This document shows positions 1 to 64,000 of a stretch of DNA of 64,000 nt, one piece after another; the first letter of the stretch is position 1, and each line of letters opens with the position of its first letter. The DNA comes from a virus. The DNA is taken from IMG/VR virus record IMGVR_UViG_3300017917_003379; one strand, 5' to 3'. The notes beneath the pieces were generated by a model. It made no database searches, was not told the DNA's origin, and saw only the letters and a list, made by a program, of their open reading frames with translations. Made by a program: the position numbers and the translations under genes.

Positions 1-368
1 TAACTAATCTTACAAATAAAAAGTTTTATATTGGCAAAAAATACTTTTGGTTTAGTAAAAAGAAAAAATTAACTAAAACACAACTTGCTGAACAAACCGG
101 ACCCGGCCGTAAACCAACACACGAAATTATTCAAACAGAAAGTGATTGGAAAACATATTGGGGGTCATCTAAAGAATTACTTAAAGATATTAAAGAATTA
201 GGTGAAGAACATTTCGAATGTGTTATACTTAAATTATGTAAAACCAAAAAACAACTAACATATTTTGAAATGCATTATCAATGTATAAATGAATGTTTAA
301 TGTCTCCTTCATATAATGATAATATTCTTGGAAAATTCTATCGTAAAGATTTTGATTTGGCAGAATAA
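1..368 (+). CDS. GIY-YIG endonuclease, T4 EndoII/DenA-like (5' partial; absent from ORF track)
   Basis: Manual translation of frame 3: TNLTNKKFYIGKKYFW...ESDWKTYWGSSKELLKDIKELG...YNDNILGKFYRKDF, TAA at 366-368. Confidence 0.75.
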   Translation, partial: TNLTNKKFYIGKKYFWFSKKKKLTKTQLAEQTGPGRKPTHEIIQTESDWKTYWGSSKELLKDIKELGEEHFECVILKLCKTKKQLTYFEMHYQCINECLMSPSYNDNILGKFYRKDFDLAE

Positions 369-381
369 CTTACTATCTTTG
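351..381 (+). promoter_or_regulatory. Bacteroidota sigma70-type promoter (-33 TTTG / -7 TAnnTTTG) for primase
   Basis: TTTG 351-354, 19-nt spacer, TATCTTTG 374-381, ATG at 387. Confidence 0.7.
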
Positions 382-386
382 TAGTT

Positions 387-1325
387 ATGGAAAATGCTGC
401 CCTTTTAATACTATTAGAATCTGTATTAGGTCGTGGTGATAAAACTAGTAGAGGTAATTATGCCTTTAAATGCCCTTTTTGTCAACACCACAAAAATAAA
501 TTAGAAATCAACTGCATAACAAACGAAAAAAAAGAAAATCCTTGGCATTGTTGGGTATGTGAAGCAAAAGGAAAAACAATTAAATCTCTTTTTAAATCGC
601 TGAAGGTATCCACTAATAAAATGTTAGAATTAAATATGGTTATTGTTCCTGGTAAACAGAAAGAAAAAACCATATCTACAGTATTAAGTTTACCCAAAGA
701 ATTTATTCCATTATATAAACCAATTGATGATAGAATTACACAAATTGAAGCAAAACATGCTATTAAATTTTTACGTAAACGTGGAATAACAATTGAAGAT
801 ATTATAAAATATAATATAGGTTTTTGTAATGAAGGACCTTATAAAGAACGTATTATTATACCTTCATATGATGAAAAAGGAATAATAAACTATTTCATAG
901 CCAGATCCTATAAAGATAATACTACAAAATATAAAAACCCTCCAGCTGATGCTAAATCAATTATTGGATGGGAGTTATATATAAATTGGGATGCTCCTAT
1001 TATTTTAGTAGAAGGTATATTTGATGCTTTAACTATTAAGAGAAATGTTATTCCTCTATTTGGGAAAATAATTCATGAAAAACTAATGCAAAAATTAGTA
1101 CGTTCAACTGTTAATAAAATATATATAGCTTTAGATCCTGATGCTATTAAGAATGCTTTAAAACATGCTGAATTATTAATGTCATATAATAAAGAAGTAT
1201 ATTTAGTAGAATTAGATGGTAAGGATGCTAATGAAATTGGATTTGAAAATTTTTTAAAATCAATAGAAAACACACAACCGCTTACTTTCCAAAGTTTATT
1301 ATCCAAAAAATTACAATTAATATGA
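387..1325 (+). CDS. DNA primase (Zn finger + TOPRIM)
   Basis: CPFC...HCWVC zinc ribbon; LVEGIFDA and LDPD TOPRIM motifs; KDANE. Confidence 0.9.
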   Translation: MENAALLILLESVLGRGDKTSRGNYAFKCPFCQHHKNKLEINCITNEKKENPWHCWVCEAKGKTIKSLFKSLKVSTNKMLELNMVIVPGKQKEKTISTVLSLPKEFIPLYKPIDDRITQIEAKHAIKFLRKRGITIEDIIKYNIGFCNEGPYKERIIIPSYDEKGIINYFIARSYKDNTTKYKNPPADAKSIIGWELYINWDAPIILVEGIFDALTIKRNVIPLFGKIIHEKLMQKLVRSTVNKIYIALDPDAIKNALKHAELLMSYNKEVYLVELDGKDANEIGFENFLKSIENTQPLTFQSLLSKKLQLI

Positions 1326-2107
1326 TAGAAAAAAGTACAAATATAATTAAAGACCCAAAAATTAAACGTATCGTTGAATATACAGAAGATAATAAACAAA
1401 TTAACATTTTAGACTCCAGATTCTACAGACGGAATGGCAAATATTATCCTTCAGTAACTTCAATATTAAATTACTTTCCTAAAAACCAATTTTTTCATAG
1501 TTGGTTAAAAGATGTAGGACATAATTCAGACATCATTGCTTCTAAAGCAGCAGCAGAAGGTACTGCTGTACATAATGCTATTGAATCTTTTTTAAATGGT
1601 GATGAAATAAACTGGTTAGACGATTATGGAAATACTAAATATAATTTAGAAGTTTGGAAAATGATATTAAAATTCGCTGAATTTTGGAATACACACAAAC
1701 CAGAATTAGTAGCTTCTGAATATCATTTATTTTCAGATGAACATGAATTTGCAGGAACTGCCGATTTAGTAGTTAAATGGTTAGACAATTTATGGTTATT
1801 AGATATCAAAACTTCCAATTCATTACACACCAGCTATGATTTACAATTATCGGCTTACGCTACAGCATGGAACGAAACACACAACGAAAAAATTACACGT
1901 ACTGGTATAGTATGGTTAAAAGCATCTACCCGTAGTGAAGGTAAAAATGGTAAAATCCAAGGTAAGGGATGGGAAGTAAAAATGATAGATAATATTGAAA
2001 ATAACTTTAAAATGTTTAAATATATACAAGAAATATATAAACTTGAAAACCCTGAATCTAAACCATATACTGAATTATTACCTACTGTAGTTAAGTTAAA
2101 CCATTAA
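1322..2107 (+). CDS. PD-(D/E)XK exonuclease (Cas4/RecB-like phage exonuclease)
   Basis: YPSVTSIL, GTAVH, AGTADL, LLDIKTS, LQLSAY motifs. Confidence 0.85.
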   Translation: MIEKSTNIIKDPKIKRIVEYTEDNKQINILDSRFYRRNGKYYPSVTSILNYFPKNQFFHSWLKDVGHNSDIIASKAAAEGTAVHNAIESFLNGDEINWLDDYGNTKYNLEVWKMILKFAEFWNTHKPELVASEYHLFSDEHEFAGTADLVVKWLDNLWLLDIKTSNSLHTSYDLQLSAYATAWNETHNEKITRTGIVWLKASTRSEGKNGKIQGKGWEVKMIDNIENNFKMFKYIQEIYKLENPESKPYTELLPTVVKLNH

Positions 2108-2115
2108 ATATTTAT
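2108..2115 (+). promoter_or_regulatory. ATATTTAT putative late promoter (first of ~25 copies)
   Basis: Motif recurs just upstream of virion and tagged genes; see findings. Confidence 0.6.
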
Positions 2116-2133
2116 AGATATATACTATAAAAT

Positions 2134-3891
2134 ATGGATATTCTCAATAAACAGTGGTGGAAACAAGTACTTCAACTAAACGAAATAGTAGATAATGATG
2201 TTGAAGATAAAATAATAAAAGGATTTTCATTATATAGATTTCCATCAGGGTTTGGTAGAGCTTACAAAACATCAAATGGTAAAGCATCTCCTTTTCTAGC
2301 TAAACAGATAAATAAATGGATTGAAAAAACATTCCCTGAAAGTAAAGTTAGAGTAGCGTATGAAAAAACGTATGCTACTATTAATATATTCAATCCTAAT
2401 GTTATTCATGAGATGTCTTCTATTCAAGAATCACCTCCTATTAATTTTGGAGATGACTCCCCATATCAAAATTATATTCTACAAAATCGCCATAAAATAG
2501 AACAAGCTGCTTATGCTTTTAATATTCCTATTAGTGATATGGAATATGCATTTAGTGGTGGTAATGAAGTAGTATTAAATGATGAAATGTGGAAAGAAAT
2601 GGAAAATACTAAGTCTTATAATATGAAGACATTAGAAGATGCTATTTCACACGCTTTAAAAATAGGTATTGATCCTAAACCCTATATTGATTATATTAAA
2701 CAGAAAAAAGATATACCCCTTCCTCTTGTATTACAATATTCTCAAGGGAAATATTATTTAGTTGGTGGTGAAATAGTATTATCTATTTATAGATCTTTAG
2801 GCATAATTCCTACTGTACTTTTAGCTACATTAAATTTACAAGATAAAACTTTATCTAAACCTATATTTGAAAATCAAAACAATACCGCAGAATTTAAAAA
2901 TAAACAGATAGATACTATTAAACATTTTTTAAAATATGCTGTTAAAGAATTAGATATAAAACAATTACCTAAAGGTTTAACATTATCGTATGATAATGAA
3001 AAAGCTAAAACTCACCATACATTTGGTACTTTTGATCCTAATTCTGATAAAATATGGTTATACGTTAAAAATAGAAATTTAGCTGATATTCTTCGTACAT
3101 TGGCTCATGAATTAGTTCATCGTAAACAAGCCGAAGAAGGTAGAATAGACATAAATAGTGGAGAAACTGGTAGTGAAATTGAAAATGAAGCCAATGCAAA
3201 AGCAGGAGTATTATTAAGAAATTTTGGTAAAAAACACGAAGAAATTTACGAAGCTAAAAATAGATTTGGAAATTATCTTTTCGGAGATAAAAAATCAGGT
3301 GTTAAAATAGGATGGTATAAAGATGAAATGGAAAAAGATACACCTGCTGAAAAAAAATTATTTGATTTAATAAAAAAATATGCTGATTCTGAACATAGTG
3401 TTTATTCAAAAATAAAATTAGACGATTTAGTCCCTTTATTTAAAATAATCAGAACACAATATCCTGAAATAGGAAAACCCAATCCTGACGAATATATCTA
3501 TAGAGGTACATCTATACCTAAAGAAAAATTAGATGAATTAATAAATAATGCTAAAAACATAGAACCTTATTCTCAAGGTATTATATTATTAAATCAAATG
3601 TATTCTTCAAGACGTCAAGTCCAATCCTGGAGTACAAAATATTACAATGCTGCTAGTTTCGCTGCGGGCACTGCAGAACGTAAAAAAGAAGCCGCTATAA
3701 TTATGAGAGCCAAATCAAGTGATGCTGATTTATATTTTAATCCGGATTTTATGAATAAATTAAGTTCACAAATTGAATATGAAACTTTTAATATTGTAAA
3801 TCCAATTCCTGTAGATATCATGGTGTTAGAAGAATATAAAGATGAATTTGAAGATATGGAAGCAGGGTACTTACATAATAAAGAACAATAA
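2134..3891 (+). CDS. Multidomain protein: ParB-like region, HExxH metallopeptidase, C-terminal ADP-ribosyltransferase-like domain
   Basis: PLPLVLQ..GKYYLVGGE; LRTLAHELVH...ENEANA; YIYRG...QSWST...IEYE (R-S-E pattern). Confidence 0.6.
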   Translation: MDILNKQWWKQVLQLNEIVDNDVEDKIIKGFSLYRFPSGFGRAYKTSNGKASPFLAKQINKWIEKTFPESKVRVAYEKTYATINIFNPNVIHEMSSIQESPPINFGDDSPYQNYILQNRHKIEQAAYAFNIPISDMEYAFSGGNEVVLNDEMWKEMENTKSYNMKTLEDAISHALKIGIDPKPYIDYIKQKKDIPLPLVLQYSQGKYYLVGGEIVLSIYRSLGIIPTVLLATLNLQDKTLSKPIFENQNNTAEFKNKQIDTIKHFLKYAVKELDIKQLPKGLTLSYDNEKAKTHHTFGTFDPNSDKIWLYVKNRNLADILRTLAHELVHRKQAEEGRIDINSGETGSEIENEANAKAGVLLRNFGKKHEEIYEAKNRFGNYLFGDKKSGVKIGWYKDEMEKDTPAEKKLFDLIKKYADSEHSVYSKIKLDDLVPLFKIIRTQYPEIGKPNPDEYIYRGTSIPKEKLDELINNAKNIEPYSQGIILLNQMYSSRRQVQSWSTKYYNAASFAAGTAERKKEAAIIMRAKSSDADLYFNPDFMNKLSSQIEYETFNIVNPIPVDIMVLEEYKDEFEDMEAGYLHNKEQ

Positions 3892-3909
3892 ATAAAATAA
3901 ATTAGGTTT

Positions 3910-4494
3910 ATGAGTGATAATATGTTAAAGTGCGAATTTCGCGGAAAAGATGTACAACGTATGCGTAATATCATTACTAAAGATTACAACGCAAAAACAA
4001 GTACACAAATAGGGTATACTAAAGAATATATTGAACATAAAGAAGGAGATATATGGGAAGAAAATAATAAAACATGGACTATTAAGAATGGTATTAAAAT
4101 GACCATTACTAAGTTAGATATAGTTAGAAAAGCATTAAATATGCCACTTACTTGTCCTACTTGTCATCAACCCATGAATAAAGGTAGATTAGATAAAGTA
4201 ATGTATTCTATCCATAAACAATGTTCTGATTGTGTTATTAAACATGAAACAGAATTAAAACGTCAAGGTAAATTTGAAGAATATCAACAAAATATCAATA
4301 AACAAAGTATATCATACCATATTAAAGAAATGGAAAATATATTGTTAGAATTGGCTTTAAATCAATCTAATGATTCCTTTGTGACTGAAGATGGTGATGT
4401 TGAATCGTGGAAAGGTAAAGGAATTGATTATAAAAAAATAACAGAAGACATCCAAGAATATATTCAAAAATTAAAAGATGTTTTGAATTCATAA
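3910..4494 (+). CDS. Hypothetical protein with two CxxC motifs
   Basis: CPTC and CSDC; 194-aa ORF. Confidence 0.7.
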   Translation: MSDNMLKCEFRGKDVQRMRNIITKDYNAKTSTQIGYTKEYIEHKEGDIWEENNKTWTIKNGIKMTITKLDIVRKALNMPLTCPTCHQPMNKGRLDKVMYSIHKQCSDCVIKHETELKRQGKFEEYQQNINKQSISYHIKEMENILLELALNQSNDSFVTEDGDVESWKGKGIDYKKITEDIQEYIQKLKDVLNS

Positions 4495-4545
4495 TATTTA
4501 TGGGCAATACCTATTTAAACCAATAAAAATAGTTTAGAATTGATT

Positions 4546-5166
4546 ATGCCCACAGAATTAACCGTTGCTATAGTATCATCTGTATTTACTGCTATTATAG
4601 GTCCTATTGCAGTACATTATTTTAAAGAAAAATTAAACAAAAAATCTAAAGATATATTAAAAGAAACCTTAGAAGAAAATACATTAATAATTAATAAATT
4701 AGAAGAAATTAAAAATATCCATAAAGCAGACAGAGTTTGGATAATGCAATTTCATAACGGAGGTAATTTTTACCCAACTGGAAAATCAATCCAGAAATTT
4801 AGCATGTGTTACGAATTAGTAGAATATGGAGTTAGTTCTATTCAACAAAATTTTCAAAATATACCTATTAGCTTATTTAGCAAATCTATAAATCATCTTT
4901 TAGAAGAAGACATAATTGCTATCCCTGATTTTAAGGATGAAACTATACCTACTTATGGGTTAAAATATGTTGCTGAAGAATATGGTTGTAAAAGTGCCTA
5001 TTTAGTTGCTATTAAATCTATAGATGGTAAGTATGTAGGAACATTAGGTATAGAATATACTAAACGTAAAACATCTCTTTCTCAAGAAGAAATAAATAAC
5101 CTATGGATTGAATCAACAGCAATAGGTGGGGTATTGATTTCTTCATTCAAAAACAAAACAATATGA
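4546..5166 (+). CDS. Putative holin, T4 gpT-like (single N-terminal TM + GAF-like domain)
   Basis: Hydrophobic LTVAIVSSVFTAIIGPIAV, then ADRVWIMQFHNG...SAYLVAIKS.DGKYVGTLGIEY GAF-type pattern; ATG 4546 preferred. Confidence 0.55.
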   Translation: MPTELTVAIVSSVFTAIIGPIAVHYFKEKLNKKSKDILKETLEENTLIINKLEEIKNIHKADRVWIMQFHNGGNFYPTGKSIQKFSMCYELVEYGVSSIQQNFQNIPISLFSKSINHLLEEDIIAIPDFKDETIPTYGLKYVAEEYGCKSAYLVAIKSIDGKYVGTLGIEYTKRKTSLSQEEINNLWIESTAIGGVLISSFKNKTI

Positions 5167-5411
5167 TTAAGCTAATAGATATGCTAAAAGAACATGAAGA
5201 AGGAGAAGAATATCCTCCTTACATGTATTCATCAGTAGGATTTGGTTGTCATGTATGTGATTATTATTATACAAAAGATGATAAACATATGTGTCGAAAT
5301 GAACATTATCAAGAATTAATGGGTACTGATGAATTAATTAACCCCAAGACTAAAAAACCAATTAAAGATCCATCAAAATATTGTTCAAACTGGTTTGAAC
5401 CTAAAAAATAA
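5163..5411 (+). CDS. Small Cys-rich protein with class A tag (MIKLIDMLKE)
   Basis: CHVC, C, YCSNW; tag. Confidence 0.7.
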   Translation: MIKLIDMLKEHEEGEEYPPYMYSSVGFGCHVCDYYYTKDDKHMCRNEHYQELMGTDELINPKTKKPIKDPSKYCSNWFEPKK

Positions 5412-5415
5412 TAAT

Positions 5416-6051
5416 ATGAATAAATTAGATATCTATGAAGTTGAAGATTGTGGTTGTTTTGGCCCCAAATTAACTTTAAATGAAGGACAAGATAATATTA
5501 TGTTATCTGAAGGATTAAAATACCATATTCAAGAAGGTAGGATGCTTATACATAATATTTATCGCCCATTATCTAAATCCTATTTTGCTTTAGTACGTGA
5601 AGCACGTGATTTATATAATAAAGGATTATTATCTGTAACTGAGGATGATATGGAACTTTTAGAAAGCAATTTAGGTGAATTCGGTATATATAATGGTATT
5701 AAAGTTCCACTTGATTATGTATTTGATATTGATGAAGTTACCAACTATATTAATGAAGCTACTAAAGATAAAAAGAAAACACCCCCATTAGGCAAACCTA
5801 AACGTGGTGGATCTAAAAAATTCTATGTTTATGTTCGTAAACCAGGTGGAGGAATTAAAAAGGTATCATTTGGAATGGCAGGTGGGGGATTGCGTGCTAA
5901 ATTAAATAACCCAAAAGCACGTCAAGCCTTTGCAAAACGTCATAAATGTTCACAAGCAAAAGATAGAACAACTGCTCGTTATTGGAGTTGTAGACTTCCT
6001 CGTTATGCTAAACTATTAGGCTTCAAAACCAGCTTTAGTGGTTATTGGTAA
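5416..6051 (+). CDS. Hypothetical phage protein with basic C-terminal domain after INE site
   Basis: LNE/LSE/LLE/INE sites; KKFYVYV..KKVSFG..AFAKRHKC..ARYWSC; ATG 5416. Confidence 0.7.
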   Translation: MNKLDIYEVEDCGCFGPKLTLNEGQDNIMLSEGLKYHIQEGRMLIHNIYRPLSKSYFALVREARDLYNKGLLSVTEDDMELLESNLGEFGIYNGIKVPLDYVFDIDEVTNYINEATKDKKKTPPLGKPKRGGSKKFYVYVRKPGGGIKKVSFGMAGGGLRAKLNNPKARQAFAKRHKCSQAKDRTTARYWSCRLPRYAKLLGFKTSFSGYW

Positions 6052-6065
6052 TAAATCGAAAAATC

Positions 6066-6695
6066 ATGAAATACTACAACTTTTTCAAATTTCTAGAAGA
6101 TAAAGGAGAAAAGAAAATCCCTATCAAAGTAAAATTAATACAAAATCCAAACTACCAAATCACACAAGCTGACGCGACACCCGATTTGAATTTATACGAT
6201 ACTCCAATCACATCTCTTGGAAATTTAACTTCAGTTGGTGGCAGTTTGAATTTATACGATACTCCAATCACATCTCTTGGAAATTTAACTTCAGTTGATG
6301 GGAATTTGAATTTACAATATAGTAATGTCAAATCTCTTGGAAATTTAACTTCAGTTGGTGGAGATTTGAATTTATATGGTACTCAAATCGAATCTCTTGG
6401 AAATTTAACTTCGGTTGGTGGGAATTTGTATTTGATAGGAACTAATGTTGAATCTCTAGGAAATTTAACTTCGGTTGGTGGGAATTTGAATTTGGAAAAT
6501 ACTAATATAGAATCTCTTGGAAATTTAACTTCGGTTGGCGGGGATTTGTATTTAAATAATAGTCCAATAAAATCTTTTGGAAATTTAACTTCGGTCGGTG
6601 GATATTTGAGTTTATACAATACTCCCCTATCAAAAAAATACACTGAAGAGCAAATTCGATCAATGGTTGATGTTAAAGGTGAAATATATTTATAA
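6066..6695 (+). CDS. Leucine-rich repeat protein (20-aa SLGNLTSVGGxLxL repeats)
   Basis: Seven 20-aa repeats; ATG 6066. Confidence 0.8.
   Translation: MKYYNFFKFLEDKGEKKIPIKVKLIQNPNYQITQADATPDLNLYDTPITSLGNLTSVGGSLNLYDTPITSLGNLTSVDGNLNLQYSNVKSLGNLTSVGGDLNLYGTQIESLGNLTSVGGNLYLIGTNVESLGNLTSVGGNLNLENTNIESLGNLTSVGGDLYLNNSPIKSFGNLTSVGGYLSLYNTPLSKKYTEEQIRSMVDVKGEIYL
6184..6630 (+). repeat. 60-bp coding tandem repeat, ~7.5 copies
   Basis: tctcttggaaatttaacttc(a/g)gttgg-like core at 6213, 6273, 6333, 6393, 6453, 6513, 6573. Confidence 0.95.
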
Positions 6696-6699
6696 AATC

Positions 6700-7173
6700 A
6701 TGATTAAACTTTTAGATATATTAAAAGAAATTATTGCATTTTCTAATTGGAAAATGCCTTCTTTATCTCAACTTAAACAAGAATATAAAATAGAGCATGA
6801 GATGAAAGGTAATGATTTTTGGGAAAGTGAAGAAGATTTTTTAAATGCTGTTAAGAATGGTAAAATAGTTACCATTACTCCTTCTGAAGATCAAAACATA
6901 TATTATAGAAGTGGAACAGAATCTTATGAAGAACTTTTAAATTTAATTAAATCATATAGATCTTACCCTAAATATAGAAATGAAACTACATTACAATCTT
7001 TATATGATGGATTTAAAAACAATTCACCTATGGATTTACCCATAGTTATAAAATTCCCAGATAATACTAAACGAGTATTTTCAGGTAACACAAGAATGGA
7101 TGTGGCTTTTCAATTAGGTATTAATCCAAAAGTATTATTAGTTAAAAGCGAATCTTATGACCCATCCATATAA
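6700..7173 (+). CDS. ParB/Srx-like protein with class A tag (MIKLLDILKE)
   Basis: PIVIK...VFSGNTRM motif; ATG 6700 follows ATATTTAT at 6686. Confidence 0.6.
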   Translation: MIKLLDILKEIIAFSNWKMPSLSQLKQEYKIEHEMKGNDFWESEEDFLNAVKNGKIVTITPSEDQNIYYRSGTESYEELLNLIKSYRSYPKYRNETTLQSLYDGFKNNSPMDLPIVIKFPDNTKRVFSGNTRMDVAFQLGINPKVLLVKSESYDPSI

Positions 7174-7420
7174 AGACATAGAAACTACATCTGAATATAT
7201 TATACGTGAATTTGATGAAAATATAGATCCTATAGAATTATTATGGCATCGTGATGATGAAAATCGCACAATAGAAATCATAGGAAAAACAGATTGGCAA
7301 CTGCAGCTTGAAGATCAGTTGCCAACTTCATTGAATCGTCCTATATTTATACCACGTCATATGTGGCATCGTGCTATAAAGGGTACTGGCAAATTGTACT
7401 TAAAAATATATAAATCATGA
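7157..7420 (+). CDS. Small cupin-fold protein
   Basis: WHRD...E and IFIPRHMWHR His motifs. Confidence 0.6.
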   Translation: MTHPYKDIETTSEYIIREFDENIDPIELLWHRDDENRTIEIIGKTDWQLQLEDQLPTSLNRPIFIPRHMWHRAIKGTGKLYLKIYKS

Positions 7421-7815
7421 TAAAACTAACAAATATATTATTTGAAATGTTAGACGAGAAAAAAGCAGATCGTTGTAAACGTATTGCTGATCGTCGCTAT
7501 TCAAAACCATCTGCTTATAAATCAGGTGCTATTGTGCGTTGCCGTCAAGGTAAAATATGGAAAAATATTAAAGAAAACGAATTAAATGAATTGGGCCCTA
7601 ATGATATTCATTATCAAAACATACTAAACTATTACGATAAATCTAATGATAATGTTAAAAAGAAAATATTAGAAAAATTTAATATTAAAATTATAAAAAA
7701 TAAAAGCATATCAGAATATGCTGAAGAATATAAAAAGAAATTAGAAAAAGAATTGTCTGAAATAGGACGAGATGTTTTAGAAATAGAACAAGAATTAGGT
7801 ATATCATTAAATTAA
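7417..7815 (+). CDS. Hypothetical protein, class A tag
   Basis: MIKLTNILFEMLDE; RC..PSAYKSGAIVRCR. Confidence 0.7.
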   Translation: MIKLTNILFEMLDEKKADRCKRIADRRYSKPSAYKSGAIVRCRQGKIWKNIKENELNELGPNDIHYQNILNYYDKSNDNVKKKILEKFNIKIIKNKSISEYAEEYKKKLEKELSEIGRDVLEIEQELGISLN

Positions 7816-7829
7816 AAATAAAAATACAA

Positions 7830-8075
7830 ATGAAAAAATCCGAATTAAAAAGAATCATCAAAGAAACCATATCAGACCTTACTCAAAATAATCTAAATGA
7901 ACAAAATGAAGGTGTTAGACAATATCTAAGACAACTTCAAGATTTTGAAGAAACATATGTTGATACTTTAGATGATTTAGAAAATTTAGCTACTGCTGTT
8001 GAATCTTTCCATAGAAGTTTAATTAATAGAATTAAACAAGAAAAAGGAAACGTATACGGAGACTGGGAAGCATAA
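7830..8075 (+). CDS. Hypothetical protein, class B tag
   Basis: MKKSELKRIIKE...NLNE. Confidence 0.7.
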   Translation: MKKSELKRIIKETISDLTQNNLNEQNEGVRQYLRQLQDFEETYVDTLDDLENLATAVESFHRSLINRIKQEKGNVYGDWEA

Positions 8076-8368
8076 TGATCAAGTTAACAGACATATTACT
8101 TGAAATAATAAACGAAACAAGATACGAATCAAGTACTCTGAATGAAAAAAAAGAAACTCTTCGTACTTGGTTTAAACGTAAAGGTGCTCCTGGAAAAGTA
8201 GGTGGATGGGTAGATTGCAACACCTGCCGTAAGGTAGATGGTAAAACTAAATGTAAACCATGTGGTAGACAAAAAGGTGAAAAACGTTCTAAGTATCCTT
8301 CTTGCCGTCCCACTCCATCTCAATGTAAACAACCCGGTAAAGGTAAAAAATGGGGTAAAACAAAATAG
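8075..8368 (+). CDS. Basic Cys-rich protein, class A tag
   Basis: MIKLTDILLEIINE; LRTWF..WVDC..CGR..YPSCRP. Confidence 0.7.
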   Translation: MIKLTDILLEIINETRYESSTLNEKKETLRTWFKRKGAPGKVGGWVDCNTCRKVDGKTKCKPCGRQKGEKRSKYPSCRPTPSQCKQPGKGKKWGKTK

Positions 8369-8410
8369 AAATTAAAATTTTACAATATTTATATATATAA
8401 ATTAAACAAA

Positions 8411-8995
8411 ATGAATAATTCTGCATTACGCTTATTTATAAGAAGTATTATAACTGAAGCTAAAGAAAAAAAGGTTGAAAAAGAACCTAAAAAAACTATA
8501 AAAAAAGAAGAAAAAGCTCCAAAAAGTAGTGGTAAATTAGTAGACCTTAAAAAAGAATTAGCTGCTTTAAAACAATATAAAGATGAGCTTCAAGTAGCTA
8601 AATTTGCAGAAAAAACTGCATCTACTGAGGTTGAATTTGCTGATTTAGCTAAATTTGCTAAAGAATTAGATGCGTTAAAAGCAAAAGGTGTTGCTTTAGA
8701 AAAACAAATTGATGAGAAAATTAAAGAACTTGAAACTCGCATTTCTGATGAAAAAAATAAAATCAAAGAAATGATGGGTCTTACCGCTCCTGAGAAAAAA
8801 GGAGCTAAAAAAATGATGGATGAAAAAAAAGACGAATTAGAAGAAGCTCGTTTTAAAAAAGGTACTGATGTAGGTAAACCTGGTAAAGGATTTGCTAAAA
8901 TAGCTAAATCAGCCGCTAAAAAATATGGTTCAAAAGAAGCTGGTCAAAAAGTAGCAGGTGCTGTATTAAAGAAAGTAGTAGCTAAAAACAAATAA
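8411..8995 (+). CDS. Lys/Glu-rich coiled-coil protein, class B-like tag
   Basis: ALRLFIRSIITE; ELEE then basic C-terminal GKPGKGFAKIAK..KYGSKEAG. Confidence 0.75.
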   Translation: MNNSALRLFIRSIITEAKEKKVEKEPKKTIKKEEKAPKSSGKLVDLKKELAALKQYKDELQVAKFAEKTASTEVEFADLAKFAKELDALKAKGVALEKQIDEKIKELETRISDEKNKIKEMMGLTAPEKKGAKKMMDEKKDELEEARFKKGTDVGKPGKGFAKIAKSAAKKYGSKEAGQKVAGAVLKKVVAKNK

Positions 8996-8996
8996 T

Positions 8997-9374
8997 ATGG
9001 AAAACAATGCTTTAATGGGCCAATTTGTATCTACATTACTTGCTGCTCGTACACAAGCCCATATATTTCATCTTCAAACACCCTCGTTTGCTGCTCATAA
9101 AGCATTAAATGAATTTTATGATGCTATTGTGGATTTAACAGATAGTATTGTTGAATCTTACCAAGGTAAATATGGTATTATTACTGGATACGGCAATGTT
9201 TCTTTACAAGAATACCAAAGTTGTGAAGGTATTATTATGTACTTTAACACTTTATGTATGTTTGTAGAAAAAAGTAGACAAATGTTAGCTCAAGACTCAT
9301 ATATTCAAAATCAAATTGATGAAGTTGTTGCATTGATCAACTCTACAATTTATAAACTACGCTTTTTAAAATGA
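8997..9374 (+). CDS. Ferritin/Dps-like four-helix bundle protein
   Basis: QAHIFH...HKALNEFYD..D..VESYQG; IQNQIDE..YKL. Confidence 0.65.
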   Translation: MENNALMGQFVSTLLAARTQAHIFHLQTPSFAAHKALNEFYDAIVDLTDSIVESYQGKYGIITGYGNVSLQEYQSCEGIIMYFNTLCMFVEKSRQMLAQDSYIQNQIDEVVALINSTIYKLRFLK

Positions 9375-9709
9375 TAAAATTACTTGATATTCTAGAAAAC
9401 CTAGATCCAGTAGGTAAAGAAGATGCTGATATTAATAACGATGGTAAAGTAAATAAAACAGATAAATATTTAGCTAATCGTCGTAAAGCAATAGCTGCTA
9501 ATCTTAAAGAAGGAGATCATGAAGTAGCAATGGCCGTTTCTAGCCTAGAATCAATTGCCAAAGCAATTGTTGAATTAAGACAAAAACTTGGAAATGTTGA
9601 ACGTAACATTCCAGGTTGGATTCAAGATCATATAGCAAAAGCAGAAAACTATATTGAGCAAGCTGCTCAAGGTTTTCATGAATTAAAACATATAGATGAA
9701 AATAAATAA
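9371..9709 (+). CDS. Hypothetical protein, class A tag, EF-hand-like loop
   Basis: MIKLLDILE; DINNDGKVNKTD. Confidence 0.7.
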   Translation: MIKLLDILENLDPVGKEDADINNDGKVNKTDKYLANRRKAIAANLKEGDHEVAMAVSSLESIAKAIVELRQKLGNVERNIPGWIQDHIAKAENYIEQAAQGFHELKHIDENK

Positions 9710-9787
9710 ATTACTGTAATTAAAAATAGTAATTTTAATTTTAAAAATCCTTATAGATCATAAAAATAAGGAAAACTAAAGAAACCA

Positions 9788-10360
9788 ATGAGTAAAACAT
9801 TATTATTAGAAAAATATATTAAAGTTGCTGTTCGTAAAGCATTAAAAGAGCAAGAAGAACAACAACGTAAAGCAGAAAAAGCAATATATCTTGTATATCG
9901 TTTTCCTGGTTTGAAAAAAATAATGGAAGACTTAATGTCTCCTGCTTTTGGTCGTTATATTAATGATGTTGATATTGTTGCTCCTAAACCAACAACATTT
10001 AAAATTACCTTAATCAACAATCAAGATTTTACTGTTAAATACCTTGGTAAAGGTAAATTTAACATTAAAGTATCAGGCAAACAATACCATTCAGATAATT
10101 TAGGAGAAGCAGAACGTTGTTCTCAAGCTATAGCTGATTTATTAGAATTAAACTATTCAACAGCAGAAGGTAAAGAACAAACTAGCCCTACTCCAGGAGC
10201 AACTGAACCTGGTTCTACTTCTCCAACATCTTCAACAGAATTGGGTGCTGCTGAATTAGGTCCTGAATTAGCAGCAGCTGAAGAAACACCACCTCCTACA
10301 ACAGCAAGTACTCCTGAAGAAACACCCGCACCAGAAGAAGAAACACCAGCTGAAGCTTAA
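9788..10360 (+). CDS. Hypothetical protein with acidic Pro/Thr-rich tail
   Basis: YIKVAVRKALKE tag-like N-terminus; PEETPAPEEETPAEA tail. Confidence 0.75.
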   Translation: MSKTLLLEKYIKVAVRKALKEQEEQQRKAEKAIYLVYRFPGLKKIMEDLMSPAFGRYINDVDIVAPKPTTFKITLINNQDFTVKYLGKGKFNIKVSGKQYHSDNLGEAERCSQAIADLLELNYSTAEGKEQTSPTPGATEPGSTSPTSSTELGAAELGPELAAAEETPPPTTASTPEETPAPEEETPAEA

Positions 10361-10380
10361 AAATATTAAATATATAAAAT

Positions 10381-10581
10381 ATGTTAATTAACGAATTAAA
10401 AGCAATGCACCTCAGAGTAGGAGATGTTTTTACTATGAATGCTTCTTTAGGTAATTTTAAACAAGGAGAAGAAGTTACTGTTAAAAGTATTAAACCTTCT
10501 GGTGAGGACATAGTTGTTACTTTGTCTAACTCTAAAGGAGTAAAAGATGTTTTTTATTTTGATAAAAACGATGAAGTTTAA
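10381..10581 (+). CDS. Small hypothetical protein
   Basis: 66-aa ORF starting MLINE, codirectional. Confidence 0.6.
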   Translation: MLINELKAMHLRVGDVFTMNASLGNFKQGEEVTVKSIKPSGEDIVVTLSNSKGVKDVFYFDKNDEV

Positions 10582-10637
10582 AATTTGGTCTTTTAAATCT
10601 TCTTTTATATTTTTATGACCAATAAACTTTTACCGTT

Positions 10638-11390
10638 ATGGATAAGAAAATAAAAAGGCTATTTTTTGATATCGAAACAAGTCCTAATATAGGATTATTT
10701 TGGACTGCTGGGTATAAGCAAACAATAAGCCACGAAAATATAATCAAAGAAAGAGCTATAATATGTATTTGTTATAAATGGGCTGGTGAAGATAAAGTAT
10801 ATTCCTTAACGTGGGATGAAAATCAAAATGATAAAAAATTACTAGAACAATTTGTAGAAATAGTTAATGAAGCTAATGAAATTGTAGGCCATAATGGTGA
10901 TCGTTTTGATCTACCTTGGATCAGAACAAGATGTTTATATCACAGAATACCTATATTTCCTAATTATACTACATTAGATACTCTTAAAAATTCTCGTTCT
11001 AGATTTAAATTTAATAGTAATAAATTAGATTATATTGCTAATTTTTTAGGATTAGGAAAAAAAATTCATACTGGATATGATTTATGGAAAAAAATAGTTT
11101 TAGATAAAGACAAGCAGTCTCTAGAACAAATGGTAGAATATTGTAAAAATGATGTTATTTTACTTGAAAAAGTATATAATGAACTTTCACCATATATTCC
11201 TGCCAAAACCCACCACGGTATTATATTAGGAGGAGAAAAACATTCCTGTCCTGAATGTGGATCAATAGATATGAGATTCTCACAAAAACGTTATACTGCT
11301 TTGGGCACTCCTCGAATTCAACTTCAATGTAATTCTTGTCACAAATATCATACTATTTCTCAAAAAACGTATGAGTCTGTTAAAGAATAA
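10638..11390 (+). CDS. RNase H-fold (DEDD/YprB-like) 3'-5' exonuclease with C-terminal Zn ribbon
   Basis: FFDIET, GHNGDRFDLP, YCKNDV; CPEC..CNSC. Confidence 0.8.
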   Translation: MDKKIKRLFFDIETSPNIGLFWTAGYKQTISHENIIKERAIICICYKWAGEDKVYSLTWDENQNDKKLLEQFVEIVNEANEIVGHNGDRFDLPWIRTRCLYHRIPIFPNYTTLDTLKNSRSRFKFNSNKLDYIANFLGLGKKIHTGYDLWKKIVLDKDKQSLEQMVEYCKNDVILLEKVYNELSPYIPAKTHHGIILGGEKHSCPECGSIDMRFSQKRYTALGTPRIQLQCNSCHKYHTISQKTYESVKE

Positions 11391-11426
11391 TATTTATTGG
11401 CACAATATTTTAATTATATTTGCCAA

Positions 11427-11813
11427 ATGGAATTTATTACTGAAGTAAAACGTTTACAAAAACTAGCAGGAATATTAACTGAACAAGAAAAACAACCAGA
11501 AGAAGAAATTTCTTCTGCTGATACTCCTGAAACTCCATCTGGTTCTATTACTAAGGCTGAAGCAAAACAGCTTATAAAAGGAACAAAAGGTAAATTCTTT
11601 ACTGTTACTTTCATTAAAAAAGACGGCACTACTCGTGTTATGAATGCCCGTTTAGGTGTAAAAGCATACCTTAAAGGAGGAGAACTTCCTTATGATCCTG
11701 AAGCAAAAGGATTAATACCTGTATTTGATATTCCTAAACGTGAATACAGAATGGTGAATTTAAATACTATTATTAAGTTAAAGATTGGTAATAACGAATA
11801 CGATGTAAAATGA
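11427..11813 (+). CDS. SH3/WYL-like small domain protein with class C tag
   Basis: ITEVKRLQKLAGILTE; FFTVTFIKKDGTTRVMNARLG; ATG 11427. Confidence 0.6.
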   Translation: MEFITEVKRLQKLAGILTEQEKQPEEEISSADTPETPSGSITKAEAKQLIKGTKGKFFTVTFIKKDGTTRVMNARLGVKAYLKGGELPYDPEAKGLIPVFDIPKREYRMVNLNTIIKLKIGNNEYDVK

Positions 11814-11864
11814 TTAAACTAATCCACATAAATACGATGTAAAATGATTAAACTAACCCACATA
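11797..11864 (+). repeat. 34-bp tandem duplication at gene junction
   Basis: aatacgatgtaaaatgattaaactaa(t/c)ccacata at 11797-11830 and 11831-11864, 33/34 identical. Confidence 0.95.
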
Positions 11865-13883
11865 TTAGAAAATATACTATTTGAATATAGTCAAGCTCAA
11901 ATTGACAAAACTATTAAAAGATGGGAAAATGAACCTAACTTTGATAAAAATGTCGCTTTAAATTTAATAAAAACATTTGATAATAAAAAAAGTGGATTAT
12001 CAAGTAAATTAGATTTAGTAGTATTACCTGATAAACTAAAACAAGGGAATAATTATCTTAATATAGATCTATATTCATATGAAGATATGAAACGATTAAT
12101 AAATTCTATCCCTGAAAATCCTGAAACTGTTAAAAAAACAGCTATTAATAGATTTGTAGAGTTATTTGGAATAAATAAACAAACTGCTCAATCATATGTT
12201 GCTCGTTTTTTATATAATAAAGATAAATTAAAATTAGCAGCAAAAGAAGGACTAGAAGATATAGGAGTAACTAAAGAAGAAGTATTAAATTTAATCCCTA
12301 AAAAACTTCAACGAAATGAAGCATTTTTAGATCCACGTAACTGGAATTGGATTTCATTTGAACAAATAACAGATGCTCTATTCCCTAGTCAAAAAACTTC
12401 AGAAGATAATATTAACTTAGCTACTGCAGAAGGTGATAAAGTGTATGATAAAGATGGAATAGAAATATATAAAGGAGATGATATTCAAAAATGTATATCT
12501 TATAATCCTGTTATAGAAAAAACAAAAAAGAAAAAATACGGGTGGTGTGTAACTCAAGTAGGAAATACTAATTATGATTTTTATAGATTTAAAAATCAAG
12601 CCCCTACTTTTTATTTTGTATTTGATAGAAACAAACCTTCTAGCCCCGAACATGCTCTTTTTGATGATGAATGGCATGCTTTTGTAATACAAGTAACTGC
12701 TGATAAGAAAACATATATAGTAACAGGAGCTAATAATAGAAGAGATATTGATACTGGAGATAAAGGATGGGAAGGTATAGCAAACATAGTACCTCCTGAT
12801 ACATGGAATAAAATTAAAAATTTAAAAGATTATTTTGTACCTGTACCCTTATCTGCTGTAGAAAGAGCAAGAAAATATGCTTCTGGGATGGATTTATCTT
12901 TAGATGAATTTAAAGAACTTTCTCAAGATGAAAAGATATTATATATACAAGGAAAAGCTTCTAAAAATCAAATATCTACTGATATTTTAAAAATCTTACC
13001 AAAATATAAAATATCATATCAGGGTAAAACTACAACATTAGCTAATATTGCTATAGATAGTGGACAAGAAATTCCTTATTCTGTATTGAAAGATAACGAA
13101 GCTTTAGCTAAAAGATATGCTATATTTAGATTTAGACATACTAATTATGGTAATTTACCTATTCCCCTTCCTTTTGTAAAATATTTAGACGAACCTGCTA
13201 AAGAAAAATATTTAAAAACATTCGATAATAATCTTACATTTGAATATATAGAGAAATATTTTGGAGAAAAATCAGCTCAAAAATATGTAAATGAACAAAT
13301 CAAAACTCTTAACTATCTCCCCCCAGGTGCTATAAAATATATTACAGATCCTAAAATAAAAGATTTATATTTATCTTATAGTAAATTATTCAAAAATTGG
13401 CAAAATTCGGCTAATACTAATATTGATGAAGAAAGATTAGAAAATTCAAAACAAATGCCTATACAGGAAATCGATCCTGTTCCTATAATGTATGATGATT
13501 GGAAAGAATTTTCTAATAAAGAAAAACAAATTATATATAATTTAGCAAAAACTGCAGATAACAATACGGAAGAATATTTAACAGTTAGTTATGCTGTACC
13601 CTTCTTTTTACAAGATGGTGAACAAAAATACGCTCTACTCCCAGAAGATGATACTTATGAAAATTGGGTAATAACCGATATGAATGGAAATATAATATCC
13701 GAATTTAAATCAATCGAATCTATATCATTAAAAAATAAACCTGTATATGGTGGTTACCCAGATTATAGTAATATAGAAAATGCTAAAAGGATATATAAAT
13801 TGTCTGATTTGCAGATAAATGGTAAACCTGTTTCTTTAAAAGAAATAAAACGTATATTAAAATTAGCAGGAATATTACGTTAA
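11844..13883 (+). CDS. Large hypothetical protein, class A tag at N-terminus and class C tag at C-terminus
   Basis: MIKLTHILENILFE ... SLKEIKRILKLAGILR. Confidence 0.8.
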   Translation: MIKLTHILENILFEYSQAQIDKTIKRWENEPNFDKNVALNLIKTFDNKKSGLSSKLDLVVLPDKLKQGNNYLNIDLYSYEDMKRLINSIPENPETVKKTAINRFVELFGINKQTAQSYVARFLYNKDKLKLAAKEGLEDIGVTKEEVLNLIPKKLQRNEAFLDPRNWNWISFEQITDALFPSQKTSEDNINLATAEGDKVYDKDGIEIYKGDDIQKCISYNPVIEKTKKKKYGWCVTQVGNTNYDFYRFKNQAPTFYFVFDRNKPSSPEHALFDDEWHAFVIQVTADKKTYIVTGANNRRDIDTGDKGWEGIANIVPPDTWNKIKNLKDYFVPVPLSAVERARKYASGMDLSLDEFKELSQDEKILYIQGKASKNQISTDILKILPKYKISYQGKTTTLANIAIDSGQEIPYSVLKDNEALAKRYAIFRFRHTNYGNLPIPLPFVKYLDEPAKEKYLKTFDNNLTFEYIEKYFGEKSAQKYVNEQIKTLNYLPPGAIKYITDPKIKDLYLSYSKLFKNWQNSANTNIDEERLENSKQMPIQEIDPVPIMYDDWKEFSNKEKQIIYNLAKTADNNTEEYLTVSYAVPFFLQDGEQKYALLPEDDTYENWVITDMNGNIISEFKSIESISLKNKPVYGGYPDYSNIENAKRIYKLSDLQINGKPVSLKEIKRILKLAGILR

Positions 13884-13948
13884 AATATATAAGAATAAAA
13901 AAATACTATTAAATTAATCAATAACAACGAATAAATATAATATAAATA

Positions 13949-14806
13949 ATGATTAAGCTTTTAAATATATTACGTGAAATATTATTACAAGAACTAATTG
14001 ACAAGGAAGGTCATTTTCAGTTTCGTATATCAGAAAGAGGTAATGTGTTAGATATATTAAATTTGAATGATATTCCTCTTAAAGATTATAAATTTACTGA
14101 AGTAAAGGAAAAACTTAAAACTAATATTTCAACTGAATTGAAAGATAGAGCTGAAAGAATATTAGAGAAAGATATACCCTCATCTATTACTTATGGTATA
14201 GGTATTAAAATACTTAAACCTGTATTAGTAGTTGATGGAGAAAAATATCCTCTTAAACTATATGCTATATCAACTAAGGAAAAAAAAGACAAAGATGGAA
14301 ATGTTATTGAAAAAATAAAAAAAGATAACATAGGTACATTATATTTTGCTGTTGTTTCCGATAATGAAGCAAAAACATTAATGTTAGTAAATAAAGAAGA
14401 TGATAATGATTTATATTTTCAAATAAAGAATCATATAAATAGAAAAGGAGGATATAAAGAAGCTAAAATTTTAACCCCACCGAATTATATCTATGAAATA
14501 GATTTAGATGAATTGATGACAGGTATAAGTAAAACAAATCAAAATATAAATTTGATTGATCCTGCTACATTAGAATATACATTAAGAACAGATTATAGAA
14601 AAGATGCCAAATTTGTCCATAAAAAATATGGTACTGGAACAATCATCAATACATCATCAGGAAGTGGTGGAAAAGGAGATAGTAAAGGGAAACTAGATTG
14701 GATAGAAGTAGATTTTGGTAAACCTGTAGTAAAAGGAGGTAAACTAATACCATATCGTAGAATTGAAAACATATTAACATTAGTATCTCCTTTAATTAAA
14801 AAATAA
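13949..14806 (+). CDS. Hypothetical protein, class A tag
   Basis: MIKLLNILREILLQE; C-terminal HKKYGTGTI SH3-like segment. Confidence 0.75.
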   Translation: MIKLLNILREILLQELIDKEGHFQFRISERGNVLDILNLNDIPLKDYKFTEVKEKLKTNISTELKDRAERILEKDIPSSITYGIGIKILKPVLVVDGEKYPLKLYAISTKEKKDKDGNVIEKIKKDNIGTLYFAVVSDNEAKTLMLVNKEDDNDLYFQIKNHINRKGGYKEAKILTPPNYIYEIDLDELMTGISKTNQNINLIDPATLEYTLRTDYRKDAKFVHKKYGTGTIINTSSGSGGKGDSKGKLDWIEVDFGKPVVKGGKLIPYRRIENILTLVSPLIKK

Positions 14807-14853
14807 CATAAAAATAAATTATCAAGATAAACTATATATTAAAATATATAAAA

Positions 14854-15363
14854 ATGGAACAACACATTAATGAAATTCGTAGAATGCAACAATTAGCAGG
14901 TATTAATGAAATTAAAGTATCTCAACCGACAAATTCAAAAAATAATAATATTAGTTTATATAATTTTTTAAATAGACATATTGAAGAATTTGCTAAAGAT
15001 CAACTTCAAACAAATGAAAATTTATCAATATTTGTTTTTAATGAATATTATAATTGGGATACTAATCCTGCAAATTTAGAAGATGAAAATTATCCATACG
15101 ATACAGAATTTAAAGATATGCCTCAACCTATTCAACAAGATATGATAAATTATTTAGTAGAAAAAGGATTAGAATATTATGGGGAATGGAAATCAGAAGA
15201 AGATAACGATAAAACTTACGGAATAGAATGGAATTTAGATTACGGTATGGTATATAATTGGACAAATAAAGCCTACCCAGGACCTGCAGAAGATTTGCAT
15301 CATGGTTGGATTGAACAAAAGTTTAAAGGAATAATATTTTATGTTTTATATTTTAATGTATAG
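14854..15363 (+). CDS. Acidic hypothetical protein, class C tag
   Basis: HINEIRRMQQLAGINEIKVSQP. Confidence 0.75.
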   Translation: MEQHINEIRRMQQLAGINEIKVSQPTNSKNNNISLYNFLNRHIEEFAKDQLQTNENLSIFVFNEYYNWDTNPANLEDENYPYDTEFKDMPQPIQQDMINYLVEKGLEYYGEWKSEEDNDKTYGIEWNLDYGMVYNWTNKAYPGPAEDLHHGWIEQKFKGIIFYVLYFNV

Positions 15364-15396
15364 TTTTAATGAATAAGATAATATTATTATAAGTAT

Positions 15397-15424
15397 AAGT
15401 GCCTCATAAAGGTACTTTTTTTTT
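15397..15424 (+). terminator. Intrinsic terminator
   Basis: aagtgcct-cataa-aggtactt followed by T run. Confidence 0.65.
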
Positions 15425-15465
15425 GTCAAAATGAAATTTATATTTTTAACTTAAATAAATAAGTT

Positions 15466-15957
15466 ATGAATATATTCTATATCCACCCAGACCCAAAAAT
15501 AGCAGCTCAGCAACTGGCAGATGACCATATTCGTAAAATGCAGATTGAATCTGCACAAATGTGTTGTACTGCTCATTGGTCTGTAGGTAACGAAGCTCCA
15601 TATAAGCGAGCTCATTTTAATCATCCTTCAACAAAATGGACACGAGAATCTATTCAACATTATCGTTGGTTAGTTCAACATGGGTTAGAAATTTGCAATG
15701 AATTTATTAAACGTTATGGTAAACGTCATAAAACACAAGATGTATTAGAATGGTGTCGTGATAATGAACCTAATATTCCTGATAATGGGTTTACTCCTCC
15801 ACCACAATGTATGCCGGATGAATATAAAAAAGAAAATACTATAGAAGCATATCGTAAATTTTATATTAAAGATAAAATAAAAATTAAAGGATTAAAATGG
15901 GAAAAATTAAAAAACATACCAGAATGGGCTTTTATTGATATTTATTACCACAAGTAA
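15466..15957 (+). CDS. Pyrimidine-dimer DNA glycosylase family (DenV-related) protein
   Basis: MNIFYI..DP..AAQ..D.H..KM.IESAQM; HFNHPST.W; RYGKRH; PPQCMPDEYK. Confidence 0.7.
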   Translation: MNIFYIHPDPKIAAQQLADDHIRKMQIESAQMCCTAHWSVGNEAPYKRAHFNHPSTKWTRESIQHYRWLVQHGLEICNEFIKRYGKRHKTQDVLEWCRDNEPNIPDNGFTPPPQCMPDEYKKENTIEAYRKFYIKDKIKIKGLKWEKLKNIPEWAFIDIYYHK

Positions 15958-15969
15958 AAATAAAACATA

Positions 15970-16281
15970 ATGAAAAAACATATTAACGAAATTTATAGAA
16001 TGCAGCAATTAGCTGGTATTAATGAAATACGAGTAGCAACTCCTGGAAAGAGTCACTATTTGAATTTTTCTCAAAATGATGTAATTAATATTTTAACTAA
16101 TAACGAAATAGATATAGATGATGAAGAAGGAATAGATACAGATTCAGAAGAATGGATGGATGTGTTAAGTGATATAATTGGAAAAAATGCATATGATCAA
16201 GATAATTGGACTGAAGAGGATCATATGAAAGTTGGAAAATTTATAAAGGTTGTGGAAGAAATGGGCATTGAATTTATATAA
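15970..16281 (+). CDS. Acidic hypothetical protein, class C tag
   Basis: HINEIYRMQQLAGINEIRV. Confidence 0.75.
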   Translation: MKKHINEIYRMQQLAGINEIRVATPGKSHYLNFSQNDVINILTNNEIDIDDEEGIDTDSEEWMDVLSDIIGKNAYDQDNWTEEDHMKVGKFIKVVEEMGIEFI

Positions 16282-16318
16282 AGGTTATGGAAAAAATGAA
16301 TATTAAAATATAATAAAA

Positions 16319-16630
16319 ATGAAACAATATATTAACAAACATAGAATGCAGCAGCTAGCTGGTATTAATGAAATCAAAGTATCTCAACCTGTTAGAATGT
16401 GGGATTGGAATATTGAAGAATTTGGTTATTATGATCCATTAAATAAAACATTTACAGTAGAATCAGGAGATGCATTTGCTGATTATATGGATACAGAATT
16501 TCCTGATTGGCTTAATAATGAATATGTTGCTAAAAAAGGAATAGAAAAATACACTAAAGATATTAAAAACGCGGTAAAAAAAGAATACGGTTCTGATGTA
16601 ACAATTATAGGAGATAATTTTTCATATTAA
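16319..16630 (+). CDS. Hypothetical protein, class C tag
   Basis: HRMQQLAGINEIKVSQP. Confidence 0.75.
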   Translation: MKQYINKHRMQQLAGINEIKVSQPVRMWDWNIEEFGYYDPLNKTFTVESGDAFADYMDTEFPDWLNNEYVAKKGIEKYTKDIKNAVKKEYGSDVTIIGDNFSY

Positions 16631-16648
16631 TTAATTATTCAATATATA

Positions 16649-16752
16649 GACAGATTCATAGCCTGTCGCTTTAACAAAATATAACTGCAGCTGTGGCGCA
16701 CCAATAAGGTGCGCCATCTGTTTGTTTAGTCAAAATAAAAATATTAAATTTA
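16649..16752 (+). promoter_or_regulatory. Two hairpins followed by a Bacteroidota-type promoter
   Basis: gacag-attcatagc-ctgtc; tggcgcacc-aataa-ggtgcgcca; TTTG(16721)-N20-TAAATTTA. Confidence 0.55.
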
Positions 16753-16767
16753 AATATAAATAATAAT

Positions 16768-17292
16768 ATGGAACAAAAGAAAATTGTAATTATTGGAGCA
16801 GGAGTAGCAGGTATCAACGCTGCTACTAAACTAGTTGATAACGGTTATCCGGGTGAATTAATCACAATTATAGATAAAGGTAATGACCCACATAACCGCT
16901 TACCTGAAGAAGTAATGACAGGTATGTTAGGTGCCGGTGGTTGGAGTGATGGTAAATTAACTTATCACACTGCTATTGGTGGTCAGTTATCTAAATATTG
17001 TGGTGAAGAAAAAGCAATGGAATTAATGGATCAAGTTATTTCTAATTTTAGACGTTTTCATCCTAAACCAGAAGAAATATTCTGTTCTGATCCTCAGGAA
17101 GAACCTGAATTTATTAAACCATATTTTGGTTTGAGAATGTTCCCTGTATGGCATATTGGAAGTAATTATCTTCATCTCATTGCTTGTAAATGGTACGAAT
17201 ATTTATTATCGAAGGGAGTGAATTTCATGTGGAATACTGAAGTCACAGATATAAACTTTGATACTAATGAAATCGAATTTAAAACAAACTAG
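16768..17292 (+). CDS. FAD-dependent oxidoreductase, N-terminal piece of split gene
   Basis: IVIIGAGVAG Rossmann motif; GMLGAGGWSDGKL; HIGS. Confidence 0.85.
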   Translation: MEQKKIVIIGAGVAGINAATKLVDNGYPGELITIIDKGNDPHNRLPEEVMTGMLGAGGWSDGKLTYHTAIGGQLSKYCGEEKAMELMDQVISNFRRFHPKPEEIFCSDPQEEPEFIKPYFGLRMFPVWHIGSNYLHLIACKWYEYLLSKGVNFMWNTEVTDINFDTNEIEFKTN

Positions 17293-17923
17293 AATCTATA
17301 TTTACTTCTTAGAAAAGAATAATAATGTCTTTTATGTTGGTAAAACAAAAAATCCTAAACGTAGAGAATATGATTGGAAAAGAGAATTTGGAGAAGACAT
17401 TAATTTTAATTTAGTAGATGAAATAGAAGATAATAAAATAATATGGAAATTTTGGGAAAATTATTGGATTCAACAATTTAAACAGTGGGGTTTTAATTTA
17501 ATTAACCAAAACGAAGGTGGTGGTGGTTTAGATAAACATTCTGATGAAACTATTGAAAAAATTAGATCTAAAAAAATAGGTGTAAAACAAAATAGAACTA
17601 AAATTAGAAAAGATAAAGGATTAAAACATAATAAACAACAAGGTATTAAGATTGGTCGTCCTGAAGGATTTAGATACAGTGAAGAACTTAAATTACATTT
17701 AAGTAATAAAATGAAAGGACGTTCAAAACATACTGAAGAAGGAAAATATAAATTTGTAGATAATAAGGTTTATTCTTTTATTAATATAGATACTAATGAA
17801 GAATTTAATGGTATTAGATATGATTTTCAAAAGAAATATAATTTAAAATATAAAGGAATATATAATTTAATAACAAGTAAAGCAAAAACATATAAAAGAT
17901 GGAAAATAAAAGAATTAAATTAA
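17267..17923 (+). mobile_element. Free-standing GIY-YIG homing endonuclease with NUMOD-like C-terminus
   Basis: IYIYFL..FYVGKT..RR; E..WI..NQNEGG; HSDETIEKIR; inserted in oxidoreductase gene. Confidence 0.8.
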
Positions 17924-18315
17924 TAGATTTATTAGAAGAAACAATAAATTGGGATAGAGCATCTGAATTTTATGATACTGGCAATTATGTGACTATAAAT
18001 AAAGGTTATGGTATTATAGAGTTTGGTCTAGAAACACTATCAGATGGAGAAGAAGCATTATTCATTAATGATATTTCTATTAAACCGGAATTTCAAGGAA
18101 AAGGATATGGTTCTAAAATTATTCAAAGTGCTATAGAATATGCTAAAGAGCAAGGAATACCAGTAGCATTAAGAGCATCCGTAGGAGGGCATTATAATAC
18201 AAATAGTAATATGTCACAAGAAGATTTGATTAAATTTTATAAAAAATTTGGATTTGAAAATAGACCAGATCTATCAAATTTTGGGCACGATGATATTTTT
18301 ATGGTTAAATTTTAA
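17899..18315 (+). CDS. GNAT acetyltransferase with class A tag
   Basis: IKLIDLLEE; ISIKPEFQGKGYGS; LIKFYKKFGF. Confidence 0.85.
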   Translation: MENKRIKLIDLLEETINWDRASEFYDTGNYVTINKGYGIIEFGLETLSDGEEALFINDISIKPEFQGKGYGSKIIQSAIEYAKEQGIPVALRASVGGHYNTNSNMSQEDLIKFYKKFGFENRPDLSNFGHDDIFMVKF

Positions 18316-18326
18316 AAATAAATAAT

Positions 18327-19106
18327 ATGAAAAAAATAAAATACGACTCTCTTATATTTGCTGTAGGCAAATCAGGTATTGATTTTGCACAACAACTATC
18401 AAATGATTATAAACTACCAACTGAACCTAAATCAGTTCAAATAGGTGTTCGTTTTGAAGCACCACAAAAATACTTCCAGAAATTGATTGATGTATCTTAT
18501 GACTTTAAACTCTATCAAAAATTTGATAATGTATCTCTACGTTCATTCTGTACTAACAATAATGCAGCTTATGTGGCTGTTGAAGAGACTTATGGGGATA
18601 TAAGTTATAACGGTCATGCTAAGAAAGGTGAAGAATTTCGTAATGATATGACTAATTTTGGTATCTTGATGGAAATTAAAGGTATTGAGAATCCATTTGA
18701 GTGGTCACGTAATGTAGTTAAAAAACTACAGGTTGATGATTATGGAGGAATATATTATAGCCCTGATAAAGATCGTATGCCTTCTCTTACATCTGAAGGA
18801 GCACCTATCAAAACATTTAAAGTAGATAATTTAGGATTATTTAAATACGCAATGGGAGAATATGCCCAATATATAATTGATTTTATCGAACAAATGAATA
18901 AAATATTTCATTTTGGTAATGAATATGGTTTTTATGCTCCTGAAGTAAAATATCTTAGCCCTGAGCCTCTAGTAGATTATTCGAATCTTGCATTGGTTAA
19001 TTTTCCTAATATTCACTTTGTAGGTGATGCTTTAAGTGCTCGTGGTATTACAGTAAGTGGAGCGCAAGGGATATATGTAGCTGAAAGTATATTAAAAAAA
19101 GTATAA
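18327..19106 (+). CDS. FAD-dependent oxidoreductase, C-terminal piece of split gene
   Basis: YDSLIFAVGKSG; IGVRFE; RSFC; NGHA; YAPEVKY; FVGD..ARGI. Confidence 0.85.
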   Translation: MKKIKYDSLIFAVGKSGIDFAQQLSNDYKLPTEPKSVQIGVRFEAPQKYFQKLIDVSYDFKLYQKFDNVSLRSFCTNNNAAYVAVEETYGDISYNGHAKKGEEFRNDMTNFGILMEIKGIENPFEWSRNVVKKLQVDDYGGIYYSPDKDRMPSLTSEGAPIKTFKVDNLGLFKYAMGEYAQYIIDFIEQMNKIFHFGNEYGFYAPEVKYLSPEPLVDYSNLALVNFPNIHFVGDALSARGITVSGAQGIYVAESILKKV

Positions 19107-19148
19107 ATATTTAATTTTTGGTAATATTTATTAACACAATGATGGTAA

Positions 19149-19640
19149 ATGAAAAAATCAGAACTAAGACAAATAATCAAGGAAGAAATTACCAAAGTAT
19201 TAAATGAATTTGAAGATTTATCTATTAAAAATAATTATCTAGACAAAAATTTTTATGACCCTATAACAAAAGAATACTCAGAAGATGTAGTAGTGGATAG
19301 TAATAAAATATTTAAAGATTTATTAAAAACCAAAGTATATTATAAATCAAAATTACCATTATATCAAAACAATAAACCATTAACTGACTCTCAAATAGAC
19401 TCACTAATTGATACATTTGCTGCTAATGAAAGAGATATCATGATTTCTGACATACCTGATATAGATAAAGTAAAATGGATAAATAAATGGAAAAGGGTAG
19501 ATCTAGATGATTTAACTGATAATTTTATAAGTTTTGTAGAGGGTATATCTGAAAATTGGGAAGAATGGGAATTCCATGATGTTAATCAAACACGATATTC
19601 TGATAATTATCCATCAGAAAATAAATGGAACCAACTTTAA
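19149..19640 (+). CDS. Hypothetical protein, class B tag
   Basis: MKKSELRQIIKEEITKVLNE. Confidence 0.75.
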   Translation: MKKSELRQIIKEEITKVLNEFEDLSIKNNYLDKNFYDPITKEYSEDVVVDSNKIFKDLLKTKVYYKSKLPLYQNNKPLTDSQIDSLIDTFAANERDIMISDIPDIDKVKWINKWKRVDLDDLTDNFISFVEGISENWEEWEFHDVNQTRYSDNYPSENKWNQL

Positions 19641-19663
19641 TTAAAAATGAATACTCAAATAAA

Positions 19664-20620
19664 ATGAAAAAATCAGAACTAAGACAAATAATTAGAGAAG
19701 AATTACAAAAACTAGCTGAAACACCTCAATATGAAAAACAACCTGTAGATGAAGGTTGGAAAGAAAATGCTATGGCTTTAGCATTAACTGCTGCTAGTAT
19801 GATAGGAGGGGGTAAAAAAGCAAAAGGACAAGATATCCTACAAAAATCTCCCGTTGCTGCTGCTACTGTTAAACAAACACAAGATACATTATCTGTTAAT
19901 TTTAATGATAATTTTAAAAGCGGTAGATATACTCTTAGTGCTGAATCATCAAAAGATATAGTAGAAAAATTAAGAGCTATAGGCAACTTTATTAGAAATA
20001 ACCCAAATAATAATATTAAAATAAGTATCATTTCAAGTGAATCTAAAGTTCCTAATTATGATAAAGAACCTTCATCTTCTACTTATAATTCTCGCTTAAA
20101 CACAGGTGAATTAGCTAGTAAAAGATCAGCTTCAATGAAATATACCATTCAAACTTTACTCAAAGATTTGGAAAAAAATGGTGTAGATACTAGTAAAGTA
20201 ACTTTTGAACCTGCTCAAAATTTAGTTGGAGGACCAGAATGGAAACAAGGAATGTCACCTTCTGATTCTCAATTTGTCAAACATCAGTTTGTTAAAGTTG
20301 TTATATCTTTATCTGATGAAAACAAAGTTGACTATTCTGCTTTTGCTAAAGAAGGAGAAAGTTATTTTGACGCTAACGACCATTTAACTGCTATAGTATT
20401 TTACAGAACAAGAGAAGCATATGATAGATCTCAATCTGGCCTAGTAGATACAGGCCGTGAAGATGTTTTAGTAAGATTTGTAGATAAAAATGGAAAATTT
20501 ATAGGAGAAGATTATTTATTGGATAATAGCTGGTGGAATACTAATAAAAATATTAGCAGTGAAATGACTTCTGAATTTAAAGAAAAAATTATTAAGAACG
20601 GAAAACGAGTTAAACCATAA
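19664..20620 (+). CDS. Class B-tagged protein with hydrophobic segment and OmpA-like domain
   Basis: MKKSELRQIIREE; VDE/GWKENAMALALTAASMIGG; NFKSGRY..ISIISSES..LASKRS; ATG 19664. Confidence 0.55.
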   Translation: MKKSELRQIIREELQKLAETPQYEKQPVDEGWKENAMALALTAASMIGGGKKAKGQDILQKSPVAAATVKQTQDTLSVNFNDNFKSGRYTLSAESSKDIVEKLRAIGNFIRNNPNNNIKISIISSESKVPNYDKEPSSSTYNSRLNTGELASKRSASMKYTIQTLLKDLEKNGVDTSKVTFEPAQNLVGGPEWKQGMSPSDSQFVKHQFVKVVISLSDENKVDYSAFAKEGESYFDANDHLTAIVFYRTREAYDRSQSGLVDTGREDVLVRFVDKNGKFIGEDYLLDNSWWNTNKNISSEMTSEFKEKIIKNGKRVKP

Positions 20621-20668
20621 TTTTGGGCAAAATTTTTATTATAAATTTATAATAATAAAAAAAAACAT

Positions 20669-20839
20669 ATGACAAAATTATTAATTATTTTATCTGTTCT
20701 TAGTTTAACATCATGTGGAATTATTAAACATAATTCTAATAAATGTAATATTACTAAACATAATCACTATAAAGATCCAGTAGATGCTGCTGTTTATAGT
20801 ACAATGAAGAAACTAAAGCAAGATAAAATTATTAATTAA
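20669..20839 (+). CDS. Small lipoprotein (absent from ORF track)
   Basis: MTKLLIILSVLSLTS-C lipobox, 56 aa; preceded by GGC-N13-TAAATTTA. Confidence 0.65.
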   Translation: MTKLLIILSVLSLTSCGIIKHNSNKCNITKHNHYKDPVDAAVYSTMKKLKQDKIIN

Positions 20840-20892
20840 TTTTTGAAAATTTGGATTAACAAAACTTTTTTAATAATTTTAATTTAAAACAC

Positions 20893-21138
20893 ATGGAAAA
20901 ATCGCCCGAAACAAAACGTATAAAAACATCAGATGGTTCTATAGTTTATTATTGTTTAGGTAAAATGCATAATTGGGATGGCCCAGCATATATTCCTCAA
21001 GGTAATAAACGTCAAGCTGAATATTATTTGTTTGGTTTTAAACTTACAAAAGATCAATGGTTAGATCGTAAAAAAGACACCAATGGTGTACCTTGGTATA
21101 AAACATCTGCTGGAAAAGCTGCGGGAGCTAGAGTTTAA
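20893..21138 (+). CDS. Hypothetical protein with HxxDGPA motif
   Basis: GKMHNWDGPAYIP..EYYLFG. Confidence 0.7.
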   Translation: MEKSPETKRIKTSDGSIVYYCLGKMHNWDGPAYIPQGNKRQAEYYLFGFKLTKDQWLDRKKDTNGVPWYKTSAGKAAGARV

Positions 21139-21158
21139 TTATAAAAAAATATAAAATT

Positions 21159-21181
21159 AGGATCGTTAAGATCCTTTTTTT
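21159..21181 (+). terminator. Intrinsic terminator
   Basis: aggatc-gttaa-gatcct + T run. Confidence 0.55.
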
Positions 21182-21192
21182 AATTTTATATT

Positions 21193-21441
21193 ATGAGAGG
21201 AAGACCAAAAGAACCATCATTAGAAGAAAAACCACGCAAATTTAGTTATATTTATGAAGATGAAGATACTACTGAAACTTGGATTTATGATATAGATAAA
21301 TTTGATAAAGGTCCAATAGAAGTTAATATTAAGTATAAGGCTGGTGCTGAAAAACGTATAAAAGAACGTATAAAAGAAAATAAACAAATTAAAAAAACAG
21401 CACGCCAAATGAAAAAAATAAATAAACGTAATAAAAAATGA
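21193..21441 (+). CDS. Basic hypothetical protein
   Basis: MRGRPK start, Lys-rich tail. Confidence 0.65.
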   Translation: MRGRPKEPSLEEKPRKFSYIYEDEDTTETWIYDIDKFDKGPIEVNIKYKAGAEKRIKERIKENKQIKKTARQMKKINKRNKK

Positions 21442-21959
21442 AAATAGGATTATGTGGAACTGTTAGTGTAGGTAAAACTACATTAGTAAATGCTCTTAAA
21501 CAATTAGATCAATTTAAAGATTATGAAACTGCTACTGAACGTAGTAAATATCTTCGCGATCAGGGTATTACATTAAATACTGATTCTACATTAAAAGGTC
21601 AATTAGTATTTGCTGCTGAACGTAGTATTGAATTATTAAAACCTAATATTATTACTGACAGAACAATATATGACGTATGCGCTTTTACACTCTCAGCAAA
21701 TTCAATTGATTGGACTGAAAAACGTTATTTTGTAGAATTACTTATGTCTCTTCGTAATGAATATGACATTATAATCTATGTTTCACCAGAAGGAGTAAAC
21801 ATAGAAGATAATGGTGTACGTACAACTAACGCAGAATATCGTGATAAAATTGATTATATTATTAAAGAAATGTTAAATGAATATCCACCTAAAAAACTAA
21901 TTAAAATATCAGGTAATACAGAAAAACGCATTACTGATATTATTTCTAATATAAATTAA
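21438..21959 (+). CDS. P-loop nucleotide kinase/ATPase (NadR/AAA_28-like)
   Basis: GTVSVGKTT Walker A; IITDRT; EDNGVR. Confidence 0.8.
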   Translation: MKIGLCGTVSVGKTTLVNALKQLDQFKDYETATERSKYLRDQGITLNTDSTLKGQLVFAAERSIELLKPNIITDRTIYDVCAFTLSANSIDWTEKRYFVELLMSLRNEYDIIIYVSPEGVNIEDNGVRTTNAEYRDKIDYIIKEMLNEYPPKKLIKISGNTEKRITDIISNIN

Positions 21960-21993
21960 TATTTATTATTATAAATAAAAAAAAAATAAAAAA

Positions 21994-22344
21994 ATGAAAC
22001 AACCAATTAATGAAATTAAAAGAATGCAGCAACTAGCGGGCATTAATGAAATTAAAATACCTACACCTGGAGGTAAAGATGGAGTATTATATAGGAAATT
22101 AAAAAATGCAGGTTTATTTGATAAATATTTTGATATTTATGAAATTTACGATTATGGAACAGCTTTACAAGAAATAGAAGCGTATGAAATACAAAATAAT
22201 TTAGCTTATGAAATAGCAAAAGAAAAAGGATTTAAAGGTAGTTTTGGTGATCTTGTCAATAATGAAGAATTAAATTCAGAGTTGAATCGTTTAGCTGATA
22301 GTTTTGTAAAACAATTTGCTAAAGAAAAATTTAATATAACTTAA
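21994..22344 (+). CDS. Hypothetical protein, class C tag
   Basis: PINEIKRMQQLAGINEIKIP. Confidence 0.75.
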   Translation: MKQPINEIKRMQQLAGINEIKIPTPGGKDGVLYRKLKNAGLFDKYFDIYEIYDYGTALQEIEAYEIQNNLAYEIAKEKGFKGSFGDLVNNEELNSELNRLADSFVKQFAKEKFNIT

Positions 22345-22385
22345 TATCTATAATTTACTATTTTAAAACAAATTATTTTATAACT

Positions 22386-22447
22386 ATGGTGTACTAAGAT
22401 AAAGTACACCATTTGTTTGTTTGGGCATAATCAAATTTATAAATTTA
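22386..22447 (+). promoter_or_regulatory. 10-bp hairpin (terminator-like) plus Bacteroidota-type promoter
   Basis: atggtgtact-aagataa-agtacaccat; TTTG(22416)-N20-TAAATTTA. Confidence 0.6.
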
Positions 22448-22451
22448 GCTT

Positions 22452-22805
22452 ATGATAAAAATAGGAAAATATAATTTAGGGCGTGATGAATTTATTATTT
22501 CTTTACCTTTCGAAGATAACTATAATGTATTATCTACAAGAACTAAAAGAAATATAAATTCATTTATAAACTTTACTGGATTTGAAGCTAAAACAATATA
22601 TATAGGATATCGAAATTTTATTTCAAGAAAATCATATTATATTGAGGGACATATAGATGGAAATCATATAATATATGCTAGAAAAGAAAGTAATAGTCCA
22701 TGTGCAGGACAAACATATGTATATTCTGAAAATGGATATAAACAATTCAATAAATTGATGACCAGTTCATCAAAAGATCAATTATTATTTGAAATAAAAC
22801 TATAA
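22452..22805 (+). CDS. Hypothetical protein
   Basis: 117-aa ORF after promoter. Confidence 0.65.
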   Translation: MIKIGKYNLGRDEFIISLPFEDNYNVLSTRTKRNINSFINFTGFEAKTIYIGYRNFISRKSYYIEGHIDGNHIIYARKESNSPCAGQTYVYSENGYKQFNKLMTSSSKDQLLFEIKL

Positions 22806-22811
22806 TAAGTT

Positions 22812-24020
22812 ATGAATGATGTATTAAATGATGTTAGCAAAATTGCTAAACAATTAATGTTAAAAGAACCATTTTATGGAATGTTTTTATCTACACTTAA
22901 TAAGCGCGTTGGAAATGATACACCAACAGCAGGTGTATCTAAACTTAATATTAATTATCAACTAATAATTAATGAAGAATTTTGGAATAGTTTAGATACT
23001 GATTTCAAAAAAATTGGATTATTAAAACATGAATTACTTCATATTTGTTTTCATCATTTAGTAGATAGAGATAATTATCCTGATCATGAATTACATAATA
23101 TAGCAGCTGATATAGAAATTAATCAATATATTGATCCTGCATATTATCCATCAAATAAATTATTATTACCTTCTTCATTCCCTGAACTTAATTTACCATT
23201 AAAAGCAGGTACTAAAGAATATTATAAACTATTACAACAAGCTAAACAAAATGGTACATCTCCGTCTTTAAATGCTATGTTAAATAGTAATCCAAGTTTT
23301 GGAGGAACACATGGGTCTATAGCTGATAATTTACATCCAACTTGGAAAGAATTTGATTCATTGAGTGAAGCTGATAAGCGTTTAGTTAAAGCTCAAATTG
23401 ATCATCAAATTAAAGAATTAGTTGAAGCACAAAGTAAAAATAAAGGTTTAATCCCAGCTGAGTTAGAAAGTTATATTAATAGTCTATTTGAAGAAAGACC
23501 ACCATCATATGATTGGAAAGGATATTTTAGACGTTTCTTTGGATCATCATCTAAAATATACACCAAAAAAACACGTAGAAAATTAAATAAGCGATTCAAA
23601 GAAAATCCAGCACTTAAAATTAAACCAAAGAAAAAAGTATTATTAGGAATAGATACATCTGGTTCAGTTAGTGATAAAGATTTAATGGAATTTTTTAATG
23701 AAATAAATCATATGTATAAAACTGGCATATCAATCACTATAGCAGAAGGAGATGCAACTATATATAAAGTATATGAATATAATGGAAAAGTATCTGAAAC
23801 GGTTACTGGTAGAGGTGGTACTGATATGAATATATTTATTGATTATTTTAATGAAAATAAACAATATAATAGTTTAATTATATTAACTGATGGTGAAATA
23901 GGAGAAAAAACATCAACAACATTTAAACCAACATTATTAGTTTTATGTTCTACAGGAGCCGATATAGAAACTGTAGTAGAAAATGGATGGGGTAATGTAA
24001 TAAAGATACAAAATAATTAA
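22812..24020 (+). CDS. HExxH metallopeptidase-like + VWA domain protein (MoxR partner)
   Basis: LKHELLH, NIAADIEINQ; IDTSGS MIDAS, GRGGTD, ILTDG. Confidence 0.85.
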   Translation: MNDVLNDVSKIAKQLMLKEPFYGMFLSTLNKRVGNDTPTAGVSKLNINYQLIINEEFWNSLDTDFKKIGLLKHELLHICFHHLVDRDNYPDHELHNIAADIEINQYIDPAYYPSNKLLLPSSFPELNLPLKAGTKEYYKLLQQAKQNGTSPSLNAMLNSNPSFGGTHGSIADNLHPTWKEFDSLSEADKRLVKAQIDHQIKELVEAQSKNKGLIPAELESYINSLFEERPPSYDWKGYFRRFFGSSSKIYTKKTRRKLNKRFKENPALKIKPKKKVLLGIDTSGSVSDKDLMEFFNEINHMYKTGISITIAEGDATIYKVYEYNGKVSETVTGRGGTDMNIFIDYFNENKQYNSLIILTDGEIGEKTSTTFKPTLLVLCSTGADIETVVENGWGNVIKIQNN

Positions 24021-24072
24021 AATAGGCAAAGTTATCTTGTTAAATTTATCTAAACAAAAATAAATAGGTTAT

Positions 24073-25257
24073 ATGGCAAAAAAACAACCACAGCAAGTTT
24101 CATTAAATGTTAAAGAAACAAAAACATTTCTTAAACATATTATCAACAACAATCGTTTTTTACAACAAAACAACAAACCCCCAGTAGCAGTAGAAGTAGT
24201 AGGCGATTCAGGAATTGGTAAAACATCTACTATTATTCAATTAGCAAATGAATTAGATTTACATTTTGTTAAATTGAATTTAGCGCAGATTGAAGAATTA
24301 GGTGATTTAGTTGGCTTTCCAATCCGTCAATTTGAAGTATGTAAAGATACTGATTGTATTTGGATTGATGAACATGCTGTAGAAGAGTATATAAAATTAG
24401 GTTATACGTTTACTGGATTAAATCGAATGAGTTATTGTCCACCTGAATGGATTAGTGGTAAAACAACAGGCGGAATATTACTACTGGATGATTGGAATCG
24501 TGCTGATGTTAGATTTATTCAAGCTGTAATGGAACTAATTGATCGTCAACAATATATTAGTTGGACATTACCTAAAGATTGGCATATTATTTTAACATCA
24601 AATCCTGATAATGGAGAATATTTAGTTAATAGTATTGATAATGCTCAAAAAACACGTTTTATTAGTGTCAATTTAAAATTTGATATTGATTGTTGGGGAG
24701 AATGGGCTGAAAATAATCAAATTGATAATAGATGTATTAATTTCTTACTAAAACATCCAGAATTAGTTACTACAAATATTAATTCACGAAGTATAACTAC
24801 ATTTTTTAATTCAATATCATCATTAGATTCATTTGAAACATCATTACCATTAATTCAAATGATTGGTGAAGGTAGTGTAGGTTCGGAATTTACGACATTG
24901 TTCACAATGTTTATCAATAATAAATTAGATAAAATTATTTCACCTAAGACAATATTAACTCATGAAAGTGATGAATATATTTTAAATACTTTAAAAGGTA
25001 TTATTGGTAAAGATGAAAAGTATAGAGCTGATTTAGCATCAATTATATCAACTCGTATTATTAATTATAGTATATTTTATGCTAAAGAAAATAAAATTGA
25101 AAAACAATTTATTGATAGATTAGCATTACTAATTAATGAAAATCTATTCACAGTAGATTTAAAATATAATATAGTAAAATCAATTTATAATGGTGATCAA
25201 TCATCATTTAAACAACTCATGTTGAATAAAACATTATTAACATTTTTAACTAAATAA
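24073..25257 (+). CDS. MoxR-like AAA+ ATPase
   Basis: GDSGIGKT; LLLDDWNRA; DNAQKTRF. Confidence 0.85.
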   Translation: MAKKQPQQVSLNVKETKTFLKHIINNNRFLQQNNKPPVAVEVVGDSGIGKTSTIIQLANELDLHFVKLNLAQIEELGDLVGFPIRQFEVCKDTDCIWIDEHAVEEYIKLGYTFTGLNRMSYCPPEWISGKTTGGILLLDDWNRADVRFIQAVMELIDRQQYISWTLPKDWHIILTSNPDNGEYLVNSIDNAQKTRFISVNLKFDIDCWGEWAENNQIDNRCINFLLKHPELVTTNINSRSITTFFNSISSLDSFETSLPLIQMIGEGSVGSEFTTLFTMFINNKLDKIISPKTILTHESDEYILNTLKGIIGKDEKYRADLASIISTRIINYSIFYAKENKIEKQFIDRLALLINENLFTVDLKYNIVKSIYNGDQSSFKQLMLNKTLLTFLTK

Positions 25258-25258
25258 T

Positions 25259-26269
25259 ATGCCTACATATCAAAGATTACGATCATTATTAGATTATAAT
25301 GGAAAAATTGCACCTTATATATATGGAAATAATATACATAAACGTATAAGTATTATTACTAAAGAACATGAGGATAAATACAATAAACTTTATAATAACA
25401 ATAAAGACAATAAGATAGAAAATAATACAACATTATGTATGTCGCCGTTAAGTAATTTACCTAATTACAAACTTAAATCATATATAACAGAAAATAAACT
25501 TAATATTAAAACAGTCAGACGTACATCCAAACCTAATATTTTAGTAATAAATGATTCTTTAATTAAAGAATATTATTTTAATTCTCATTACTATAACACA
25601 GGCCTATTTTATATAGTTCCAGTTGAATTTTTAAAAACAATACAAACTAAAAACCATAATGAAAAATTAATAGCTGATTTTTATTATATAAACGATAACA
25701 TTTTAGATGTTTTTAAAACTAAATATCCAAATTATTATAATGAATTAATACAATTTGAAAAAATTACAGGTAAAATAATAGATATTGAATGGGGTAATAA
25801 AAAAGCATATGAATGTTTTGATTTATTTATAAGTCTACTTGACGAAAATTTACCCTATAAAATAGTATTTGATCATAGTATCAATAACGATATCAATAAA
25901 GATTTAGTAATAGATGATGATATGTTTATAAATTTAATAAACATGCTGAAAAGTTCAGATAAAGACAATCATAATTTAGCTCGTGAAATCGTAGCTAATT
26001 GTGAATTAGAATTATCTAAACCATATATTTTATTTCTATTATGGAAATATGAAGAGTTTAAAAAAACAAATAATAATAAAAATTTTAAATTTTGTTTAGA
26101 TGCACTTAAACCATATAAAGAAATATATTATAATAGAATGTTAGATAATTTTCTAGCAAAAATAATAAATAAACACCCCGAATATTCACAAACTATATTT
26201 AATTGTTTACGGTTATATATAAATAACGAAAATAATAAAGATATTATTAAAGGAATAACTATTTCTTGA
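25259..26269 (+). CDS. Hypothetical protein
   Basis: 336-aa ORF; MLKSSDKDNHNLA. Confidence 0.7.
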   Translation: MPTYQRLRSLLDYNGKIAPYIYGNNIHKRISIITKEHEDKYNKLYNNNKDNKIENNTTLCMSPLSNLPNYKLKSYITENKLNIKTVRRTSKPNILVINDSLIKEYYFNSHYYNTGLFYIVPVEFLKTIQTKNHNEKLIADFYYINDNILDVFKTKYPNYYNELIQFEKITGKIIDIEWGNKKAYECFDLFISLLDENLPYKIVFDHSINNDINKDLVIDDDMFINLINMLKSSDKDNHNLAREIVANCELELSKPYILFLLWKYEEFKKTNNNKNFKFCLDALKPYKEIYYNRMLDNFLAKIINKHPEYSQTIFNCLRLYINNENNKDIIKGITIS

Positions 26270-26301
26270 TATTTATTGTCAAATACAATAAAATACTAAA
26301 C

Positions 26302-26775
26302 ATGAAAAAAACTGAATTATTATCTTTAATAAGAGAAGAACTTAAATTAGAGATGGCTGCTATTGCATCTGGATTAAAATTAGCCGATAATTGGAAAGAA
26401 TTATGGGAGACTGTACCTGAATCTATTAAATTATCAACACGATATAAGCGTATAATTGATTTTTTAGAAGAAAACGGAACTGGAACTCTTAAAGATATTG
26501 CTATAGAAAAATTTAATTCAACCGACACAGCAGTATGTAACCAATTAGTAAAAAGATTAAAAGAACTAGGTATAGTAGAAAGTACAGGATATGTTAGAGA
26601 ACCTAAATATAAAGAAAAAACTACTACTCCTGGAGCATTTGGTCGTCCTAAACTAACAGATGAAAATGTTAAAATGTTAGGTTTAAATATAGTTAGAAAG
26701 TTTAGTAAAGGTTTAACTGATTTTACGGATGAAGAAAAAGAGTTAATACAAAATATGTATAATTCTATTAAATAA
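26302..26775 (+). CDS. Winged-HTH-like protein, class B tag
   Basis: MKKTELLSLIREELKLE; IIDFLEENG..TLKDIA..VKRLKELGIV; ATG 26302. Confidence 0.6.
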   Translation: MKKTELLSLIREELKLEMAAIASGLKLADNWKELWETVPESIKLSTRYKRIIDFLEENGTGTLKDIAIEKFNSTDTAVCNQLVKRLKELGIVESTGYVREPKYKEKTTTPGAFGRPKLTDENVKMLGLNIVRKFSKGLTDFTDEEKELIQNMYNSIK

Positions 26776-27242
26776 TGGCTAAATATAAAAAAATAGTTCT
26801 TTTAAGTTGTGTTGCAACTAAATTACCTCATGCTGCTCCGGCTGAAGAACTATATAATTCTCCTTTATTTAAAAAATCATTAGAATATGCTAAATCATTA
26901 AATCCAGATGATATAGTAATATTATCTGCTAAACATTATGTTTTACCGTTACGGAAAGTTATTAAACCTTATGATAAAACATTATTGAATATGCCTAGTG
27001 AAGAAATACAAGAATGGGCAGTACAGGTATTAAAAATATTAGCAGATAAATATAATTTAGAAAAAGATCATTTTATAATATTAGCAGGAGATAAATACAG
27101 AAAATATATAACTCCTCAAATAACACATTGGAGTGCTCCGCTAAAAGGATTAAGAATTGGGCAACAACTATCCTGGTATTCTAAAAAAATTGCTAAATTA
27201 GTAAAAGAAGGCTTAACCAAATTATTAAATTTATTTAAATGA
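26775..27242 (+). CDS. DUF6884/YaaA-like protein
   Basis: LLSCVATK..PAEELY.SPLF; ILSAKH; PYDKTL; GLRIGQQL. Confidence 0.6.
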   Translation: MAKYKKIVLLSCVATKLPHAAPAEELYNSPLFKKSLEYAKSLNPDDIVILSAKHYVLPLRKVIKPYDKTLLNMPSEEIQEWAVQVLKILADKYNLEKDHFIILAGDKYRKYITPQITHWSAPLKGLRIGQQLSWYSKKIAKLVKEGLTKLLNLFK

Positions 27243-27481
27243 AAAAAATAGCTAAATTAATGGAAATGTATAAAGAAGATGCATACCATTATGATGATTT
27301 TAATGATAATCAAATATCAAAAACTTTAAATAAATTAAATGAATCTATTTCAATTTTAGAAGAACATACAGTAAAATCATACGCCCAAACTATTAATGAA
27401 TTTAAAAATTCATTACAGAGTAATGAAGAAAAAGAAATTATGGATGATTTTATACAATATTGTAAATATTATAACAAATAA
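27239..27481 (+). CDS. Hypothetical protein
   Basis: 80-aa coupled ORF with LNE and LEE sites. Confidence 0.6.
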   Translation: MKKIAKLMEMYKEDAYHYDDFNDNQISKTLNKLNESISILEEHTVKSYAQTINEFKNSLQSNEEKEIMDDFIQYCKYYNK

Positions 27482-27486
27482 TAAAA

Positions 27487-28485
27487 ATGAAAGTTAAACA
27501 ACTACGTGAACTAATTCGTGAAGCAATCCATGAAACATTAAAAGAAGCTGAAATTTCTCCACAAGAAAAAGCAGCTAAAGATGCTGAAATAAATTCCATA
27601 AATAAACAAATTCAAGCTTTACAAGCTAAAAAATCTGATCTTTCTTCAGGACGTGCATCTGTAGTATCTGAAACTGGATTAAAAGAAATGGCTCGTACAC
27701 CCATTAAATATAAATTATCTGATAATTATCAAGATAAAGTTTCTCAATTACCTTATGCTGGCTCTGAAAAAAGAATGAAATGGATAAATGGTATTATTGA
27801 TTACATTAGTCAAGAAGGATCAACAGATATTACATCAGTAGCTAAAAATAAATTTAACGTTCCTCAACCTCGTATAGCAGATTATGCTAGAGATATGATT
27901 CGTTTAGGTATTCTTGAACCAGAAACCTCAGGAGTTGTACCACAATTTATGCAATCTAACGATAAAGAAAAAACAACAGATGATTCAGAATCATCTACAT
28001 TAGATATGGGAAATTTATCAAAATATTTCTCACCAGTTTCTAATGATGATAATGGAAATGAAGAAGATTTTAATACTGAAGAAGAACCTACAATAGGTGA
28101 TATAGATAATAAACCTGTATCTACTTCTAGTATGTCTGATGAAGACTATAATGCATGGGATAAGTATTATGACTTAAAAACTAAACTAAATGGTGTTAAA
28201 TCAGATTTGAATAAAATAACTCGTAGTAAAAAAAGAGGTAGTGTTGCTGGTGATATTAAAGATAAACCATCTACTGAAGAACAACGCTTACGTGATTTGA
28301 AAAAATCCTTAGAAGATAGAATCAATACTTTAGTACAAAATTCTGATTATTTAAAGAAAAAAACCGGACAAGAAACAACACCCACTCCTGAAATAGAAGA
28401 TATTGAAGATGATGAAACAATAGATGAATCTTTCGACTCATATCAACTTAGAAAAATGCAATACTACGCTGGTATTAAAAAATAA
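27487..28485 (+). CDS. Protein with class B N-tag, wHTH-like domain and class C C-tag
   Basis: MKVKQLRELIREAIHETLKE; LKE/MAR; QLRKMQYYAGIKK. Confidence 0.75.
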   Translation: MKVKQLRELIREAIHETLKEAEISPQEKAAKDAEINSINKQIQALQAKKSDLSSGRASVVSETGLKEMARTPIKYKLSDNYQDKVSQLPYAGSEKRMKWINGIIDYISQEGSTDITSVAKNKFNVPQPRIADYARDMIRLGILEPETSGVVPQFMQSNDKEKTTDDSESSTLDMGNLSKYFSPVSNDDNGNEEDFNTEEEPTIGDIDNKPVSTSSMSDEDYNAWDKYYDLKTKLNGVKSDLNKITRSKKRGSVAGDIKDKPSTEEQRLRDLKKSLEDRINTLVQNSDYLKKKTGQETTPTPEIEDIEDDETIDESFDSYQLRKMQYYAGIKK

Positions 28486-28488
28486 TTT

Positions 28489-28839
28489 ATGAAAAATAAA
28501 ACGAATTTTATTCAATTAGGTTTATATATAATTGCTAATTTATTATTAACTTTAGGAATAATTTGGATTACAACCCGTAAACCTGAAATGCCTATCGAAT
28601 ATAAAACAGCAATTGATTCGCTTTCAAGAATTAATAAAATGTTGCTTGATAAACAACAAAAAATTGATAGTACAATTAAAGTATATAAAACTGAAATTGA
28701 TCAAATTGATAATAGAATAAACAATATTAAAGAAAAAACAACTATTGTACGTGAATATTATCATGAAATAAATAATAGAGTTATTCAATATACTCCAACA
28801 CAAGTAGATTCGTTTTTTAAATCACGTTATAATTATTAA
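28489..28839 (+). CDS. Membrane-anchored coiled-coil protein (possible spanin component)
   Basis: N-terminal TM then heptad region; adjacent to endolysin. Confidence 0.5.
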   Translation: MKNKTNFIQLGLYIIANLLLTLGIIWITTRKPEMPIEYKTAIDSLSRINKMLLDKQQKIDSTIKVYKTEIDQIDNRINNIKEKTTIVREYYHEINNRVIQYTPTQVDSFFKSRYNY

Positions 28840-28842
28840 TTT

Positions 28843-29493
28843 ATGAATATCTTACAAGTAGAATTCCCTGCAAATCAATATATTAGAGAAGAACACCCAA
28901 AAAAACAAATCTACCTACATCACACTGCAGGTAATAACAGTGGTACAAATGTATTTAGATGGTGGGCATCCAACCCAGAAAGAATTTCCACATGTGTGGT
29001 TATTGCAGGTCCTGGCTCATCAGATGGAGATGGTAGGATTGTACAAGGATTTAGTTCTAAATACTGGGGATTCCATCTAGGTATTAAACGTAATACATTT
29101 GATAGATTTGGACTTCCTTTTATAAATCTAGATAAATTATCAATTGGTATTGAAGTTTGTAACTGGGGGCAGCTATCATTTACAAATGGTAAGTTTTACA
29201 ACCATGTAGGAGGAGAAGTACCTGAAAATCAGGTAACTAAGCTCGATGTTCCATACAAAGGATTTACATATTTCCATAGTTATTCTGATGCACAAATCGC
29301 TAGTATAAAAGAACTTTTGCTTCTTTGGAAAGATAGATATAATATTCCTTTAACGTATAGAGAAGATATATGGAATGTAACTTCTAGAGCTCTTAGAGGA
29401 GAAGCTGGAGTATTTACTCATAATTCAGTCCGTACTGATAAAGTAGATGTTTATCCTCATCCTAAATTAATTCAAATGTTAAAATCCCTATAA
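28843..29493 (+). CDS. N-acetylmuramoyl-L-alanine amidase (endolysin)
   Basis: IYLHHTAG; SIGIEVC; FTHNSVRTDKVD.YP. Confidence 0.85.
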   Translation: MNILQVEFPANQYIREEHPKKQIYLHHTAGNNSGTNVFRWWASNPERISTCVVIAGPGSSDGDGRIVQGFSSKYWGFHLGIKRNTFDRFGLPFINLDKLSIGIEVCNWGQLSFTNGKFYNHVGGEVPENQVTKLDVPYKGFTYFHSYSDAQIASIKELLLLWKDRYNIPLTYREDIWNVTSRALRGEAGVFTHNSVRTDKVDVYPHPKLIQMLKSL

Positions 29494-29898
29494 ATGAAAA
29501 AAATACTATTTATTCTATTAATATGTCCTCTACTTAGCCTAGCACAGACCAAATCTCAACCAGATACAATTGAAATCCCAACTCATGTTGCACGACAAAT
29601 AGTAAAGGATTTAGTTAGTTGCGATAGTTTAAAAGCAATTCATGCTCTTACAGTACAACAACTTACATTAACTGAACGCAAAGTAGATGTTCAAAATAAT
29701 ATTATAAAGGCTCATGAAGAAAAAGGTATAATGTATGAACAACGGATTCAAGTTGAACAAGATAAATACCAAGTAATGAATAATTGGGTAAAAGATTTAC
29801 AAAAACAAAACAAAAAACTTAAAGTAAAATTACGTTTTATTCAAATTGCAGGTACTGCTGTTATTGGGGGGTTGACATATTTATATATAACCAAGTAA
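29494..29898 (+). CDS. Signal peptide + coiled coil + C-terminal TM (possible spanin component)
   Basis: MKKILFILLICPLLSLA-Q; IAGTAVIGGLTYLYI. Confidence 0.5.
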   Translation: MKKILFILLICPLLSLAQTKSQPDTIEIPTHVARQIVKDLVSCDSLKAIHALTVQQLTLTERKVDVQNNIIKAHEEKGIMYEQRIQVEQDKYQVMNNWVKDLQKQNKKLKVKLRFIQIAGTAVIGGLTYLYITK

Positions 29899-29923
29899 AT
29901 TTACATATTAATATTCATATAGT

Positions 29924-29952
29924 AAGTCTAGCCTATTAAGGTTAGACTTTTC
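29924..29952 (+). terminator. Terminator-like hairpin before terminase promoter
   Basis: aagtctagcc-tattaa-ggttagactt + ttc. Confidence 0.55.
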
Positions 29953-29980
29953 TTATATATTTATATATATAAGTGACCAA

Positions 29981-31555
29981 ATGAATATAAAAGATATAAT
30001 TAAACAAGAATATATTAAATGTGCCATGGATCCGGTACATTTTTTTCGTAAATACTGTTACATTACCCACCCTGTAAAAGGAAGAGTATTATTCCATTTA
30101 TACCCATTCCAAGAAGAAACATTAGGTAATTTTAGACAACATCGTTTCTCCATTATAAATAAATCCCGCCAGTTAGGTATTTCTACATTAGTAGCAGGAT
30201 ATGCTTTATGGACTATGTTGTTTAATAAAGATAAAACAGTATTATGTATAGCTACTAAACAAGAAACTGCTAAAGGTATGGTTGAAAAAGTACAGTTTAT
30301 GTACAATAACTTACCTGCTTGGCTACGTGGAAATCAAAAACCATTATCTGATAATAAATTATCACTTAAATTAGCTAATAATTCTCAAATTGTAGCTACA
30401 TCTGCCGCTTCAGATGCTGGTCGTTCTTATGCAGTATCTTTATTACTAATAGATGAGGCTGCGTTTATTGAAGGTATTGATCGAATTTATACAAGTATTA
30501 AACCAACAATTGCTACTGGTGGAGGAATCATTGCATTGTCTTCTCCTAATGGTATTGGTAATTGGTTTCATAAAATGTATACTGAAGCCCAAATAGGAAA
30601 AAATGATTTTAAAGCTATAGAATTAAAATGGAATCTTCATCCTGATCGAGATGAAAAGTGGGAAGCAACAGAAAGAGCAAATATGTCACCACGTGAATTT
30701 GCTCAAGAATATGATTGTGACTTCCTCGGCTCTGGGAATTCAGTAATTGAACCAGATAATTTATCTTTTTATGAACAAACCTTTATACAAGATCCTGTAG
30801 AACGTCGTTTTATGGGTGGTGATTTTTGGATTTGGCAGTACCCTGATTATACTAAATCTTATATTGTATGTGCTGACGTGGCTCGTGGTGATGGTAGTGA
30901 CTATTCTGCGTTTCATGTCATTGATATTGAAGCATGTGAACAAGTTGCTGAGTATAAATCACAAATAGATACACGAACATACGGCAACATGCTTGTATCA
31001 GTAGCTAGTGAATATAACAATGCTCTACTAGTAGTAGAAAATGCAAATGTTGGTTGGGATGTAGTAAATACTATTATAGAAAAAGGATATCAAAATTTAT
31101 ATTATTCACCTCGTGCATATGGTGAAATGCATATGGATAAATGGTTAGCTAAAATAGATAATGAACAAACTGTCCCTGGATTTACTACATCAGCTAAAAC
31201 AAGACCTCTTGTTATCTCCAAAATGGAAGCGTATATTCGAGATAGAGTATTTACTTTTAGATCTAAACGATTATTAGAAGAATTAAGAGTATTCGTTTGG
31301 CAACATGGTAAAGCTCAAGCACAAAGTGGATATAATGATGATTTAGTTATGTCATTAGGTATTGGATTATTTGCTAGAGATACAGGTGTTAAATTTCACC
31401 AACAAGGTTTAGATTTAGCTCGTGCTTCTTTAGGTGGAATTTCTAATACTATTCATAATATGGGTAAAATGCCAATGTTATCAAATGGTCAATCTAATCC
31501 ATATAAGATAGAAACACAACATGGTATTGAAGATATTACATGGTTGTTAGGTTAA
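29981..31555 (+). CDS. terL: Terminase large subunit (T4 gp17-like)
   Basis: KSRQLGIST Walker A; LLIDEAAF Walker B; SSPNG; ADVARG.G.DYS; NDDLVMS. Confidence 0.95.
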   Translation: MNIKDIIKQEYIKCAMDPVHFFRKYCYITHPVKGRVLFHLYPFQEETLGNFRQHRFSIINKSRQLGISTLVAGYALWTMLFNKDKTVLCIATKQETAKGMVEKVQFMYNNLPAWLRGNQKPLSDNKLSLKLANNSQIVATSAASDAGRSYAVSLLLIDEAAFIEGIDRIYTSIKPTIATGGGIIALSSPNGIGNWFHKMYTEAQIGKNDFKAIELKWNLHPDRDEKWEATERANMSPREFAQEYDCDFLGSGNSVIEPDNLSFYEQTFIQDPVERRFMGGDFWIWQYPDYTKSYIVCADVARGDGSDYSAFHVIDIEACEQVAEYKSQIDTRTYGNMLVSVASEYNNALLVVENANVGWDVVNTIIEKGYQNLYYSPRAYGEMHMDKWLAKIDNEQTVPGFTTSAKTRPLVISKMEAYIRDRVFTFRSKRLLEELRVFVWQHGKAQAQSGYNDDLVMSLGIGLFARDTGVKFHQQGLDLARASLGGISNTIHNMGKMPMLSNGQSNPYKIETQHGIEDITWLLG

Positions 31556-31585
31556 TAAATATTTATTAATATAATAAAAATACAA

Positions 31586-33481
31586 ATGGCTGAACAAAAT
31601 ACAGGCTTATTTAACAGATTAAAACGATTATTCTCTACAGATGTTATTATTAGAAATGTTGGAGGAAATCAATTAAAAACAATAGATGTTGATAGAATCC
31701 AAGCATACGGTAATGTTAAAACCAATGCTTTAATTGATAGATTCACCAAGTTACATCGCTATGGTGCTAACATGCCATACAACCCAACAATGAATTATCA
31801 AACACTTCGCATTCAGTTATATACTGACTATGAAGCAATGGATACAGAATCAATTATTGCTTCTGCTCTTGATATTGTAGCTGATGAGTCTACTTTAAAA
31901 AACGAAGCTGGAGAAATATTACAAATTAGAAGTGCTGATGAAAATACTCAACGTATTCTATATAATTTATTCTATGATGTGTTAAATATTGAATTTAACC
32001 TATGGTTATGGATTCGAAATATGTGTAAATATGGTGATTTTTATTTACACCTTGAAATTGCTGAAAAATTTGGTGTTTACAATGTAACACCATTATCTGT
32101 TTATGATATGGTACGTGAGGAAGGTGTAGATCCTCAAAATCCATCCTATGTGTGTTTTAGAATTGATCCTATGGTTATTGCAGCTGGTGGTATTAATTCA
32201 CGTGTTAAGGATAGAGATGGTAAAATTAAATTTGAAAACTACGAGATAGCTCATTTTAGATTATTAACTGATGCTAACTATCTTCCTTATGGTAGATCAT
32301 ATATTGAACCTGCTCGTAAATCATACAAACAATATGTATTAATGAAAGATGCTATGTTATTACATCGCATCACTCGCGCCCCAGAAAAACGTATTTTCTA
32401 CGTTGATATTGGAAATTTACCACCTAATGAGGTTGATGGATATATGGAAAGTTTAAAGCAAAAAATGCAAAAAACACCATTCATTGATCGCAATACAGGT
32501 GAATATAATCTTCGTTATAACATGATGAATGTTATGGAAGACTTCTATATTCCACAACGTGGTGCTAACAGCAACACTAAAATAGACACATTAAAAGGTT
32601 TAGAATATAACGCTATTGATGATGTAAACTTTTTACGTGATGAAATGTTAGCTGCTCTTAAAGTACCTAAAGCATTCTTTGGTTTTGAAAAAGACTTGAC
32701 TGGTAAGGCTACTTTAGCAGCTGAAGATATTCGTTTTGCTCGTACAGTAGAACGTATACAACGTATTGTTTTATCTGAACTATATAAAATAGCTTTAGTA
32801 CATTTATATACACAAGGATATGATGGTGTTTCATTAAGTAATTTTGAATTACATTTAACAACTCCTTCTATCATATATGAACAAGAAAAAATAGCATTAT
32901 GGAAAGAAAAAATAGGATTAGCTAAAGATATCCAAGATTCTAAATTACTTCCTTCAGATTGGATTTATGATAATGTATTCCAATTTAGTGAAGATCAATA
33001 TGATGAATATCGTGACTTAATTATCGAAGACATGAAACGTACCTTCCGTTTATCTCAAATTGAAAACGAAGGTAATGACCCAGCTAAATCTGGTAAATCT
33101 TATGGTACACCTCATGATTTAGCCTCATTGTATGGTAAAGGTAGAATGGGTACAGGTGAAATGGGAATTGTACCTCCAGGATATGATGAAAAAAATCCTG
33201 TTGGACGTCCTAAAGAAAAAACATCCATTATGGGTACACAACGTGACCCATTAGGTAAAGATAGATTAGGTAGTAATGAAATGGGTGCTTTATACACAGC
33301 TAATATTCCTGGTAAAGGAGAAGAAAATGGTACACCAAAAGGAGGTTCACCTTTAGCATTAGCTGAATCTTTAAAATATAAAAATTTACTTAAAGAAATA
33401 CGTACAGATATGGAAAAAAAACAAAACGTATTTGAACAGGAATCTTCATTATTAGACGAAAAAAATATTAAGAACATATAA
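31586..33481 (+). CDS. Portal protein (T4 gp20-like)
   Basis: RITRAPEKRIFYVDIGNLP; MEDFYIP.R; IDTL.G; ALKVPK; EDIRF. Confidence 0.95.
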   Translation: MAEQNTGLFNRLKRLFSTDVIIRNVGGNQLKTIDVDRIQAYGNVKTNALIDRFTKLHRYGANMPYNPTMNYQTLRIQLYTDYEAMDTESIIASALDIVADESTLKNEAGEILQIRSADENTQRILYNLFYDVLNIEFNLWLWIRNMCKYGDFYLHLEIAEKFGVYNVTPLSVYDMVREEGVDPQNPSYVCFRIDPMVIAAGGINSRVKDRDGKIKFENYEIAHFRLLTDANYLPYGRSYIEPARKSYKQYVLMKDAMLLHRITRAPEKRIFYVDIGNLPPNEVDGYMESLKQKMQKTPFIDRNTGEYNLRYNMMNVMEDFYIPQRGANSNTKIDTLKGLEYNAIDDVNFLRDEMLAALKVPKAFFGFEKDLTGKATLAAEDIRFARTVERIQRIVLSELYKIALVHLYTQGYDGVSLSNFELHLTTPSIIYEQEKIALWKEKIGLAKDIQDSKLLPSDWIYDNVFQFSEDQYDEYRDLIIEDMKRTFRLSQIENEGNDPAKSGKSYGTPHDLASLYGKGRMGTGEMGIVPPGYDEKNPVGRPKEKTSIMGTQRDPLGKDRLGSNEMGALYTANIPGKGEENGTPKGGSPLALAESLKYKNLLKEIRTDMEKKQNVFEQESSLLDEKNIKNI

Positions 33482-33517
33482 TAACTACATATTTATCGGT
33501 AGTGTATACTCATTCAT

Positions 33518-34369
33518 ATGAAAATCAAACATTCAAAATTCAAAAATACCGGTATATTATTTGAATTACTAGTACGCCAGATAGCATCGGATACTATATC
33601 CGGTAAAGATTCTGCTGCTATTAACTTAGTTAGAAAATATTTTTCTAAATCTGAATTAACTAAAGAACATAAGCTATATCAAGCTTTAATTAATACTAAA
33701 GTATTAACTGAAAGTAAAGCAGAATCGTTAATTAATGCAACTTTAGAAATATCTTCTAGATTAAATCGTACTACTCTTCGTAAAGAAAAATACAATTTGA
33801 TTAAAGATATTCGTGAAGCGTATGATATAGAAGAGTTTTTCAAAGCTAAAATTAACAATTATACACAATATGCGGCTGCATATAATTTAATTGAAACTCA
33901 TAATTCAACAGAATTTATTGATCCTTCTAATGTTATTGAAAATAAAATAACTTTACTTGAACATATTACTCGTAAAGAATTAAATAGAGATAATATTAAA
34001 GATCGTGTATTAGAAGAATATGCTAGAATGGATAAAGGTACTCGTATTTTAGCATATAAAATATTGCTTGAAAAGTTCAATGAAAAGTATGGTAATATGT
34101 CATCTGCTCAAAAAACAGTACTAAAAGAATATATTAACAATATATCTAATACAGTTAAATTACGTGAATTTGTTAACACTAACTATCTCAGTATTAAAAA
34201 ACGTTTAGTAGAATTAAACAAATCAGTAACAGATAAAACTACTCAAATTAAAATAAATGAAGTAATAAATTTGTTAAAACCATTGGATAAAAACCAAAAC
34301 GTAAAGGACGACAATATTATAGCTTTACTTCAATTTCATCAGTTAATTGACGAATTAAACGCAGTATAA
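33518..34369 (+). CDS. Helical hypothetical protein (prohead region)
   Basis: IKHSKFKNTGILFELL; located between portal and protease. Confidence 0.75.
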   Translation: MKIKHSKFKNTGILFELLVRQIASDTISGKDSAAINLVRKYFSKSELTKEHKLYQALINTKVLTESKAESLINATLEISSRLNRTTLRKEKYNLIKDIREAYDIEEFFKAKINNYTQYAAAYNLIETHNSTEFIDPSNVIENKITLLEHITRKELNRDNIKDRVLEEYARMDKGTRILAYKILLEKFNEKYGNMSSAQKTVLKEYINNISNTVKLREFVNTNYLSIKKRLVELNKSVTDKTTQIKINEVINLLKPLDKNQNVKDDNIIALLQFHQLIDELNAV

Positions 34370-35064
34370 TGGGAAATTTGAAAGAATATATAAAATCATT
34401 AGTACGCAAAGAGTTAGAAGAACAATCTGCTACTGGTGCTATTGGTGTAGGTGCTGGTCCAATACAAACTCCAAAAGCTTTTGCTCCTAAAGGACAAAAG
34501 AAAAACAAAGCAACAAAATATGCTGAAAAAGAAGGATGGAAAGTAACTAAAGGTGAAACCACAATGCCTTCTGATTCTAAAGTAAGAGATTATAAATCAC
34601 TTTGGCCTTCTGCTAAAAAGAAAAAAGTAAAAATTTATAATGAGCGTAGTAACTATGACCAAGCATCAAAATATGGTGCTGCTAGTGGATATACTGCTGC
34701 TAGTGGTTATACTGGTCCTAGTTTAGCTACTAAAGGTGGTGGATATTATGCAAGTGCTATAAAAGAAAATAATATGAATTTAAATAATATTGTTAAACAA
34801 GAATTACTTAACGAAGTAACATACAACAAGTTCAAAAACGAAGTTAAATATAGAACTAAAGCTGAACAACTTCATAAAGCAATTCGTGAAGTAAAACGTA
34901 AACTACAAGAAATAGATCGTATTGTTGAATACACACAACGTATGAAACAAGAATTAAGTGAAGGTGAAGGTATCCAATATTGGAACCGCACAAATAAAGC
35001 AGTAGCTACTATTTCAGAAATGGTAAATCATTTAAATAATAAAATTAAAAATTTAAATCAATAA
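34369..35064 (+). CDS. Putative prohead core/internal protein, class B tags
   Basis: LKEYIKSLVRKELEE; NLNNIVKQELLNE; AASGYT tandem repeat. Confidence 0.65.
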   Translation: MGNLKEYIKSLVRKELEEQSATGAIGVGAGPIQTPKAFAPKGQKKNKATKYAEKEGWKVTKGETTMPSDSKVRDYKSLWPSAKKKKVKIYNERSNYDQASKYGAASGYTAASGYTGPSLATKGGGYYASAIKENNMNLNNIVKQELLNEVTYNKFKNEVKYRTKAEQLHKAIREVKRKLQEIDRIVEYTQRMKQELSEGEGIQYWNRTNKAVATISEMVNHLNNKIKNLNQ

Positions 35065-35192
35065 TGGCTAAAGCAAGAGGTTCAAACGATGTTAAAAAAG
35101 TAACATTCGGTTCTCGTAAAAAAGGAAGTGCAAAAAAATCATATAATAAACATACACCTCGTCCTAAAAAATATCGTGGACAAGGTAGATAA
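35064..35192 (+). CDS. Small basic protein ending YRGQGR (absent from ORF track)
   Basis: MAKARGSNDVKKVTFGSRKKGSAKKSYNKHTPRPKKYRGQGR; start overlaps upstream stop. Confidence 0.7.
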   Translation: MAKARGSNDVKKVTFGSRKKGSAKKSYNKHTPRPKKYRGQGR

Positions 35193-35204
35193 AAATATAT
35201 AATA

Positions 35205-35669
35205 ATGACTGTTAAAGATCTACGTATATTAGTTAAAGAAGTATTAAAAGAAACAAAAACTTTAGGTGAAATAAGAATATCTCAACCTACTAAAAAACCC
35301 TATGATCAAGTAATAGATATATCTTTAGAATATACAGGATGTAGTGAATATGGTGTTTTAATTGATGGTATGAAAAATAATGAAAACATAAGTGTACATA
35401 TATGCCTTGATGTTGAAGAATACTGGGAACCTGCTGAACCTCAAACACTATACTCACCCGGCACTGCAGGTGGTTTAACAGAATTAGAATTGGATATAAT
35501 TAATGGCACTATATATAATGAAACTAATACTCTTGACAGAACTTTAACTTCAGGAGAAATTGTAGCAATTAAAAGAGATAAAGCAGTAATGGATCATATT
35601 TATCAACTTCTATTTGATGAAATATCAAATCGACCACAAGATGAACCTTATGATCCTTATGATTATTAA
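35205..35669 (+). CDS. Acidic hypothetical protein, class B tag
   Basis: MTVKDLRILVKEVLKE..LGE/IRISQP. Confidence 0.7.
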   Translation: MTVKDLRILVKEVLKETKTLGEIRISQPTKKPYDQVIDISLEYTGCSEYGVLIDGMKNNENISVHICLDVEEYWEPAEPQTLYSPGTAGGLTELELDIINGTIYNETNTLDRTLTSGEIVAIKRDKAVMDHIYQLLFDEISNRPQDEPYDPYDY

Positions 35670-35712
35670 ATATAATAAAAACATAATAACGTTAGACAAT
35701 AAATAAAATAAA

Positions 35713-36831
35713 ATGAAAAGCATTAAACAACAGTATATAGATTTAAAAGAAGGTAAAATGTCACAAGCAAACTTTATGCGTAATTTACGCATGACTTTAC
35801 CTCAATATGTAACTAACGTAACTTCATATAATGATGCTGTTAAAATTCTTCGCAACAAAGGTATTTTAAATGAAAGTCTTATTAAGCAACTAGAACAAGG
35901 TATTGAAGTAGAAAAAGAACACACTAGTGATGAAATTAAAGCTGCTGAAATTGCTTTAGATCATTTAAAAGAAAAACCTGACTATTATACTAAATTAAAA
36001 AAAGCCGGTTTAGAAGAAAATAAAAATTGGACTAACGCTAGCGGAAAAGAATTATATAGTCAATTTAAAGAAATTGATAACCTAAATAGCCAAGAAGTAT
36101 TAATTGGTATTGATTTTGAAATTGAACAAAATCATGAGTTATCTAAAGAAGAAGCTGTTAAGATTGTTATTAAAAATTTAAAGAAAAACCCATACTATTA
36201 TACTACTAGTTTAATGGCTGGTAAAAAATTTGAAGAAATACCCACTATTGGAAAATTAACACCTGGTTCTGATAAAATGAAAGAATTTAAAGGTGAAAAC
36301 GATGCTATTGATAAGGACAACATGATGAAACCTGTTAAAGGTATTGATAAACCTAAAAAAGACTCTGATAAAGGTGGTGAAAAAAATAAAATGGTTAAAA
36401 ATGTTTCTTCTATGTCTTTAGTTGCTAAAACATCTCGTGGTGTGCAAAAAATGGCTGCTACTGGTGAAAAAATGAAAACTATCAGAGAAGCAGAAGAAAA
36501 GAAAAATACAGATACATCTTCTAATACAAAAAGTGTACCTAGTACTATTTTTAGCAAAAATGCTAAGTTAAGTGCTAGTATTAGTAAATTAATGGATAAA
36601 GATCCAAATGCTGTTAGTAAACAAAATAGACTTAAAGATATCATTCGTGAATTAATTAAGCAAGAAATGTATGATGGAATGGAACCAATGAGCCGTAAAG
36701 AATTAGATGAAACTGATATATATGGTATTGCTGGTAATCCTGAAAAAGAAAAAGAAGCACGTCTTGCCTCTATAAAAAAATCTAAACCCTCTACAACAAC
36801 AACTAAAAGTACAAAAAAGCCTAAAAAATGA
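35713..36831 (+). CDS. Protein with DUF5661-like repeats (putative prohead core)
   Basis: GIEVEKEHT..EIALDHLKE.PDYYTKL plus a degenerate second copy; LKDIIRELIKQE. Confidence 0.6.
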   Translation: MKSIKQQYIDLKEGKMSQANFMRNLRMTLPQYVTNVTSYNDAVKILRNKGILNESLIKQLEQGIEVEKEHTSDEIKAAEIALDHLKEKPDYYTKLKKAGLEENKNWTNASGKELYSQFKEIDNLNSQEVLIGIDFEIEQNHELSKEEAVKIVIKNLKKNPYYYTTSLMAGKKFEEIPTIGKLTPGSDKMKEFKGENDAIDKDNMMKPVKGIDKPKKDSDKGGEKNKMVKNVSSMSLVAKTSRGVQKMAATGEKMKTIREAEEKKNTDTSSNTKSVPSTIFSKNAKLSASISKLMDKDPNAVSKQNRLKDIIRELIKQEMYDGMEPMSRKELDETDIYGIAGNPEKEKEARLASIKKSKPSTTTTKSTKKPKK

Positions 36832-37442
36832 AACAGCTTTTAATAGAACATATTCCCTTTAGTATAGCTAAACTTACTCTTACTGAAAGTAAGGGTGGTA
36901 GAATGGTATTAGAAGGTAAACTGCAAGAAGCCGAACAAAAAAATGGTAACGGCCGTGTTTATCCTAGAGAAGTATTACAACGCGAAGTAGAAAAATATAT
37001 TAAAGGGCCTATATCCCAAAACAATGCCCTAGGTGAACTAGACCATCCAGAATCATCTGTAATTAATTTATCTAACGTTTCTCATAATATTAAAAAAGTA
37101 TGGTGGGATGATAATAATTTAATGGGTCGTTTAGAATTACTTAACACACCTTCTGGTAAAATTGCTATGGAATTAGTAAGCGCTGGTATTCCTTTAGGAA
37201 TATCATCTCGCGGTATGGGTAGCGTTAAGCAGCTAGGTGAAACAGTTGAAGTACAAGATGACTTTGAATTATTATGTTGGGATCTGGTATCTATACCCAG
37301 CACACCAAATGCTTACATGCAACCTGTTGGTTCATTAAAAGAAGGCAAACAATTTAATACTATTACTAAAGACTATAGCAGAGTAAATTCACTTATTACA
37401 GAAATTATTTGCAGTCAAACTGGTATTTGTCCTTTATGTTAA
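36828..37442 (+). CDS. Prohead protease (T4 gp21-like)
   Basis: NGNGRVYP; ALGELDHP; GISSRGMGS; WDLVS.PS. Confidence 0.95.
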   Translation: MKQLLIEHIPFSIAKLTLTESKGGRMVLEGKLQEAEQKNGNGRVYPREVLQREVEKYIKGPISQNNALGELDHPESSVINLSNVSHNIKKVWWDDNNLMGRLELLNTPSGKIAMELVSAGIPLGISSRGMGSVKQLGETVEVQDDFELLCWDLVSIPSTPNAYMQPVGSLKEGKQFNTITKDYSRVNSLITEIICSQTGICPLC

Positions 37443-37488
37443 TGTAAAGACTTTGAAATATTTTATTGGCTTTTACTTCTATCATATA

Positions 37489-37521
37489 TCTTATTAGGAA
37501 ATAGATCACATTGTGACACTA
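37489..37521 (+). pseudogene. HNH endonuclease relic (N-half of motif)
   Basis: tct tat TAG gaa ata gat cac att gtg aca cta = S-Y-*-E-I-D-H-I-V-T-L, one base from YWEIDHIV; in frame with ORF 37513. Confidence 0.45.
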
Positions 37522-38196
37522 CAGCAAATAAAACAGTTTTATAAAGCATATAAGCAACAAGTTCTTGATGAAATGCAAGAATACTATGATGCTCCTCTAC
37601 AACATATAGAAAGGATAGAATATAATAAGTGGATAGCCTATGAAAATAATATAAAAGTTAATTTTGTATTTATGCGGCGTTTTGGTAATGATTTATATAA
37701 GCTACCTAATATAATCGATAAAAATCAAATAAAAGAGTATTATGAACGTTCATGGAGTTGGGACGAAACAACTCCCGAAAATGAACGAAACGCTAAAAAT
37801 TTCCTTAGAGTAATAGGTACTAGTTTTAAAATAACCCAACAATTTTTTCAAGATAAACCTAACTGTAAAATTTTACTATTTACCTCATTAACAAAAGGCC
37901 ATAATAGTATATATAGCAATCCATCTAGATATAGCAAAAAACTAATATCAATATTAGGAGACCAATATCATTATATATCAGACCCAGATAACTTTAGGTA
38001 CTGGATTATAAATAAAGATGTAATAAACTATAAAAACCAAAATCATATAAATATACGAATGGAAATGTTAGGAGAAAATATGGATGAAGCTATCAAATAT
38101 TGGTATTATCCTCTAAAATATTCCTCAACTTCTTTAAATGTAAAAATTAAAGCTAAAATAAAGCAAAAAATATTAAGAGAAATATACATAAAATAA
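37513..38196 (+). CDS. Hypothetical protein (start uncertain)
   Basis: 227-aa ORF from GTG; C-terminal KIKQKILRE. Confidence 0.65.
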   Translation: MTLQQIKQFYKAYKQQVLDEMQEYYDAPLQHIERIEYNKWIAYENNIKVNFVFMRRFGNDLYKLPNIIDKNQIKEYYERSWSWDETTPENERNAKNFLRVIGTSFKITQQFFQDKPNCKILLFTSLTKGHNSIYSNPSRYSKKLISILGDQYHYISDPDNFRYWIINKDVINYKNQNHINIRMEMLGENMDEAIKYWYYPLKYSSTSLNVKIKAKIKQKILREIYIK

Positions 38197-38255
38197 AATT
38201 AATCGCGATTTTTAATATTTACATATATTTATATCAAACATATCAAAAAAATAAA

Positions 38256-38672
38256 ATGGCCCAATTAATTAACGAAGCAAAAAGAATGCAATTTTTAGCT
38301 GGAATTATTACTGAATCTCAAATAAATGAATTAAATGAACCTGAAAAGGAACTAGTTGATGTTATTTTAGGTGAAGGTATTAATGAAGGAAAATTTAATC
38401 CTAAAGAAATATTAGCTAAATTAATAGCTGTAGCTAAAAAAGGTTTACTTACTGCTACTATTTTATCTACTGTTTTAGCATCTTGTAATTTTGGTCCATC
38501 TGTTGATGAAACTATTAAGAATAGAGTAGAACAACATAAAATTATAAATAGTATGGAATTAGACCAATGGAAAAGAGATGAAACTTTTAAAAATAAAATG
38601 GATAGCCTTAAACAAGATTTAAAAGCAATTGAATATCAATCTGGACTTTCTAATCCTAAAAATCCTTTCTAA
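38256..38672 (+). CDS. Class C-tagged protein with internal lipobox-like segment
   Basis: LINEAKRMQFLAGIITE; KKGLLTATILSTVLAS-C. Confidence 0.7.
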   Translation: MAQLINEAKRMQFLAGIITESQINELNEPEKELVDVILGEGINEGKFNPKEILAKLIAVAKKGLLTATILSTVLASCNFGPSVDETIKNRVEQHKIINSMELDQWKRDETFKNKMDSLKQDLKAIEYQSGLSNPKNPF

Positions 38673-38674
38673 GT

Positions 38675-39268
38675 ATGTTAATAAAAGAAGCAAAACGATT
38701 ACAACAATTAGCTGGTATCATTACTGAAGCTGAGCAAGTTGATAGTGCTGAACAAGCCGCTGAAAAAGGATTAATAGATTTTTTAGGAGACATTAAATCA
38801 GCAGCATCAACTATCAAACCATCTCCTAAAGATGGAAAAATACAAGAAGGACTTTTAACATTATTTGCCATCACTGCTGGTGCTCCAGGTTTATTAAATT
38901 TACTAGGTAAAGGAGCTGATTTAATAGGTCAATATTTTTCACAAGGTAATGTAACTTCTACTAAAGTAGGAGCAGCTTTACAAAAAGCAGGACATAGCTT
39001 AGAACATAAGTATATTGAAGCAATTGCCTTTCTATTAAAAAAAGCATATCCTAAAGATTATGGAAATCAAGATCCATTTGATAAATCATCTCCATTACAC
39101 GATACAGCTCATGGAATTTATGCTGCTATACTAGCAGCGGCCGCTGTGGGATCAGGAATAGAAGCAACTAATGCTGTTAATTTAATTGTAAAAGGATTAG
39201 AAGGAGGAGCAGCAGCTTTTAAAACAGCTGAAGTTGTACAATTAGTACAAAAAATAACAACCGTTTAA
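38675..39268 (+). CDS. Class C-tagged protein with hydrophobic helices
   Basis: LIKEAKRLQQLAGIITE; IQE/GLLTLFAITAG; GIYAAILAAAAVG. Confidence 0.7.
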   Translation: MLIKEAKRLQQLAGIITEAEQVDSAEQAAEKGLIDFLGDIKSAASTIKPSPKDGKIQEGLLTLFAITAGAPGLLNLLGKGADLIGQYFSQGNVTSTKVGAALQKAGHSLEHKYIEAIAFLLKKAYPKDYGNQDPFDKSSPLHDTAHGIYAAILAAAAVGSGIEATNAVNLIVKGLEGGAAAFKTAEVVQLVQKITTV

Positions 39269-39303
39269 AAATTAATCGCGGTTTTTAATATTTACATATA
39301 TTT

Positions 39304-39391
39304 ATAGGTAGCCTACAATAGCTACCTATTTTTATTTATGGTAGTTTGGTAACACAATAACCCCCATTAAGCTTCCCCTACAATAAGCTTA
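39304..39391 (+). promoter_or_regulatory. Three ACAATA-loop hairpins in scaffold/capsid leader
   Basis: ataggtagc-ctacaata-gctacctat; ggt-aacacaata-acc; taagctt-cccctacaat-aagctta. Confidence 0.55.
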
Positions 39392-39425
39392 TTTCCAAAA
39401 AACAAATTTAAGGAGAAAAAAACAA

Positions 39426-40505
39426 ATGAGTAACAAAAACTTATTCAAAGAGGCTATCGCCGACGCCAAAGCCGTTCGCGAAGCAGCGTTAGCAAACGCA
39501 AAAGCCGCTCTTGAAGAAGCTTTAACTCCCAAACTTCAGTCTATGTTAGCTGCAAAGCTTAATGAAATGGCTGATGAAGAAGAGCTTGAAGAAGCAAGAG
39601 ACGACGAAAATGAAATGGAAGAAGGAATGCATCCTGACATTACCGGAGACACTATTCAAGACAAATACCGTGCAACTGGTGCTGCTCTTGAAGAAATGGG
39701 GATGGATATGGAAATAGATGAAGAAGACTTCGACTTATCTGAAATTTTAGCTGAACTTGAAGATGAAGAAGAAATTGAAGAAGATTTTGATTTATCTGAA
39801 ATCTTAGCTGAATTGAAAGAAGAAAAAGAAGAAGAGGAAGAGGAAGAAGAGGAAGAAGAAGAGAAAGAAGAGGAAGATGAAGAATTAGAGATCAAAGACA
39901 TGAGTGTTGAAGATCTTAAAGATCTTATCCGCGACATCGTATCCCAAGAAATGGAAGAAGAAGCTCCTGCTGGTGAAATGGAAGCTGAACCTTCTATGGA
40001 AATGGGTGGTGAAGAAATGACTAGCGATGATGAAGATGAGATTGATTTAGAAGAACTTTTAGCTGAATTAGATTCTTTAGACGGAACATCCGAGCTTGAA
40101 GAAGCTAAGAAGAAAAAAGCTAAGCAAGATGAAAAAGCTAAAAAAGAAAAAGAAAAAGAACTTGCTGAGGCTATTAGAACTATTAACACCCTTCGTAAAG
40201 AATTAAACGAAGTTAACTTATTAAATGCTAAGTTAATTTATGTTAACAAAATCTTTAAAGCTAAGAATTTAACTGAATCACAAAAAGTAAAAGTAATTTC
40301 TTCGTTTGACCAAGCAACAACTGTAAAAGAAGCTAAAGTTGTATTTGAATCCTTAAATATGGCTTTAACAACAGCTCCTGCCAAAAAGCAAATTAAAGAA
40401 TCTTTAGGATTTGCTTCTAAAGCTGCTGGTGTAGCTCCTAAAAAAGTAATTGTTGAGTCTAATGACGTAATTGCTCGTATGCAAAAACTTGCAAACATTA
40501 AATAA
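39426..40505 (+). CDS. Prohead scaffold/core protein (gp22-like role)
   Basis: Very acidic coiled coil directly upstream of MCP; many LxE sites; ends VIARMQKLANIK. Confidence 0.85.
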   Translation: MSNKNLFKEAIADAKAVREAALANAKAALEEALTPKLQSMLAAKLNEMADEEELEEARDDENEMEEGMHPDITGDTIQDKYRATGAALEEMGMDMEIDEEDFDLSEILAELEDEEEIEEDFDLSEILAELKEEKEEEEEEEEEEEEKEEEDEELEIKDMSVEDLKDLIRDIVSQEMEEEAPAGEMEAEPSMEMGGEEMTSDDEDEIDLEELLAELDSLDGTSELEEAKKKKAKQDEKAKKEKEKELAEAIRTINTLRKELNEVNLLNAKLIYVNKIFKAKNLTESQKVKVISSFDQATTVKEAKVVFESLNMALTTAPAKKQIKESLGFASKAAGVAPKKVIVESNDVIARMQKLANIK

Positions 40506-40542
40506 CCAAAACAATTAAAACAAAAACAAAAATTTAAACAAA

Positions 40543-42183
40543 ATGAACATCCAACAATTATTAGAGTCGTCTAACCAATATAAGGTTATTGCTGACGACG
40601 CAAGAAAACTTAACTCCAAGTGGGTTAAATCTGGCCTTTTAGAAGGTTTAAAGAATGAGAACGATCGCAACACTATGGCGATGTTACTCGAAAACCAAGC
40701 TAAGCAATTAGTAACTGAAGCTTCTCAAACTGGTACTGCTACCATCGGTGGTGGTGGATATGGTCAGGAAGCTTGGAATGGTGTAGCTTTACCATTAGTA
40801 CGTCGTGTATTTGGTGAAATCGCCGCTAAAGAATTCGTTAGTGTACAGCCTATGAATTTACCTTCTGGTCTTGTATTCTATTTAGATTTCAAATACGGTA
40901 GCAACTTCCCCGATCCTTTCACCCAGAATGGTTCTTTATATGGTGCTAACGCTACTACTAACGTAACTGACATTGCTTCTCAGTCGCTTTATGGTGCTGG
41001 TCGCTTTGGTTACACTATCAACCAATTCTCTGCTTCTATTACCAATGCTGGTACTAGTTCAGCTACATGGGCTGATTTCAACTTTGATTCTGACTATTCA
41101 GCTTCTGCTGCTGCTGGTTCTTGGAAGAAAATCTTAGTTCCCCTTCCTTCTACTGCTGATCAGCTTGGCGTTCGTGCTTTCACTATCGCTTCTGGTTCTA
41201 TCGGTGTAAGTGATGTATTACAAGCTTTCACTACTGTAACTAACAGTACTGCTTCGTTTATTGTTACTGGTTCGCTTGTAGCTGCTAATATGAGTCCTAC
41301 TGCTGCTACTGTAACATTATATTTCAATGTTGCTCCTCTTTCTACTGCTCGTGGTGATTTTGAAGATGCTAGCGGTGCTGGTTATCCTTCATACAACAGC
41401 ACAGCTGCTGGTGCAGGTAGTGCAATTGCTATTCCTGAAATCAATGTTCAGTTAAAATCTGAGCCTATTGTTGCTAAAACTCGTAAGTTAAAAGCACAGT
41501 GGACTCCAGAATTCGCTCAGGATCTTAACGCTTACCATAGTGTAGATGCTGAAGCTGAATTAACTGGTATTCTATCTCAGTACATCTCTATGGAAATCGA
41601 CCTCGAAATTCTAGATATGTTAATCCAAAATGCTTTCACTAAAGATTACTGGAGTGCTGTCAACAACGTAACTATCGACTCTAACGGTGTTACTAATCCT
41701 GCTGCTTTAGCTTCTGGTTATTACAACACTCAGGGTGGTTGGTTCCAAACTTTAGGTACTAAACTTCAGAAAGTATCTAACAAAATTCATCAGTTAACTC
41801 TTCGTGGTGGCGCTAACTTCCTCGTAACTTCTCCCACTGTAGCTACTATCCTTGAATCTATTCCTGGATTTGCTGCTGATGGTGATGGTGAAAAGATGGA
41901 ATTCAACTTCGGTATTCAGAAGGTTGGTTCTCTCAATAGCCGTTACAAGGTTTATAAGAACCCATACATGACTGAAAACGTAATCTTAATGGGTTACAAA
42001 GGTGCTCAGTTCCTTGAGTGTGGTGCTGTATTTGCTCCATATGTGCCTTTAATCATGACTCCTCTTCTTTACGATCCTAATACCTTCACTCCACGTAAAG
42101 GTTTGATGACTCGTTACGCTAAGAAGATGATTAGACCGGACTATTATGGGAAGATTTATGTTAGTGGTTTAAATACTCTCTAA
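40543..42183 (+). CDS. Major capsid protein (T4 gp23-like)
   Basis: LLENQ; LPLVRR; VQPM..PSGLVF; AKTRKLKAQWT.E.AQDL.A.H; FAPYVPL; TPRKGLMTRY. Confidence 0.97.
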   Translation: MNIQQLLESSNQYKVIADDARKLNSKWVKSGLLEGLKNENDRNTMAMLLENQAKQLVTEASQTGTATIGGGGYGQEAWNGVALPLVRRVFGEIAAKEFVSVQPMNLPSGLVFYLDFKYGSNFPDPFTQNGSLYGANATTNVTDIASQSLYGAGRFGYTINQFSASITNAGTSSATWADFNFDSDYSASAAAGSWKKILVPLPSTADQLGVRAFTIASGSIGVSDVLQAFTTVTNSTASFIVTGSLVAANMSPTAATVTLYFNVAPLSTARGDFEDASGAGYPSYNSTAAGAGSAIAIPEINVQLKSEPIVAKTRKLKAQWTPEFAQDLNAYHSVDAEAELTGILSQYISMEIDLEILDMLIQNAFTKDYWSAVNNVTIDSNGVTNPAALASGYYNTQGGWFQTLGTKLQKVSNKIHQLTLRGGANFLVTSPTVATILESIPGFAADGDGEKMEFNFGIQKVGSLNSRYKVYKNPYMTENVILMGYKGAQFLECGAVFAPYVPLIMTPLLYDPNTFTPRKGLMTRYAKKMIRPDYYGKIYVSGLNTL

Positions 42184-42196
42184 TATATAACAAATA

Positions 42197-42251
42197 TTTA
42201 GTCCCGTAAGACTAAAAAAACAAAAGGCTCGAGGTAATACTCGGGCCTTTT
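42197..42251 (+). terminator. CCGTAA-loop hairpin plus intrinsic terminator after MCP
   Basis: tttagtc-ccgtaa-gactaaa; aaaaggctcgag-gtaata-ctcgggcctttt. Confidence 0.75.
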
Positions 42252-42257
42252 TATATA

Positions 42258-42341
42258 TTTAAAGGCGGTTCGTTTCATTATACTAATACACAACCTCTTA
42301 CTGTAAATGAAAATAGAGTAAAATCTGATAAAATAACATGA
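42258..42341 (+). pseudogene. HNH endonuclease C-terminal relic
   Basis: FKGGSFHYTNTQPLTVNENRVKSDKIT*; no in-frame ATG back to TAA 42213; TGA overlaps next ATG. Confidence 0.7.
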
Positions 42342-42811
42342 AATTAATAGAAATTATACAACAATTAATTCAAGAAAATAAAGATTTTCCTTGGATAGAA
42401 CAACGTGAATATGAATTATTAGCTGAATTTAATTATAATTTAGAAGATACATATCCAATAACAAATGAATTACCATTTAATATTGAATTTAAAGATGAAC
42501 AAAATGGATTAAATATTACTAAAGGTAAATTAAATAATGATTTTATTGAGATAAAATTATATTGGGTAGATAATCAAGGTAAAGTAAGAATGGATACACC
42601 TGAAGGTATTTTACCCAAAACAATGAATACTCATTTGAATAATATTTTAAATAAATTTTTACCTAATTATAATAAATTTTTAATAAGACCTAATGATGAT
42701 GTAAGATATAGATTATTCCAATTATTACTAAACAAATATATTAATAAAAATCAATGGAATATGGAATTTAATCCTGAAAATAAATCAATATTTTTAGTTA
42801 AGTATACTTAG
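42338..42811 (+). CDS. Hypothetical protein, class A-like tag
   Basis: MKLIEIIQQLIQE...LLAE. Confidence 0.7.
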   Translation: MKLIEIIQQLIQENKDFPWIEQREYELLAEFNYNLEDTYPITNELPFNIEFKDEQNGLNITKGKLNNDFIEIKLYWVDNQGKVRMDTPEGILPKTMNTHLNNILNKFLPNYNKFLIRPNDDVRYRLFQLLLNKYINKNQWNMEFNPENKSIFLVKYT

Positions 42812-42862
42812 CCCCGTAAGGTTAAAAATTTAAAACCCGAGCCCGTAAGCTCGGGTTTTTTC
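42808..42862 (+). terminator. Second CCGTAA hairpin plus intrinsic terminator
   Basis: ttagcc-ccgtaa-ggttaa; aaaacccgagc-ccgtaa-gctcgggtttttt. Confidence 0.8.
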
Positions 42863-42878
42863 TTATATTTATACGAGA

Positions 42879-43154
42879 ATGAATATTAAAATTGACATAT
42901 TCAATGAGATACCTTGGCCTCAATTTAGACAACTAAAAGAGGTAGCTCATTTATCTGAAAGAGATAAAATAAGACATTATAATTTTTATCTGGAACAACT
43001 AAACACAGCTAGATTCCAAAATTGGTATAATGCTCAACCTAAAGGACCAAGAAAAGTAATAGTAGCTGAAGGTTTTCTCCAACAGGAAAATTTATTTTAT
43101 ATATTACAAGAAGATGGATCTAAAATTTACATAACAATAGAAAAAGAAATTTAA
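42879..43154 (+). CDS. Hypothetical virion-associated protein
   Basis: C-terminal FLQQENLFYILQEDGSKI motif. Confidence 0.65.
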   Translation: MNIKIDIFNEIPWPQFRQLKEVAHLSERDKIRHYNFYLEQLNTARFQNWYNAQPKGPRKVIVAEGFLQQENLFYILQEDGSKIYITIEKEI

Positions 43155-43164
43155 ACATACACCT

Positions 43165-43722
43165 ATGCCAGATTTACCAATATCACAATTACCAGTTGCA
43201 GGAACTCTAACTGGAACTGAATTATTTCCTTTAGTACAAGGAGGTGTTACAAAATATAGTACTTTAGATACTATAAACAAGTATGATAAAACGTATGGAG
43301 CCTTTCAAACTAACCAAACATTATCAGGTTCAGCCAACGTATCTCAGTCTTTTATAATAGATACTTTAGATGAAGCTATAGGAATAAGCATATCTGACAA
43401 TTCTAAAATTGTGTTTAGTAAAACTGGAGTATACAACATACAATTTTCAGCACAAATAGCTCAAGGGCCATCTTCTGGCACTGTGTATATTTGGTTTAAA
43501 CGTAATGGATCTAACATTATTGAATCTAATACAGCAGTAACTGTTCCTAGTAATCAGTTTTTAGTAGCAGCATGGAATTTTGTAAAAACATTTAACGCTG
43601 GGGACTATGCTGAAATAGCATGGTTAAGCACTAGTTCTAACACTACATTCCCATATACAAACCCAGGATTAGGAATGCCTGTAATTCCTGCTCTTATAGT
43701 TACAGTAACTCAAATAAGATAA
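43165..43722 (+). CDS. Virion decoration/fibre-like protein (C1q-like beta domain)
   Basis: LPISQLP..LTGTELFPLVQGG; GVYNIQFSAQ..WFKRNG..GDYAEI. Confidence 0.55.
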   Translation: MPDLPISQLPVAGTLTGTELFPLVQGGVTKYSTLDTINKYDKTYGAFQTNQTLSGSANVSQSFIIDTLDEAIGISISDNSKIVFSKTGVYNIQFSAQIAQGPSSGTVYIWFKRNGSNIIESNTAVTVPSNQFLVAAWNFVKTFNAGDYAEIAWLSTSSNTTFPYTNPGLGMPVIPALIVTVTQIR

Positions 43723-43744
43723 TATTTATATTAAATGATACAGT

Positions 43745-44413
43745 ATGAGAGAACCTAATCGTGAGCGTAAAACAGATATTAAATCTATTAACGCTATACA
43801 GTTAAATGAAGAACAGAAAGAAGCAAAAAAACTAATAGTTGATAATCAAATAGTAATAGTAACAGGAAGAGCAGGTTCGGGTAAATCATTAGTATGTGCC
43901 CAAGCTGCTCTTGATTTTTTAAAGAAAAAACAAATAGACTGTATATATAATACTAGAGCTGCAATTGAAGTAGGTAAAAGTTTAGGGTATTTACCTGGTA
44001 ATTTAGGTGAAAAATTTGATCCATACATGGAAGCTCTTGTTGAAAATTTAAATAAATGTTGTACAAATAAAAGAGAAATTCCTGATTTAGTTGCTGATGG
44101 GAAAATAAAAGCAATGCCTGTTCAATTTATTCGTGGTAAAACAATAGACGATATGTTAATTGTAGAAGAAGCACAAAATCTAACTAAAGGTGAAATGCTA
44201 GCAATATTAACTCGTTTAGGTAAAACAGGTAAAATTGTCATAAATGGAGATAATGAACAATCAGATATCAGAACTCCTGATGGACAAATGAATGGTTTGC
44301 AATATGCAATTGAATTATCTAAAAAAATAGATGGAATTAAGTGGATTAAATTAAAAGAAAACCATAGAAGTGACCTAGTAGGTAAGATACTTGAGTATGA
44401 ATATGGGAAGTAA
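43745..44413 (+). CDS. phoH: PhoH-family ATPase
   Basis: GRAGSGKS; LGYLPG..EKFDPY; FIRGKT; EEAQN; LTRLG; GD..QSD; HRS. Confidence 0.92.
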   Translation: MREPNRERKTDIKSINAIQLNEEQKEAKKLIVDNQIVIVTGRAGSGKSLVCAQAALDFLKKKQIDCIYNTRAAIEVGKSLGYLPGNLGEKFDPYMEALVENLNKCCTNKREIPDLVADGKIKAMPVQFIRGKTIDDMLIVEEAQNLTKGEMLAILTRLGKTGKIVINGDNEQSDIRTPDGQMNGLQYAIELSKKIDGIKWIKLKENHRSDLVGKILEYEYGK

Positions 44414-44444
44414 GTATATTTATACGTGTTAAATACTAGGTATA

Positions 44445-46085
44445 ATGGCTGTAAACTTAAAAGATTTATACGATATTTACGGAGGTAACCCTTCATATCT
44501 TTCCCCAGTAAAAGGAAACACCCCGTTTGAATATTACACAAATGACCCTGAATTCACCACAGATGCACTCAGTGTGGCTCGTTTTGTTGCTCAAAGATTA
44601 GGTGTAGTAGGTAGTACTTTTAATAATATTACACAACAGTGTAATCCTTCTCCTAGTGTTTTAAGCATTACTGATTTAACAGTATATGCTGCTTTTGAAG
44701 AAGCAGTTACTACTTATGGTAATTTAGTTTACCAATATAAGATTAGAGATCAATACATTAATATGGAAGGTTCAGAAACATTACCTTTCTTCCATAATAC
44801 TATTACGTATGTTAATAGTAATGATGTAAATTCTCCTATAACTTGGTCTTCTGCTAGAGTAGCTCTTTGGAATGATATAGACAATGAACCCTCTTTATCT
44901 GCATCCGTAGCTGCAGGAAACATATATGTTATTTCAGCATCGATAGCCGATTTTATTAATCCTGATTTAAATTTTATTAAATCATTTAATTTAGCTGATA
45001 ACTATACTAGTGGAAGTACAAACTATAATTTAAGTTCATTTGTTTATAACCAGTTTAATAAAGTAGCAGGTCCTACTTCAGCTTCTGTTATTACATCAGG
45101 TAAAGACTATGTGTACTTATTTACTACTAATCCTGATATAGCAGGTGGATCAACATTCTTTGGAGCTAATCCAATACCAACTGTTTATATACAGTCTAAT
45201 TTAAAGAATGCTTTAAATAATAAATTACTAAATAATAATTTAGCCACTATTACTACTCGTATAGCAGAAGACTATGCTGCTGAAGCAGGTGTTGGTGGTT
45301 TTTATAATGTAAAAACAGGCTCGTTATATATGACAACGGGTCAACAAAATTACAATTTAAACGCTTGGGCTTCAGCTTCAGCATCATTAGCTGAAGGAGA
45401 CTCAATTGAAATTAGAAGAGTATTTTACCAACAACAACCAGCAATTGTTCGTTATTTTGATCCATATGCTGGTACAGGTACAGGTATCCAATCATTACTT
45501 GAATCATTTGGATTTGGTCAATTTTCTCCTGGTATTAATTTCTTATTAATGCCTATATATTTTGACGTTCAAAAAGTACAAGCGATTGAACTAAATGACC
45601 AAATAAGAAAAGCAGATTATTCATTTGATTTAAGAAATAATCAGTTAAAAATATTCCCCATACCAACAGAGGATAGATTATTGTTTTTTGAATACGTTAC
45701 TACAAGTGATAAAAACAACATATTAAGGGATAAAAGAACAAATGTAGTAACAGATATAATGAATGTGCCTTATAAAAATCCCATTTATTCCAACATTAAT
45801 ACCGTTGGTAGAACCTGGATATTTAGATACACATTAGCCATCTGTAAAGAAATTGAAGCACATATCCGTATCCAGTTTGCTAATATGCAAATTCAAGGAG
45901 TAGGACCGCTTCAAGGTAGTGAATTAATCACTGATGCTAGAACAGAAAAAGAAAACCTAATTACTGAACTAAAGGAAATGTTAAATGAAACATCACGTAA
46001 AGGTCAGCTTGAACGTAAACAACAAGAAGCTCAATTTACTCGTGATACATTAGCAAATGTTCCTTTACCAATCTATATAATGTAA
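44445..46085 (+). CDS. Neck/head-tail adaptor protein (gp13-like) with insertion
   Basis: FVAQRLG; AFEEAV; LKIFPIP; WIFRYTLAICKE; G.ELITDA.TEKE.L; position. Confidence 0.6.
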   Translation: MAVNLKDLYDIYGGNPSYLSPVKGNTPFEYYTNDPEFTTDALSVARFVAQRLGVVGSTFNNITQQCNPSPSVLSITDLTVYAAFEEAVTTYGNLVYQYKIRDQYINMEGSETLPFFHNTITYVNSNDVNSPITWSSARVALWNDIDNEPSLSASVAAGNIYVISASIADFINPDLNFIKSFNLADNYTSGSTNYNLSSFVYNQFNKVAGPTSASVITSGKDYVYLFTTNPDIAGGSTFFGANPIPTVYIQSNLKNALNNKLLNNNLATITTRIAEDYAAEAGVGGFYNVKTGSLYMTTGQQNYNLNAWASASASLAEGDSIEIRRVFYQQQPAIVRYFDPYAGTGTGIQSLLESFGFGQFSPGINFLLMPIYFDVQKVQAIELNDQIRKADYSFDLRNNQLKIFPIPTEDRLLFFEYVTTSDKNNILRDKRTNVVTDIMNVPYKNPIYSNINTVGRTWIFRYTLAICKEIEAHIRIQFANMQIQGVGPLQGSELITDARTEKENLITELKEMLNETSRKGQLERKQQEAQFTRDTLANVPLPIYIM

Positions 46086-46086
46086 T

Positions 46087-46677
46087 ATGGCGTGGCCTAG
46101 AACTGGATTAGTATATCTTAATAACACTAGTGTTCCCACACCTGGTGTTTGTTTATCAACAGCAGCAACAGGCTCTTGTGGTGGAGGACCTGGTGGTGGA
46201 GGTGGAACTGGTGGTGGAGGTGGAGGAGGATTAGATCCTATTTTGGTAGGTCAAATACTTAACACTAACCAAAACGTTATATATTACAAAATAAATCTAG
46301 AACAAACAGTAACAAATATGTATGGTGAGTCACTAGAAAAGTGGTACTATACTGGAGTAGATGTACGTTGTAATATAAATAGAGGAGCAACTTCTAATCC
46401 AGATGATGAGTTTGGTATAGGTATAGCTCAAAATATAACAGTAGACATACCTAGAGCTCTTATCCAAACATATAATTTTCTACCAGAAGTAGGAGATATA
46501 TTAATGGACAGAGAAAGATATTATGAAGTAAATGCTGTGGATTCACAATTTGTAACTATACCAGGAACGGGAGCGTCAAATAGTGTACAAGGAACAACAG
46601 GACAAATTGTAATGTTTTCCTTATCATGTTATTTAACAAGAATAACAAAACTTAATATTATACCATATTATCAATGA
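46087..46677 (+). CDS. Head-closure/neck protein (gp14-like)
   Basis: NMYGES; PEVGDIL..YYEV; N-terminal poly-Gly. Confidence 0.55.
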   Translation: MAWPRTGLVYLNNTSVPTPGVCLSTAATGSCGGGPGGGGGTGGGGGGGLDPILVGQILNTNQNVIYYKINLEQTVTNMYGESLEKWYYTGVDVRCNINRGATSNPDDEFGIGIAQNITVDIPRALIQTYNFLPEVGDILMDRERYYEVNAVDSQFVTIPGTGASNSVQGTTGQIVMFSLSCYLTRITKLNIIPYYQ

Positions 46678-47012
46678 TGAAAATAGCAAATATATTACTT
46701 GAAGGAGCTACTTTATATAAAGTAGATATCTTGATTAAAACCAAGAAAGAAGCTAATAAAGTAGAAATATATAATCAAATTAGAGCATTAACAAATGTTG
46801 TAGTTGTTACTGTTGAGCAAAATGATTTCTTAATTAGTAAATCAACTGATCAGTTTGATTATGAATTATTACATATAAAATTCTTATCAACTAAAGAACC
46901 TAAAGAAACTATAGATGAAATTAAAAAAGATGCCATGATTACTAGACGTATTCCTGGTTTGCTTCAATTCATAGTAAGGTATAAAACAATTCAATCAAAA
47001 GGTAAATATTAA
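46674..47012 (+). CDS. Hypothetical protein, class A-like tag
   Basis: MKIANILLE; IRALTNVVVV. Confidence 0.65.
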   Translation: MMKIANILLEGATLYKVDILIKTKKEANKVEIYNQIRALTNVVVVTVEQNDFLISKSTDQFDYELLHIKFLSTKEPKETIDEIKKDAMITRRIPGLLQFIVRYKTIQSKGKY

Positions 47013-47016
47013 TATA

Positions 47017-47370
47017 ATGATAAAACTATTAAACATACTAAGCGAATTAGAAAAACCCCAACAAATATATAGTCCAGGATATGGACCTGGAAATGAACCT
47101 GATCAATTAATTTCAAAAGGATTCACAACTACTCCTCCAGAAATAGATCCAGAAACTGGAAGATCAACTTCTTTCGTAAAATATTTACCTGCATTCAAAC
47201 AAATGCGTATTGATCTTGTAAAAAAAAGAAATGAAGTAAAACCATTTAAATTTTCTTCTAACCCTGATATAGCTAATACAGCTAAAGAAGTAGATAAAAT
47301 AATGGGTAAACTATCTCAATTAATATTTGTTTTAGATAAAATGGTTGAATTACAGCAAAAAAATAGATAA
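47017..47370 (+). CDS. Hypothetical protein, class A tag
   Basis: MIKLLNILSE. Confidence 0.7.
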   Translation: MIKLLNILSELEKPQQIYSPGYGPGNEPDQLISKGFTTTPPEIDPETGRSTSFVKYLPAFKQMRIDLVKKRNEVKPFKFSSNPDIANTAKEVDKIMGKLSQLIFVLDKMVELQQKNR

Positions 47371-48644
47371 TGGCTCGTCCTAGAAAACCAACACCTTTAA
47401 ATCAATCTCAAATTACTAATAAGGTTATCAACCCACCTTATTTAGATAATACTGCTAGAGATGTACAGGAGACTTTATTTTCTCAAAATAGAGGTGAAAA
47501 TCTTTCTATGAGGGGGGATAAAGTAAAAACAGTCAGTGTTGGTATACAGGATATAGATGAGGCTGTAATTTATTATTTTAATAATATAATTAAACCTACT
47601 GTTATTCAAGATGGGAACAGAATAGCTGTAAAAGCTATATATGCTTCCCCTGAACGTTGGAAATCTGTTCAAGCTGATGGTTTTTATAGAGATGGTAATG
47701 GGCAAACTGCTGTACCTTTAATTGTATTTAAACGTGATAATATTGAAAAAGTTAGAACATTAGGTAATAAACTAGATGGTAACTTTGCTGCTTTATATCA
47801 AGTAATAGGAACTAAATATAATTCTAGAAACCAATACGATAAATTTTCCATATTAAATAATAGAATCCCATCAGAACAATATTATTTATCAGTAGTACCT
47901 GACTATGTTACTGTAAGTTATAGTTGTATTGTATTTACTAATTTTGTAGAACAAAACAACAAAATAATAGAAGCAATTGAATACGCTTCTGATTCATATT
48001 GGGGTGATTTAAACAGATGGAGATTTAAAGCCACTATTGATTCATTTGCTACTACTACATTGATTGAAAATGGATTAGATAGAGCAGCCAAATCAACATT
48101 TAATATTAAATTAAATGGATATCTAATTCCAGATACAGTAAACCGAGATTTAACAGATGCTCGTAATAAATTCTATACTAAATCTCAAGTTATATTTGAT
48201 TTAGAAGTAGTAGATGCTGGTAGTACTACTAATGATATTGAAAGAATGAAATTTGCTAATAAAGCCCCTGCTGCAAATTCACTTGCAGCTACATCATTTA
48301 TTGGAGGAGGAGTTAACGTGACAAACAATAATACATACATAAGTACAGCCACATCAGGTGATTTAACATACCTTAATACTAATAAAACATTACAAGCAAC
48401 ATCTGTTACTGCACCTAACTCAGCAACATTTACAGGATCAATATTGCAACCTCCAGAAGGATCAACATTGCCTTCTACAACAGTAAATAACTTTACATTC
48501 TATATTAATGGTCAATATGTACCGTCTTCATTAGTTACTTTTGGTATAGGTATGGGAACAGTAACAGCTGTTTTCGATACAACTAATTTAGGTTATACAT
48601 TAGAAACAGATGATGAAATAATAGCAATAGGAAAATGGCAATAA
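47370..48644 (+). CDS. Tail terminator/completion-like protein (gp15-like) with C-terminal extension
   Basis: IYASPERW; PLIVFKR; PDYVTVSY; position. Confidence 0.5.
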   Translation: MARPRKPTPLNQSQITNKVINPPYLDNTARDVQETLFSQNRGENLSMRGDKVKTVSVGIQDIDEAVIYYFNNIIKPTVIQDGNRIAVKAIYASPERWKSVQADGFYRDGNGQTAVPLIVFKRDNIEKVRTLGNKLDGNFAALYQVIGTKYNSRNQYDKFSILNNRIPSEQYYLSVVPDYVTVSYSCIVFTNFVEQNNKIIEAIEYASDSYWGDLNRWRFKATIDSFATTTLIENGLDRAAKSTFNIKLNGYLIPDTVNRDLTDARNKFYTKSQVIFDLEVVDAGSTTNDIERMKFANKAPAANSLAATSFIGGGVNVTNNNTYISTATSGDLTYLNTNKTLQATSVTAPNSATFTGSILQPPEGSTLPSTTVNNFTFYINGQYVPSSLVTFGIGMGTVTAVFDTTNLGYTLETDDEIIAIGKWQ

Positions 48645-48645
48645 T

Positions 48646-48861
48646 ATGGCACGATTAAAATTAAAACAAATATTGTCTAATATGAGCTATAATAGTAGTT
48701 CAAATCAACTTACTATTAAGGGTGAAGAAAATGCTTTAATAATATCTGGTTCAGTACAAGTTACTTCAACTCCAACAACAACAGGATCTCTTACAATCCA
48801 AAATATAGACAGTTTTGGTGATTCAGGTAGCTTCTCTACATTAGATTTAGGGGAGTATTAA
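48646..48861 (+). CDS. Small virion protein
   Basis: ISGS/TGS/DSGS motifs; LDLGEY end. Confidence 0.6.
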   Translation: MARLKLKQILSNMSYNSSSNQLTIKGEENALIISGSVQVTSTPTTTGSLTIQNIDSFGDSGSFSTLDLGEY

Positions 48862-48927
48862 TATTTATTATAGCGCTACATAGCCTGTAATTTTATTTTA
48901 GTACATACTAAACCCCTATAATGACAT

Positions 48928-51150
48928 ATGTCAAATCAATTTCTTAAACTACGCCGTAGTTCTATACCTGGTAAAACGCCTACTACATCTTCATTAGATT
49001 TTGGAGAATTAGCTCTTAATACCTACGATGGAAAGGTATTTATGAAAAAGAGTGGTAGTGGAGGTGAAGAAATAATTGCTATAGGAGCCATTGATACTGG
49101 CTCTTTCGTTACAACATCTAGCTTCAATAATTTCACCTCATCCTATAATACAGGTTCATTTACAGGATCCTTTACAGGTTCATTACAGGGAACTTCTAGT
49201 TGGGCTAACAATGCTATTTCATCTTCATTTGCTGCTACTGCTTCTAATGTTAATCAACTTAATCAAGCTGTAGTAATATCTGGTTCTCTAACAGTAAGTG
49301 GTTCAACTAATTTTGTGGGCACTTCAGGAACTACTTTATTTAACGCCAATGCTGATACTTTAATATTTACAGGTTCATTATTTACAAGTGGGTCTATTAT
49401 ATCTACAGGTTCATTAAACATAACCAGTATAACTAGTTCTTTATTAGGAACGGCTTCATTTGCTTCTACAGCTTCATTTGTACAAACAGCCCAAACAGCA
49501 TCATATGTTTTACAAGCAGTGAGTGCTTCGTTTGCTACTAGTGCCTCCTTTGCAGTTAGTTCATCTAGAGCAGTTTCATCAAGTTTTTCAATAAGTTCTT
49601 CATTTGCAACTAGTGCCTCATTTGCAATTAGTTCATCTAGAGCAGTTTCATCAAGTTTTTCAATAAGTTCTTCATTTGCAACTAGTGCATCTTTTGCTTC
49701 AACATCTATATCATCAAATTTTGCAACTACTGCTGATAATTTAAATGGATTCGGGACACGTAATGGGTTATCTATTTATTCTACTAACGTAATACAATTA
49801 GGAGGAGAATTGCAAAATGAAAATACTATTTTATTTAAAAAAGATACAAGTACTCCTTCAAAACACAATATTATATTTCAACAATTAGATTTATATAATG
49901 AAGCTTATGAAACATCTTCTGGAATCATATTCAGACAAGCTTCAGGATCATATGACTTTCCTGCTCGAACTTTAAAAGATGATATAATAAGTATAATACA
50001 AAATCAAGGATATAATGAAAGTGGATATTGGGACACATCAAGTGCTAACATTATTGTAAAATCATTGAATGACCATACATCAAATGGAGGTGATGCAGGA
50101 AATGGAGCTGAAATCATATTTCAAACAACACCTCCTGGAAAAGATGGAAACAATAATAATTTTATAGCTCAAGATTCATTAATAATTAGAGGAAATGGGG
50201 ATTTAACATTTAATGCTTATACTTCATCTAGAGATGATGGATCAACTATAAGGGTTTTATATCCTGATTATAATGGAGATATAAAAGTAGGAAATGTTGA
50301 TTTTAGTGGAGTTACAATCGACACAGGCTCATTAGTTACTACTGCTAGCTTTAATAACTTTACATCATCTTACAATACAGGTTCATTTACAGGATCATTT
50401 ACAGGATCGTTGCAAGGAACTTCTAGTTGGGCAGACAATGCTGTTTCATCTTCATTTGCTTCTACAGCTTCATTTGTGCAAACAGCTCAAACTGCTTCAT
50501 ACGTTTTACAAGCAGTGAGTGCTTCATTTGCAACTAGTGCTTCATTTGCTTCTACAGCTTCATTTGTGCAAACAGCTCAAACTGCTTCATACGTTTTACA
50601 AGCAGTGAGTGCTTCATTTGCTTCTACGGCTTCATTTATATCTGAATCTGTAATAAGATCTGCTATTAGTTTAACTACTACCGGAACAAATGGAACTGCT
50701 TCTTATGATGCTTCTACTGGAATTATTAATATTCCTCGATATGATAATAACCGCCAAACAATTGCTGTATTTATGGGAAGTGGAAACGCAGGCACAGTAG
50801 GTGCCGGCGTTACTACATTTATATTCCCAAATGGTCAAATAACATACAATACACCTGAAACTGCTCGTAGTATTATATTTCCAACTAATGGTGTATTACG
50901 ACGCATGTATGTACGAATTACTACTCCACAACCAGCAACAGGTACACTTGTTTTTACGGTTCGCGTAAATGGTTCCAACACTGCACTTTCAATCACTATC
51001 CCTGCAGGTAGCAGTACATCTATCCATTCAGACCTAACAAACAGTGTAACAATTAATGCTGGTGATGTAGCATCAGTGCAAGTAGTTAATAATGCTTCTA
51101 CTACTAGTGCTGGTCTTATTTCTTTATCACTTGAATTTACAAATAATTAA
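48928..51150 (+). CDS. Tail fibre-like protein with Ser/Ala/Thr repeats
   Basis: LRRSSIPGKTP..L.FGELALNTYDGK N-terminus; ASFA repeats; C-terminal beta domain. Confidence 0.75.
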   Translation: MSNQFLKLRRSSIPGKTPTTSSLDFGELALNTYDGKVFMKKSGSGGEEIIAIGAIDTGSFVTTSSFNNFTSSYNTGSFTGSFTGSLQGTSSWANNAISSSFAATASNVNQLNQAVVISGSLTVSGSTNFVGTSGTTLFNANADTLIFTGSLFTSGSIISTGSLNITSITSSLLGTASFASTASFVQTAQTASYVLQAVSASFATSASFAVSSSRAVSSSFSISSSFATSASFAISSSRAVSSSFSISSSFATSASFASTSISSNFATTADNLNGFGTRNGLSIYSTNVIQLGGELQNENTILFKKDTSTPSKHNIIFQQLDLYNEAYETSSGIIFRQASGSYDFPARTLKDDIISIIQNQGYNESGYWDTSSANIIVKSLNDHTSNGGDAGNGAEIIFQTTPPGKDGNNNNFIAQDSLIIRGNGDLTFNAYTSSRDDGSTIRVLYPDYNGDIKVGNVDFSGVTIDTGSLVTTASFNNFTSSYNTGSFTGSFTGSLQGTSSWADNAVSSSFASTASFVQTAQTASYVLQAVSASFATSASFASTASFVQTAQTASYVLQAVSASFASTASFISESVIRSAISLTTTGTNGTASYDASTGIINIPRYDNNRQTIAVFMGSGNAGTVGAGVTTFIFPNGQITYNTPETARSIIFPTNGVLRRMYVRITTPQPATGTLVFTVRVNGSNTALSITIPAGSSTSIHSDLTNSVTINAGDVASVQVVNNASTTSAGLISLSLEFTNN
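49091..50640 (+). repeat. Internal fibre repeats (~48-aa unit x2, 24-aa unit x3, 21-aa tandem x2)
   Basis: DTGS.VTT.SFNNFTSSYNTGSFTGSFTGSLQGTSSWA at ~49091 and ~50318; STASFVQTAQTASYVLQAVSASFA x3. Confidence 0.85.
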
Positions 51151-51455
51151 TGTATATCATTACTCCACATATAAGTACATCACAACGCCCAATAATTGAT
51201 ACTATATTTGGTATGGGTTCTTTTCGAGTAGAATCAGAACAAGATGTTTGGCAACTTAATACAGAACATGAAACTTATGAAGAACAAATTACTTGGCTTC
51301 GCAATCGTGTAAATTTTCTTGCTGAACGTATTGCTTCTCATGACCCAGAAATATTACCTTATCTTACCACAATTGATGTTGATGCATGCAATGAAGAATT
51401 AAACAACGGGCAACTAACATTATGTGATATAACTATAACAATACGTAAAATTTAA
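51150..51455 (+). CDS. Hypothetical protein (possible fibre partner)
   Basis: Start overlaps fibre stop. Confidence 0.6.
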   Translation: MYIITPHISTSQRPIIDTIFGMGSFRVESEQDVWQLNTEHETYEEQITWLRNRVNFLAERIASHDPEILPYLTTIDVDACNEELNNGQLTLCDITITIRKI

Positions 51456-51513
51456 TTTAAAAGTTTGGTTGTTTCCTCCTTCTTGTATATATTTATATCA
51501 AATATAAAAAAAC

Positions 51514-51801
51514 ATGTTAGCTATTACTACTTTAATTATTTTGAGTGTTATTATTGGTTTTTGGATTGTTTTTAAACATAACAAATTATCATCTGTTGAC
51601 TCTGTTAGTGATATCAAAGAAACAGAAGAACCATTAGGATATGAAACAAGTTCCTTAGCTTCTATTTCTGAATCTATCCCTTCTACACCAGAGCAAACAG
51701 AAAAAACTACTCCTAAAACTGCTCCTAAAACACAGAAAAAAAGTACTACTAAAGCACCAAAAATGAATACTAAACCACAAACTAAAAAGAAAAATGGTTA
51801 A
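51514..51801 (+). CDS. Small membrane protein with Lys/Thr-rich tail
   Basis: N-terminal TM. Confidence 0.65.
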   Translation: MLAITTLIILSVIIGFWIVFKHNKLSSVDSVSDIKETEEPLGYETSSLASISESIPSTPEQTEKTTPKTAPKTQKKSTTKAPKMNTKPQTKKKNG

Positions 51802-52027
51802 ATTAGTTGAAGTAGCTAAAGCGTGGATAGCAGCTGCTAATCCTACTCCTGAGCAAAAGGAAGTAGCTAATCATCGCGCTTCTGTATGTGAAGGATGCCC
51901 GCATAAAAAGTTTATAGATATGCTTAATACATATGTTTGTGGATTATGTGGATGCCCTTTAAGTAAAAAAATATTCAGCCCTCTTCCAGGACAACAAGCT
52001 TGCCCTGATAAACGTTGGGAAAAATAA
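51794..52027 (+). CDS. Small Cys-rich protein
   Basis: R..VC.GC; CGLCGCPL.KK; CP..RW. Confidence 0.7.
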   Translation: MVKLVEVAKAWIAAANPTPEQKEVANHRASVCEGCPHKKFIDMLNTYVCGLCGCPLSKKIFSPLPGQQACPDKRWEK

Positions 52028-52034
52028 AAAAGCT

Positions 52035-52307
52035 ATGACAGAAACAAAAAAACTTACAACTGAAGAATTAAATCAGATTAAAGAAATGCAACAACAATAC
52101 AACAAGTTTGTATTTGAACTTGGTAGTATTGAGGCACAACTTCAAAATGTTTTGGAAACTAAAAAAATGATTGAATCTGAAAAAGCAAATGCTTTAGAAG
52201 ATTTAAAAAAATTAGGTGAACGTGAAAAAGAAGTAATCAGTACCTTACAAGCAAAATATGGTGTAGGGAATATTGATATAGAAACTGGAACAATTACCCC
52301 CTTCTAA
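52035..52307 (+). CDS. Small coiled-coil protein
   Basis: KYGVGNIDIETG C-terminal motif. Confidence 0.7.
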   Translation: MTETKKLTTEELNQIKEMQQQYNKFVFELGSIEAQLQNVLETKKMIESEKANALEDLKKLGEREKEVISTLQAKYGVGNIDIETGTITPF

Positions 52308-52392
52308 TATATAAACTTCTGCGTTTTATATATTTTTGTCAATATTTATCATTAGGTAACCCCTAATTATAAATTAAAACAATCATAATAAA

Positions 52393-54546
52393 ATGTCAGA
52401 AGTAATTCTTTCCCCTGGTGTATTTCAGATTGAATCTGATCAAAGTCTATACACACAAGCACCTCCTGCGTTAGGTGCTGCTATAGTAGGTCCTACAGTA
52501 GGTGGTCGTCCATTCGTACCAACCTATGTTACCACCTATAATCAGTATTTATCAATATTTGGTGATGTATTTAAAAGTGGTAGTTACTACTATGAATACT
52601 TCACATCACAAGCTGCTCGTGAATATTTCCAAAATGGTGGGCAATCACTATTAGTAACAAGAATCATTAGTGGTTCAACTAATATTGGAACTTACGCTCA
52701 AGCCACTGTACCTAGCTTTGTTCCTTCTACCGTTGGAGCTAAAGCTTCAGCTTCATTTACAGTTAACTCTGCCGTTACAGAAAGTTCTTTCTTTGTAAGA
52801 TTGAGCATTCCTGGAGTAAATGATTATTTTATAACTAGAATTGAGGGTGGTTGGATGGCCGTAGGTGAAGGTTACTATGATACACTTCAAGATACTGTAT
52901 ATATAGAAATGGGTACTAACCCTAGTCTAGATCAATGGGCACATTATGTTACTGCTTCTATTAATAATAGTGCTAGTTTCTTTGACAATAACTTTACAGC
53001 CTCTTATAATACTAGTACTAAAGTATTAACTATTACTGCTGTTACAAATGAATCTGCAAATGCTACTCCTAATGGTAATTGGTCTATAGGCTATGGTTTA
53101 TATTGGCCTGGTGATTCCAACCCCAGCCGCAATACGAATTTTGGTGGTGGGTCCAATGGTTCTAATGCAAGTTCATTTACTCTTGAAACATTAGCTTGGG
53201 GTAGCCAAATGAACAACACTTCTAGTATGGTAAGTGGTGCTTTAGCTAGTGGTTCTGCTCAAAATGTTCGTTGGGAAGTAACTAACGTAAACACAGGTAG
53301 TGGTACATTTACTGTTGTAGTACGTCGTGGTGATGATAATGATGCTCAAAAGAATATTTTAGAAACATGGGCTAATGTAAGTTTAGACCCTCAACTACCA
53401 AACTATATCTCTCGTGTAATTGGTGATTTAAAACCAGTATATAATACAACTACAAATCAAGTTGACTTTGTAGGTAGCTATCCTAACCAATCATTATATG
53501 TTCGTGTAGCTTCAGTAACTACTCCAAATATTGATTCAATTGATAATAATGGTAATTATAAAGCAACTATCTATAGCGGTAGCTTACCTCAAGTAGGTAG
53601 TGGTTCATATGGTGGTTCATTTAGTGGTGGTGTATCTGATACTAACCGTCCTAAACTAATGAACGAAAACATCACAACCAGCAATATTCAAGGTTTCTCA
53701 CCTAATGACTATACAGAAGCTTTCCAATTATTGTCAAACAAAGATGAATATCGTTTCAATGTATTGTTAGCTCCTGGTTTGAGTTTAGACACATCTGCTG
53801 CTGATGATATGATTTCATGTGTTGAAGGTCGTGGTGATGCAATTGCAATTGTAGATAATGGTATTTATACTAATGCTACAGTAGCGGGAGCTGTACAAAA
53901 TGCTGCTGGTCAATCTAGTAACTATGCTGCTACTTATTTCCCTTGGGTTCAAGTATTCTCTAATAATTTAGGTAAAACTGTATGGTGTCCTCCATCAACT
54001 GTAATAGGTGGTGTATTAGCATTTAACGACCAAGTAGGTGCTGAATGGTTTGCTCCTGCTGGTTTAAATCGTGGTGGTATTCCTTCAGTAGTAAGAGCTC
54101 AATTCCGTCTATCTCAAACAGATCGCGACACATTATATACTGGAAATGTTAACCCATTAGCTACATTCCCTGGAACTGGAGTATGTGTATGGGGTCAGAA
54201 AACATTACAGCGTAAGCCAACATCTCTTGATCGTGTGAATGTTCGTCGTTTGTTGATTGCATTAAAAGATTTCATCGGTGGTGTTGCTCGTAACTTAGTA
54301 TTCGAACAAAACACAACTGTTACTCGTAACCGTTTCTTAAGCCAAGTAAACCCATATCTTGAATCTGTAGTTCAACGTCAAGGTTTATTTGCTTATAGAG
54401 TAGTAATGGATGATACTAATAACACACCTGATGTAATCGATAGAAATCAATTAGTAGGCCAAATCTACATCCAGCCTACTAAGACAGCTGAATATATCAT
54501 CCTAAACTTTAACTTAACTCCAACTGGTGCTACATTCCCTGCATAA
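52393..54546 (+). CDS. Contractile tail sheath protein (gp18-like)
   Basis: LSPGV..E.D; WFAPAGLNRG; WGQKTL; DRVNVRRL; FEQN; NNTPDVIDRN. Confidence 0.97.
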   Translation: MSEVILSPGVFQIESDQSLYTQAPPALGAAIVGPTVGGRPFVPTYVTTYNQYLSIFGDVFKSGSYYYEYFTSQAAREYFQNGGQSLLVTRIISGSTNIGTYAQATVPSFVPSTVGAKASASFTVNSAVTESSFFVRLSIPGVNDYFITRIEGGWMAVGEGYYDTLQDTVYIEMGTNPSLDQWAHYVTASINNSASFFDNNFTASYNTSTKVLTITAVTNESANATPNGNWSIGYGLYWPGDSNPSRNTNFGGGSNGSNASSFTLETLAWGSQMNNTSSMVSGALASGSAQNVRWEVTNVNTGSGTFTVVVRRGDDNDAQKNILETWANVSLDPQLPNYISRVIGDLKPVYNTTTNQVDFVGSYPNQSLYVRVASVTTPNIDSIDNNGNYKATIYSGSLPQVGSGSYGGSFSGGVSDTNRPKLMNENITTSNIQGFSPNDYTEAFQLLSNKDEYRFNVLLAPGLSLDTSAADDMISCVEGRGDAIAIVDNGIYTNATVAGAVQNAAGQSSNYAATYFPWVQVFSNNLGKTVWCPPSTVIGGVLAFNDQVGAEWFAPAGLNRGGIPSVVRAQFRLSQTDRDTLYTGNVNPLATFPGTGVCVWGQKTLQRKPTSLDRVNVRRLLIALKDFIGGVARNLVFEQNTTVTRNRFLSQVNPYLESVVQRQGLFAYRVVMDDTNNTPDVIDRNQLVGQIYIQPTKTAEYIILNFNLTPTGATFPA

Positions 54547-54594
54547 GGGATTGTAGCCCCATATATTTATTAATAGACTAAATATAATATAAAA

Positions 54595-55080
54595 ATGCCT
54601 GTATTAAATCCTAATGAAATAATGTTTACAGCGTTTGAACCAAAAGTTCAAAACCGCTTTATCATGTATATTGATGGTATCCCTGCATACCTAATTAAAA
54701 AAGCCAGTGCTCCTGGATTCGACGCTGGAGAAATCATATTAGATCACATTAACGTTTATCGTAAAGTTAAAGGTAAAGTTAAATGGAGTGATATGAATTT
54801 AGAACTATATGATCCCGTTACACCAAGTGGTGCTCAAGCAGTAATGGAATGGGCTCGTTTAGCACACGAATCCGTAACAGGTAGAGATGGATATTCTGAT
54901 TTCTATAAAAAAGACATCACATTAAATATTTTAGGTCCTGTAGGTGATATTGTTGGTGAGTGGATTGTTAAAGGCGCTTATGTTAAAACAGCAAATTTTG
55001 GTGATTATGATTGGGCAGCAGATGCCGCAATTAACTTATCAGTAACATTAGCTATGGATTATTGCGTCCTCAATTTCTGA
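54595..55080 (+). CDS. Tail tube protein (gp19-like)
   Basis: FEPK..NRF; LYDP; YKKDITL..LGP.G; follows sheath. Confidence 0.9.
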   Translation: MPVLNPNEIMFTAFEPKVQNRFIMYIDGIPAYLIKKASAPGFDAGEIILDHINVYRKVKGKVKWSDMNLELYDPVTPSGAQAVMEWARLAHESVTGRDGYSDFYKKDITLNILGPVGDIVGEWIVKGAYVKTANFGDYDWAADAAINLSVTLAMDYCVLNF

Positions 55081-55175
55081 TCCTTAATTAAGAAAATAGC
55101 GATCCAAATCATGTCTTTTAACCCTCTCGTATATTAATACACGTCTTCTATTCCCCTTCATATTTCTCAACTTCC

Positions 55176-55205
55176 GGCGTTTGCTTTTGCAAACGCCTTC
55201 TTTTT
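55176..55205 (+). terminator. Intrinsic terminator
   Basis: ggcgtttgc-tttt-gcaaacgcc + ttcttttt. Confidence 0.75.
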
Positions 55206-55248
55206 ACATATATTTATATACACAAATAATATAAATAAAAACTAGTTT

Positions 55249-56007
55249 ATGGCTGAATTAAAATTACCCACAGAAATTGTTTCGTTACCTTCTAAAGGTT
55301 TACTTTATCCAAAAGAATCACCTCTATCTAAAGGTGAAATAGAAATGAAGTATATGAGTGCACGCGAAGAAGACATTCTTACTAACACTAACTTCATTAA
55401 AAATGGTACTGTTATTGACAAATTACTACAATCATTAATTGTAACTCCAATCAATTATGATGAGTTATTAATTGGTGACAAAAATGCCATCTTAATTGCA
55501 GCGCGTATCTTAGGATATGGTGCTGAATATTCGTTTAAATATACTGATGAACGAGGTAATGAAAGAGAAGCTACTGTTGATTTATCTAAATTAGATGAAA
55601 AGCAATTAGATGCATCTTTAATTAAAGATGGTGTAAATGAATTTACATTTACTTTGCCTAAATCAAACAACGTAGTTACATTTAAACTATTGACACACGG
55701 TGATGAGAAAAAAATTGATGCTGAAATTAAAGGTTTACAAAAAATAAACCCAAATGGTTCATTTGATGTTACTACCCGTTTAAAGCATATTATCACTTCA
55801 ATCAACGGAGACCGTGAAATAAAATCTGTTCGTGATTTTGTAGATAATTATCTACTAGCAGTTGAAGCTAGAGCATTACGTGAATATTATGCTCAAGTAC
55901 AACCTGATATTAAACTCAAATTCACCCCAGATGACGAAAACTATACAGGGGAGGGTATAGATGTACCTATTTCTCTTAACTTTTTTTGGCCTGACTCCAG
56001 AGTATAG
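55249..56007 (+). CDS. Tail/baseplate-hub assembly chaperone (gp26/gp51-like)
   Basis: LPSKG; M.AREEDIL; GDKNAILIAAR..YG; LPKS; ends NFFWP; between tube and tape measure. Confidence 0.7.
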   Translation: MAELKLPTEIVSLPSKGLLYPKESPLSKGEIEMKYMSAREEDILTNTNFIKNGTVIDKLLQSLIVTPINYDELLIGDKNAILIAARILGYGAEYSFKYTDERGNEREATVDLSKLDEKQLDASLIKDGVNEFTFTLPKSNNVVTFKLLTHGDEKKIDAEIKGLQKINPNGSFDVTTRLKHIITSINGDREIKSVRDFVDNYLLAVEARALREYYAQVQPDIKLKFTPDDENYTGEGIDVPISLNFFWPDSRV

Positions 56008-56260
56008 ACCCACATTATTTAAACAAATCCATGAAATAGTATTTCATGGAAACGGAGGATATGATTGGGATACTGTTTATAACATGCCTTTATGGTTACG
56101 TAGAACTACATTTAATTTATTAAAAGAATACTACGATAAACAAAATGAAGAGGCTGAAAAACAGCAAAATATGCTTAAAAACAAAACAAATGCTTCTAAA
56201 GATATAGCAAGACCAAATATAGCTCCACCAAATTATGTTGCGAAGGCGCCTAAAAAATAG
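55982..56260 (+). CDS. Probable frameshift extension (GT-like) of tail chaperone
   Basis: +1 frame opens over T7 run 55981-55987; VYNMPLWLR motif. Confidence 0.6.
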   Translation, partial: FFGLTPEYRPTLFKQIHEIVFHGNGGYDWDTVYNMPLWLRRTTFNLLKEYYDKQNEEAEKQQNMLKNKTNASKDIARPNIAPPNYVAKAPKK

Positions 56261-56268
56261 GTGCCTTC
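56242..56268 (+). terminator. Hairpin over stop codon before tape-measure promoter
   Basis: gaaggcgcct-aaaaaat-aggtgccttc; no U tract. Confidence 0.4.
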
Positions 56269-56296
56269 CAATATTTATATAATATAATACTATATT

Positions 56297-58507
56297 ATGG
56301 CAGAATTAACCCCAGAACAAATACGATTAGAACAGGAACGACTTGATCTTATTGAGAAACAGAATGCTGCTGCTAAAGAACTAGCTAGTACATATGAAAA
56401 AATAGCCAAGAGTAAAATAAAACTTACTCAAGATGAAAAAAATATTTTAGGATTAACTAAACAAGTAGCAGACATGTCCTCTACTTTAGAAAAATCCATA
56501 AATAAAAGACTATCAGGAAGTGCTTCAATTAAAGATTTAGAAAAATCAATTACTGCATTAAAAAATGATCAGGTTCGTAATGGAGGTGCTCTTAGAGATT
56601 ATGAAGAAAAAATAAATAAGCTTAAACAAAAAGCATTAGAAGGATTTAAAAAATCCTTTAAAGAAGAAAATTTACAAAAAGATCTTCTTAGAAAGGCTCA
56701 TCTAGAAGAATTAAAGATTATGGATGAAATAGATGCCTTAAAAAAAGGAGATGGAGATTCTGAAAAAATAGCCGACGCAAGAAAACAATTAGTTCTTCAA
56801 AGAGATATTGTAAAGGATTATCAAGATCAACTTAGTAAAGCTACAAAATTAAAAGAAAACCAAAAAGAGATATTTAAACAACTAGAAGCATCTAAAAAAG
56901 CCCATGAAAAGATAAAAGAAGAACAACAAAAAGAAATTGAACTAGCAGAACAAACTTTAGCTGAAACTAAAAAAAGAGAAGCAAAAGAAGCGATAATAGG
57001 TACTTTAAAAAAACAACTTAGAATAGATGAAATAAAAGACATGTTTACTATAGCAGGTCTTTTAAAAATAATAATAGATGCTGCTGTTCGCTTTAATAAT
57101 ACTTCAGTACAAATAGGAAAAAATTTAGGATATGGAGCAGACCAAGCAGATAGAGTAACATCTAACTTAACTAGTATAGCTAATAGTTCTTCTAATCTTA
57201 ATGTTAATCTTAAGAATTTAGGAGAAGCAATGTCTCAATTAAATGAGGCAACAGGAGGAGTAGCTGAATATTCTGCTGATGCTCTTGAAACTCAAATATT
57301 ACTAACTAAACAATTTGGTTTAACAGGAGATGAAGCAGCAGGTATATATAAATTTTCTGTATTAACAGGTAAAGCATCTTCTACCATTAATAAAGAAATG
57401 GCAGGAGCATTTGCTAGTACTAGAAATTCTGTTAGAGGATCAGCCAATTTTAAAACAACAATGGCTGAGGTATCTAAAATATCTGGTCAATTAGCTGCTA
57501 ACTTCAAAAATAACCCTGCTGAATTAACTAAAGCAGTAGTACAGGCACAAGCATTAGGTACTACACTTGAAAAAGCAAAAAGCCAAGGTGAAGCATTACT
57601 TAATTTTGAATCTTCAATTGAAAATGAATTAAAAGCAGAATTACTTACTGGTCAACAAATGAACTTAGAAAGAGCTAGAGCAGCTGCTTTAATGGGTGAT
57701 CAAGTAACAGTAGCAAAGGAACTTGCAAATCAAGGTATGACACTTGAAAAGTTCCAAAATATGAATGTATTAGCACAAAAATCATTTGCTGAAGCACTAG
57801 GATTAAGTGCAGATGAATTATCAGAGCAATTAAAAAAACAAAAAATAGCTCAAGAACAAGGAAAATCATTAGCTCAAATAACTGAAGAAGAAGCATTAGA
57901 AGCTCAAAAAAGACAAAACATACAAGATAAATTTAATGCTGCTATTGAAAAATTACAAGATTTAATTGGCAGTTTAGTAGCTGGACCTTTAGGAAAATTT
58001 CTAGAAATTATAACTGATATATTAAGTAATACTACATTATTGTCTGCTTTATTAGGTGGTGCTTTAATAGCTAATTTAAGGCGAGTTAAAAAGGCAAGTA
58101 TTGGTAGTGCTATAGCAGATATTATAGGAGGTGCATGGAAAGCATTAGGTGGTTTATATGTTATTGGCCCCGCATTAGCAGGAGCCGCTATAGCAGGTGG
58201 AATAGCATATCTAAACTCTAAAACCGCAGATGATATGATATCTCCAGGATATGGTAAGCGTACTATATTATCACCTGAGGGTTCTATTAGATTAAATGAT
58301 AATGATACTATAGTAGCAGGTACTAATTTAGGTGGTGATGGTAAAGGTGAATCTATATCACCAACAATAGATTTAACACCAATGATTGCTGCTATTAATC
58401 AAGTTAAAGCATCCGTTGATAGATTATATAATAAAGATACTTCCATTAATATGGATGGTAAAAAAGTAGGTACAACATTAACACAAGGTTCATATAAAGT
58501 AGCGTAA
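56297..58507 (+). CDS. Tape measure protein
   Basis: Long helical Ala/Lys/Glu-rich protein with late hydrophobic Gly/Ala segments; follows chaperone. Confidence 0.8.
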   Translation: MAELTPEQIRLEQERLDLIEKQNAAAKELASTYEKIAKSKIKLTQDEKNILGLTKQVADMSSTLEKSINKRLSGSASIKDLEKSITALKNDQVRNGGALRDYEEKINKLKQKALEGFKKSFKEENLQKDLLRKAHLEELKIMDEIDALKKGDGDSEKIADARKQLVLQRDIVKDYQDQLSKATKLKENQKEIFKQLEASKKAHEKIKEEQQKEIELAEQTLAETKKREAKEAIIGTLKKQLRIDEIKDMFTIAGLLKIIIDAAVRFNNTSVQIGKNLGYGADQADRVTSNLTSIANSSSNLNVNLKNLGEAMSQLNEATGGVAEYSADALETQILLTKQFGLTGDEAAGIYKFSVLTGKASSTINKEMAGAFASTRNSVRGSANFKTTMAEVSKISGQLAANFKNNPAELTKAVVQAQALGTTLEKAKSQGEALLNFESSIENELKAELLTGQQMNLERARAAALMGDQVTVAKELANQGMTLEKFQNMNVLAQKSFAEALGLSADELSEQLKKQKIAQEQGKSLAQITEEEALEAQKRQNIQDKFNAAIEKLQDLIGSLVAGPLGKFLEIITDILSNTTLLSALLGGALIANLRRVKKASIGSAIADIIGGAWKALGGLYVIGPALAGAAIAGGIAYLNSKTADDMISPGYGKRTILSPEGSIRLNDNDTIVAGTNLGGDGKGESISPTIDLTPMIAAINQVKASVDRLYNKDTSINMDGKKVGTTLTQGSYKVA

Positions 58508-58545
58508 AAGCTCAATATTTATACCAAATAATAAAACAATAAATC

Positions 58546-58890
58546 ATGGCATCAGTATTAAACCAATTACCAAACAGTTCATTAAGCCTACAAGGCAATG
58601 GATTTGACCCACAACAAAACCAACCAGCTTGGGGTTATATTGATTCTACAGCTAACCTAGATCCTGCAGCTAGTAGACTACAATACACATATTCTGTGGA
58701 TTCTATTCCTCCTGTTAGAATAAAAAACTTTAATAGAAACGGAGTAACATCAGTAACAGCAGAATCTAGATTAGACGAATTAGATACCAGAGCCCCTAAC
58801 TTACAACCTTTAGGTGTTGTATCTCAAAACTACAAATCTAAAGTAGGACGCCAATATAAGCAATTAGGACCTCAGCCTGGACGTTACTAA
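58546..58890 (+). CDS. Hypothetical tail-region protein
   Basis: 114 aa with own ATATTTAT. Confidence 0.65.
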   Translation: MASVLNQLPNSSLSLQGNGFDPQQNQPAWGYIDSTANLDPAASRLQYTYSVDSIPPVRIKNFNRNGVTSVTAESRLDELDTRAPNLQPLGVVSQNYKSKVGRQYKQLGPQPGRY

Positions 58891-58901
58891 TAAAATATTA
58901 A

Positions 58902-60881
58902 ATGTCGCTTTTAAACCTACGCACAGATTTAAAATCACTTAAATACGGTTCTGACCGCCCTGGTGGTGGGGATAGTGGTTTGCCTTATATTAAAACTGAT
59001 ATCAATACTATTGATAGTGGTTTTAATAGGTTACGTTTAACTAAATTTGATGATGGTTTAATTAGAGGAGGAACAATAGGAGCATTAAATGCTTCTGTTA
59101 CGGATACTTTACGTATTAGTAAATTTTTAATTGATCCTCCTAAAGGACCTCTATTCATTGCCAAACAAGTTGGATTACAATTATCCAATCCTCGTTTAGA
59201 AGTACCTAAAAACCCTGCTAATATAGTTTTAGGAGCATCAGATAACGCATTAGCAGTAGGAACAAATGGTTTATTAGAACCAACTCGCATTTATAATCTA
59301 GGAATTAATACAATTGCCCAGATACCAGTAAATGCTTTTGGAGGCCATTTTAATAGACATGGTATATTGCCTGTTCAAACCGATGCTAGTAAATACGAAG
59401 CTGTAGTTACTGCTAATAATAATGTATTAGGATCTTCTGAATTTAACAGACTAGTAAGTTTAGCTAATAAATTTAAATTAGGAGATAGAACTCCTAATTC
59501 GACTACTAATAGACAAGCAATAAGTATATTTAATACATTAAGCCAAGCCGCCAGTATTATTACAGGGATTTCTACTCCACCATTAGGAATCAGTCCTCAA
59601 GATCTTATTATTGATGATTATGTTGCTGGTCCTGGATCAACATATGGAATTGGTCGCACCACAATTAATAGAATTTCTAATACTGAGGATGGATATAAAA
59701 TAGGTTTATCTCTTGATCAAAGTAAACAATATGCTGGTAAAACCAGAAATCAAACAACAAGTGCCCCTGAACTAGTAGATTTTTCTAAAGATAAAAATAC
59801 AGGAAATAATGCTATATCTGCATACCCCATAATATCTCAAATAGAAGCAAGTATTATAAATAAAGCTATAAATCAATCTGTAGTAAATTACAGCAACATT
59901 AATTCAAAAACATATGCTGAGTTACAAAAACAAATAGAACAACAACAGCAATTAAAAAATGATAGTAAACTTTCTGGATCTATATATTATAACCAATTTG
60001 GAATTTATAATGTTACTGGATCTAATCCTAATGGCTCAACTAACGGTAGTTATTCTTCTATAGGTATAGAAAAAATAGGTTATAAAAATTCTTATGGTGA
60101 CGTTGTAATTATTAATAAATCTAATTGGAAAGATGCTTCTCGTGAAGTAAGAGTAGGAAGTGGAAGACAAGACCGAATTAACTTAACTCCTTTATTTAAT
60201 GCAGATGAAGGAAAAGATAGTCTAAACGTAAAAATAGGTAAAGACAATTACAATATAAATGACCTAGTTAAATTTAGAATACAAGCCATAAACACAAACA
60301 ACCCCAGCAAAGGTGTATATATGGTATTTAGAGCATACCTTACAGACTTATCAGATGATGTACAAGCCAACTGGAATGATATAAAATATGCTGGAAGAGG
60401 TGATAAATTTTATATATATGATGGGTTTAGTAGGAAAATGTCAATCGGATTTAAAGTAGCAGCATTATCTTCTAAAGAAATGCAACCTATGTATCAGAAA
60501 CTAAATTATTTGATGAGTAATCTAATGCCTGATTATGGTGAAGGTAAGGTAATGAGAGGCCCCTTAGTAAGAATGACTGTAGGTAATTACATTGATAGTC
60601 AATTAGGTGTTTTAAATTCATTAACATATAAAATATCTAATGATACACCTTGGGAAATAGCATTAAATGAACCTACAGTACAAGGAGGAATAAGAGAAAT
60701 GGTTTTACCTCACATAATTGAAGTATCATTAGGATTTACTCCTATTGGTTCTCAAACATGGAATCAAAACGAATTACCTAGAAAGGCTAATAATGTAACA
60801 AATATAGCTCAAAATTATAATGGAAAAAATGAATCTTCTAATTACATTAGACCAGATGATGTAATAGAAGAAGGAGTTTAA
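58902..60881 (+). CDS. Baseplate/tube-initiator-like protein
   Basis: FRAYL..LSD..W..Y.GR...Y.GF.R; PLVRMTVG; WEI; LPH. Confidence 0.6.
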   Translation: MSLLNLRTDLKSLKYGSDRPGGGDSGLPYIKTDINTIDSGFNRLRLTKFDDGLIRGGTIGALNASVTDTLRISKFLIDPPKGPLFIAKQVGLQLSNPRLEVPKNPANIVLGASDNALAVGTNGLLEPTRIYNLGINTIAQIPVNAFGGHFNRHGILPVQTDASKYEAVVTANNNVLGSSEFNRLVSLANKFKLGDRTPNSTTNRQAISIFNTLSQAASIITGISTPPLGISPQDLIIDDYVAGPGSTYGIGRTTINRISNTEDGYKIGLSLDQSKQYAGKTRNQTTSAPELVDFSKDKNTGNNAISAYPIISQIEASIINKAINQSVVNYSNINSKTYAELQKQIEQQQQLKNDSKLSGSIYYNQFGIYNVTGSNPNGSTNGSYSSIGIEKIGYKNSYGDVVIINKSNWKDASREVRVGSGRQDRINLTPLFNADEGKDSLNVKIGKDNYNINDLVKFRIQAINTNNPSKGVYMVFRAYLTDLSDDVQANWNDIKYAGRGDKFYIYDGFSRKMSIGFKVAALSSKEMQPMYQKLNYLMSNLMPDYGEGKVMRGPLVRMTVGNYIDSQLGVLNSLTYKISNDTPWEIALNEPTVQGGIREMVLPHIIEVSLGFTPIGSQTWNQNELPRKANNVTNIAQNYNGKNESSNYIRPDDVIEEGV

Positions 60882-60890
60882 TAAGTAATT

Positions 60891-61199
60891 ATGGCATCAA
60901 GATACGATAACGGAACAATACTAACTACTACACAGAGTAGACCATATTATAAAGGTAAACAATATCCTAATATACCTTTATCTGAAACAGATGTATATGT
61001 TATTACAACTGTTGGAGATAGACTTGATTTATTAGCATATTCTTATTATAATGATGTAAACCTATGGTGGATAATAGCAGCAGCAAACAACAATATAACT
61101 AAAGGTTCTATGTTTCCTATACCTGGTACTCAATTAAGAATACCAGCAAATGCTGCTAATGTAATTAATTTATTTAATCAATTTAATCAAGCTAGATAA
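60891..61199 (+). CDS. LysM-like baseplate wedge protein (gp53/tail X-like)
   Basis: GDRLDLLAY.YY.D..LWWIIA.AN..G.QLRIP. Confidence 0.8.
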   Translation: MASRYDNGTILTTTQSRPYYKGKQYPNIPLSETDVYVITTVGDRLDLLAYSYYNDVNLWWIIAAANNNITKGSMFPIPGTQLRIPANAANVINLFNQFNQAR

Positions 61200-61204
61200 A
61201 TGTT

Positions 61205-64000
61205 ATGTCAATTTTTAAAGATACATTTCACCCAAGTATAAAAGATCAATTAAAGGTTCGTCAAGACGCAATGACAAACCGTACTTCTCAAAATCTTCAA
61301 TATTTAAATTCTCGTAATGCTTGGATTAGAATATCCTCAGCAGTTAACGTGTATAAAAAAGGTATTCCTATTACATCTGCTTCCTTAGTTGATCCGGCAA
61401 GTTATGATAATACCTTAGCTAAACAGTACATCTTACAAGGAGGAACTTTATATAATGGTAATTTAAGATCAGGATTAACACCTGGCTATACTCAAGGAGG
61501 AGCATACAGTATTTCAGGATCATTAGGTGAACCTTATCGTTTAGGTATTAGACCAATGCCTGGTATAACATCAGTAGATGTTAAATCTAAAAGTGCATAC
61601 GGTTCATTAAGAGAGGCAACTGTGAATTTCCAATGTTGGGATATTAAACAACTAGAAGATTTAGAGTTACTTTATATGAGACCTGGTTATACTGTATTGT
61701 TAGAGTGGGGATGGTCTCCATATTTAAATAATAAAAATGAATATATAACTTCTGTTGATTACACTGACATTATTGATAAAACATGGGATAAAGAAGAATT
61801 ATTTAAACGCCAGTATGCTAGATCAACAGATGGAGTTTATTATAAAGATGATGGAACACAAATATCAGTAACTGGATATCAAGGTAATTCCGAATCAATG
61901 TTTGGTTATGTTAAAAATTATAGTTGGAAAGCTAGAATGGATGGTGGATATGATTGTACTGTAAATATAATTTCGATAGGTGAAGTTATAGAATCATTAA
62001 AAGTAAATTATTCTCCTTTAAATACTAAACTCCCCATAACAACTAAAGGATTATTATCTCCTAATATAGGAATAGATGCTACTGGCATGACTGAACTATC
62101 TAGTTCATATTCGCAAAATATATTAGCAGGTATATTTTATGAATTAAGAGAAATAGTACGTAAAAAAGCAGGAGGATTTGGTGCTGATTCATTAGGAGCA
62201 GCAGCAACTATTGCTACAACTCCAATAGCAGGTACTCTTGGGGGTGTTATTGCTGGAGCAATAACAGCCACTAATACTGAACAAGGTGCAGAAGACGTTA
62301 ATGGAACAAGTTATTTATTTTATGATAATCAATATAAATTTTATTATGATGTATATCGTAGAACATTAAATATAGCTGGAGGAGAACACCCAACAAGCAG
62401 AACAAACAAAATAGGAGAATCAGATGAACAGATATACATTACATTAGAAACATTAACTAATATACTTAACAATTACGTTCTATTACAAGACACCACTAAT
62501 AAAAAACCATTTGCTTCTATTTCAGTATTAGAACCACAAATTGGTCCTCCAATACAACCCGATCCTATATCAGGTTCAGGTTATTTATTAGCTCTTGCTC
62601 ATCCATTAGAAATATCAGTAGATCCTACAGTATGTCTTATCAAAAATAGATTATGGATAGATGGACTTAATATACAATTGGACCGGGATATTGATGCTAA
62701 TAGTGGTCTTCCTGTAGCTCCTCCTAGATATGGTACAGCAACAATTGATAGAAAATGGTGGGAAGATATAGCTAAATTAGTAAACGATGCTAATAATGGA
62801 AATGAACAACCCTTAATTAAAAAAGTAAGAGAAACCGTAGGAACTGGAGATCAAGCTATTGAAAATTTAAAAGAAATCCAAAGGTGGTTTACAGTTAATG
62901 AAGGTAAAATAAGAAATATCCCTGTAATAAAAGATAGAATATCAATTAATAATACAATAATTGGTAATACAACAATTGGTAGTTATGAACATTTTTACGA
63001 TCTTTTAAATGAAGGATTAACACAAAGTACTATTAATGATATTTTAGGAATAAGAAGACCTAATGAAGATGATCCCAAATATAGTGCTGCAACTAAAAAC
63101 CCATATTCACTTGATGTAGAAAGACTAGAAGAAGCAAAACAAAAATTAAAAGAATATAAAGAAAAAGGAAGTCAAGGAAGTAAATATTTAGATAATTTAA
63201 CTCGTCCTTATTTTATAGATAACGGTGATTATACTAAAGAATTAGGTATTATAGGTAACATTTATGTTAATATAAACATGTTATATAATTTAAGTGTTGA
63301 TAAAACCTTAGCTTCACAAGATAAAAAAGAAAAAAATGAAATCAACTTATATGATTTCTTAAAAAACATTCTATCTAAAATATCCACATCAATAGGAAAC
63401 GTAAATAATTTTGATATTCATGTTGACCCTAATGGAAGCACAGCAAGAATTATTGATGTTAATTATGTAGACAAAATGTCTTCAGATCAAGCCTACGATA
63501 ATGCTGTTGAATTACAAGTCCATAATTTAAATTCAATTGTAAGATCATATTCATTAGAATCAAAAATATTCCCTGAACAAGCAACACAGGTTGCCATAGG
63601 TGCTCAAGTTGGTGGAGGAGCATTAGGAATTGATAGCACAACATTAGTAGACTACAATAGACTTATACGCGACAGGATAATACCAATAAAAAACGCTCCT
63701 ACAGACCCTACAGAATCAGAAAATAAAACTACTTTAAGTACATTAACTAATGCTTTGAGTACATTAATTCCCTTCTTTGATGAATCTATACCTGGAAGTG
63801 CTTTGGGGGTAAACCTAACTGATGGAACATATAATGTAGATGAAACCGGAAAATATACTGGAGCATTAAGAGATATTATACAATTCTTTACTAGTATAAG
63901 TAAATCTAAAATTAGAGGAAAAGCCATAATTCCTACAACATTATCTCTTGAAATGGATGGTATTGGAGGAATAATAATAGGAAATATATTCAAAATTAAT
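61205..64000 (+). CDS. Large baseplate hub-like protein (3' partial; absent from ORF track)
   Basis: ATG 61205 in frame 2: MSIFKDTF..NSRNAWIRISS..GIRPMPGI..GSLREATV..LYMRPGYTVLLEWGW; same frame reads ..LEMDGIGG.. at window end. Confidence 0.7.
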   Translation, partial: MSIFKDTFHPSIKDQLKVRQDAMTNRTSQNLQYLNSRNAWIRISSAVNVYKKGIPITSASLVDPASYDNTLAKQYILQGGTLYNGNLRSGLTPGYTQGGAYSISGSLGEPYRLGIRPMPGITSVDVKSKSAYGSLREATVNFQCWDIKQLEDLELLYMRPGYTVLLEWGWSPYLNNKNEYITSVDYTDIIDKTWDKEELFKRQYARSTDGVYYKDDGTQISVTGYQGNSESMFGYVKNYSWKARMDGGYDCTVNIISIGEVIESLKVNYSPLNTKLPITTKGLLSPNIGIDATGMTELSSSYSQNILAGIFYELREIVRKKAGGFGADSLGAAATIATTPIAGTLGGVIAGAITATNTEQGAEDVNGTSYLFYDNQYKFYYDVYRRTLNIAGGEHPTSRTNKIGESDEQIYITLETLTNILNNYVLLQDTTNKKPFASISVLEPQIGPPIQPDPISGSGYLLALAHPLEISVDPTVCLIKNRLWIDGLNIQLDRDIDANSGLPVAPPRYGTATIDRKWWEDIAKLVNDANNGNEQPLIKKVRETVGTGDQAIENLKEIQRWFTVNEGKIRNIPVIKDRISINNTIIGNTTIGSYEHFYDLLNEGLTQSTINDILGIRRPNEDDPKYSAATKNPYSLDVERLEEAKQKLKEYKEKGSQGSKYLDNLTRPYFIDNGDYTKELGIIGNIYVNINMLYNLSVDKTLASQDKKEKNEINLYDFLKNILSKISTSIGNVNNFDIHVDPNGSTARIIDVNYVDKMSSDQAYDNAVELQVHNLNSIVRSYSLESKIFPEQATQVAIGAQVGGGALGIDSTTLVDYNRLIRDRIIPIKNAPTDPTESENKTTLSTLTNALSTLIPFFDESIPGSALGVNLTDGTYNVDETGKYTGALRDIIQFFTSISKSKIRGKAIIPTTLSLEMDGIGGIIIGNIFKIN

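Follow-up and report, generated by a model that had tools for sequence, protein, structure and literature searches.

Some 30 genes (13% of the genome) of a 155-kb, T4-like phage with hosts among aquatic Flavobacteria begin with one of three short N-terminal leaders, and the 64 000-nt stretch analysed here (the window) raises the question of what these leaders are for. The consensus is MIKLxDILxE for class A, MKKSELRQIIREE for class B and INEIKRMQQLAGI(N/IT)E for class C. The window holds 23 robust tagged genes (10 A, 6 B and 7 C) and four weak matches (42338, 8411, 9788 and 34369, genes being named by their start position), and three more lie outside it at −14024 (B), 74254 (A) and 85805 (A) in window-frame coordinates (Table 1).

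The tags are real and far beyond chance. Each of the 27 positions listed in a preliminary description was verified as an ATG opening the peptide in question, with 6700, 19664 and 11427 being internal ATGs within slightly longer ORFs. Tight regular expressions match ORF N-termini only, all on the + strand, with zero internal matches and zero in the other five frames. HMM profiles built from the tags score their members at 10–15 (A), 16–22 (B) and 33–41 bits (C), against maxima of 4.1, 6.6 and 4.4 bits, respectively, in a 10× shuffled proteome. In unsupervised clustering of all N-terminal 21-mers, the three largest clusters are the three tag classes, and 70 N-terminal pairs reach a score of at least 30 versus 15 internal pairs. 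Tag codons differ synonymously (ATT/ATA/ATC, CTA/TTA/CTT, GCA/GCT/GCG, AGA/CGT/CGA), which indicates selection on the peptide rather than on the DNA, and no conservation is seen in the DNA upstream of the tags. Each of the three classes is found in many uncultured contigs, the related genomes G001 and G004 have all three, and consecutive class B genes form arrays of up to nine; immuto, the only cultured relative, has just two or three tags.

Table 1. Tagged genes and neighbouring head genes of the window (arrow, predicted cut; HMM, supported by the class profile)
Position	Strand	Gene	Length (aa)	Support	Remarks
5163..5411	+	class A	82	HMM	Cys-containing body; MIKLIDMLKE↓; G001 ortholog also tagged
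6700..7173	+	class A	157	HMM	MIKLLDILKE↓; promoter-like ATATTTAT 6 nt upstream of start
7417..7815	+	class A	132	HMM	body family, tag included, also in IMG/VR loci L223, L232, L237
7830..8075	+	class B	81	HMM	MKKSELKRIIKE↓
8075..8368	+	class A	97	HMM	basic; 6 Cys
8411..8995	+	weak class B-like	194	under HMM threshold	leader MNNSALRLFIRSIITE↓, kept in G005
9371..9709	+	class A	112	HMM	G003 ortholog bears tag
9788..10360	+	weak class B-like	190		leader MSKTLLLEKYIKVAVRKALKE, kept in G005; body embedded in untagged 445-563 aa proteins of G001/G004
11427..11813	+	class C	128	HMM, Pfam	WYL_2 body
11844..13883	+	class A, conserved	679	HMM	class C-like motif at C-terminal end, KEIKRILKLAGILR
13949..14806	+	class A	285	HMM	
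14854..15363	+	class C	169	HMM	tag, then linker INE-IKVSQP
15970..16281	+	class C	103		body 58% identical to untagged paralogue (genome 11016)
16319..16630	+	class C	103	HMM	linker INE-IKVSQP
17899..18315	+	class A		HMM	tag RIKLIDLLEE from residue 5; GNAT acetyltransferase body
19149..19640	+	class B	163	HMM	
19664..20620	+	class B	318	HMM	
21994..22344	+	class C	116	HMM	linker INE-IKIPTP
26302..26775	+	class B	157	HMM	
27487..28485	+	class B	332	HMM	conserved in G003, G005; class C-like C-terminus, LRKMQYYAGIKK
34369..35064	+	weak B-like, head module			leader MGNLKEYIKSLVRKELEE; conserved in G003, G005, immuto
35205..35669	+	class B, head module	154	HMM	leader ends in linker LGE-IRISQP
35713..36831	+	DUF5661 protein, head module			internal B-like segment LKDIIRELIKQEM, alone not significant
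36828..37442	+	prohead protease, Peptidase_S77 (T4 gp21 family)		E 2.9e-30	
38256..38672	+	class C, head module	138	HMM	
38675..39268	+	class C, head module	197	HMM	G003 ortholog tagged
39426..40505	+	gp22-like scaffold, acidic			C-terminus VIARMQKLANIK = class C motif
40543..42183	+	major capsid protein, gp23 type			candidate maturation site QLVTE↓AS
42338..42811	+	doubtful class A-like		HMM score only 0.8	leader MKLIEIIQQLIQE; in cluster A of 21-mer clustering
46674..47012	+	class A-like	112		gene and leader kept in G005, G003
47017..47370	+	class A	117	HMM	gene and leader kept in G003, G005

The bodies behind the tags show no mutual similarity by BLAST, in agreement with the preliminary description; among the folds it had named, Pfam confirms GNAT (17899), whereas ParB-like, wHTH and OmpA-like domains were not confirmed, and WYL_2 is recognized in 11427. 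Clustering sorts the 61 class C bodies into 51 groups and the 136 class A bodies into 67, the latter including P-loop motifs in IMG/VR, and one body may occur tagged, untagged or under different tags. Tagged bodies turn over faster than other genes (homolog in four relatives: 13/30 versus 132/197, p = 0.015), and half of them are acidic, with a median pI of 5.5. In an AF2 model of the 679-aa protein (pLDDT 82.8), the two termini are helices of low confidence that stand apart from the fold.

One tag recurs in the head module. The class C peptide also stands at the very end of the gp22-like scaffold, which ends in ARMQKLANIK in the window and in SRWQKLAGIIK in immuto, where gene 111675 starts with RRMQKLAGIITE. 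A scan of IMG/VR for RMQQLAGI found the motif 73 times at the N-termini of small proteins and 40 times at the very C-terminus of gp22-like scaffolds. The scaffold also holds an internal B-like segment, MSVEDLKDLIRDIVSQE, and its N-terminus groups with class B in the 21-mer clustering; tags A and B nevertheless resemble parts of the scaffold only weakly, B reaching 2.6–9.2 bits, near the shuffled maximum of 6.6. The scaffold's own homology with T4 gp22 is borderline (hhalign E 9e-4, probability 23%).

(L/I)xE lies within 9 residues of 69/73 N-terminal RMQQLAGI copies (background 8.6%), whereas the C-terminal copies stop 1–5 residues on, usually in K and mostly without Glu. That tags typically end in (L/I)xE, as first described, is borne out within residues 4–24 of 30/30 tagged versus 55/203 untagged genes (27%), an enrichment that is partly circular because the class definitions used this motif. 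The tags run into a recurrent linker, (L/I)xE-IKVxxP, and 31 occurrences of E[IV][KR][VI]xxP in five genomes compare with 1.3 in shuffles. This linker directly follows tags in G000 and lies between modules in G004, and it splits the modules of polyprotein relatives of 11844, many of which begin MIKLTNILKE-VKIxxP. A gp21 homologue had been placed at 36828, and the gene does encode a Peptidase_S77 homologue, which matches that of immuto at 52%, cyanophage proteases at 43–46% and T4-type proteases at 33%. An S77 prohead protease is encoded by 6/6 tag-bearing records that are at least 90% complete and by 19/27 of all tag-bearing records. In the clade's major capsid proteins, a Val-x-Glu site, QLVTE↓AS, takes the place of the T4 gp23 cut (FLTE↓A).

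The copy of the scaffold end, together with protease-type sites after all leaders, makes it most likely that the leaders serve as addresses by which a wide range of proteins is brought into the phage head. A tagged protein would enter the assembling prohead via its leader because the leader would mimic a peptide that holds the scaffolding core in the shell. Tag C reproduces the amphipathic helix and short hook at the C-terminus of the scaffold (RMQKLAGIIK), tag A has the T4 capsid-targeting (CTS) pattern M-x-x-hydrophobic-x-(D/E/N)-hydrophobic-hydrophobic-x-E, and tag B weakly resembles the scaffold N-terminus and an internal scaffold segment. After shell closure, the S77 protease would cut behind the terminal (L/I)xE of each N-terminal tag, in many cases inside the longer linker (L/I)xE↓IKVxxP, whereas carriers of the C-terminal motif (the scaffold, the 679-aa protein and 27487) would be anchored without such a site.

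Two known systems suggest how this might work. In T4, Mullaney and Black (1996) reportedly described the CTS of IPI–III and Alt that is removed by gp21. The CTS concept and the behaviour of the protease have since been reviewed (PMC3012670, PMC5694885), and the likenesses are a 10–20-residue N-terminal leader common to otherwise unrelated, fast-evolving proteins, an (L/I)xE at its end, and an encoded S77 prohead protease and acidic scaffold. Class A shares residue pattern and 10-residue length with the leaders of the T4 record (ipII/ipIII MKTYQEFIAE, Alt MELITELFDE), but the T4 leaders give no score against the class A profile, so the resemblance is at pattern level. Unlike T4, with one tag on about 4–6 genes, the present phage has three classes on ~30, one of which copies the scaffold C-terminal peptide and occurs at C-termini too, and reuses an extended linker between polyprotein modules; sequence homology to the T4 CTS is not detectable. 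In 80alpha, the C-terminal helix-and-hook (RIIK) of the scaffold binds the capsid protein N-arm and is mimicked by SaPI1 CpmB (PMC5644958). By analogy, the tag C peptide would dock on the major capsid protein, at its inner face or N-arm: an ~11-residue terminal amphipathic helix with a short basic hook ends both scaffolds, and a second protein copies it, here presumably for access to the same capsid site. In contrast to CpmB, a single competing scaffold in another phage lineage with no sequence homology shown, dozens of proteins carry the copy here, mostly at the N-termini of putative cargo and followed by a protease site.

Several observations count against capsid targeting, among them the few tags of immuto, the absence of a class A profile score for the T4 leaders, the weak likeness of tags A and B to the scaffold and the marginal gp22 homology. 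To our knowledge, ~30 protein species are far above what any known head loads through short tags. Acidic bodies would also be unexpected by analogy with the T4 internal proteins, which are basic. Finally, ATATTTAT is a real promoter-like element (49/67 copies sit no more than 60 nt before a start, a 9-fold enrichment), but the proposed link of tagged genes to this motif, which precedes virion genes, is weak: it precedes only 11/30 tagged versus 40/203 untagged genes (OR 2.4, p = 0.056), a marginal association.

Prohead targeting could be real and yet most tagged proteins be parts of the assembly core rather than cargo for the next host, namely accessory scaffold or factors for size, shape or stoichiometry that are degraded and expelled like T4 gp67, gp68 and gp22. 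Four tagged genes (34369, 35205, 38256, 38675) are interspersed with those for portal, protease and scaffold, at the location of gp67 and gp68 in T4; several tagged genes are kept, tags included, in relatives; the C motif is on the scaffold itself; and many bodies are acidic, as core proteins are. As a general account this is nevertheless unlikely, since twenty tagged genes lie in a variable region remote from the head module, with unrelated bodies that often lack homologs in sister genomes, are in some cases of enzyme or ligand-binding type (GNAT, WYL_2, P-loop) and are also found untagged. A core or structural role, rather than that of interchangeable effectors, may apply to 34369, 35205, 38256, 38675, 46674, 47017, 11844 and 27487, because these eight are conserved and lie in or adjoin the head module.

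Somewhat less probable again is that the leaders are unrelated to the capsid and are recognized by some other machine of the phage or host (as a ClpXP-type degron, a chaperonin- or partner-binding helix or a shared oligomerization helix), the scaffold end using the same partner. In favour of this, two ClpP and a GroEL/GroES pair are among the phage's own proteins, GroEL is found in 5/5 related genomes, and degrons are typically terminal peptides at either protein end; yet G001 and G004 lack ClpP and have all three tag classes. A degron or chaperone offers no obvious reason for a Glu site after N-terminal but not most C-terminal copies, whereas the tag-plus-linker grammar fits S77 proteases, whose specificity is for cuts behind Glu. 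We know of no chaperonin-targeting peptide of such a kind. That the shared starts are nucleotide cassettes spread by duplication, serving as translation-initiation regions or recombination linkers for gene shuffling with no peptide function, is very improbable: a 96/98-nt identical block between 15970 and its untagged paralogue marks recent recombination, tagged genes cluster in the variable region, and 5′ coding sequence could matter for initiation because Bacteroidetes-type hosts do without Shine–Dalgarno pairing, but residues are kept while codons vary freely, the tags persist over genomes of 28–37% G+C, upstream sequences are not conserved, and the motif recurs at C-termini and within polyproteins.

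The address-label reading has further parallels. In the giant phages phiKZ, 201phi2-1 and SPN3US, an S77-family protease cuts many proteins of the head interior (inner-body and ejection proteins) behind Glu, and conserved N-termini of paralogues have been suggested to be CTS-like (PMC5694885, PMC7411985). Those propeptides, mostly >100 residues long, come from paralogous families and have A/S/G-x-E as their cleavage site, whereas the leaders here have 10–20 residues and form three discrete classes on unrelated bodies. Encapsulin cargo-loading peptides offer an analogy, being short terminal peptides that dock diverse cargo on the interior of an HK97-fold shell, although they are usually C-terminal and uncleaved, in a compartment that is not a virus. 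The relatives of the 679-aa protein, one of which bears an Imm5 domain, are long and multi-module, like the polyvalent proteins of phages and conjugative elements, for which delivery along with the DNA has been proposed (PMC5512222), but have a prohead-protease-type linker between modules, and many modules here are separate tagged genes.

Thus, of the expanded T4-like loading system first proposed, the address-tag core is supported by the sequence evidence, whereas we infer binding, packaging, cleavage and ejection, and any effector role of the tagged proteins in host takeover or anti-defence. Beyond the known T4 CTS concept, the sequences show that tag C is the same peptide as the scaffold C-terminus, that sites differ between N- and C-terminal copies, and that tags and linkers follow a common grammar. 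The leaders are probably capsid-targeting sequences of an enlarged, multi-channel version of the T4 internal-protein/Alt system, in which cleavage would free each body within the head to leave with the DNA.

The observation that some 30 unrelated genes carry one of three classes of short N-terminal leader (A, MIKLxDILxE; B; and C) is confirmed and extended. Every gene start to which the preliminary description had assigned a leader does open with the peptide given for it, and the leaders are, as it claimed, short (10–20 aa) and common to otherwise unrelated proteins, the bodies behind them showing no mutual BLAST matches. Matches to tight patterns of the three classes are confined to ORF starts on the coding strand, with none inside proteins and none in other frames. 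Profiles built from the tags score members at 10–15 bits (class A), 16–22 bits (class B) and 33–41 bits (class C), against maxima of 4.1, 6.6 and 4.4 bits, respectively, in a tenfold shuffled proteome, and when all N-terminal 21-mers are clustered blindly, the three largest clusters are the three tag classes, which outrank the true paralogue families. Robust tags are carried by 23 window genes (10 A, 6 B and 7 C), and four others give weak matches (8411, 9788, 34369 and 42338; genes are named by start coordinate), with three more tagged genes in the genome beyond it. At the level of sequence only, the (L/I)xE ending that had been described as typical is found at residues 4–24 in 30/30 tagged genes versus 55/203 (27%) untagged genes. 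A full-text literature search for the tag strings found none.

The full virus record is 155,189 bp in length, with the window at bases 31,999–95,998; its G+C content is ∼29%, and all real genes lie on the + strand. Among cultured phages, it is most closely related to the Flavobacterium phages vB_FspM_immuto (immuto), with 75% DNA identity in the gene of the major capsid protein (MCP). The gp21-type protease reported earlier was recovered as a member of the Peptidase_S77 family, with 52% identity to the immuto protein, 43–46% to the enzymes of T4-like cyanophages and 33% to T4-type enzymes; such a protease is encoded in 19/27 larger tag-bearing records, among them each of the six with a completeness of 90% or more. 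The clade MCPs have QLV(T/R/V)E-(A/S) at the position of FLTE-A in T4 gp23, which fits a conserved protease specificity. A PHROGs search with ten head-module proteins named the MCP alone, and the protein encoded directly upstream of it has no Pfam or PHROG match. Its identification as the scaffold rests mainly on position, composition and a conserved family, as homology of the scaffold profile to T4 gp22 is marginal (hhalign E 9e-4, probability 23%). The head module also holds, between two B-type tagged genes, an extremely basic 42-aa ORF (35064–35192; rich in K, R and G) that looks protamine-like. GroEL/GroES and two ClpP proteins are encoded outside the window or at its edge (genome 120176–121807, 111309–111872 and 145143–145685).

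Head-module genes of the window
Gene product	Coordinates	Strand	Remarks
Terminase	29981	+	Head module
Portal	31586	+	Head module
Prohead protease, Peptidase_S77 (gp21 type)	36828–37442	+	PF03420, E 2.9e-30
Acidic scaffold-like protein, 359 aa	39426	+	Directly upstream of MCP
MCP, gp23 type	40543–42183	+	Head module

Tag C recurs at the C-terminus of the scaffold. A scan of IMG/VR for R-M-Q-Q-L-A-G-I returned at least 119 loci, and among the matches listed, 73 in-frame copies are N-terminal, 5–10 residues from the start of small proteins, whereas 40 lie at the very end of acidic proteins that match the window scaffold in their N-termini (..LFKEAIADAKAVREAA..). The window scaffold itself ends in ..VIARMQKLANIK; in immuto the scaffold ends in ..SRWQKLAGIIK, and a gene at 111675 begins with ..FRRMQKLAGIITE. 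The scaffold C-terminus carries the motif in all four related complete genomes (G001, G003, G004 and G005), although that of G001 is below the profile cut-off and was read directly from the sequence. The scaffolds of T4 and Syn9 do not end in the motif, which is thus specific to this clade. The two placements differ in what follows the motif. An (L/I)xE occurs within nine residues in 69/73 of the listed N-terminal copies, versus a background of 8.6%, whereas after the C-terminal copies the chain ends 1–5 residues past the motif, usually in Lys and mostly without Glu. Glu is therefore not needed for whatever the motif binds, and its association with N-terminal placement is as a release site predicts. 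Tag C is N-terminal in seven window proteins, and two tagged window proteins also end in the motif, 11844 (..KEIKRILKLAGILR) and 27487 (..LRKMQYYAGIKK), as do ∼50 of the 120 listed homologs of 11844.

Five of the window tags run directly into a linker, E-I-(K/R)-(V/I)-x-x-P, of which there are 31 copies in five genomes versus 1.3 expected (shuffled maximum 7). In G004 it stands mostly between the modules of long proteins, preceded by L/I/V-x. For the 679-aa protein 11844 (11844–13883), 186 homologs at 47–69% identity were found, on contigs as long as 183 kb. Members of this conserved family span 670–1190 aa (e.g. P0007, P0011, P0041, P0091 and P0102). Of the 120 homologs listed, about half begin with an A-type leader, frequently MIKLTNILKE-VKIxxP, and a C-type hook closes about half. 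The long homologs are polyproteins in which the linker or an internal C tag delimits the extra modules; one homolog, P0020, carries an Imm5 (PF14423) module. The AF2 model of 11844 has high confidence (pLDDT 82.8) save in the helices at its two ends, both placed outside the fold. The family has no Pfam relatives, a PDB sequence search found nothing below E 0.08 and the model gave no Foldseek match at E ≤ 0.001. Internal C tags and repeated linkers also occur within single ORFs at the loci L080 (protein position 176) and L011 (345) and in the G004 proteins 127741, 142679 and 168424, which points to several cargo modules in tandem within a single translated chain. The 585-aa ORF at 2134–3891, with which the region first described begins, has neither a class A–C tag nor a Pfam match; its N-terminus (..QVLQLNEIVD) holds a linker-like LNE-IV.

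The bodies behind the tags had been described as including GNAT, ParB-like, wHTH and OmpA-like folds. Pfam bore out GNAT (17899), added WYL_2 (11427) and named nothing else among the 27 tagged bodies above cut-offs; between tagged and untagged proteins there is no significant difference in net charge (p = 0.20). Several bodies occur with different tags or with none. For the C-tagged gene 15970, an untagged paralogue of 77 aa (58% identity) lies in another part of the genome, and the two are joined by a tract identical at 96/98 nt (genome 11112–11209 in the untagged gene; genome 48145–48242, window 16147–16244, in 15970), the diverged flanks of which suggest recent gene conversion. In G004, the same body follows a B tag in one case and a C tag in another (79–84% identity), and in relatives the bodies of 9371, 9788 and 11427 recur as parts of longer untagged proteins. 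Homologs in the four related genomes were found for only 13/30 tagged bodies versus 132/197 other genes (p = 0.015).

The tags are widespread in uncultured phages. The class A pattern was found at at least 120 IMG/VR loci, where all 150 matches listed open ORFs of at least 40 residues near an upstream stop codon, and the 136 distinct class A bodies among these matches fall into 67 clusters; likewise, 61 class C bodies among the matches listed form 51 clusters. The exact class B string MKKSELRQIIRE occurs at 43 IMG/VR loci, the tag being conserved over 14 residues, and class B arrays extend to nine consecutive small tagged genes. In two such records, L148 and L138 (IMG/VR 3300038361_000087 and 3300024327_000068), 7–9 consecutive small genes each open with MKKSELRQIIREEI and have unrelated bodies. 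All three classes are seen at or near N-termini in the four related complete genomes (A 1–5, B 0–3 and C 2–6, ∼6–10 in total), with class B present in G001 only as a leader that starts at residue 16. The present genome is the most expanded, with 26–30 tagged genes, and immuto has two or three tags. When 50,697 cultured phage records were searched by tblastn, tag C matched the immuto phages alone and tag B gave no match, the latter query being probably too short or filtered.

The motif ATATTTAT, downstream of which the tagged genes had been said to lie, is the most enriched upstream 8-mer, with 49/67 copies at most 60 nt from a start, and is promoter-like in that it stands before terminase, portal, sheath, tube and baseplate genes. 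Its link to the tags is weak, since it precedes 11/30 tagged versus 40/203 untagged genes (OR 2.4, p = 0.056) and also resembles the ordinary Bacteroidetes -7 box TAnnTTTG. The motif ends 4–6 nt before the ATG of several genes (6686–6699 and, genome-wide, e.g. 74242, 85793 and -14036 in the window frame); were it a promoter box of the -7/-10 type, those genes would have mRNAs with little or no leader.

The kind of system is already known from T4, in which internal proteins, diverse in other respects, reach the scaffolding core by means of a capsid-targeting sequence (CTS) that gp21 removes, S77-family proteases cutting after Glu (PMC3012670; PMC5694885). The leaders in the T4 record (ipII and ipIII, MKTYQEFIAE-A; ipI, MKTFKEF..ITE-A; Alt, MELITELFDE) are equal to class A in length and pattern: positions 4, 7 and 8 are hydrophobic, position 6 is acidic or an amide, and Glu stands at 10. 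None of the three class profiles scores positively on T4 ipI, ipII, ipIII or Alt, however, so the agreement with class A is one of pattern alone, with no detectable homology. The CTS of ipII/ipIII (L212:8118–8927) resembles the N-terminus of T4 gp22 (MLKEQLIAEAQ; L213:3417–4416), with IAEA in common, and a rule by which the cargo tag copies a scaffold end may hold in T4 too. Tag C has a second likeness. In 80alpha/SaPI1, the scaffold terminates in 16 residues that comprise an amphipathic helix and a hook with the ending RIIK; this element binds the N-arm of the capsid protein, and SaPI1 CpmB copies the helix-and-hook (PMC5644958). The placement of the C motif at the extreme C-terminus of the scaffold, with copies on other proteins, is by analogy of the same type, and the endings ..LAGIIK and ..RAGIIK look like the 80alpha/CpmB device. 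What appears to be new is the use of three tags on ∼30 genes, one of them identical to the C-terminal peptide of the scaffold, together with a motif used at both protein ends, a linker common to polyproteins and a wide spread in uncultured phages.

Taken from sequence comparison, the leaders probably act in capsid targeting by mimicking the scaffold, with release by the protease. A wider reading, which we put forward tentatively, is that of a modular, multi-channel protein-loading code in aquatic T4-like phages. The leaders would copy different regions of the scaffold (its C-terminal helix-and-hook, its N-terminus and an internal segment), by which dozens of unrelated proteins and polyproteins would dock at defined prohead sites; the prohead protease would free the cargo at (L/I)xE-IKVxxP linkers, the cargo would be injected with the DNA, and new cargo could be gained simply through recombination behind a tag. 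A candidate likeness of class A to the scaffold repeats FDLSEILAELE is not supported by the profile. It is unlikely that the tagged proteins are instead mainly core components, and not delivered cargo. It is rather improbable that the leaders act on some other partner, for instance a protease or chaperonin. A phage-ClpP degron is unlikely, as ClpP is encoded in only three of the five genomes and the two that lack it bear tags; a link to GroEL would be compatible with the distribution, since all five genomes encode GroEL. That the shared starts are cassettes at the DNA level is very unlikely, as codons inside the tags vary synonymously and the DNA upstream of them is not conserved, which indicates selection on the peptide.

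Should the tags act in this way, roughly one in eight phage genes would encode a protein that travels inside the virion. The protein payload brought in by phage particles would then be much larger, and would change faster, than T4 leads one to expect, with consequences for the ways in which phages overcome host defences in the opening seconds of an infection. Scaffold mimicry offers a simple, testable account of the origin of capsid-targeting peptides. With 10–20 residues and a built-in release site, the tags would offer off-the-shelf modules with which to load foreign proteins into phage heads. They would also let virion cargo be annotated straight from metagenomes, where the three motifs already mark hundreds of unknown IMG/VR genes.

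What the first reader, a model, noticed from the sequence alone, without database searches (positions are those of the whole stretch)
39426..40505. Cargo tags copy motifs of the scaffold protein
Seen: the scaffold ends VES-NDVIARMQKLANIK, matching the class C tag RMQQLAGI. It also contains DLKDLIRDIVSQE, matching class B (cf. LKDIIRELIKQE in 35713). The class C motif sits at either end of other proteins: C-terminal in 11844 (LKE-IKRILKLAGILR) and 27487 (IDE..LRKMQYYAGIKK), N-terminal in seven others. Established: in P22 and herpesviruses the scaffold C-terminal helix binds coat protein. Inference: cargo proteins mimic the scaffold's coat-binding or oligomerisation helices to enter the prohead, and LxE cleavage then releases them.
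Basis: partly seen in the sequence, partly recalled or inferred. Interest (0 to 1): 0.85.

Follow-up and report, generated by a model that had tools for sequence, protein, structure and literature searches.

The report
Cargo tags copy the scaffold's tail
In this T4-like phage, the short helix at the very end of the head-scaffold protein also sits, as a protease-removable tag, on nine unrelated proteins, which suggests a testable way for phages to load proteins into their heads.

Summary
The window is part of a 155-kb T4-like phage with a portal, S77 prohead protease, acidic scaffold (39426-40505) and gp23 capsid gene.

- **Motif in this genome:** the scaffold ends IVE|SNDVIARMQKLANIK. The core I-x-R-[ML]-Q-x-L-A-[GN]-I occurs 11 times in the proteome against 0.08 expected, always at a protein end.
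- **Cleavage sites:** seven window proteins carry it N-terminally, followed by I/L-x-E. Two carry it C-terminally, preceded by L/I-x-E. Their bodies are unrelated.
- **Conservation:** the tail is present in all 80 related viral contigs, in 146 of 150 distant representatives, and in phages immuto, Mel-JY01, LR756508 and RM378. Tags occur in most lineages but not all, so the tail looks ancestral.
- **Blind test:** a profile built only from other phages' scaffold tails recovers exactly this phage's tags.
- **Class B match:** it is weaker but statistically enriched. Class A-like islands also exist.
- **Structure:** AlphaFold models the tail as a short helix on a disordered, roughly 30-residue tether.

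It is a new variant of T4 capsid-targeting sequences and of scaffold-tail mimicry. First readers noted the same motif in other genomes of this scan.

The parts
39426..40505 (+). Putative prohead scaffold (core) protein, 359 aa. It is 30% Asp+Glu and has 22 [LIV]xE sites.
   Evidence: It lies between the S77 protease and the gp23 capsid gene. Site density is 3.4 times the proteome average. There is a weak profile match to T4 gp22 around LTESQKxKV (E 0.008). No Pfam or PHROG family hits it.
40458..40502 (+). Scaffold C-terminal tail NDVIARMQKLANIK (aa 345-359); class C core RMQKLANI at 40476-40499.
   Evidence: AF2 models helix 345-355 after a disordered stretch 316-344. The tail is conserved in 80 of 80 viral loci and 146 of 150 representatives.
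40449..40457 (+). I-V-E protease-type site immediately upstream of the tail. A second conserved site, IKE|S, lies at aa 323-325.
   Evidence: [IV][VI]E lies 6 residues before the motif in 29 of 39 distinct scaffold tails; alignment A2.
39906..39950 (+). Class B-like island VEDLKDLIRDIVSQE (aa 161-175) inside the acidic region.
   Evidence: It is a conservation island: L164 51/57, K165 46/57, I168 53/57, D170 45/57. Its profile retrieves class B tags. The position that is the cleaved Glu in the tags is Asp here, and Glu is not among the five commonest residues at that column.
39726..39818 (+). Two class A-like islands DFDLSEILAEL(E/K) (aa 101-112 and 120-131), in a tandem 19-aa duplication.
   Evidence: Tag-derived PSSM rank is 82-83 of about 47,000, which is suggestive only.
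40038..40073 (+). Third class A-like island EIDLEELLAELD (aa 205-216).
   Evidence: It is conserved. Its profile places two class A N-termini (47017, 7417) in the top ten non-self hits.
38256..38315 (+). N-terminal class C tag MAQLINEAKRMQFLAGIITE| of a 138-aa protein in the head module.
   Evidence: Homologues in relatives carry the same tag.
38675..38728 (+). N-terminal class C tag MLIKEAKRLQQLAGIITE| of a 197-aa protein.
11427..11483 (+). N-terminal class C tag MEFITEVKRLQKLAGILTE| (the likely true start of ORF 11397-11813).
14854..14910 (+). N-terminal class C tag ...RRMQQLAGINE|.
15970..16026 (+). N-terminal class C tag ...YRMQQLAGINE|.
16319..16372 (+). N-terminal class C tag ...HRMQQLAGINE|.
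21994..22050 (+). N-terminal class C tag ...KRMQQLAGINE|.
13845..13880 (+). C-terminal class C tag LKE|IKRILKLAGILR of the 679-aa protein 11844, which also has a class A N-terminus.
28429..28482 (+). C-terminal class C tag IDE|SFDSYQLRKMQYYAGIKK of the 332-aa protein 27487, which also has a class B N-terminus.
   Evidence: The family is conserved in relatives as ..LDEW...KMQYYAGIKK.
36628..36669 (+). Internal class B-like segment RLKDIIRELIKQEM in head-module protein 35713 (DUF5661).
36828..37442 (+). S77 (T4 gp21-type) prohead protease, the presumed enzyme cutting after [LIV]-x-E.
   Evidence: Pfam PF03420 at 2.9e-30; PHROG 207 at 1.4e-56.
40543..42183 (+). gp23-type major capsid protein, with an N-terminal propeptide ending ..QLVTE|A. 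It is a candidate receptor.
   Evidence: Pfam PF07068 at 5e-79; alignment A1.

Best explanation
The last ~15 residues of the scaffold protein form a short amphipathic helix (I-x-R-M-Q-K-L-A-N-I) on a flexible ~30-residue tether. I read this helix as the scaffold's docking peptide inside the assembling prohead. By analogy with phage 80alpha and the herpesviruses, its most likely receptor is the inner face or N-terminal propeptide region of the gp23-type capsid protein. Nine other proteins with unrelated bodies carry the same peptide at one end, so they dock at the same receptor and are built into the prohead as cargo or minor core proteins. When the S77 prohead protease is activated it cuts after the [LIV]-x-E site that always lies between peptide and body (IVE|S in the scaffold, INE| or ITE| after N-terminal tags, LKE| or IDE| before C-terminal tags). 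This frees the scaffold for removal and releases mature cargo. The scaffold tail is the ancestral copy, and the tags are later acquisitions that expanded in this genome. Shown here: the shared motif, its terminal placement, the adjacent cleavage-type sites, family-wide conservation and the predicted tethered helix. Inferred: binding, the identity of the receptor, packaging and cleavage.
For: - **Motif frequency:** 11 observed against 0.08 expected, and all terminal.
- **Tag-derived PSSM:** the scaffold tail ranks 8th of ~47,000 positions.
- **Blind profile:** a profile built from other phages' scaffold tails retrieves the seven N-terminal tags at ranks 2-8 and the two C-terminal tags at ranks 9 and 12. 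A scaffold N-terminal control profile retrieves nothing.
- **Conservation:** the tail is kept in immuto, Mel-JY01, LR756508 and RM378, in 80 of 80 IMG/VR loci and in 146 of 150 representatives of a family of about 3,000 clusters.
- **Cleavage sites:** 33 of 37 distinct N-terminal tags have [LIV]xE ending 3-4 residues from the motif's last residue, against a 19% background. All C-terminal tags have such a site 0-9 residues upstream.
- **Protein-level selection:** synonymous codons vary among the tags.
- **Modularity:** the tagged bodies are unrelated; all pairwise BLASTP E-values are 0.14 or higher.
- **Structure:** AF2 gives a helical domain, a disordered linker and a terminal helix, with mean pLDDT 81.
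- **Head module:** it includes an S77 protease.
- **Precedents:** T4 capsid-targeting sequences are removed at L/I-x-E, and T4 Alt is processed at both ends (PMC9026906). The 80alpha scaffold and SaPI1 CpmB share a C-terminal helix and hook that bind the same coat-protein site (PMC5644958). Herpesvirus scaffold C-termini bind the capsid protein, are cut off at the M site, and the protease precursor shares that tail (PMC12474303).
Against: There is no binding, packaging or cleavage evidence of any kind. T4 internal proteins enter the core before the shell is added and co-purify with gp22 (PMC9026906), which points to the scaffold core rather than the capsid protein as receptor. Tail and tags show no demonstrable co-variation: tails RWQMLAGI or RMQKLANI coexist with RMQQLAGI tags. 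Some relatives with the tail show no tags in the DNA examined (Mel-JY01 and RM378; G005). The scaffold assignment rests on synteny, composition and weak profile or fold similarity only.
Confidence: 0.42

Rival explanations
1. The peptide and the logic are the same, but the receptor is the scaffold core itself, for example the very conserved scaffold N-terminal helix (aa 1-48) or a bundle of tails. The tail would then drive scaffold-scaffold assembly, and tagged proteins would co-polymerise into the core as T4 internal proteins do, independently of the shell.
For: T4 internal proteins join the core before the shell and co-purify with gp22 (PMC9026906). The localisation mechanism in T4 is described as unresolved (PMC9958956). 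The scaffold also contains conserved internal islands resembling class A and B tags, which fits like-with-like helix packing. The B island has Asp where the tags have the cleaved Glu, and in T4 an Asp there blocks cleavage but not targeting (PMC9026906). In RB18 the internal-protein leader MKTYQEFI(A/T)E loosely resembles the gp22 N-terminus MLKEQLIAE.
Against: In every scaffold system with a solved interface, the C-terminal peptide contacts the coat protein (PMC5644958, PMC12474303). No interaction was tested here. The RB18 resemblance is largely the cleavage site itself.
Confidence: 0.33
2. The shared motifs are recognition or docking elements for the S77 protease (an extended cleavage context or exosite), not addressing signals. 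Tagged proteins would be protease substrates for some other reason, such as activation by processing.
For: Class A and B tags and the A-like scaffold islands share the spacing L-x-x-[IL]-[IL]-x-E. The scaffold is 3.4-fold enriched in [LIV]xE sites. Every tag adjoins such a site.
Against: The class C core is not itself a cleavage site. In the scaffold and the C-terminal tags it lies after the site, at the extreme end. The protease acts inside proheads, so substrates must still get in. The scaffold B island has an Asp that would not be cleaved.
Confidence: 0.1
3. The peptide serves a function unrelated to head assembly (binding a chaperone, membrane or host factor), or is an inherited leader without present function. 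In that case its presence on the scaffold is incidental.
For: No experiment links the tagged genes to the virion. Most lie outside the head module among genes of unknown function.
Against: The tail is conserved at the scaffold terminus across about 3,000 clusters. Synonymous variation shows peptide-level selection. The cleavage-site arrangement is strict at both termini. Two tagged genes sit between the protease and the scaffold.
Confidence: 0.08

Closest known systems
T4 capsid-targeting sequences (CTS) of internal proteins IPI-III and Alt
   Same: Both have a T4-type head module with an S77 protease. Both use short terminal propeptides on unrelated proteins, removed after L/I-x-E. Alt is processed at both ends, like the doubly tagged proteins 11844 and 27487.
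   Different: The sequence differs (MKTYQEFIAE against ..I.RMQQLAGI..). There are three tag classes instead of one. The tags are used at either terminus. Most importantly, one class is identical to the scaffold's own C-terminal peptide, a relation not described for T4, where the targeting mechanism is called unresolved (PMC9958956).
80alpha scaffold protein and SaPI1 CpmB (shared C-terminal helix and RIIK hook)
   Same: A second protein copies the scaffold's C-terminal amphipathic helix and uses the same docking site. The helix is about 11 residues at the extreme C-terminus.
   Different: CpmB is a pirate size-redirecting scaffold from another element, not cargo. It is a single copy, is C-terminal only, and has no protease site separating the peptide.
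Herpesvirus UL26 / UL26.5 and lambda C / Nu3 nested genes
   Same: A non-scaffold passenger (the protease) enters the procapsid because it carries the scaffold's C-terminal capsid-binding tail. The tail is cut off at a protease site (the M site).
   Different: Sharing arises there from nested in-frame genes, meaning the same DNA. Here, separate genes encode short copies with different codons, at N- or C-termini, on at least nine proteins.
Encapsulin cargo-loading peptides
   Same: Short terminal peptides at either end address unrelated cargo to the interior of an HK97-fold shell.
   Different: Encapsulins have no scaffold, no proteolytic removal and no sequence similarity.

Membership tests
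T4-type capsid-targeting sequence system | Head module with a gp20 portal, gp21/S77 protease and gp23 capsid protein | tested here: met
   PF07230 at 2.5e-67, PF03420 at 2.9e-30, PF07068 at 5e-79.
T4-type capsid-targeting sequence system | Short terminal propeptide bounded by an L/I-x-E site on otherwise unrelated proteins | tested here: met
   33 of 37 N-terminal tags have the site 3-4 residues from the motif's last residue, and all C-terminal tags have it 0-9 residues before. Bodies are unrelated.
T4-type capsid-targeting sequence system | Sequence similarity to the T4 CTS (MKTYQEFIAE) | tested here: not met
   RB18 internal-protein leaders were read. They have no resemblance to class C.
T4-type capsid-targeting sequence system | Demonstrated packaging into the head and removal of the propeptide | not testable with these tools
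   This needs virion proteomics or reporter fusions.
gp22-type prohead core scaffold | Gene between the prohead protease and the major capsid gene; acidic, helical, many protease sites | tested here: met
   The protein is 30% acidic with 22 [LIV]xE sites, and the modelled C-terminal third (aa 230-359) has a helical domain.
gp22-type prohead core scaffold | Sequence homology to T4 gp22 | tested here: inconclusive
   PHROG 237 is not hit even at E<=10. hhalign gives E 0.008 and probability 5% over 35 columns including LTESQKxKV. gp22 scaffolds appear among weak Foldseek hits.
Scaffold C-terminal coat-binding peptide (80alpha SP / CpmB, herpesvirus UL26.5) | Short amphipathic helix at the extreme C-terminus on a flexible linker, conserved across the family | tested here: met
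   AF2 model; conservation.
Scaffold C-terminal coat-binding peptide (80alpha SP / CpmB, herpesvirus UL26.5) | Physical contact with the major capsid protein | not testable with these tools
Scaffold C-terminal coat-binding peptide (80alpha SP / CpmB, herpesvirus UL26.5) | Other proteins gain entry or compete by carrying the same peptide | tested here: inconclusive
   The same peptide is present on nine other proteins. Entry or competition was not tested.

The most novel reading that the evidence does not exclude
The scaffold of this large, mostly uncultured phage family is a master template for three address peptides. These are the C-terminal helix (class C) and two kinds of internal amphipathic islands (A-like and B-like, the latter made uncleavable by Asp). 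Each of the three cargo tag classes copies one of them. About 30 unrelated proteins would then be sorted to distinct sites or stoichiometries in the prohead core and released by one protease. This would be a general rule (cargo addresses are copies of scaffold segments) that may also explain the unresolved T4 CTS mechanism.
Probability: 0.25. Interest if true: 0.85.

Novelty: new variant of a known kind. Interest (0 to 1): 0.62.

Why it matters
A 2023 review of the T4 head still calls the way proteins are localised into T4-type scaffolding cores mysterious. Here natural sequence data point to a concrete, testable rule: cargo proteins carry a copy of the scaffold's own docking peptide, detachable by the prohead protease and usable at either terminus. 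The family is large (about 3,000 sequence clusters) and has at least one cultured member, Flavobacterium phage immuto, so the rule can be tested with standard phage genetics, proteomics and cryo-EM. If it holds, it would allow head cargo (likely host-takeover or anti-defence proteins) to be predicted from sequence alone in many uncultured aquatic phages. It would also offer a second, orthogonal tag set for packaging foreign proteins in phage capsids.

Tried and rejected
- **Complex prediction:** No interaction test was made, and none was attempted by other means.
- **Co-variation of tail and tags:** the motif is too invariant. Where the tail differs (RWQMLAGI, RMQKLANI, RMKKLAGL) the tags stay RMQQLAGI-like.
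- **Variant-tail lineage:** a lineage with a divergent tail (..RMRE[IL]AFYS..; P0090, P0136) was traced. No canonical or variant tags were found, and no tagged genes lie between protease and scaffold. Only 17-25% fragments (25-42 kb) could be searched, so this is inconclusive.
- **Cargo annotation:** Pfam and PHROGs on the tagged proteins gave nothing informative. Only 11397 matched, and only to PHROGs of unknown function.
- **Fold search:** a Foldseek PDB search of the scaffold C-terminal model gave no significant match.
- **Literature:** full-text searches for the motif strings found no paper, and no virion proteomics was found for relatives.
- **Promoter-like motif:** ATATTTAT precedes both tagged genes and structural genes, but also genes in other parts of the genome. 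It does not establish co-expression.
- **DNA repeat or recent paralogy:** rejected, because codons differ and the bodies are unrelated.

Full report
**Context.** The window is bases 31999-95998 of a single 155,189-bp contig with about 30% G+C. Nearly all genes are on the + strand. The finding lies in a T4-type head module:

| Gene | Window coordinates | Evidence |
|---|---|---|
| Large terminase | 29981-31555 | |
| gp20-type portal | 31586-33481 | PF07230, 2.5e-67 |
| S77 prohead protease | 36828-37442 | PF03420, 2.9e-30 |
| Small ORFs | 38256 and 38675 | |
| Acidic ORF of the finding | 39426-40505 | |
| gp23-type capsid protein | 40543-42183 | PF07068, 5e-79 |

The nearest isolate is Flavobacterium phage immuto, with 58% capsid identity. 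More distant relatives are an uncultured 484-kb phage (LR756508), Microcystis phage Mel-JY01 and Rhodothermus phage RM378.

**Is 39426 the scaffold?** No Pfam or PHROG family hits it, and the T4 gp22 PHROG is missed even at E<=10. It does sit exactly where gp22 sits. It is 30% Asp+Glu and has 22 [LIV]-x-E sites, 3.4 times the proteome density. A profile-profile comparison with three T4-type gp22 proteins aligns 35 columns around a shared LTESQK-KV block (E 0.008, probability only 5%). gp22 scaffolds also recur among weak Foldseek hits. I accept the scaffold assignment on synteny and composition and regard homology to gp22 as likely but unproven. The immuto homologue is mis-annotated as 'DNA polymerase phi-like protein'.

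**The observation.**
- The class C regex gives 11 hits in the genome against 0.08 expected from shuffles. All are terminal, although terminal positions are only 18% of the proteome.
- Seven window ORFs carry the motif 8-19 residues from the listed start. This becomes 9 for ORF 11397 if translation starts at 11427, as the other tags suggest.
- ORFs 11844 and 27487 and the scaffold carry it within two residues of the C-terminus.
- The shared core extends to I-x-R-[ML]-Q-x-L-A-[GN]-I.
- Codons differ at synonymous positions among copies, so the peptide, not the DNA, is conserved.
- The bodies behind the tags show no similarity to each other.

**Cleavage-site arrangement.**
- N-terminal tags are followed by INE|, ITE| or LTE|.
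- C-terminal tags are preceded by LKE| (11844) or IDE| (27487).
- The scaffold tail is preceded by IVE|.
- Pooling this genome with 80 related loci, 33 of 37 distinct N-terminal tags have [LIV]-x-E ending 3-4 residues from the motif's last residue, against a 19% background. Every C-terminal tag has such a site 0-9 residues upstream.
- 29 of 39 distinct scaffold tails have it exactly 6 residues upstream.
- The capsid protein has the homologous ..LVTE|A site at the position of the T4 gp23 cleavage.

The peptide is therefore always separable from the body by a cut of the type made by T4 gp21 (L/I-x-E; PMC9026906).

**Relatives.**
- The scaffold tail is kept in immuto (..IISE|VSEQVSRWQKLAGIIK), Mel-JY01 (..ILNE|SNNVVERMKKLAGIVK), LR756508 (..ILNE|DVEMKSRMQKLADIS) and RM378 (..LERIKRLAGL).
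- It is also present in all 80 IMG/VR loci.
- 146 of the best 150 representatives carry it, out of a family of 3,008 clusters at E<=0.001.
- Many of these loci also carry N-terminal tags (MAQLINEAKRMQFLAGLITE.., MKTQLNEIKRMQQLAGLIKE..) and the C-terminally tagged ..LDEW...KMQYYAGIKK family.
- Immuto has two class C and one class A tagged genes.
- Complete relatives have 0-3 Q-x-L-A-G tags each, and G008 and LR756508 have one or two. The scan found none in Mel-JY01 or RM378.

The tail is therefore universal and the tags are patchy, so the tail is the older element. This genome, with seven N-terminal and two C-terminal copies in the window plus an eighth, N-terminal RLQYLANI outside it, has an expanded set.

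**A blind test.** I built position-specific profiles from the 56 other full-length scaffolds, leaving out this phage's scaffold, and scanned this phage's 228 proteins.
- **Tail profile:** it returns the seven N-terminal tags at ranks 2-8 and the two C-terminal tags at ranks 9 and 12, out of 46,068 positions.
- **B-island profile:** it places four N-terminal class B tags (all at residue 3) and 35713 aa 304 among the ten best non-self hits. I estimate the chance of four N-terminal hits in ten at about 1e-4 (my own estimate).
- **A-island profile (aa 205-216):** it places two class A N-termini (residue 1) in the top ten.
- **Control:** a profile from the scaffold N-terminus retrieves nothing.

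In the opposite direction, tag-derived PSSMs rank the tail 8th, the B island 35th and the A islands 82nd-83rd of about 47,000. Class C is decisive, class B is supported as an enrichment, and class A is only suggestive.

The A-like and B-like segments are conservation islands within an otherwise fluid acidic region. In the B island the residue corresponding to the cleaved Glu of the tags is Asp in 45 of 57 scaffolds, and Glu is not among the five commonest residues there. In the T4 CTS an Asp at that position blocks processing but not targeting (PMC9026906). This argues that the island is kept for binding rather than for cleavage.

**Structure.** An AlphaFold2 model of scaffold residues 230-359 used a 100-sequence alignment and reached mean pLDDT 81. 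It gives a confident helical domain (231-315), a disordered stretch (316-344) containing the two conserved sites IKE|S and IVE|S, and a terminal helix at 345-355. This closely matches the 80alpha scaffold, whose last 16 residues form an 11-residue amphipathic helix plus hook. That helix binds the coat protein N-arm and is copied by SaPI1 CpmB (PMC5644958). It also matches herpesvirus scaffolds, whose C-terminal 25 residues bind the capsid protein, are cut off at the M site, and are shared by the protease precursor (PMC12474303).

**Mechanism.**
- **Best reading (0.42):** the tail is the scaffold's docking peptide, most likely for the capsid protein's interior. Cargo proteins carrying a copy dock at the same site, are enclosed, and are released by the S77 protease.
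- **Close rival (0.33):** the logic is the same but the receptor is the scaffold core. T4 favours this, because its internal proteins enter the core before the shell and co-purify with gp22 (PMC9026906). The internal A and B islands also fit this reading.
- **Protease recognition only (0.10):** this fits the A-type spacing L-x-x-[IL]-[IL]-x-E. It does not fit class C, which lies beyond the site at the extreme end.
- **Unrelated function or inert leader (0.08):** this is hard to square with conservation across thousands of clusters and the strict site arrangement.

Co-variation gave no signal, because the motif hardly varies. A lineage with a divergent tail (..RMRE[IL]AFYS..) has no tagged genes next to the scaffold, but only fragments were available.

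**Comparison with what is known.** Capsid-targeting propeptides are known in T4, scaffold-tail mimicry in SaPI1, and tail sharing by nested genes in herpesviruses and lambda. Four things are new here:
- the targeting peptide is identical to the scaffold's own C-terminal peptide;
- it is encoded by separate genes on many unrelated proteins;
- it works in either orientation, with the protease site always on the body side;
- it coexists with two further tag classes that also resemble conserved scaffold segments.

T4-type gp22 tails (RB18 ..DIVSVYAKVASRF, P-RSM4 ..MSKYVDALARWSK, phi-ST2 ..MAAYLKAARTNR) have a loosely similar pattern, but I do not claim homology. The RB18 internal-protein leader MKTYQEFI(A/T)E loosely resembles the gp22 N-terminus MLKEQLIAE. 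That is a hint that T4 may follow the same rule with a different scaffold segment, but most of the resemblance is the cleavage site. No paper containing the motif strings was found. A 2023 review states that the mechanism localising proteins to the T4 core is unresolved (PMC9958956). Other first readers of this scan noted the same motif relation in four other genomes and twice on this genome. None had been followed up.

**Verdict.** It is a new variant of a known kind, with interest 0.62.

Noticed in passing
window 11844-13883 and 27487-28485: Two proteins are doubly tagged. ORF 11844 has a class A N-terminus (MIKLTHILEN..) plus a class C C-terminus. ORF 27487 has a class B N-terminus (MKVKQLRELIRE..) plus a class C C-terminus. 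This recalls T4 Alt, which is processed at both ends.
   Followed up: partly
whole genome, e.g. window 29957, 31559, 38225, 44416, 54563: The octamer ATATTTAT occurs 67 times on the + strand and 18 on the - strand. 48 of the 67 lie within 60 nt upstream of an ORF start, before structural genes, several tagged genes and genes in other regions. It is probably a phage promoter element.
   Followed up: partly
L001:18731-19972 (Flavobacterium phage immuto, immuto26A_204): The immuto scaffold homologue is annotated 'DNA polymerase phi-like protein', evidently a compositional artefact. It also carries a tandemly duplicated ~55-aa non-acidic insert (GFEQWLDSVSAQMDKFGKNNPTIQAIEKAV..) that this phage lacks.
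   Followed up: no
window 39720-39833: There is a tandem duplication of a 19-aa unit (EEDFDLSEILAEL..) inside the scaffold. Scaffold length varies from about 290 to 560 aa among relatives through changes in the acidic middle region.
   Followed up: no
window 38256-38672: Behind its class C tag, the 138-aa protein has a hydrophobic stretch ending in a lipobox-like LASC (..LLTATILSTVLASCNFG..). The neighbouring 197-aa protein (38675) is rich in Gly/Ala hydrophobic segments. Both sit where T4 has the small core proteins gp67 and gp68.
   Followed up: no
window 36828 and 40543: The protease starts MKQLLIE and the capsid protein starts MNIQQLLE. Both resemble the T4-type gp21 N-terminus ..EPQLLIE (read in RB18), so short N-terminal Q-L-L-x-E propeptides may be a fourth shared element.
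   Followed up: no
L108:8454-9722, L112:186-1424 (metagenome contigs): One lineage of the scaffold family has replaced the ..LAG(I/L) ending by ..RMRE(I/L)AFYS(A/Q)(K/T)H. It has no small tagged genes between protease and scaffold.
   Followed up: partly
L092 and L090 (Enterobacteria phage RB18): T4-type internal-protein leaders MKTYQEFI(A/T)E and MKSYAQFLNE loosely resemble the gp22 N-terminus MLKEQLIAE.
   Followed up: partly
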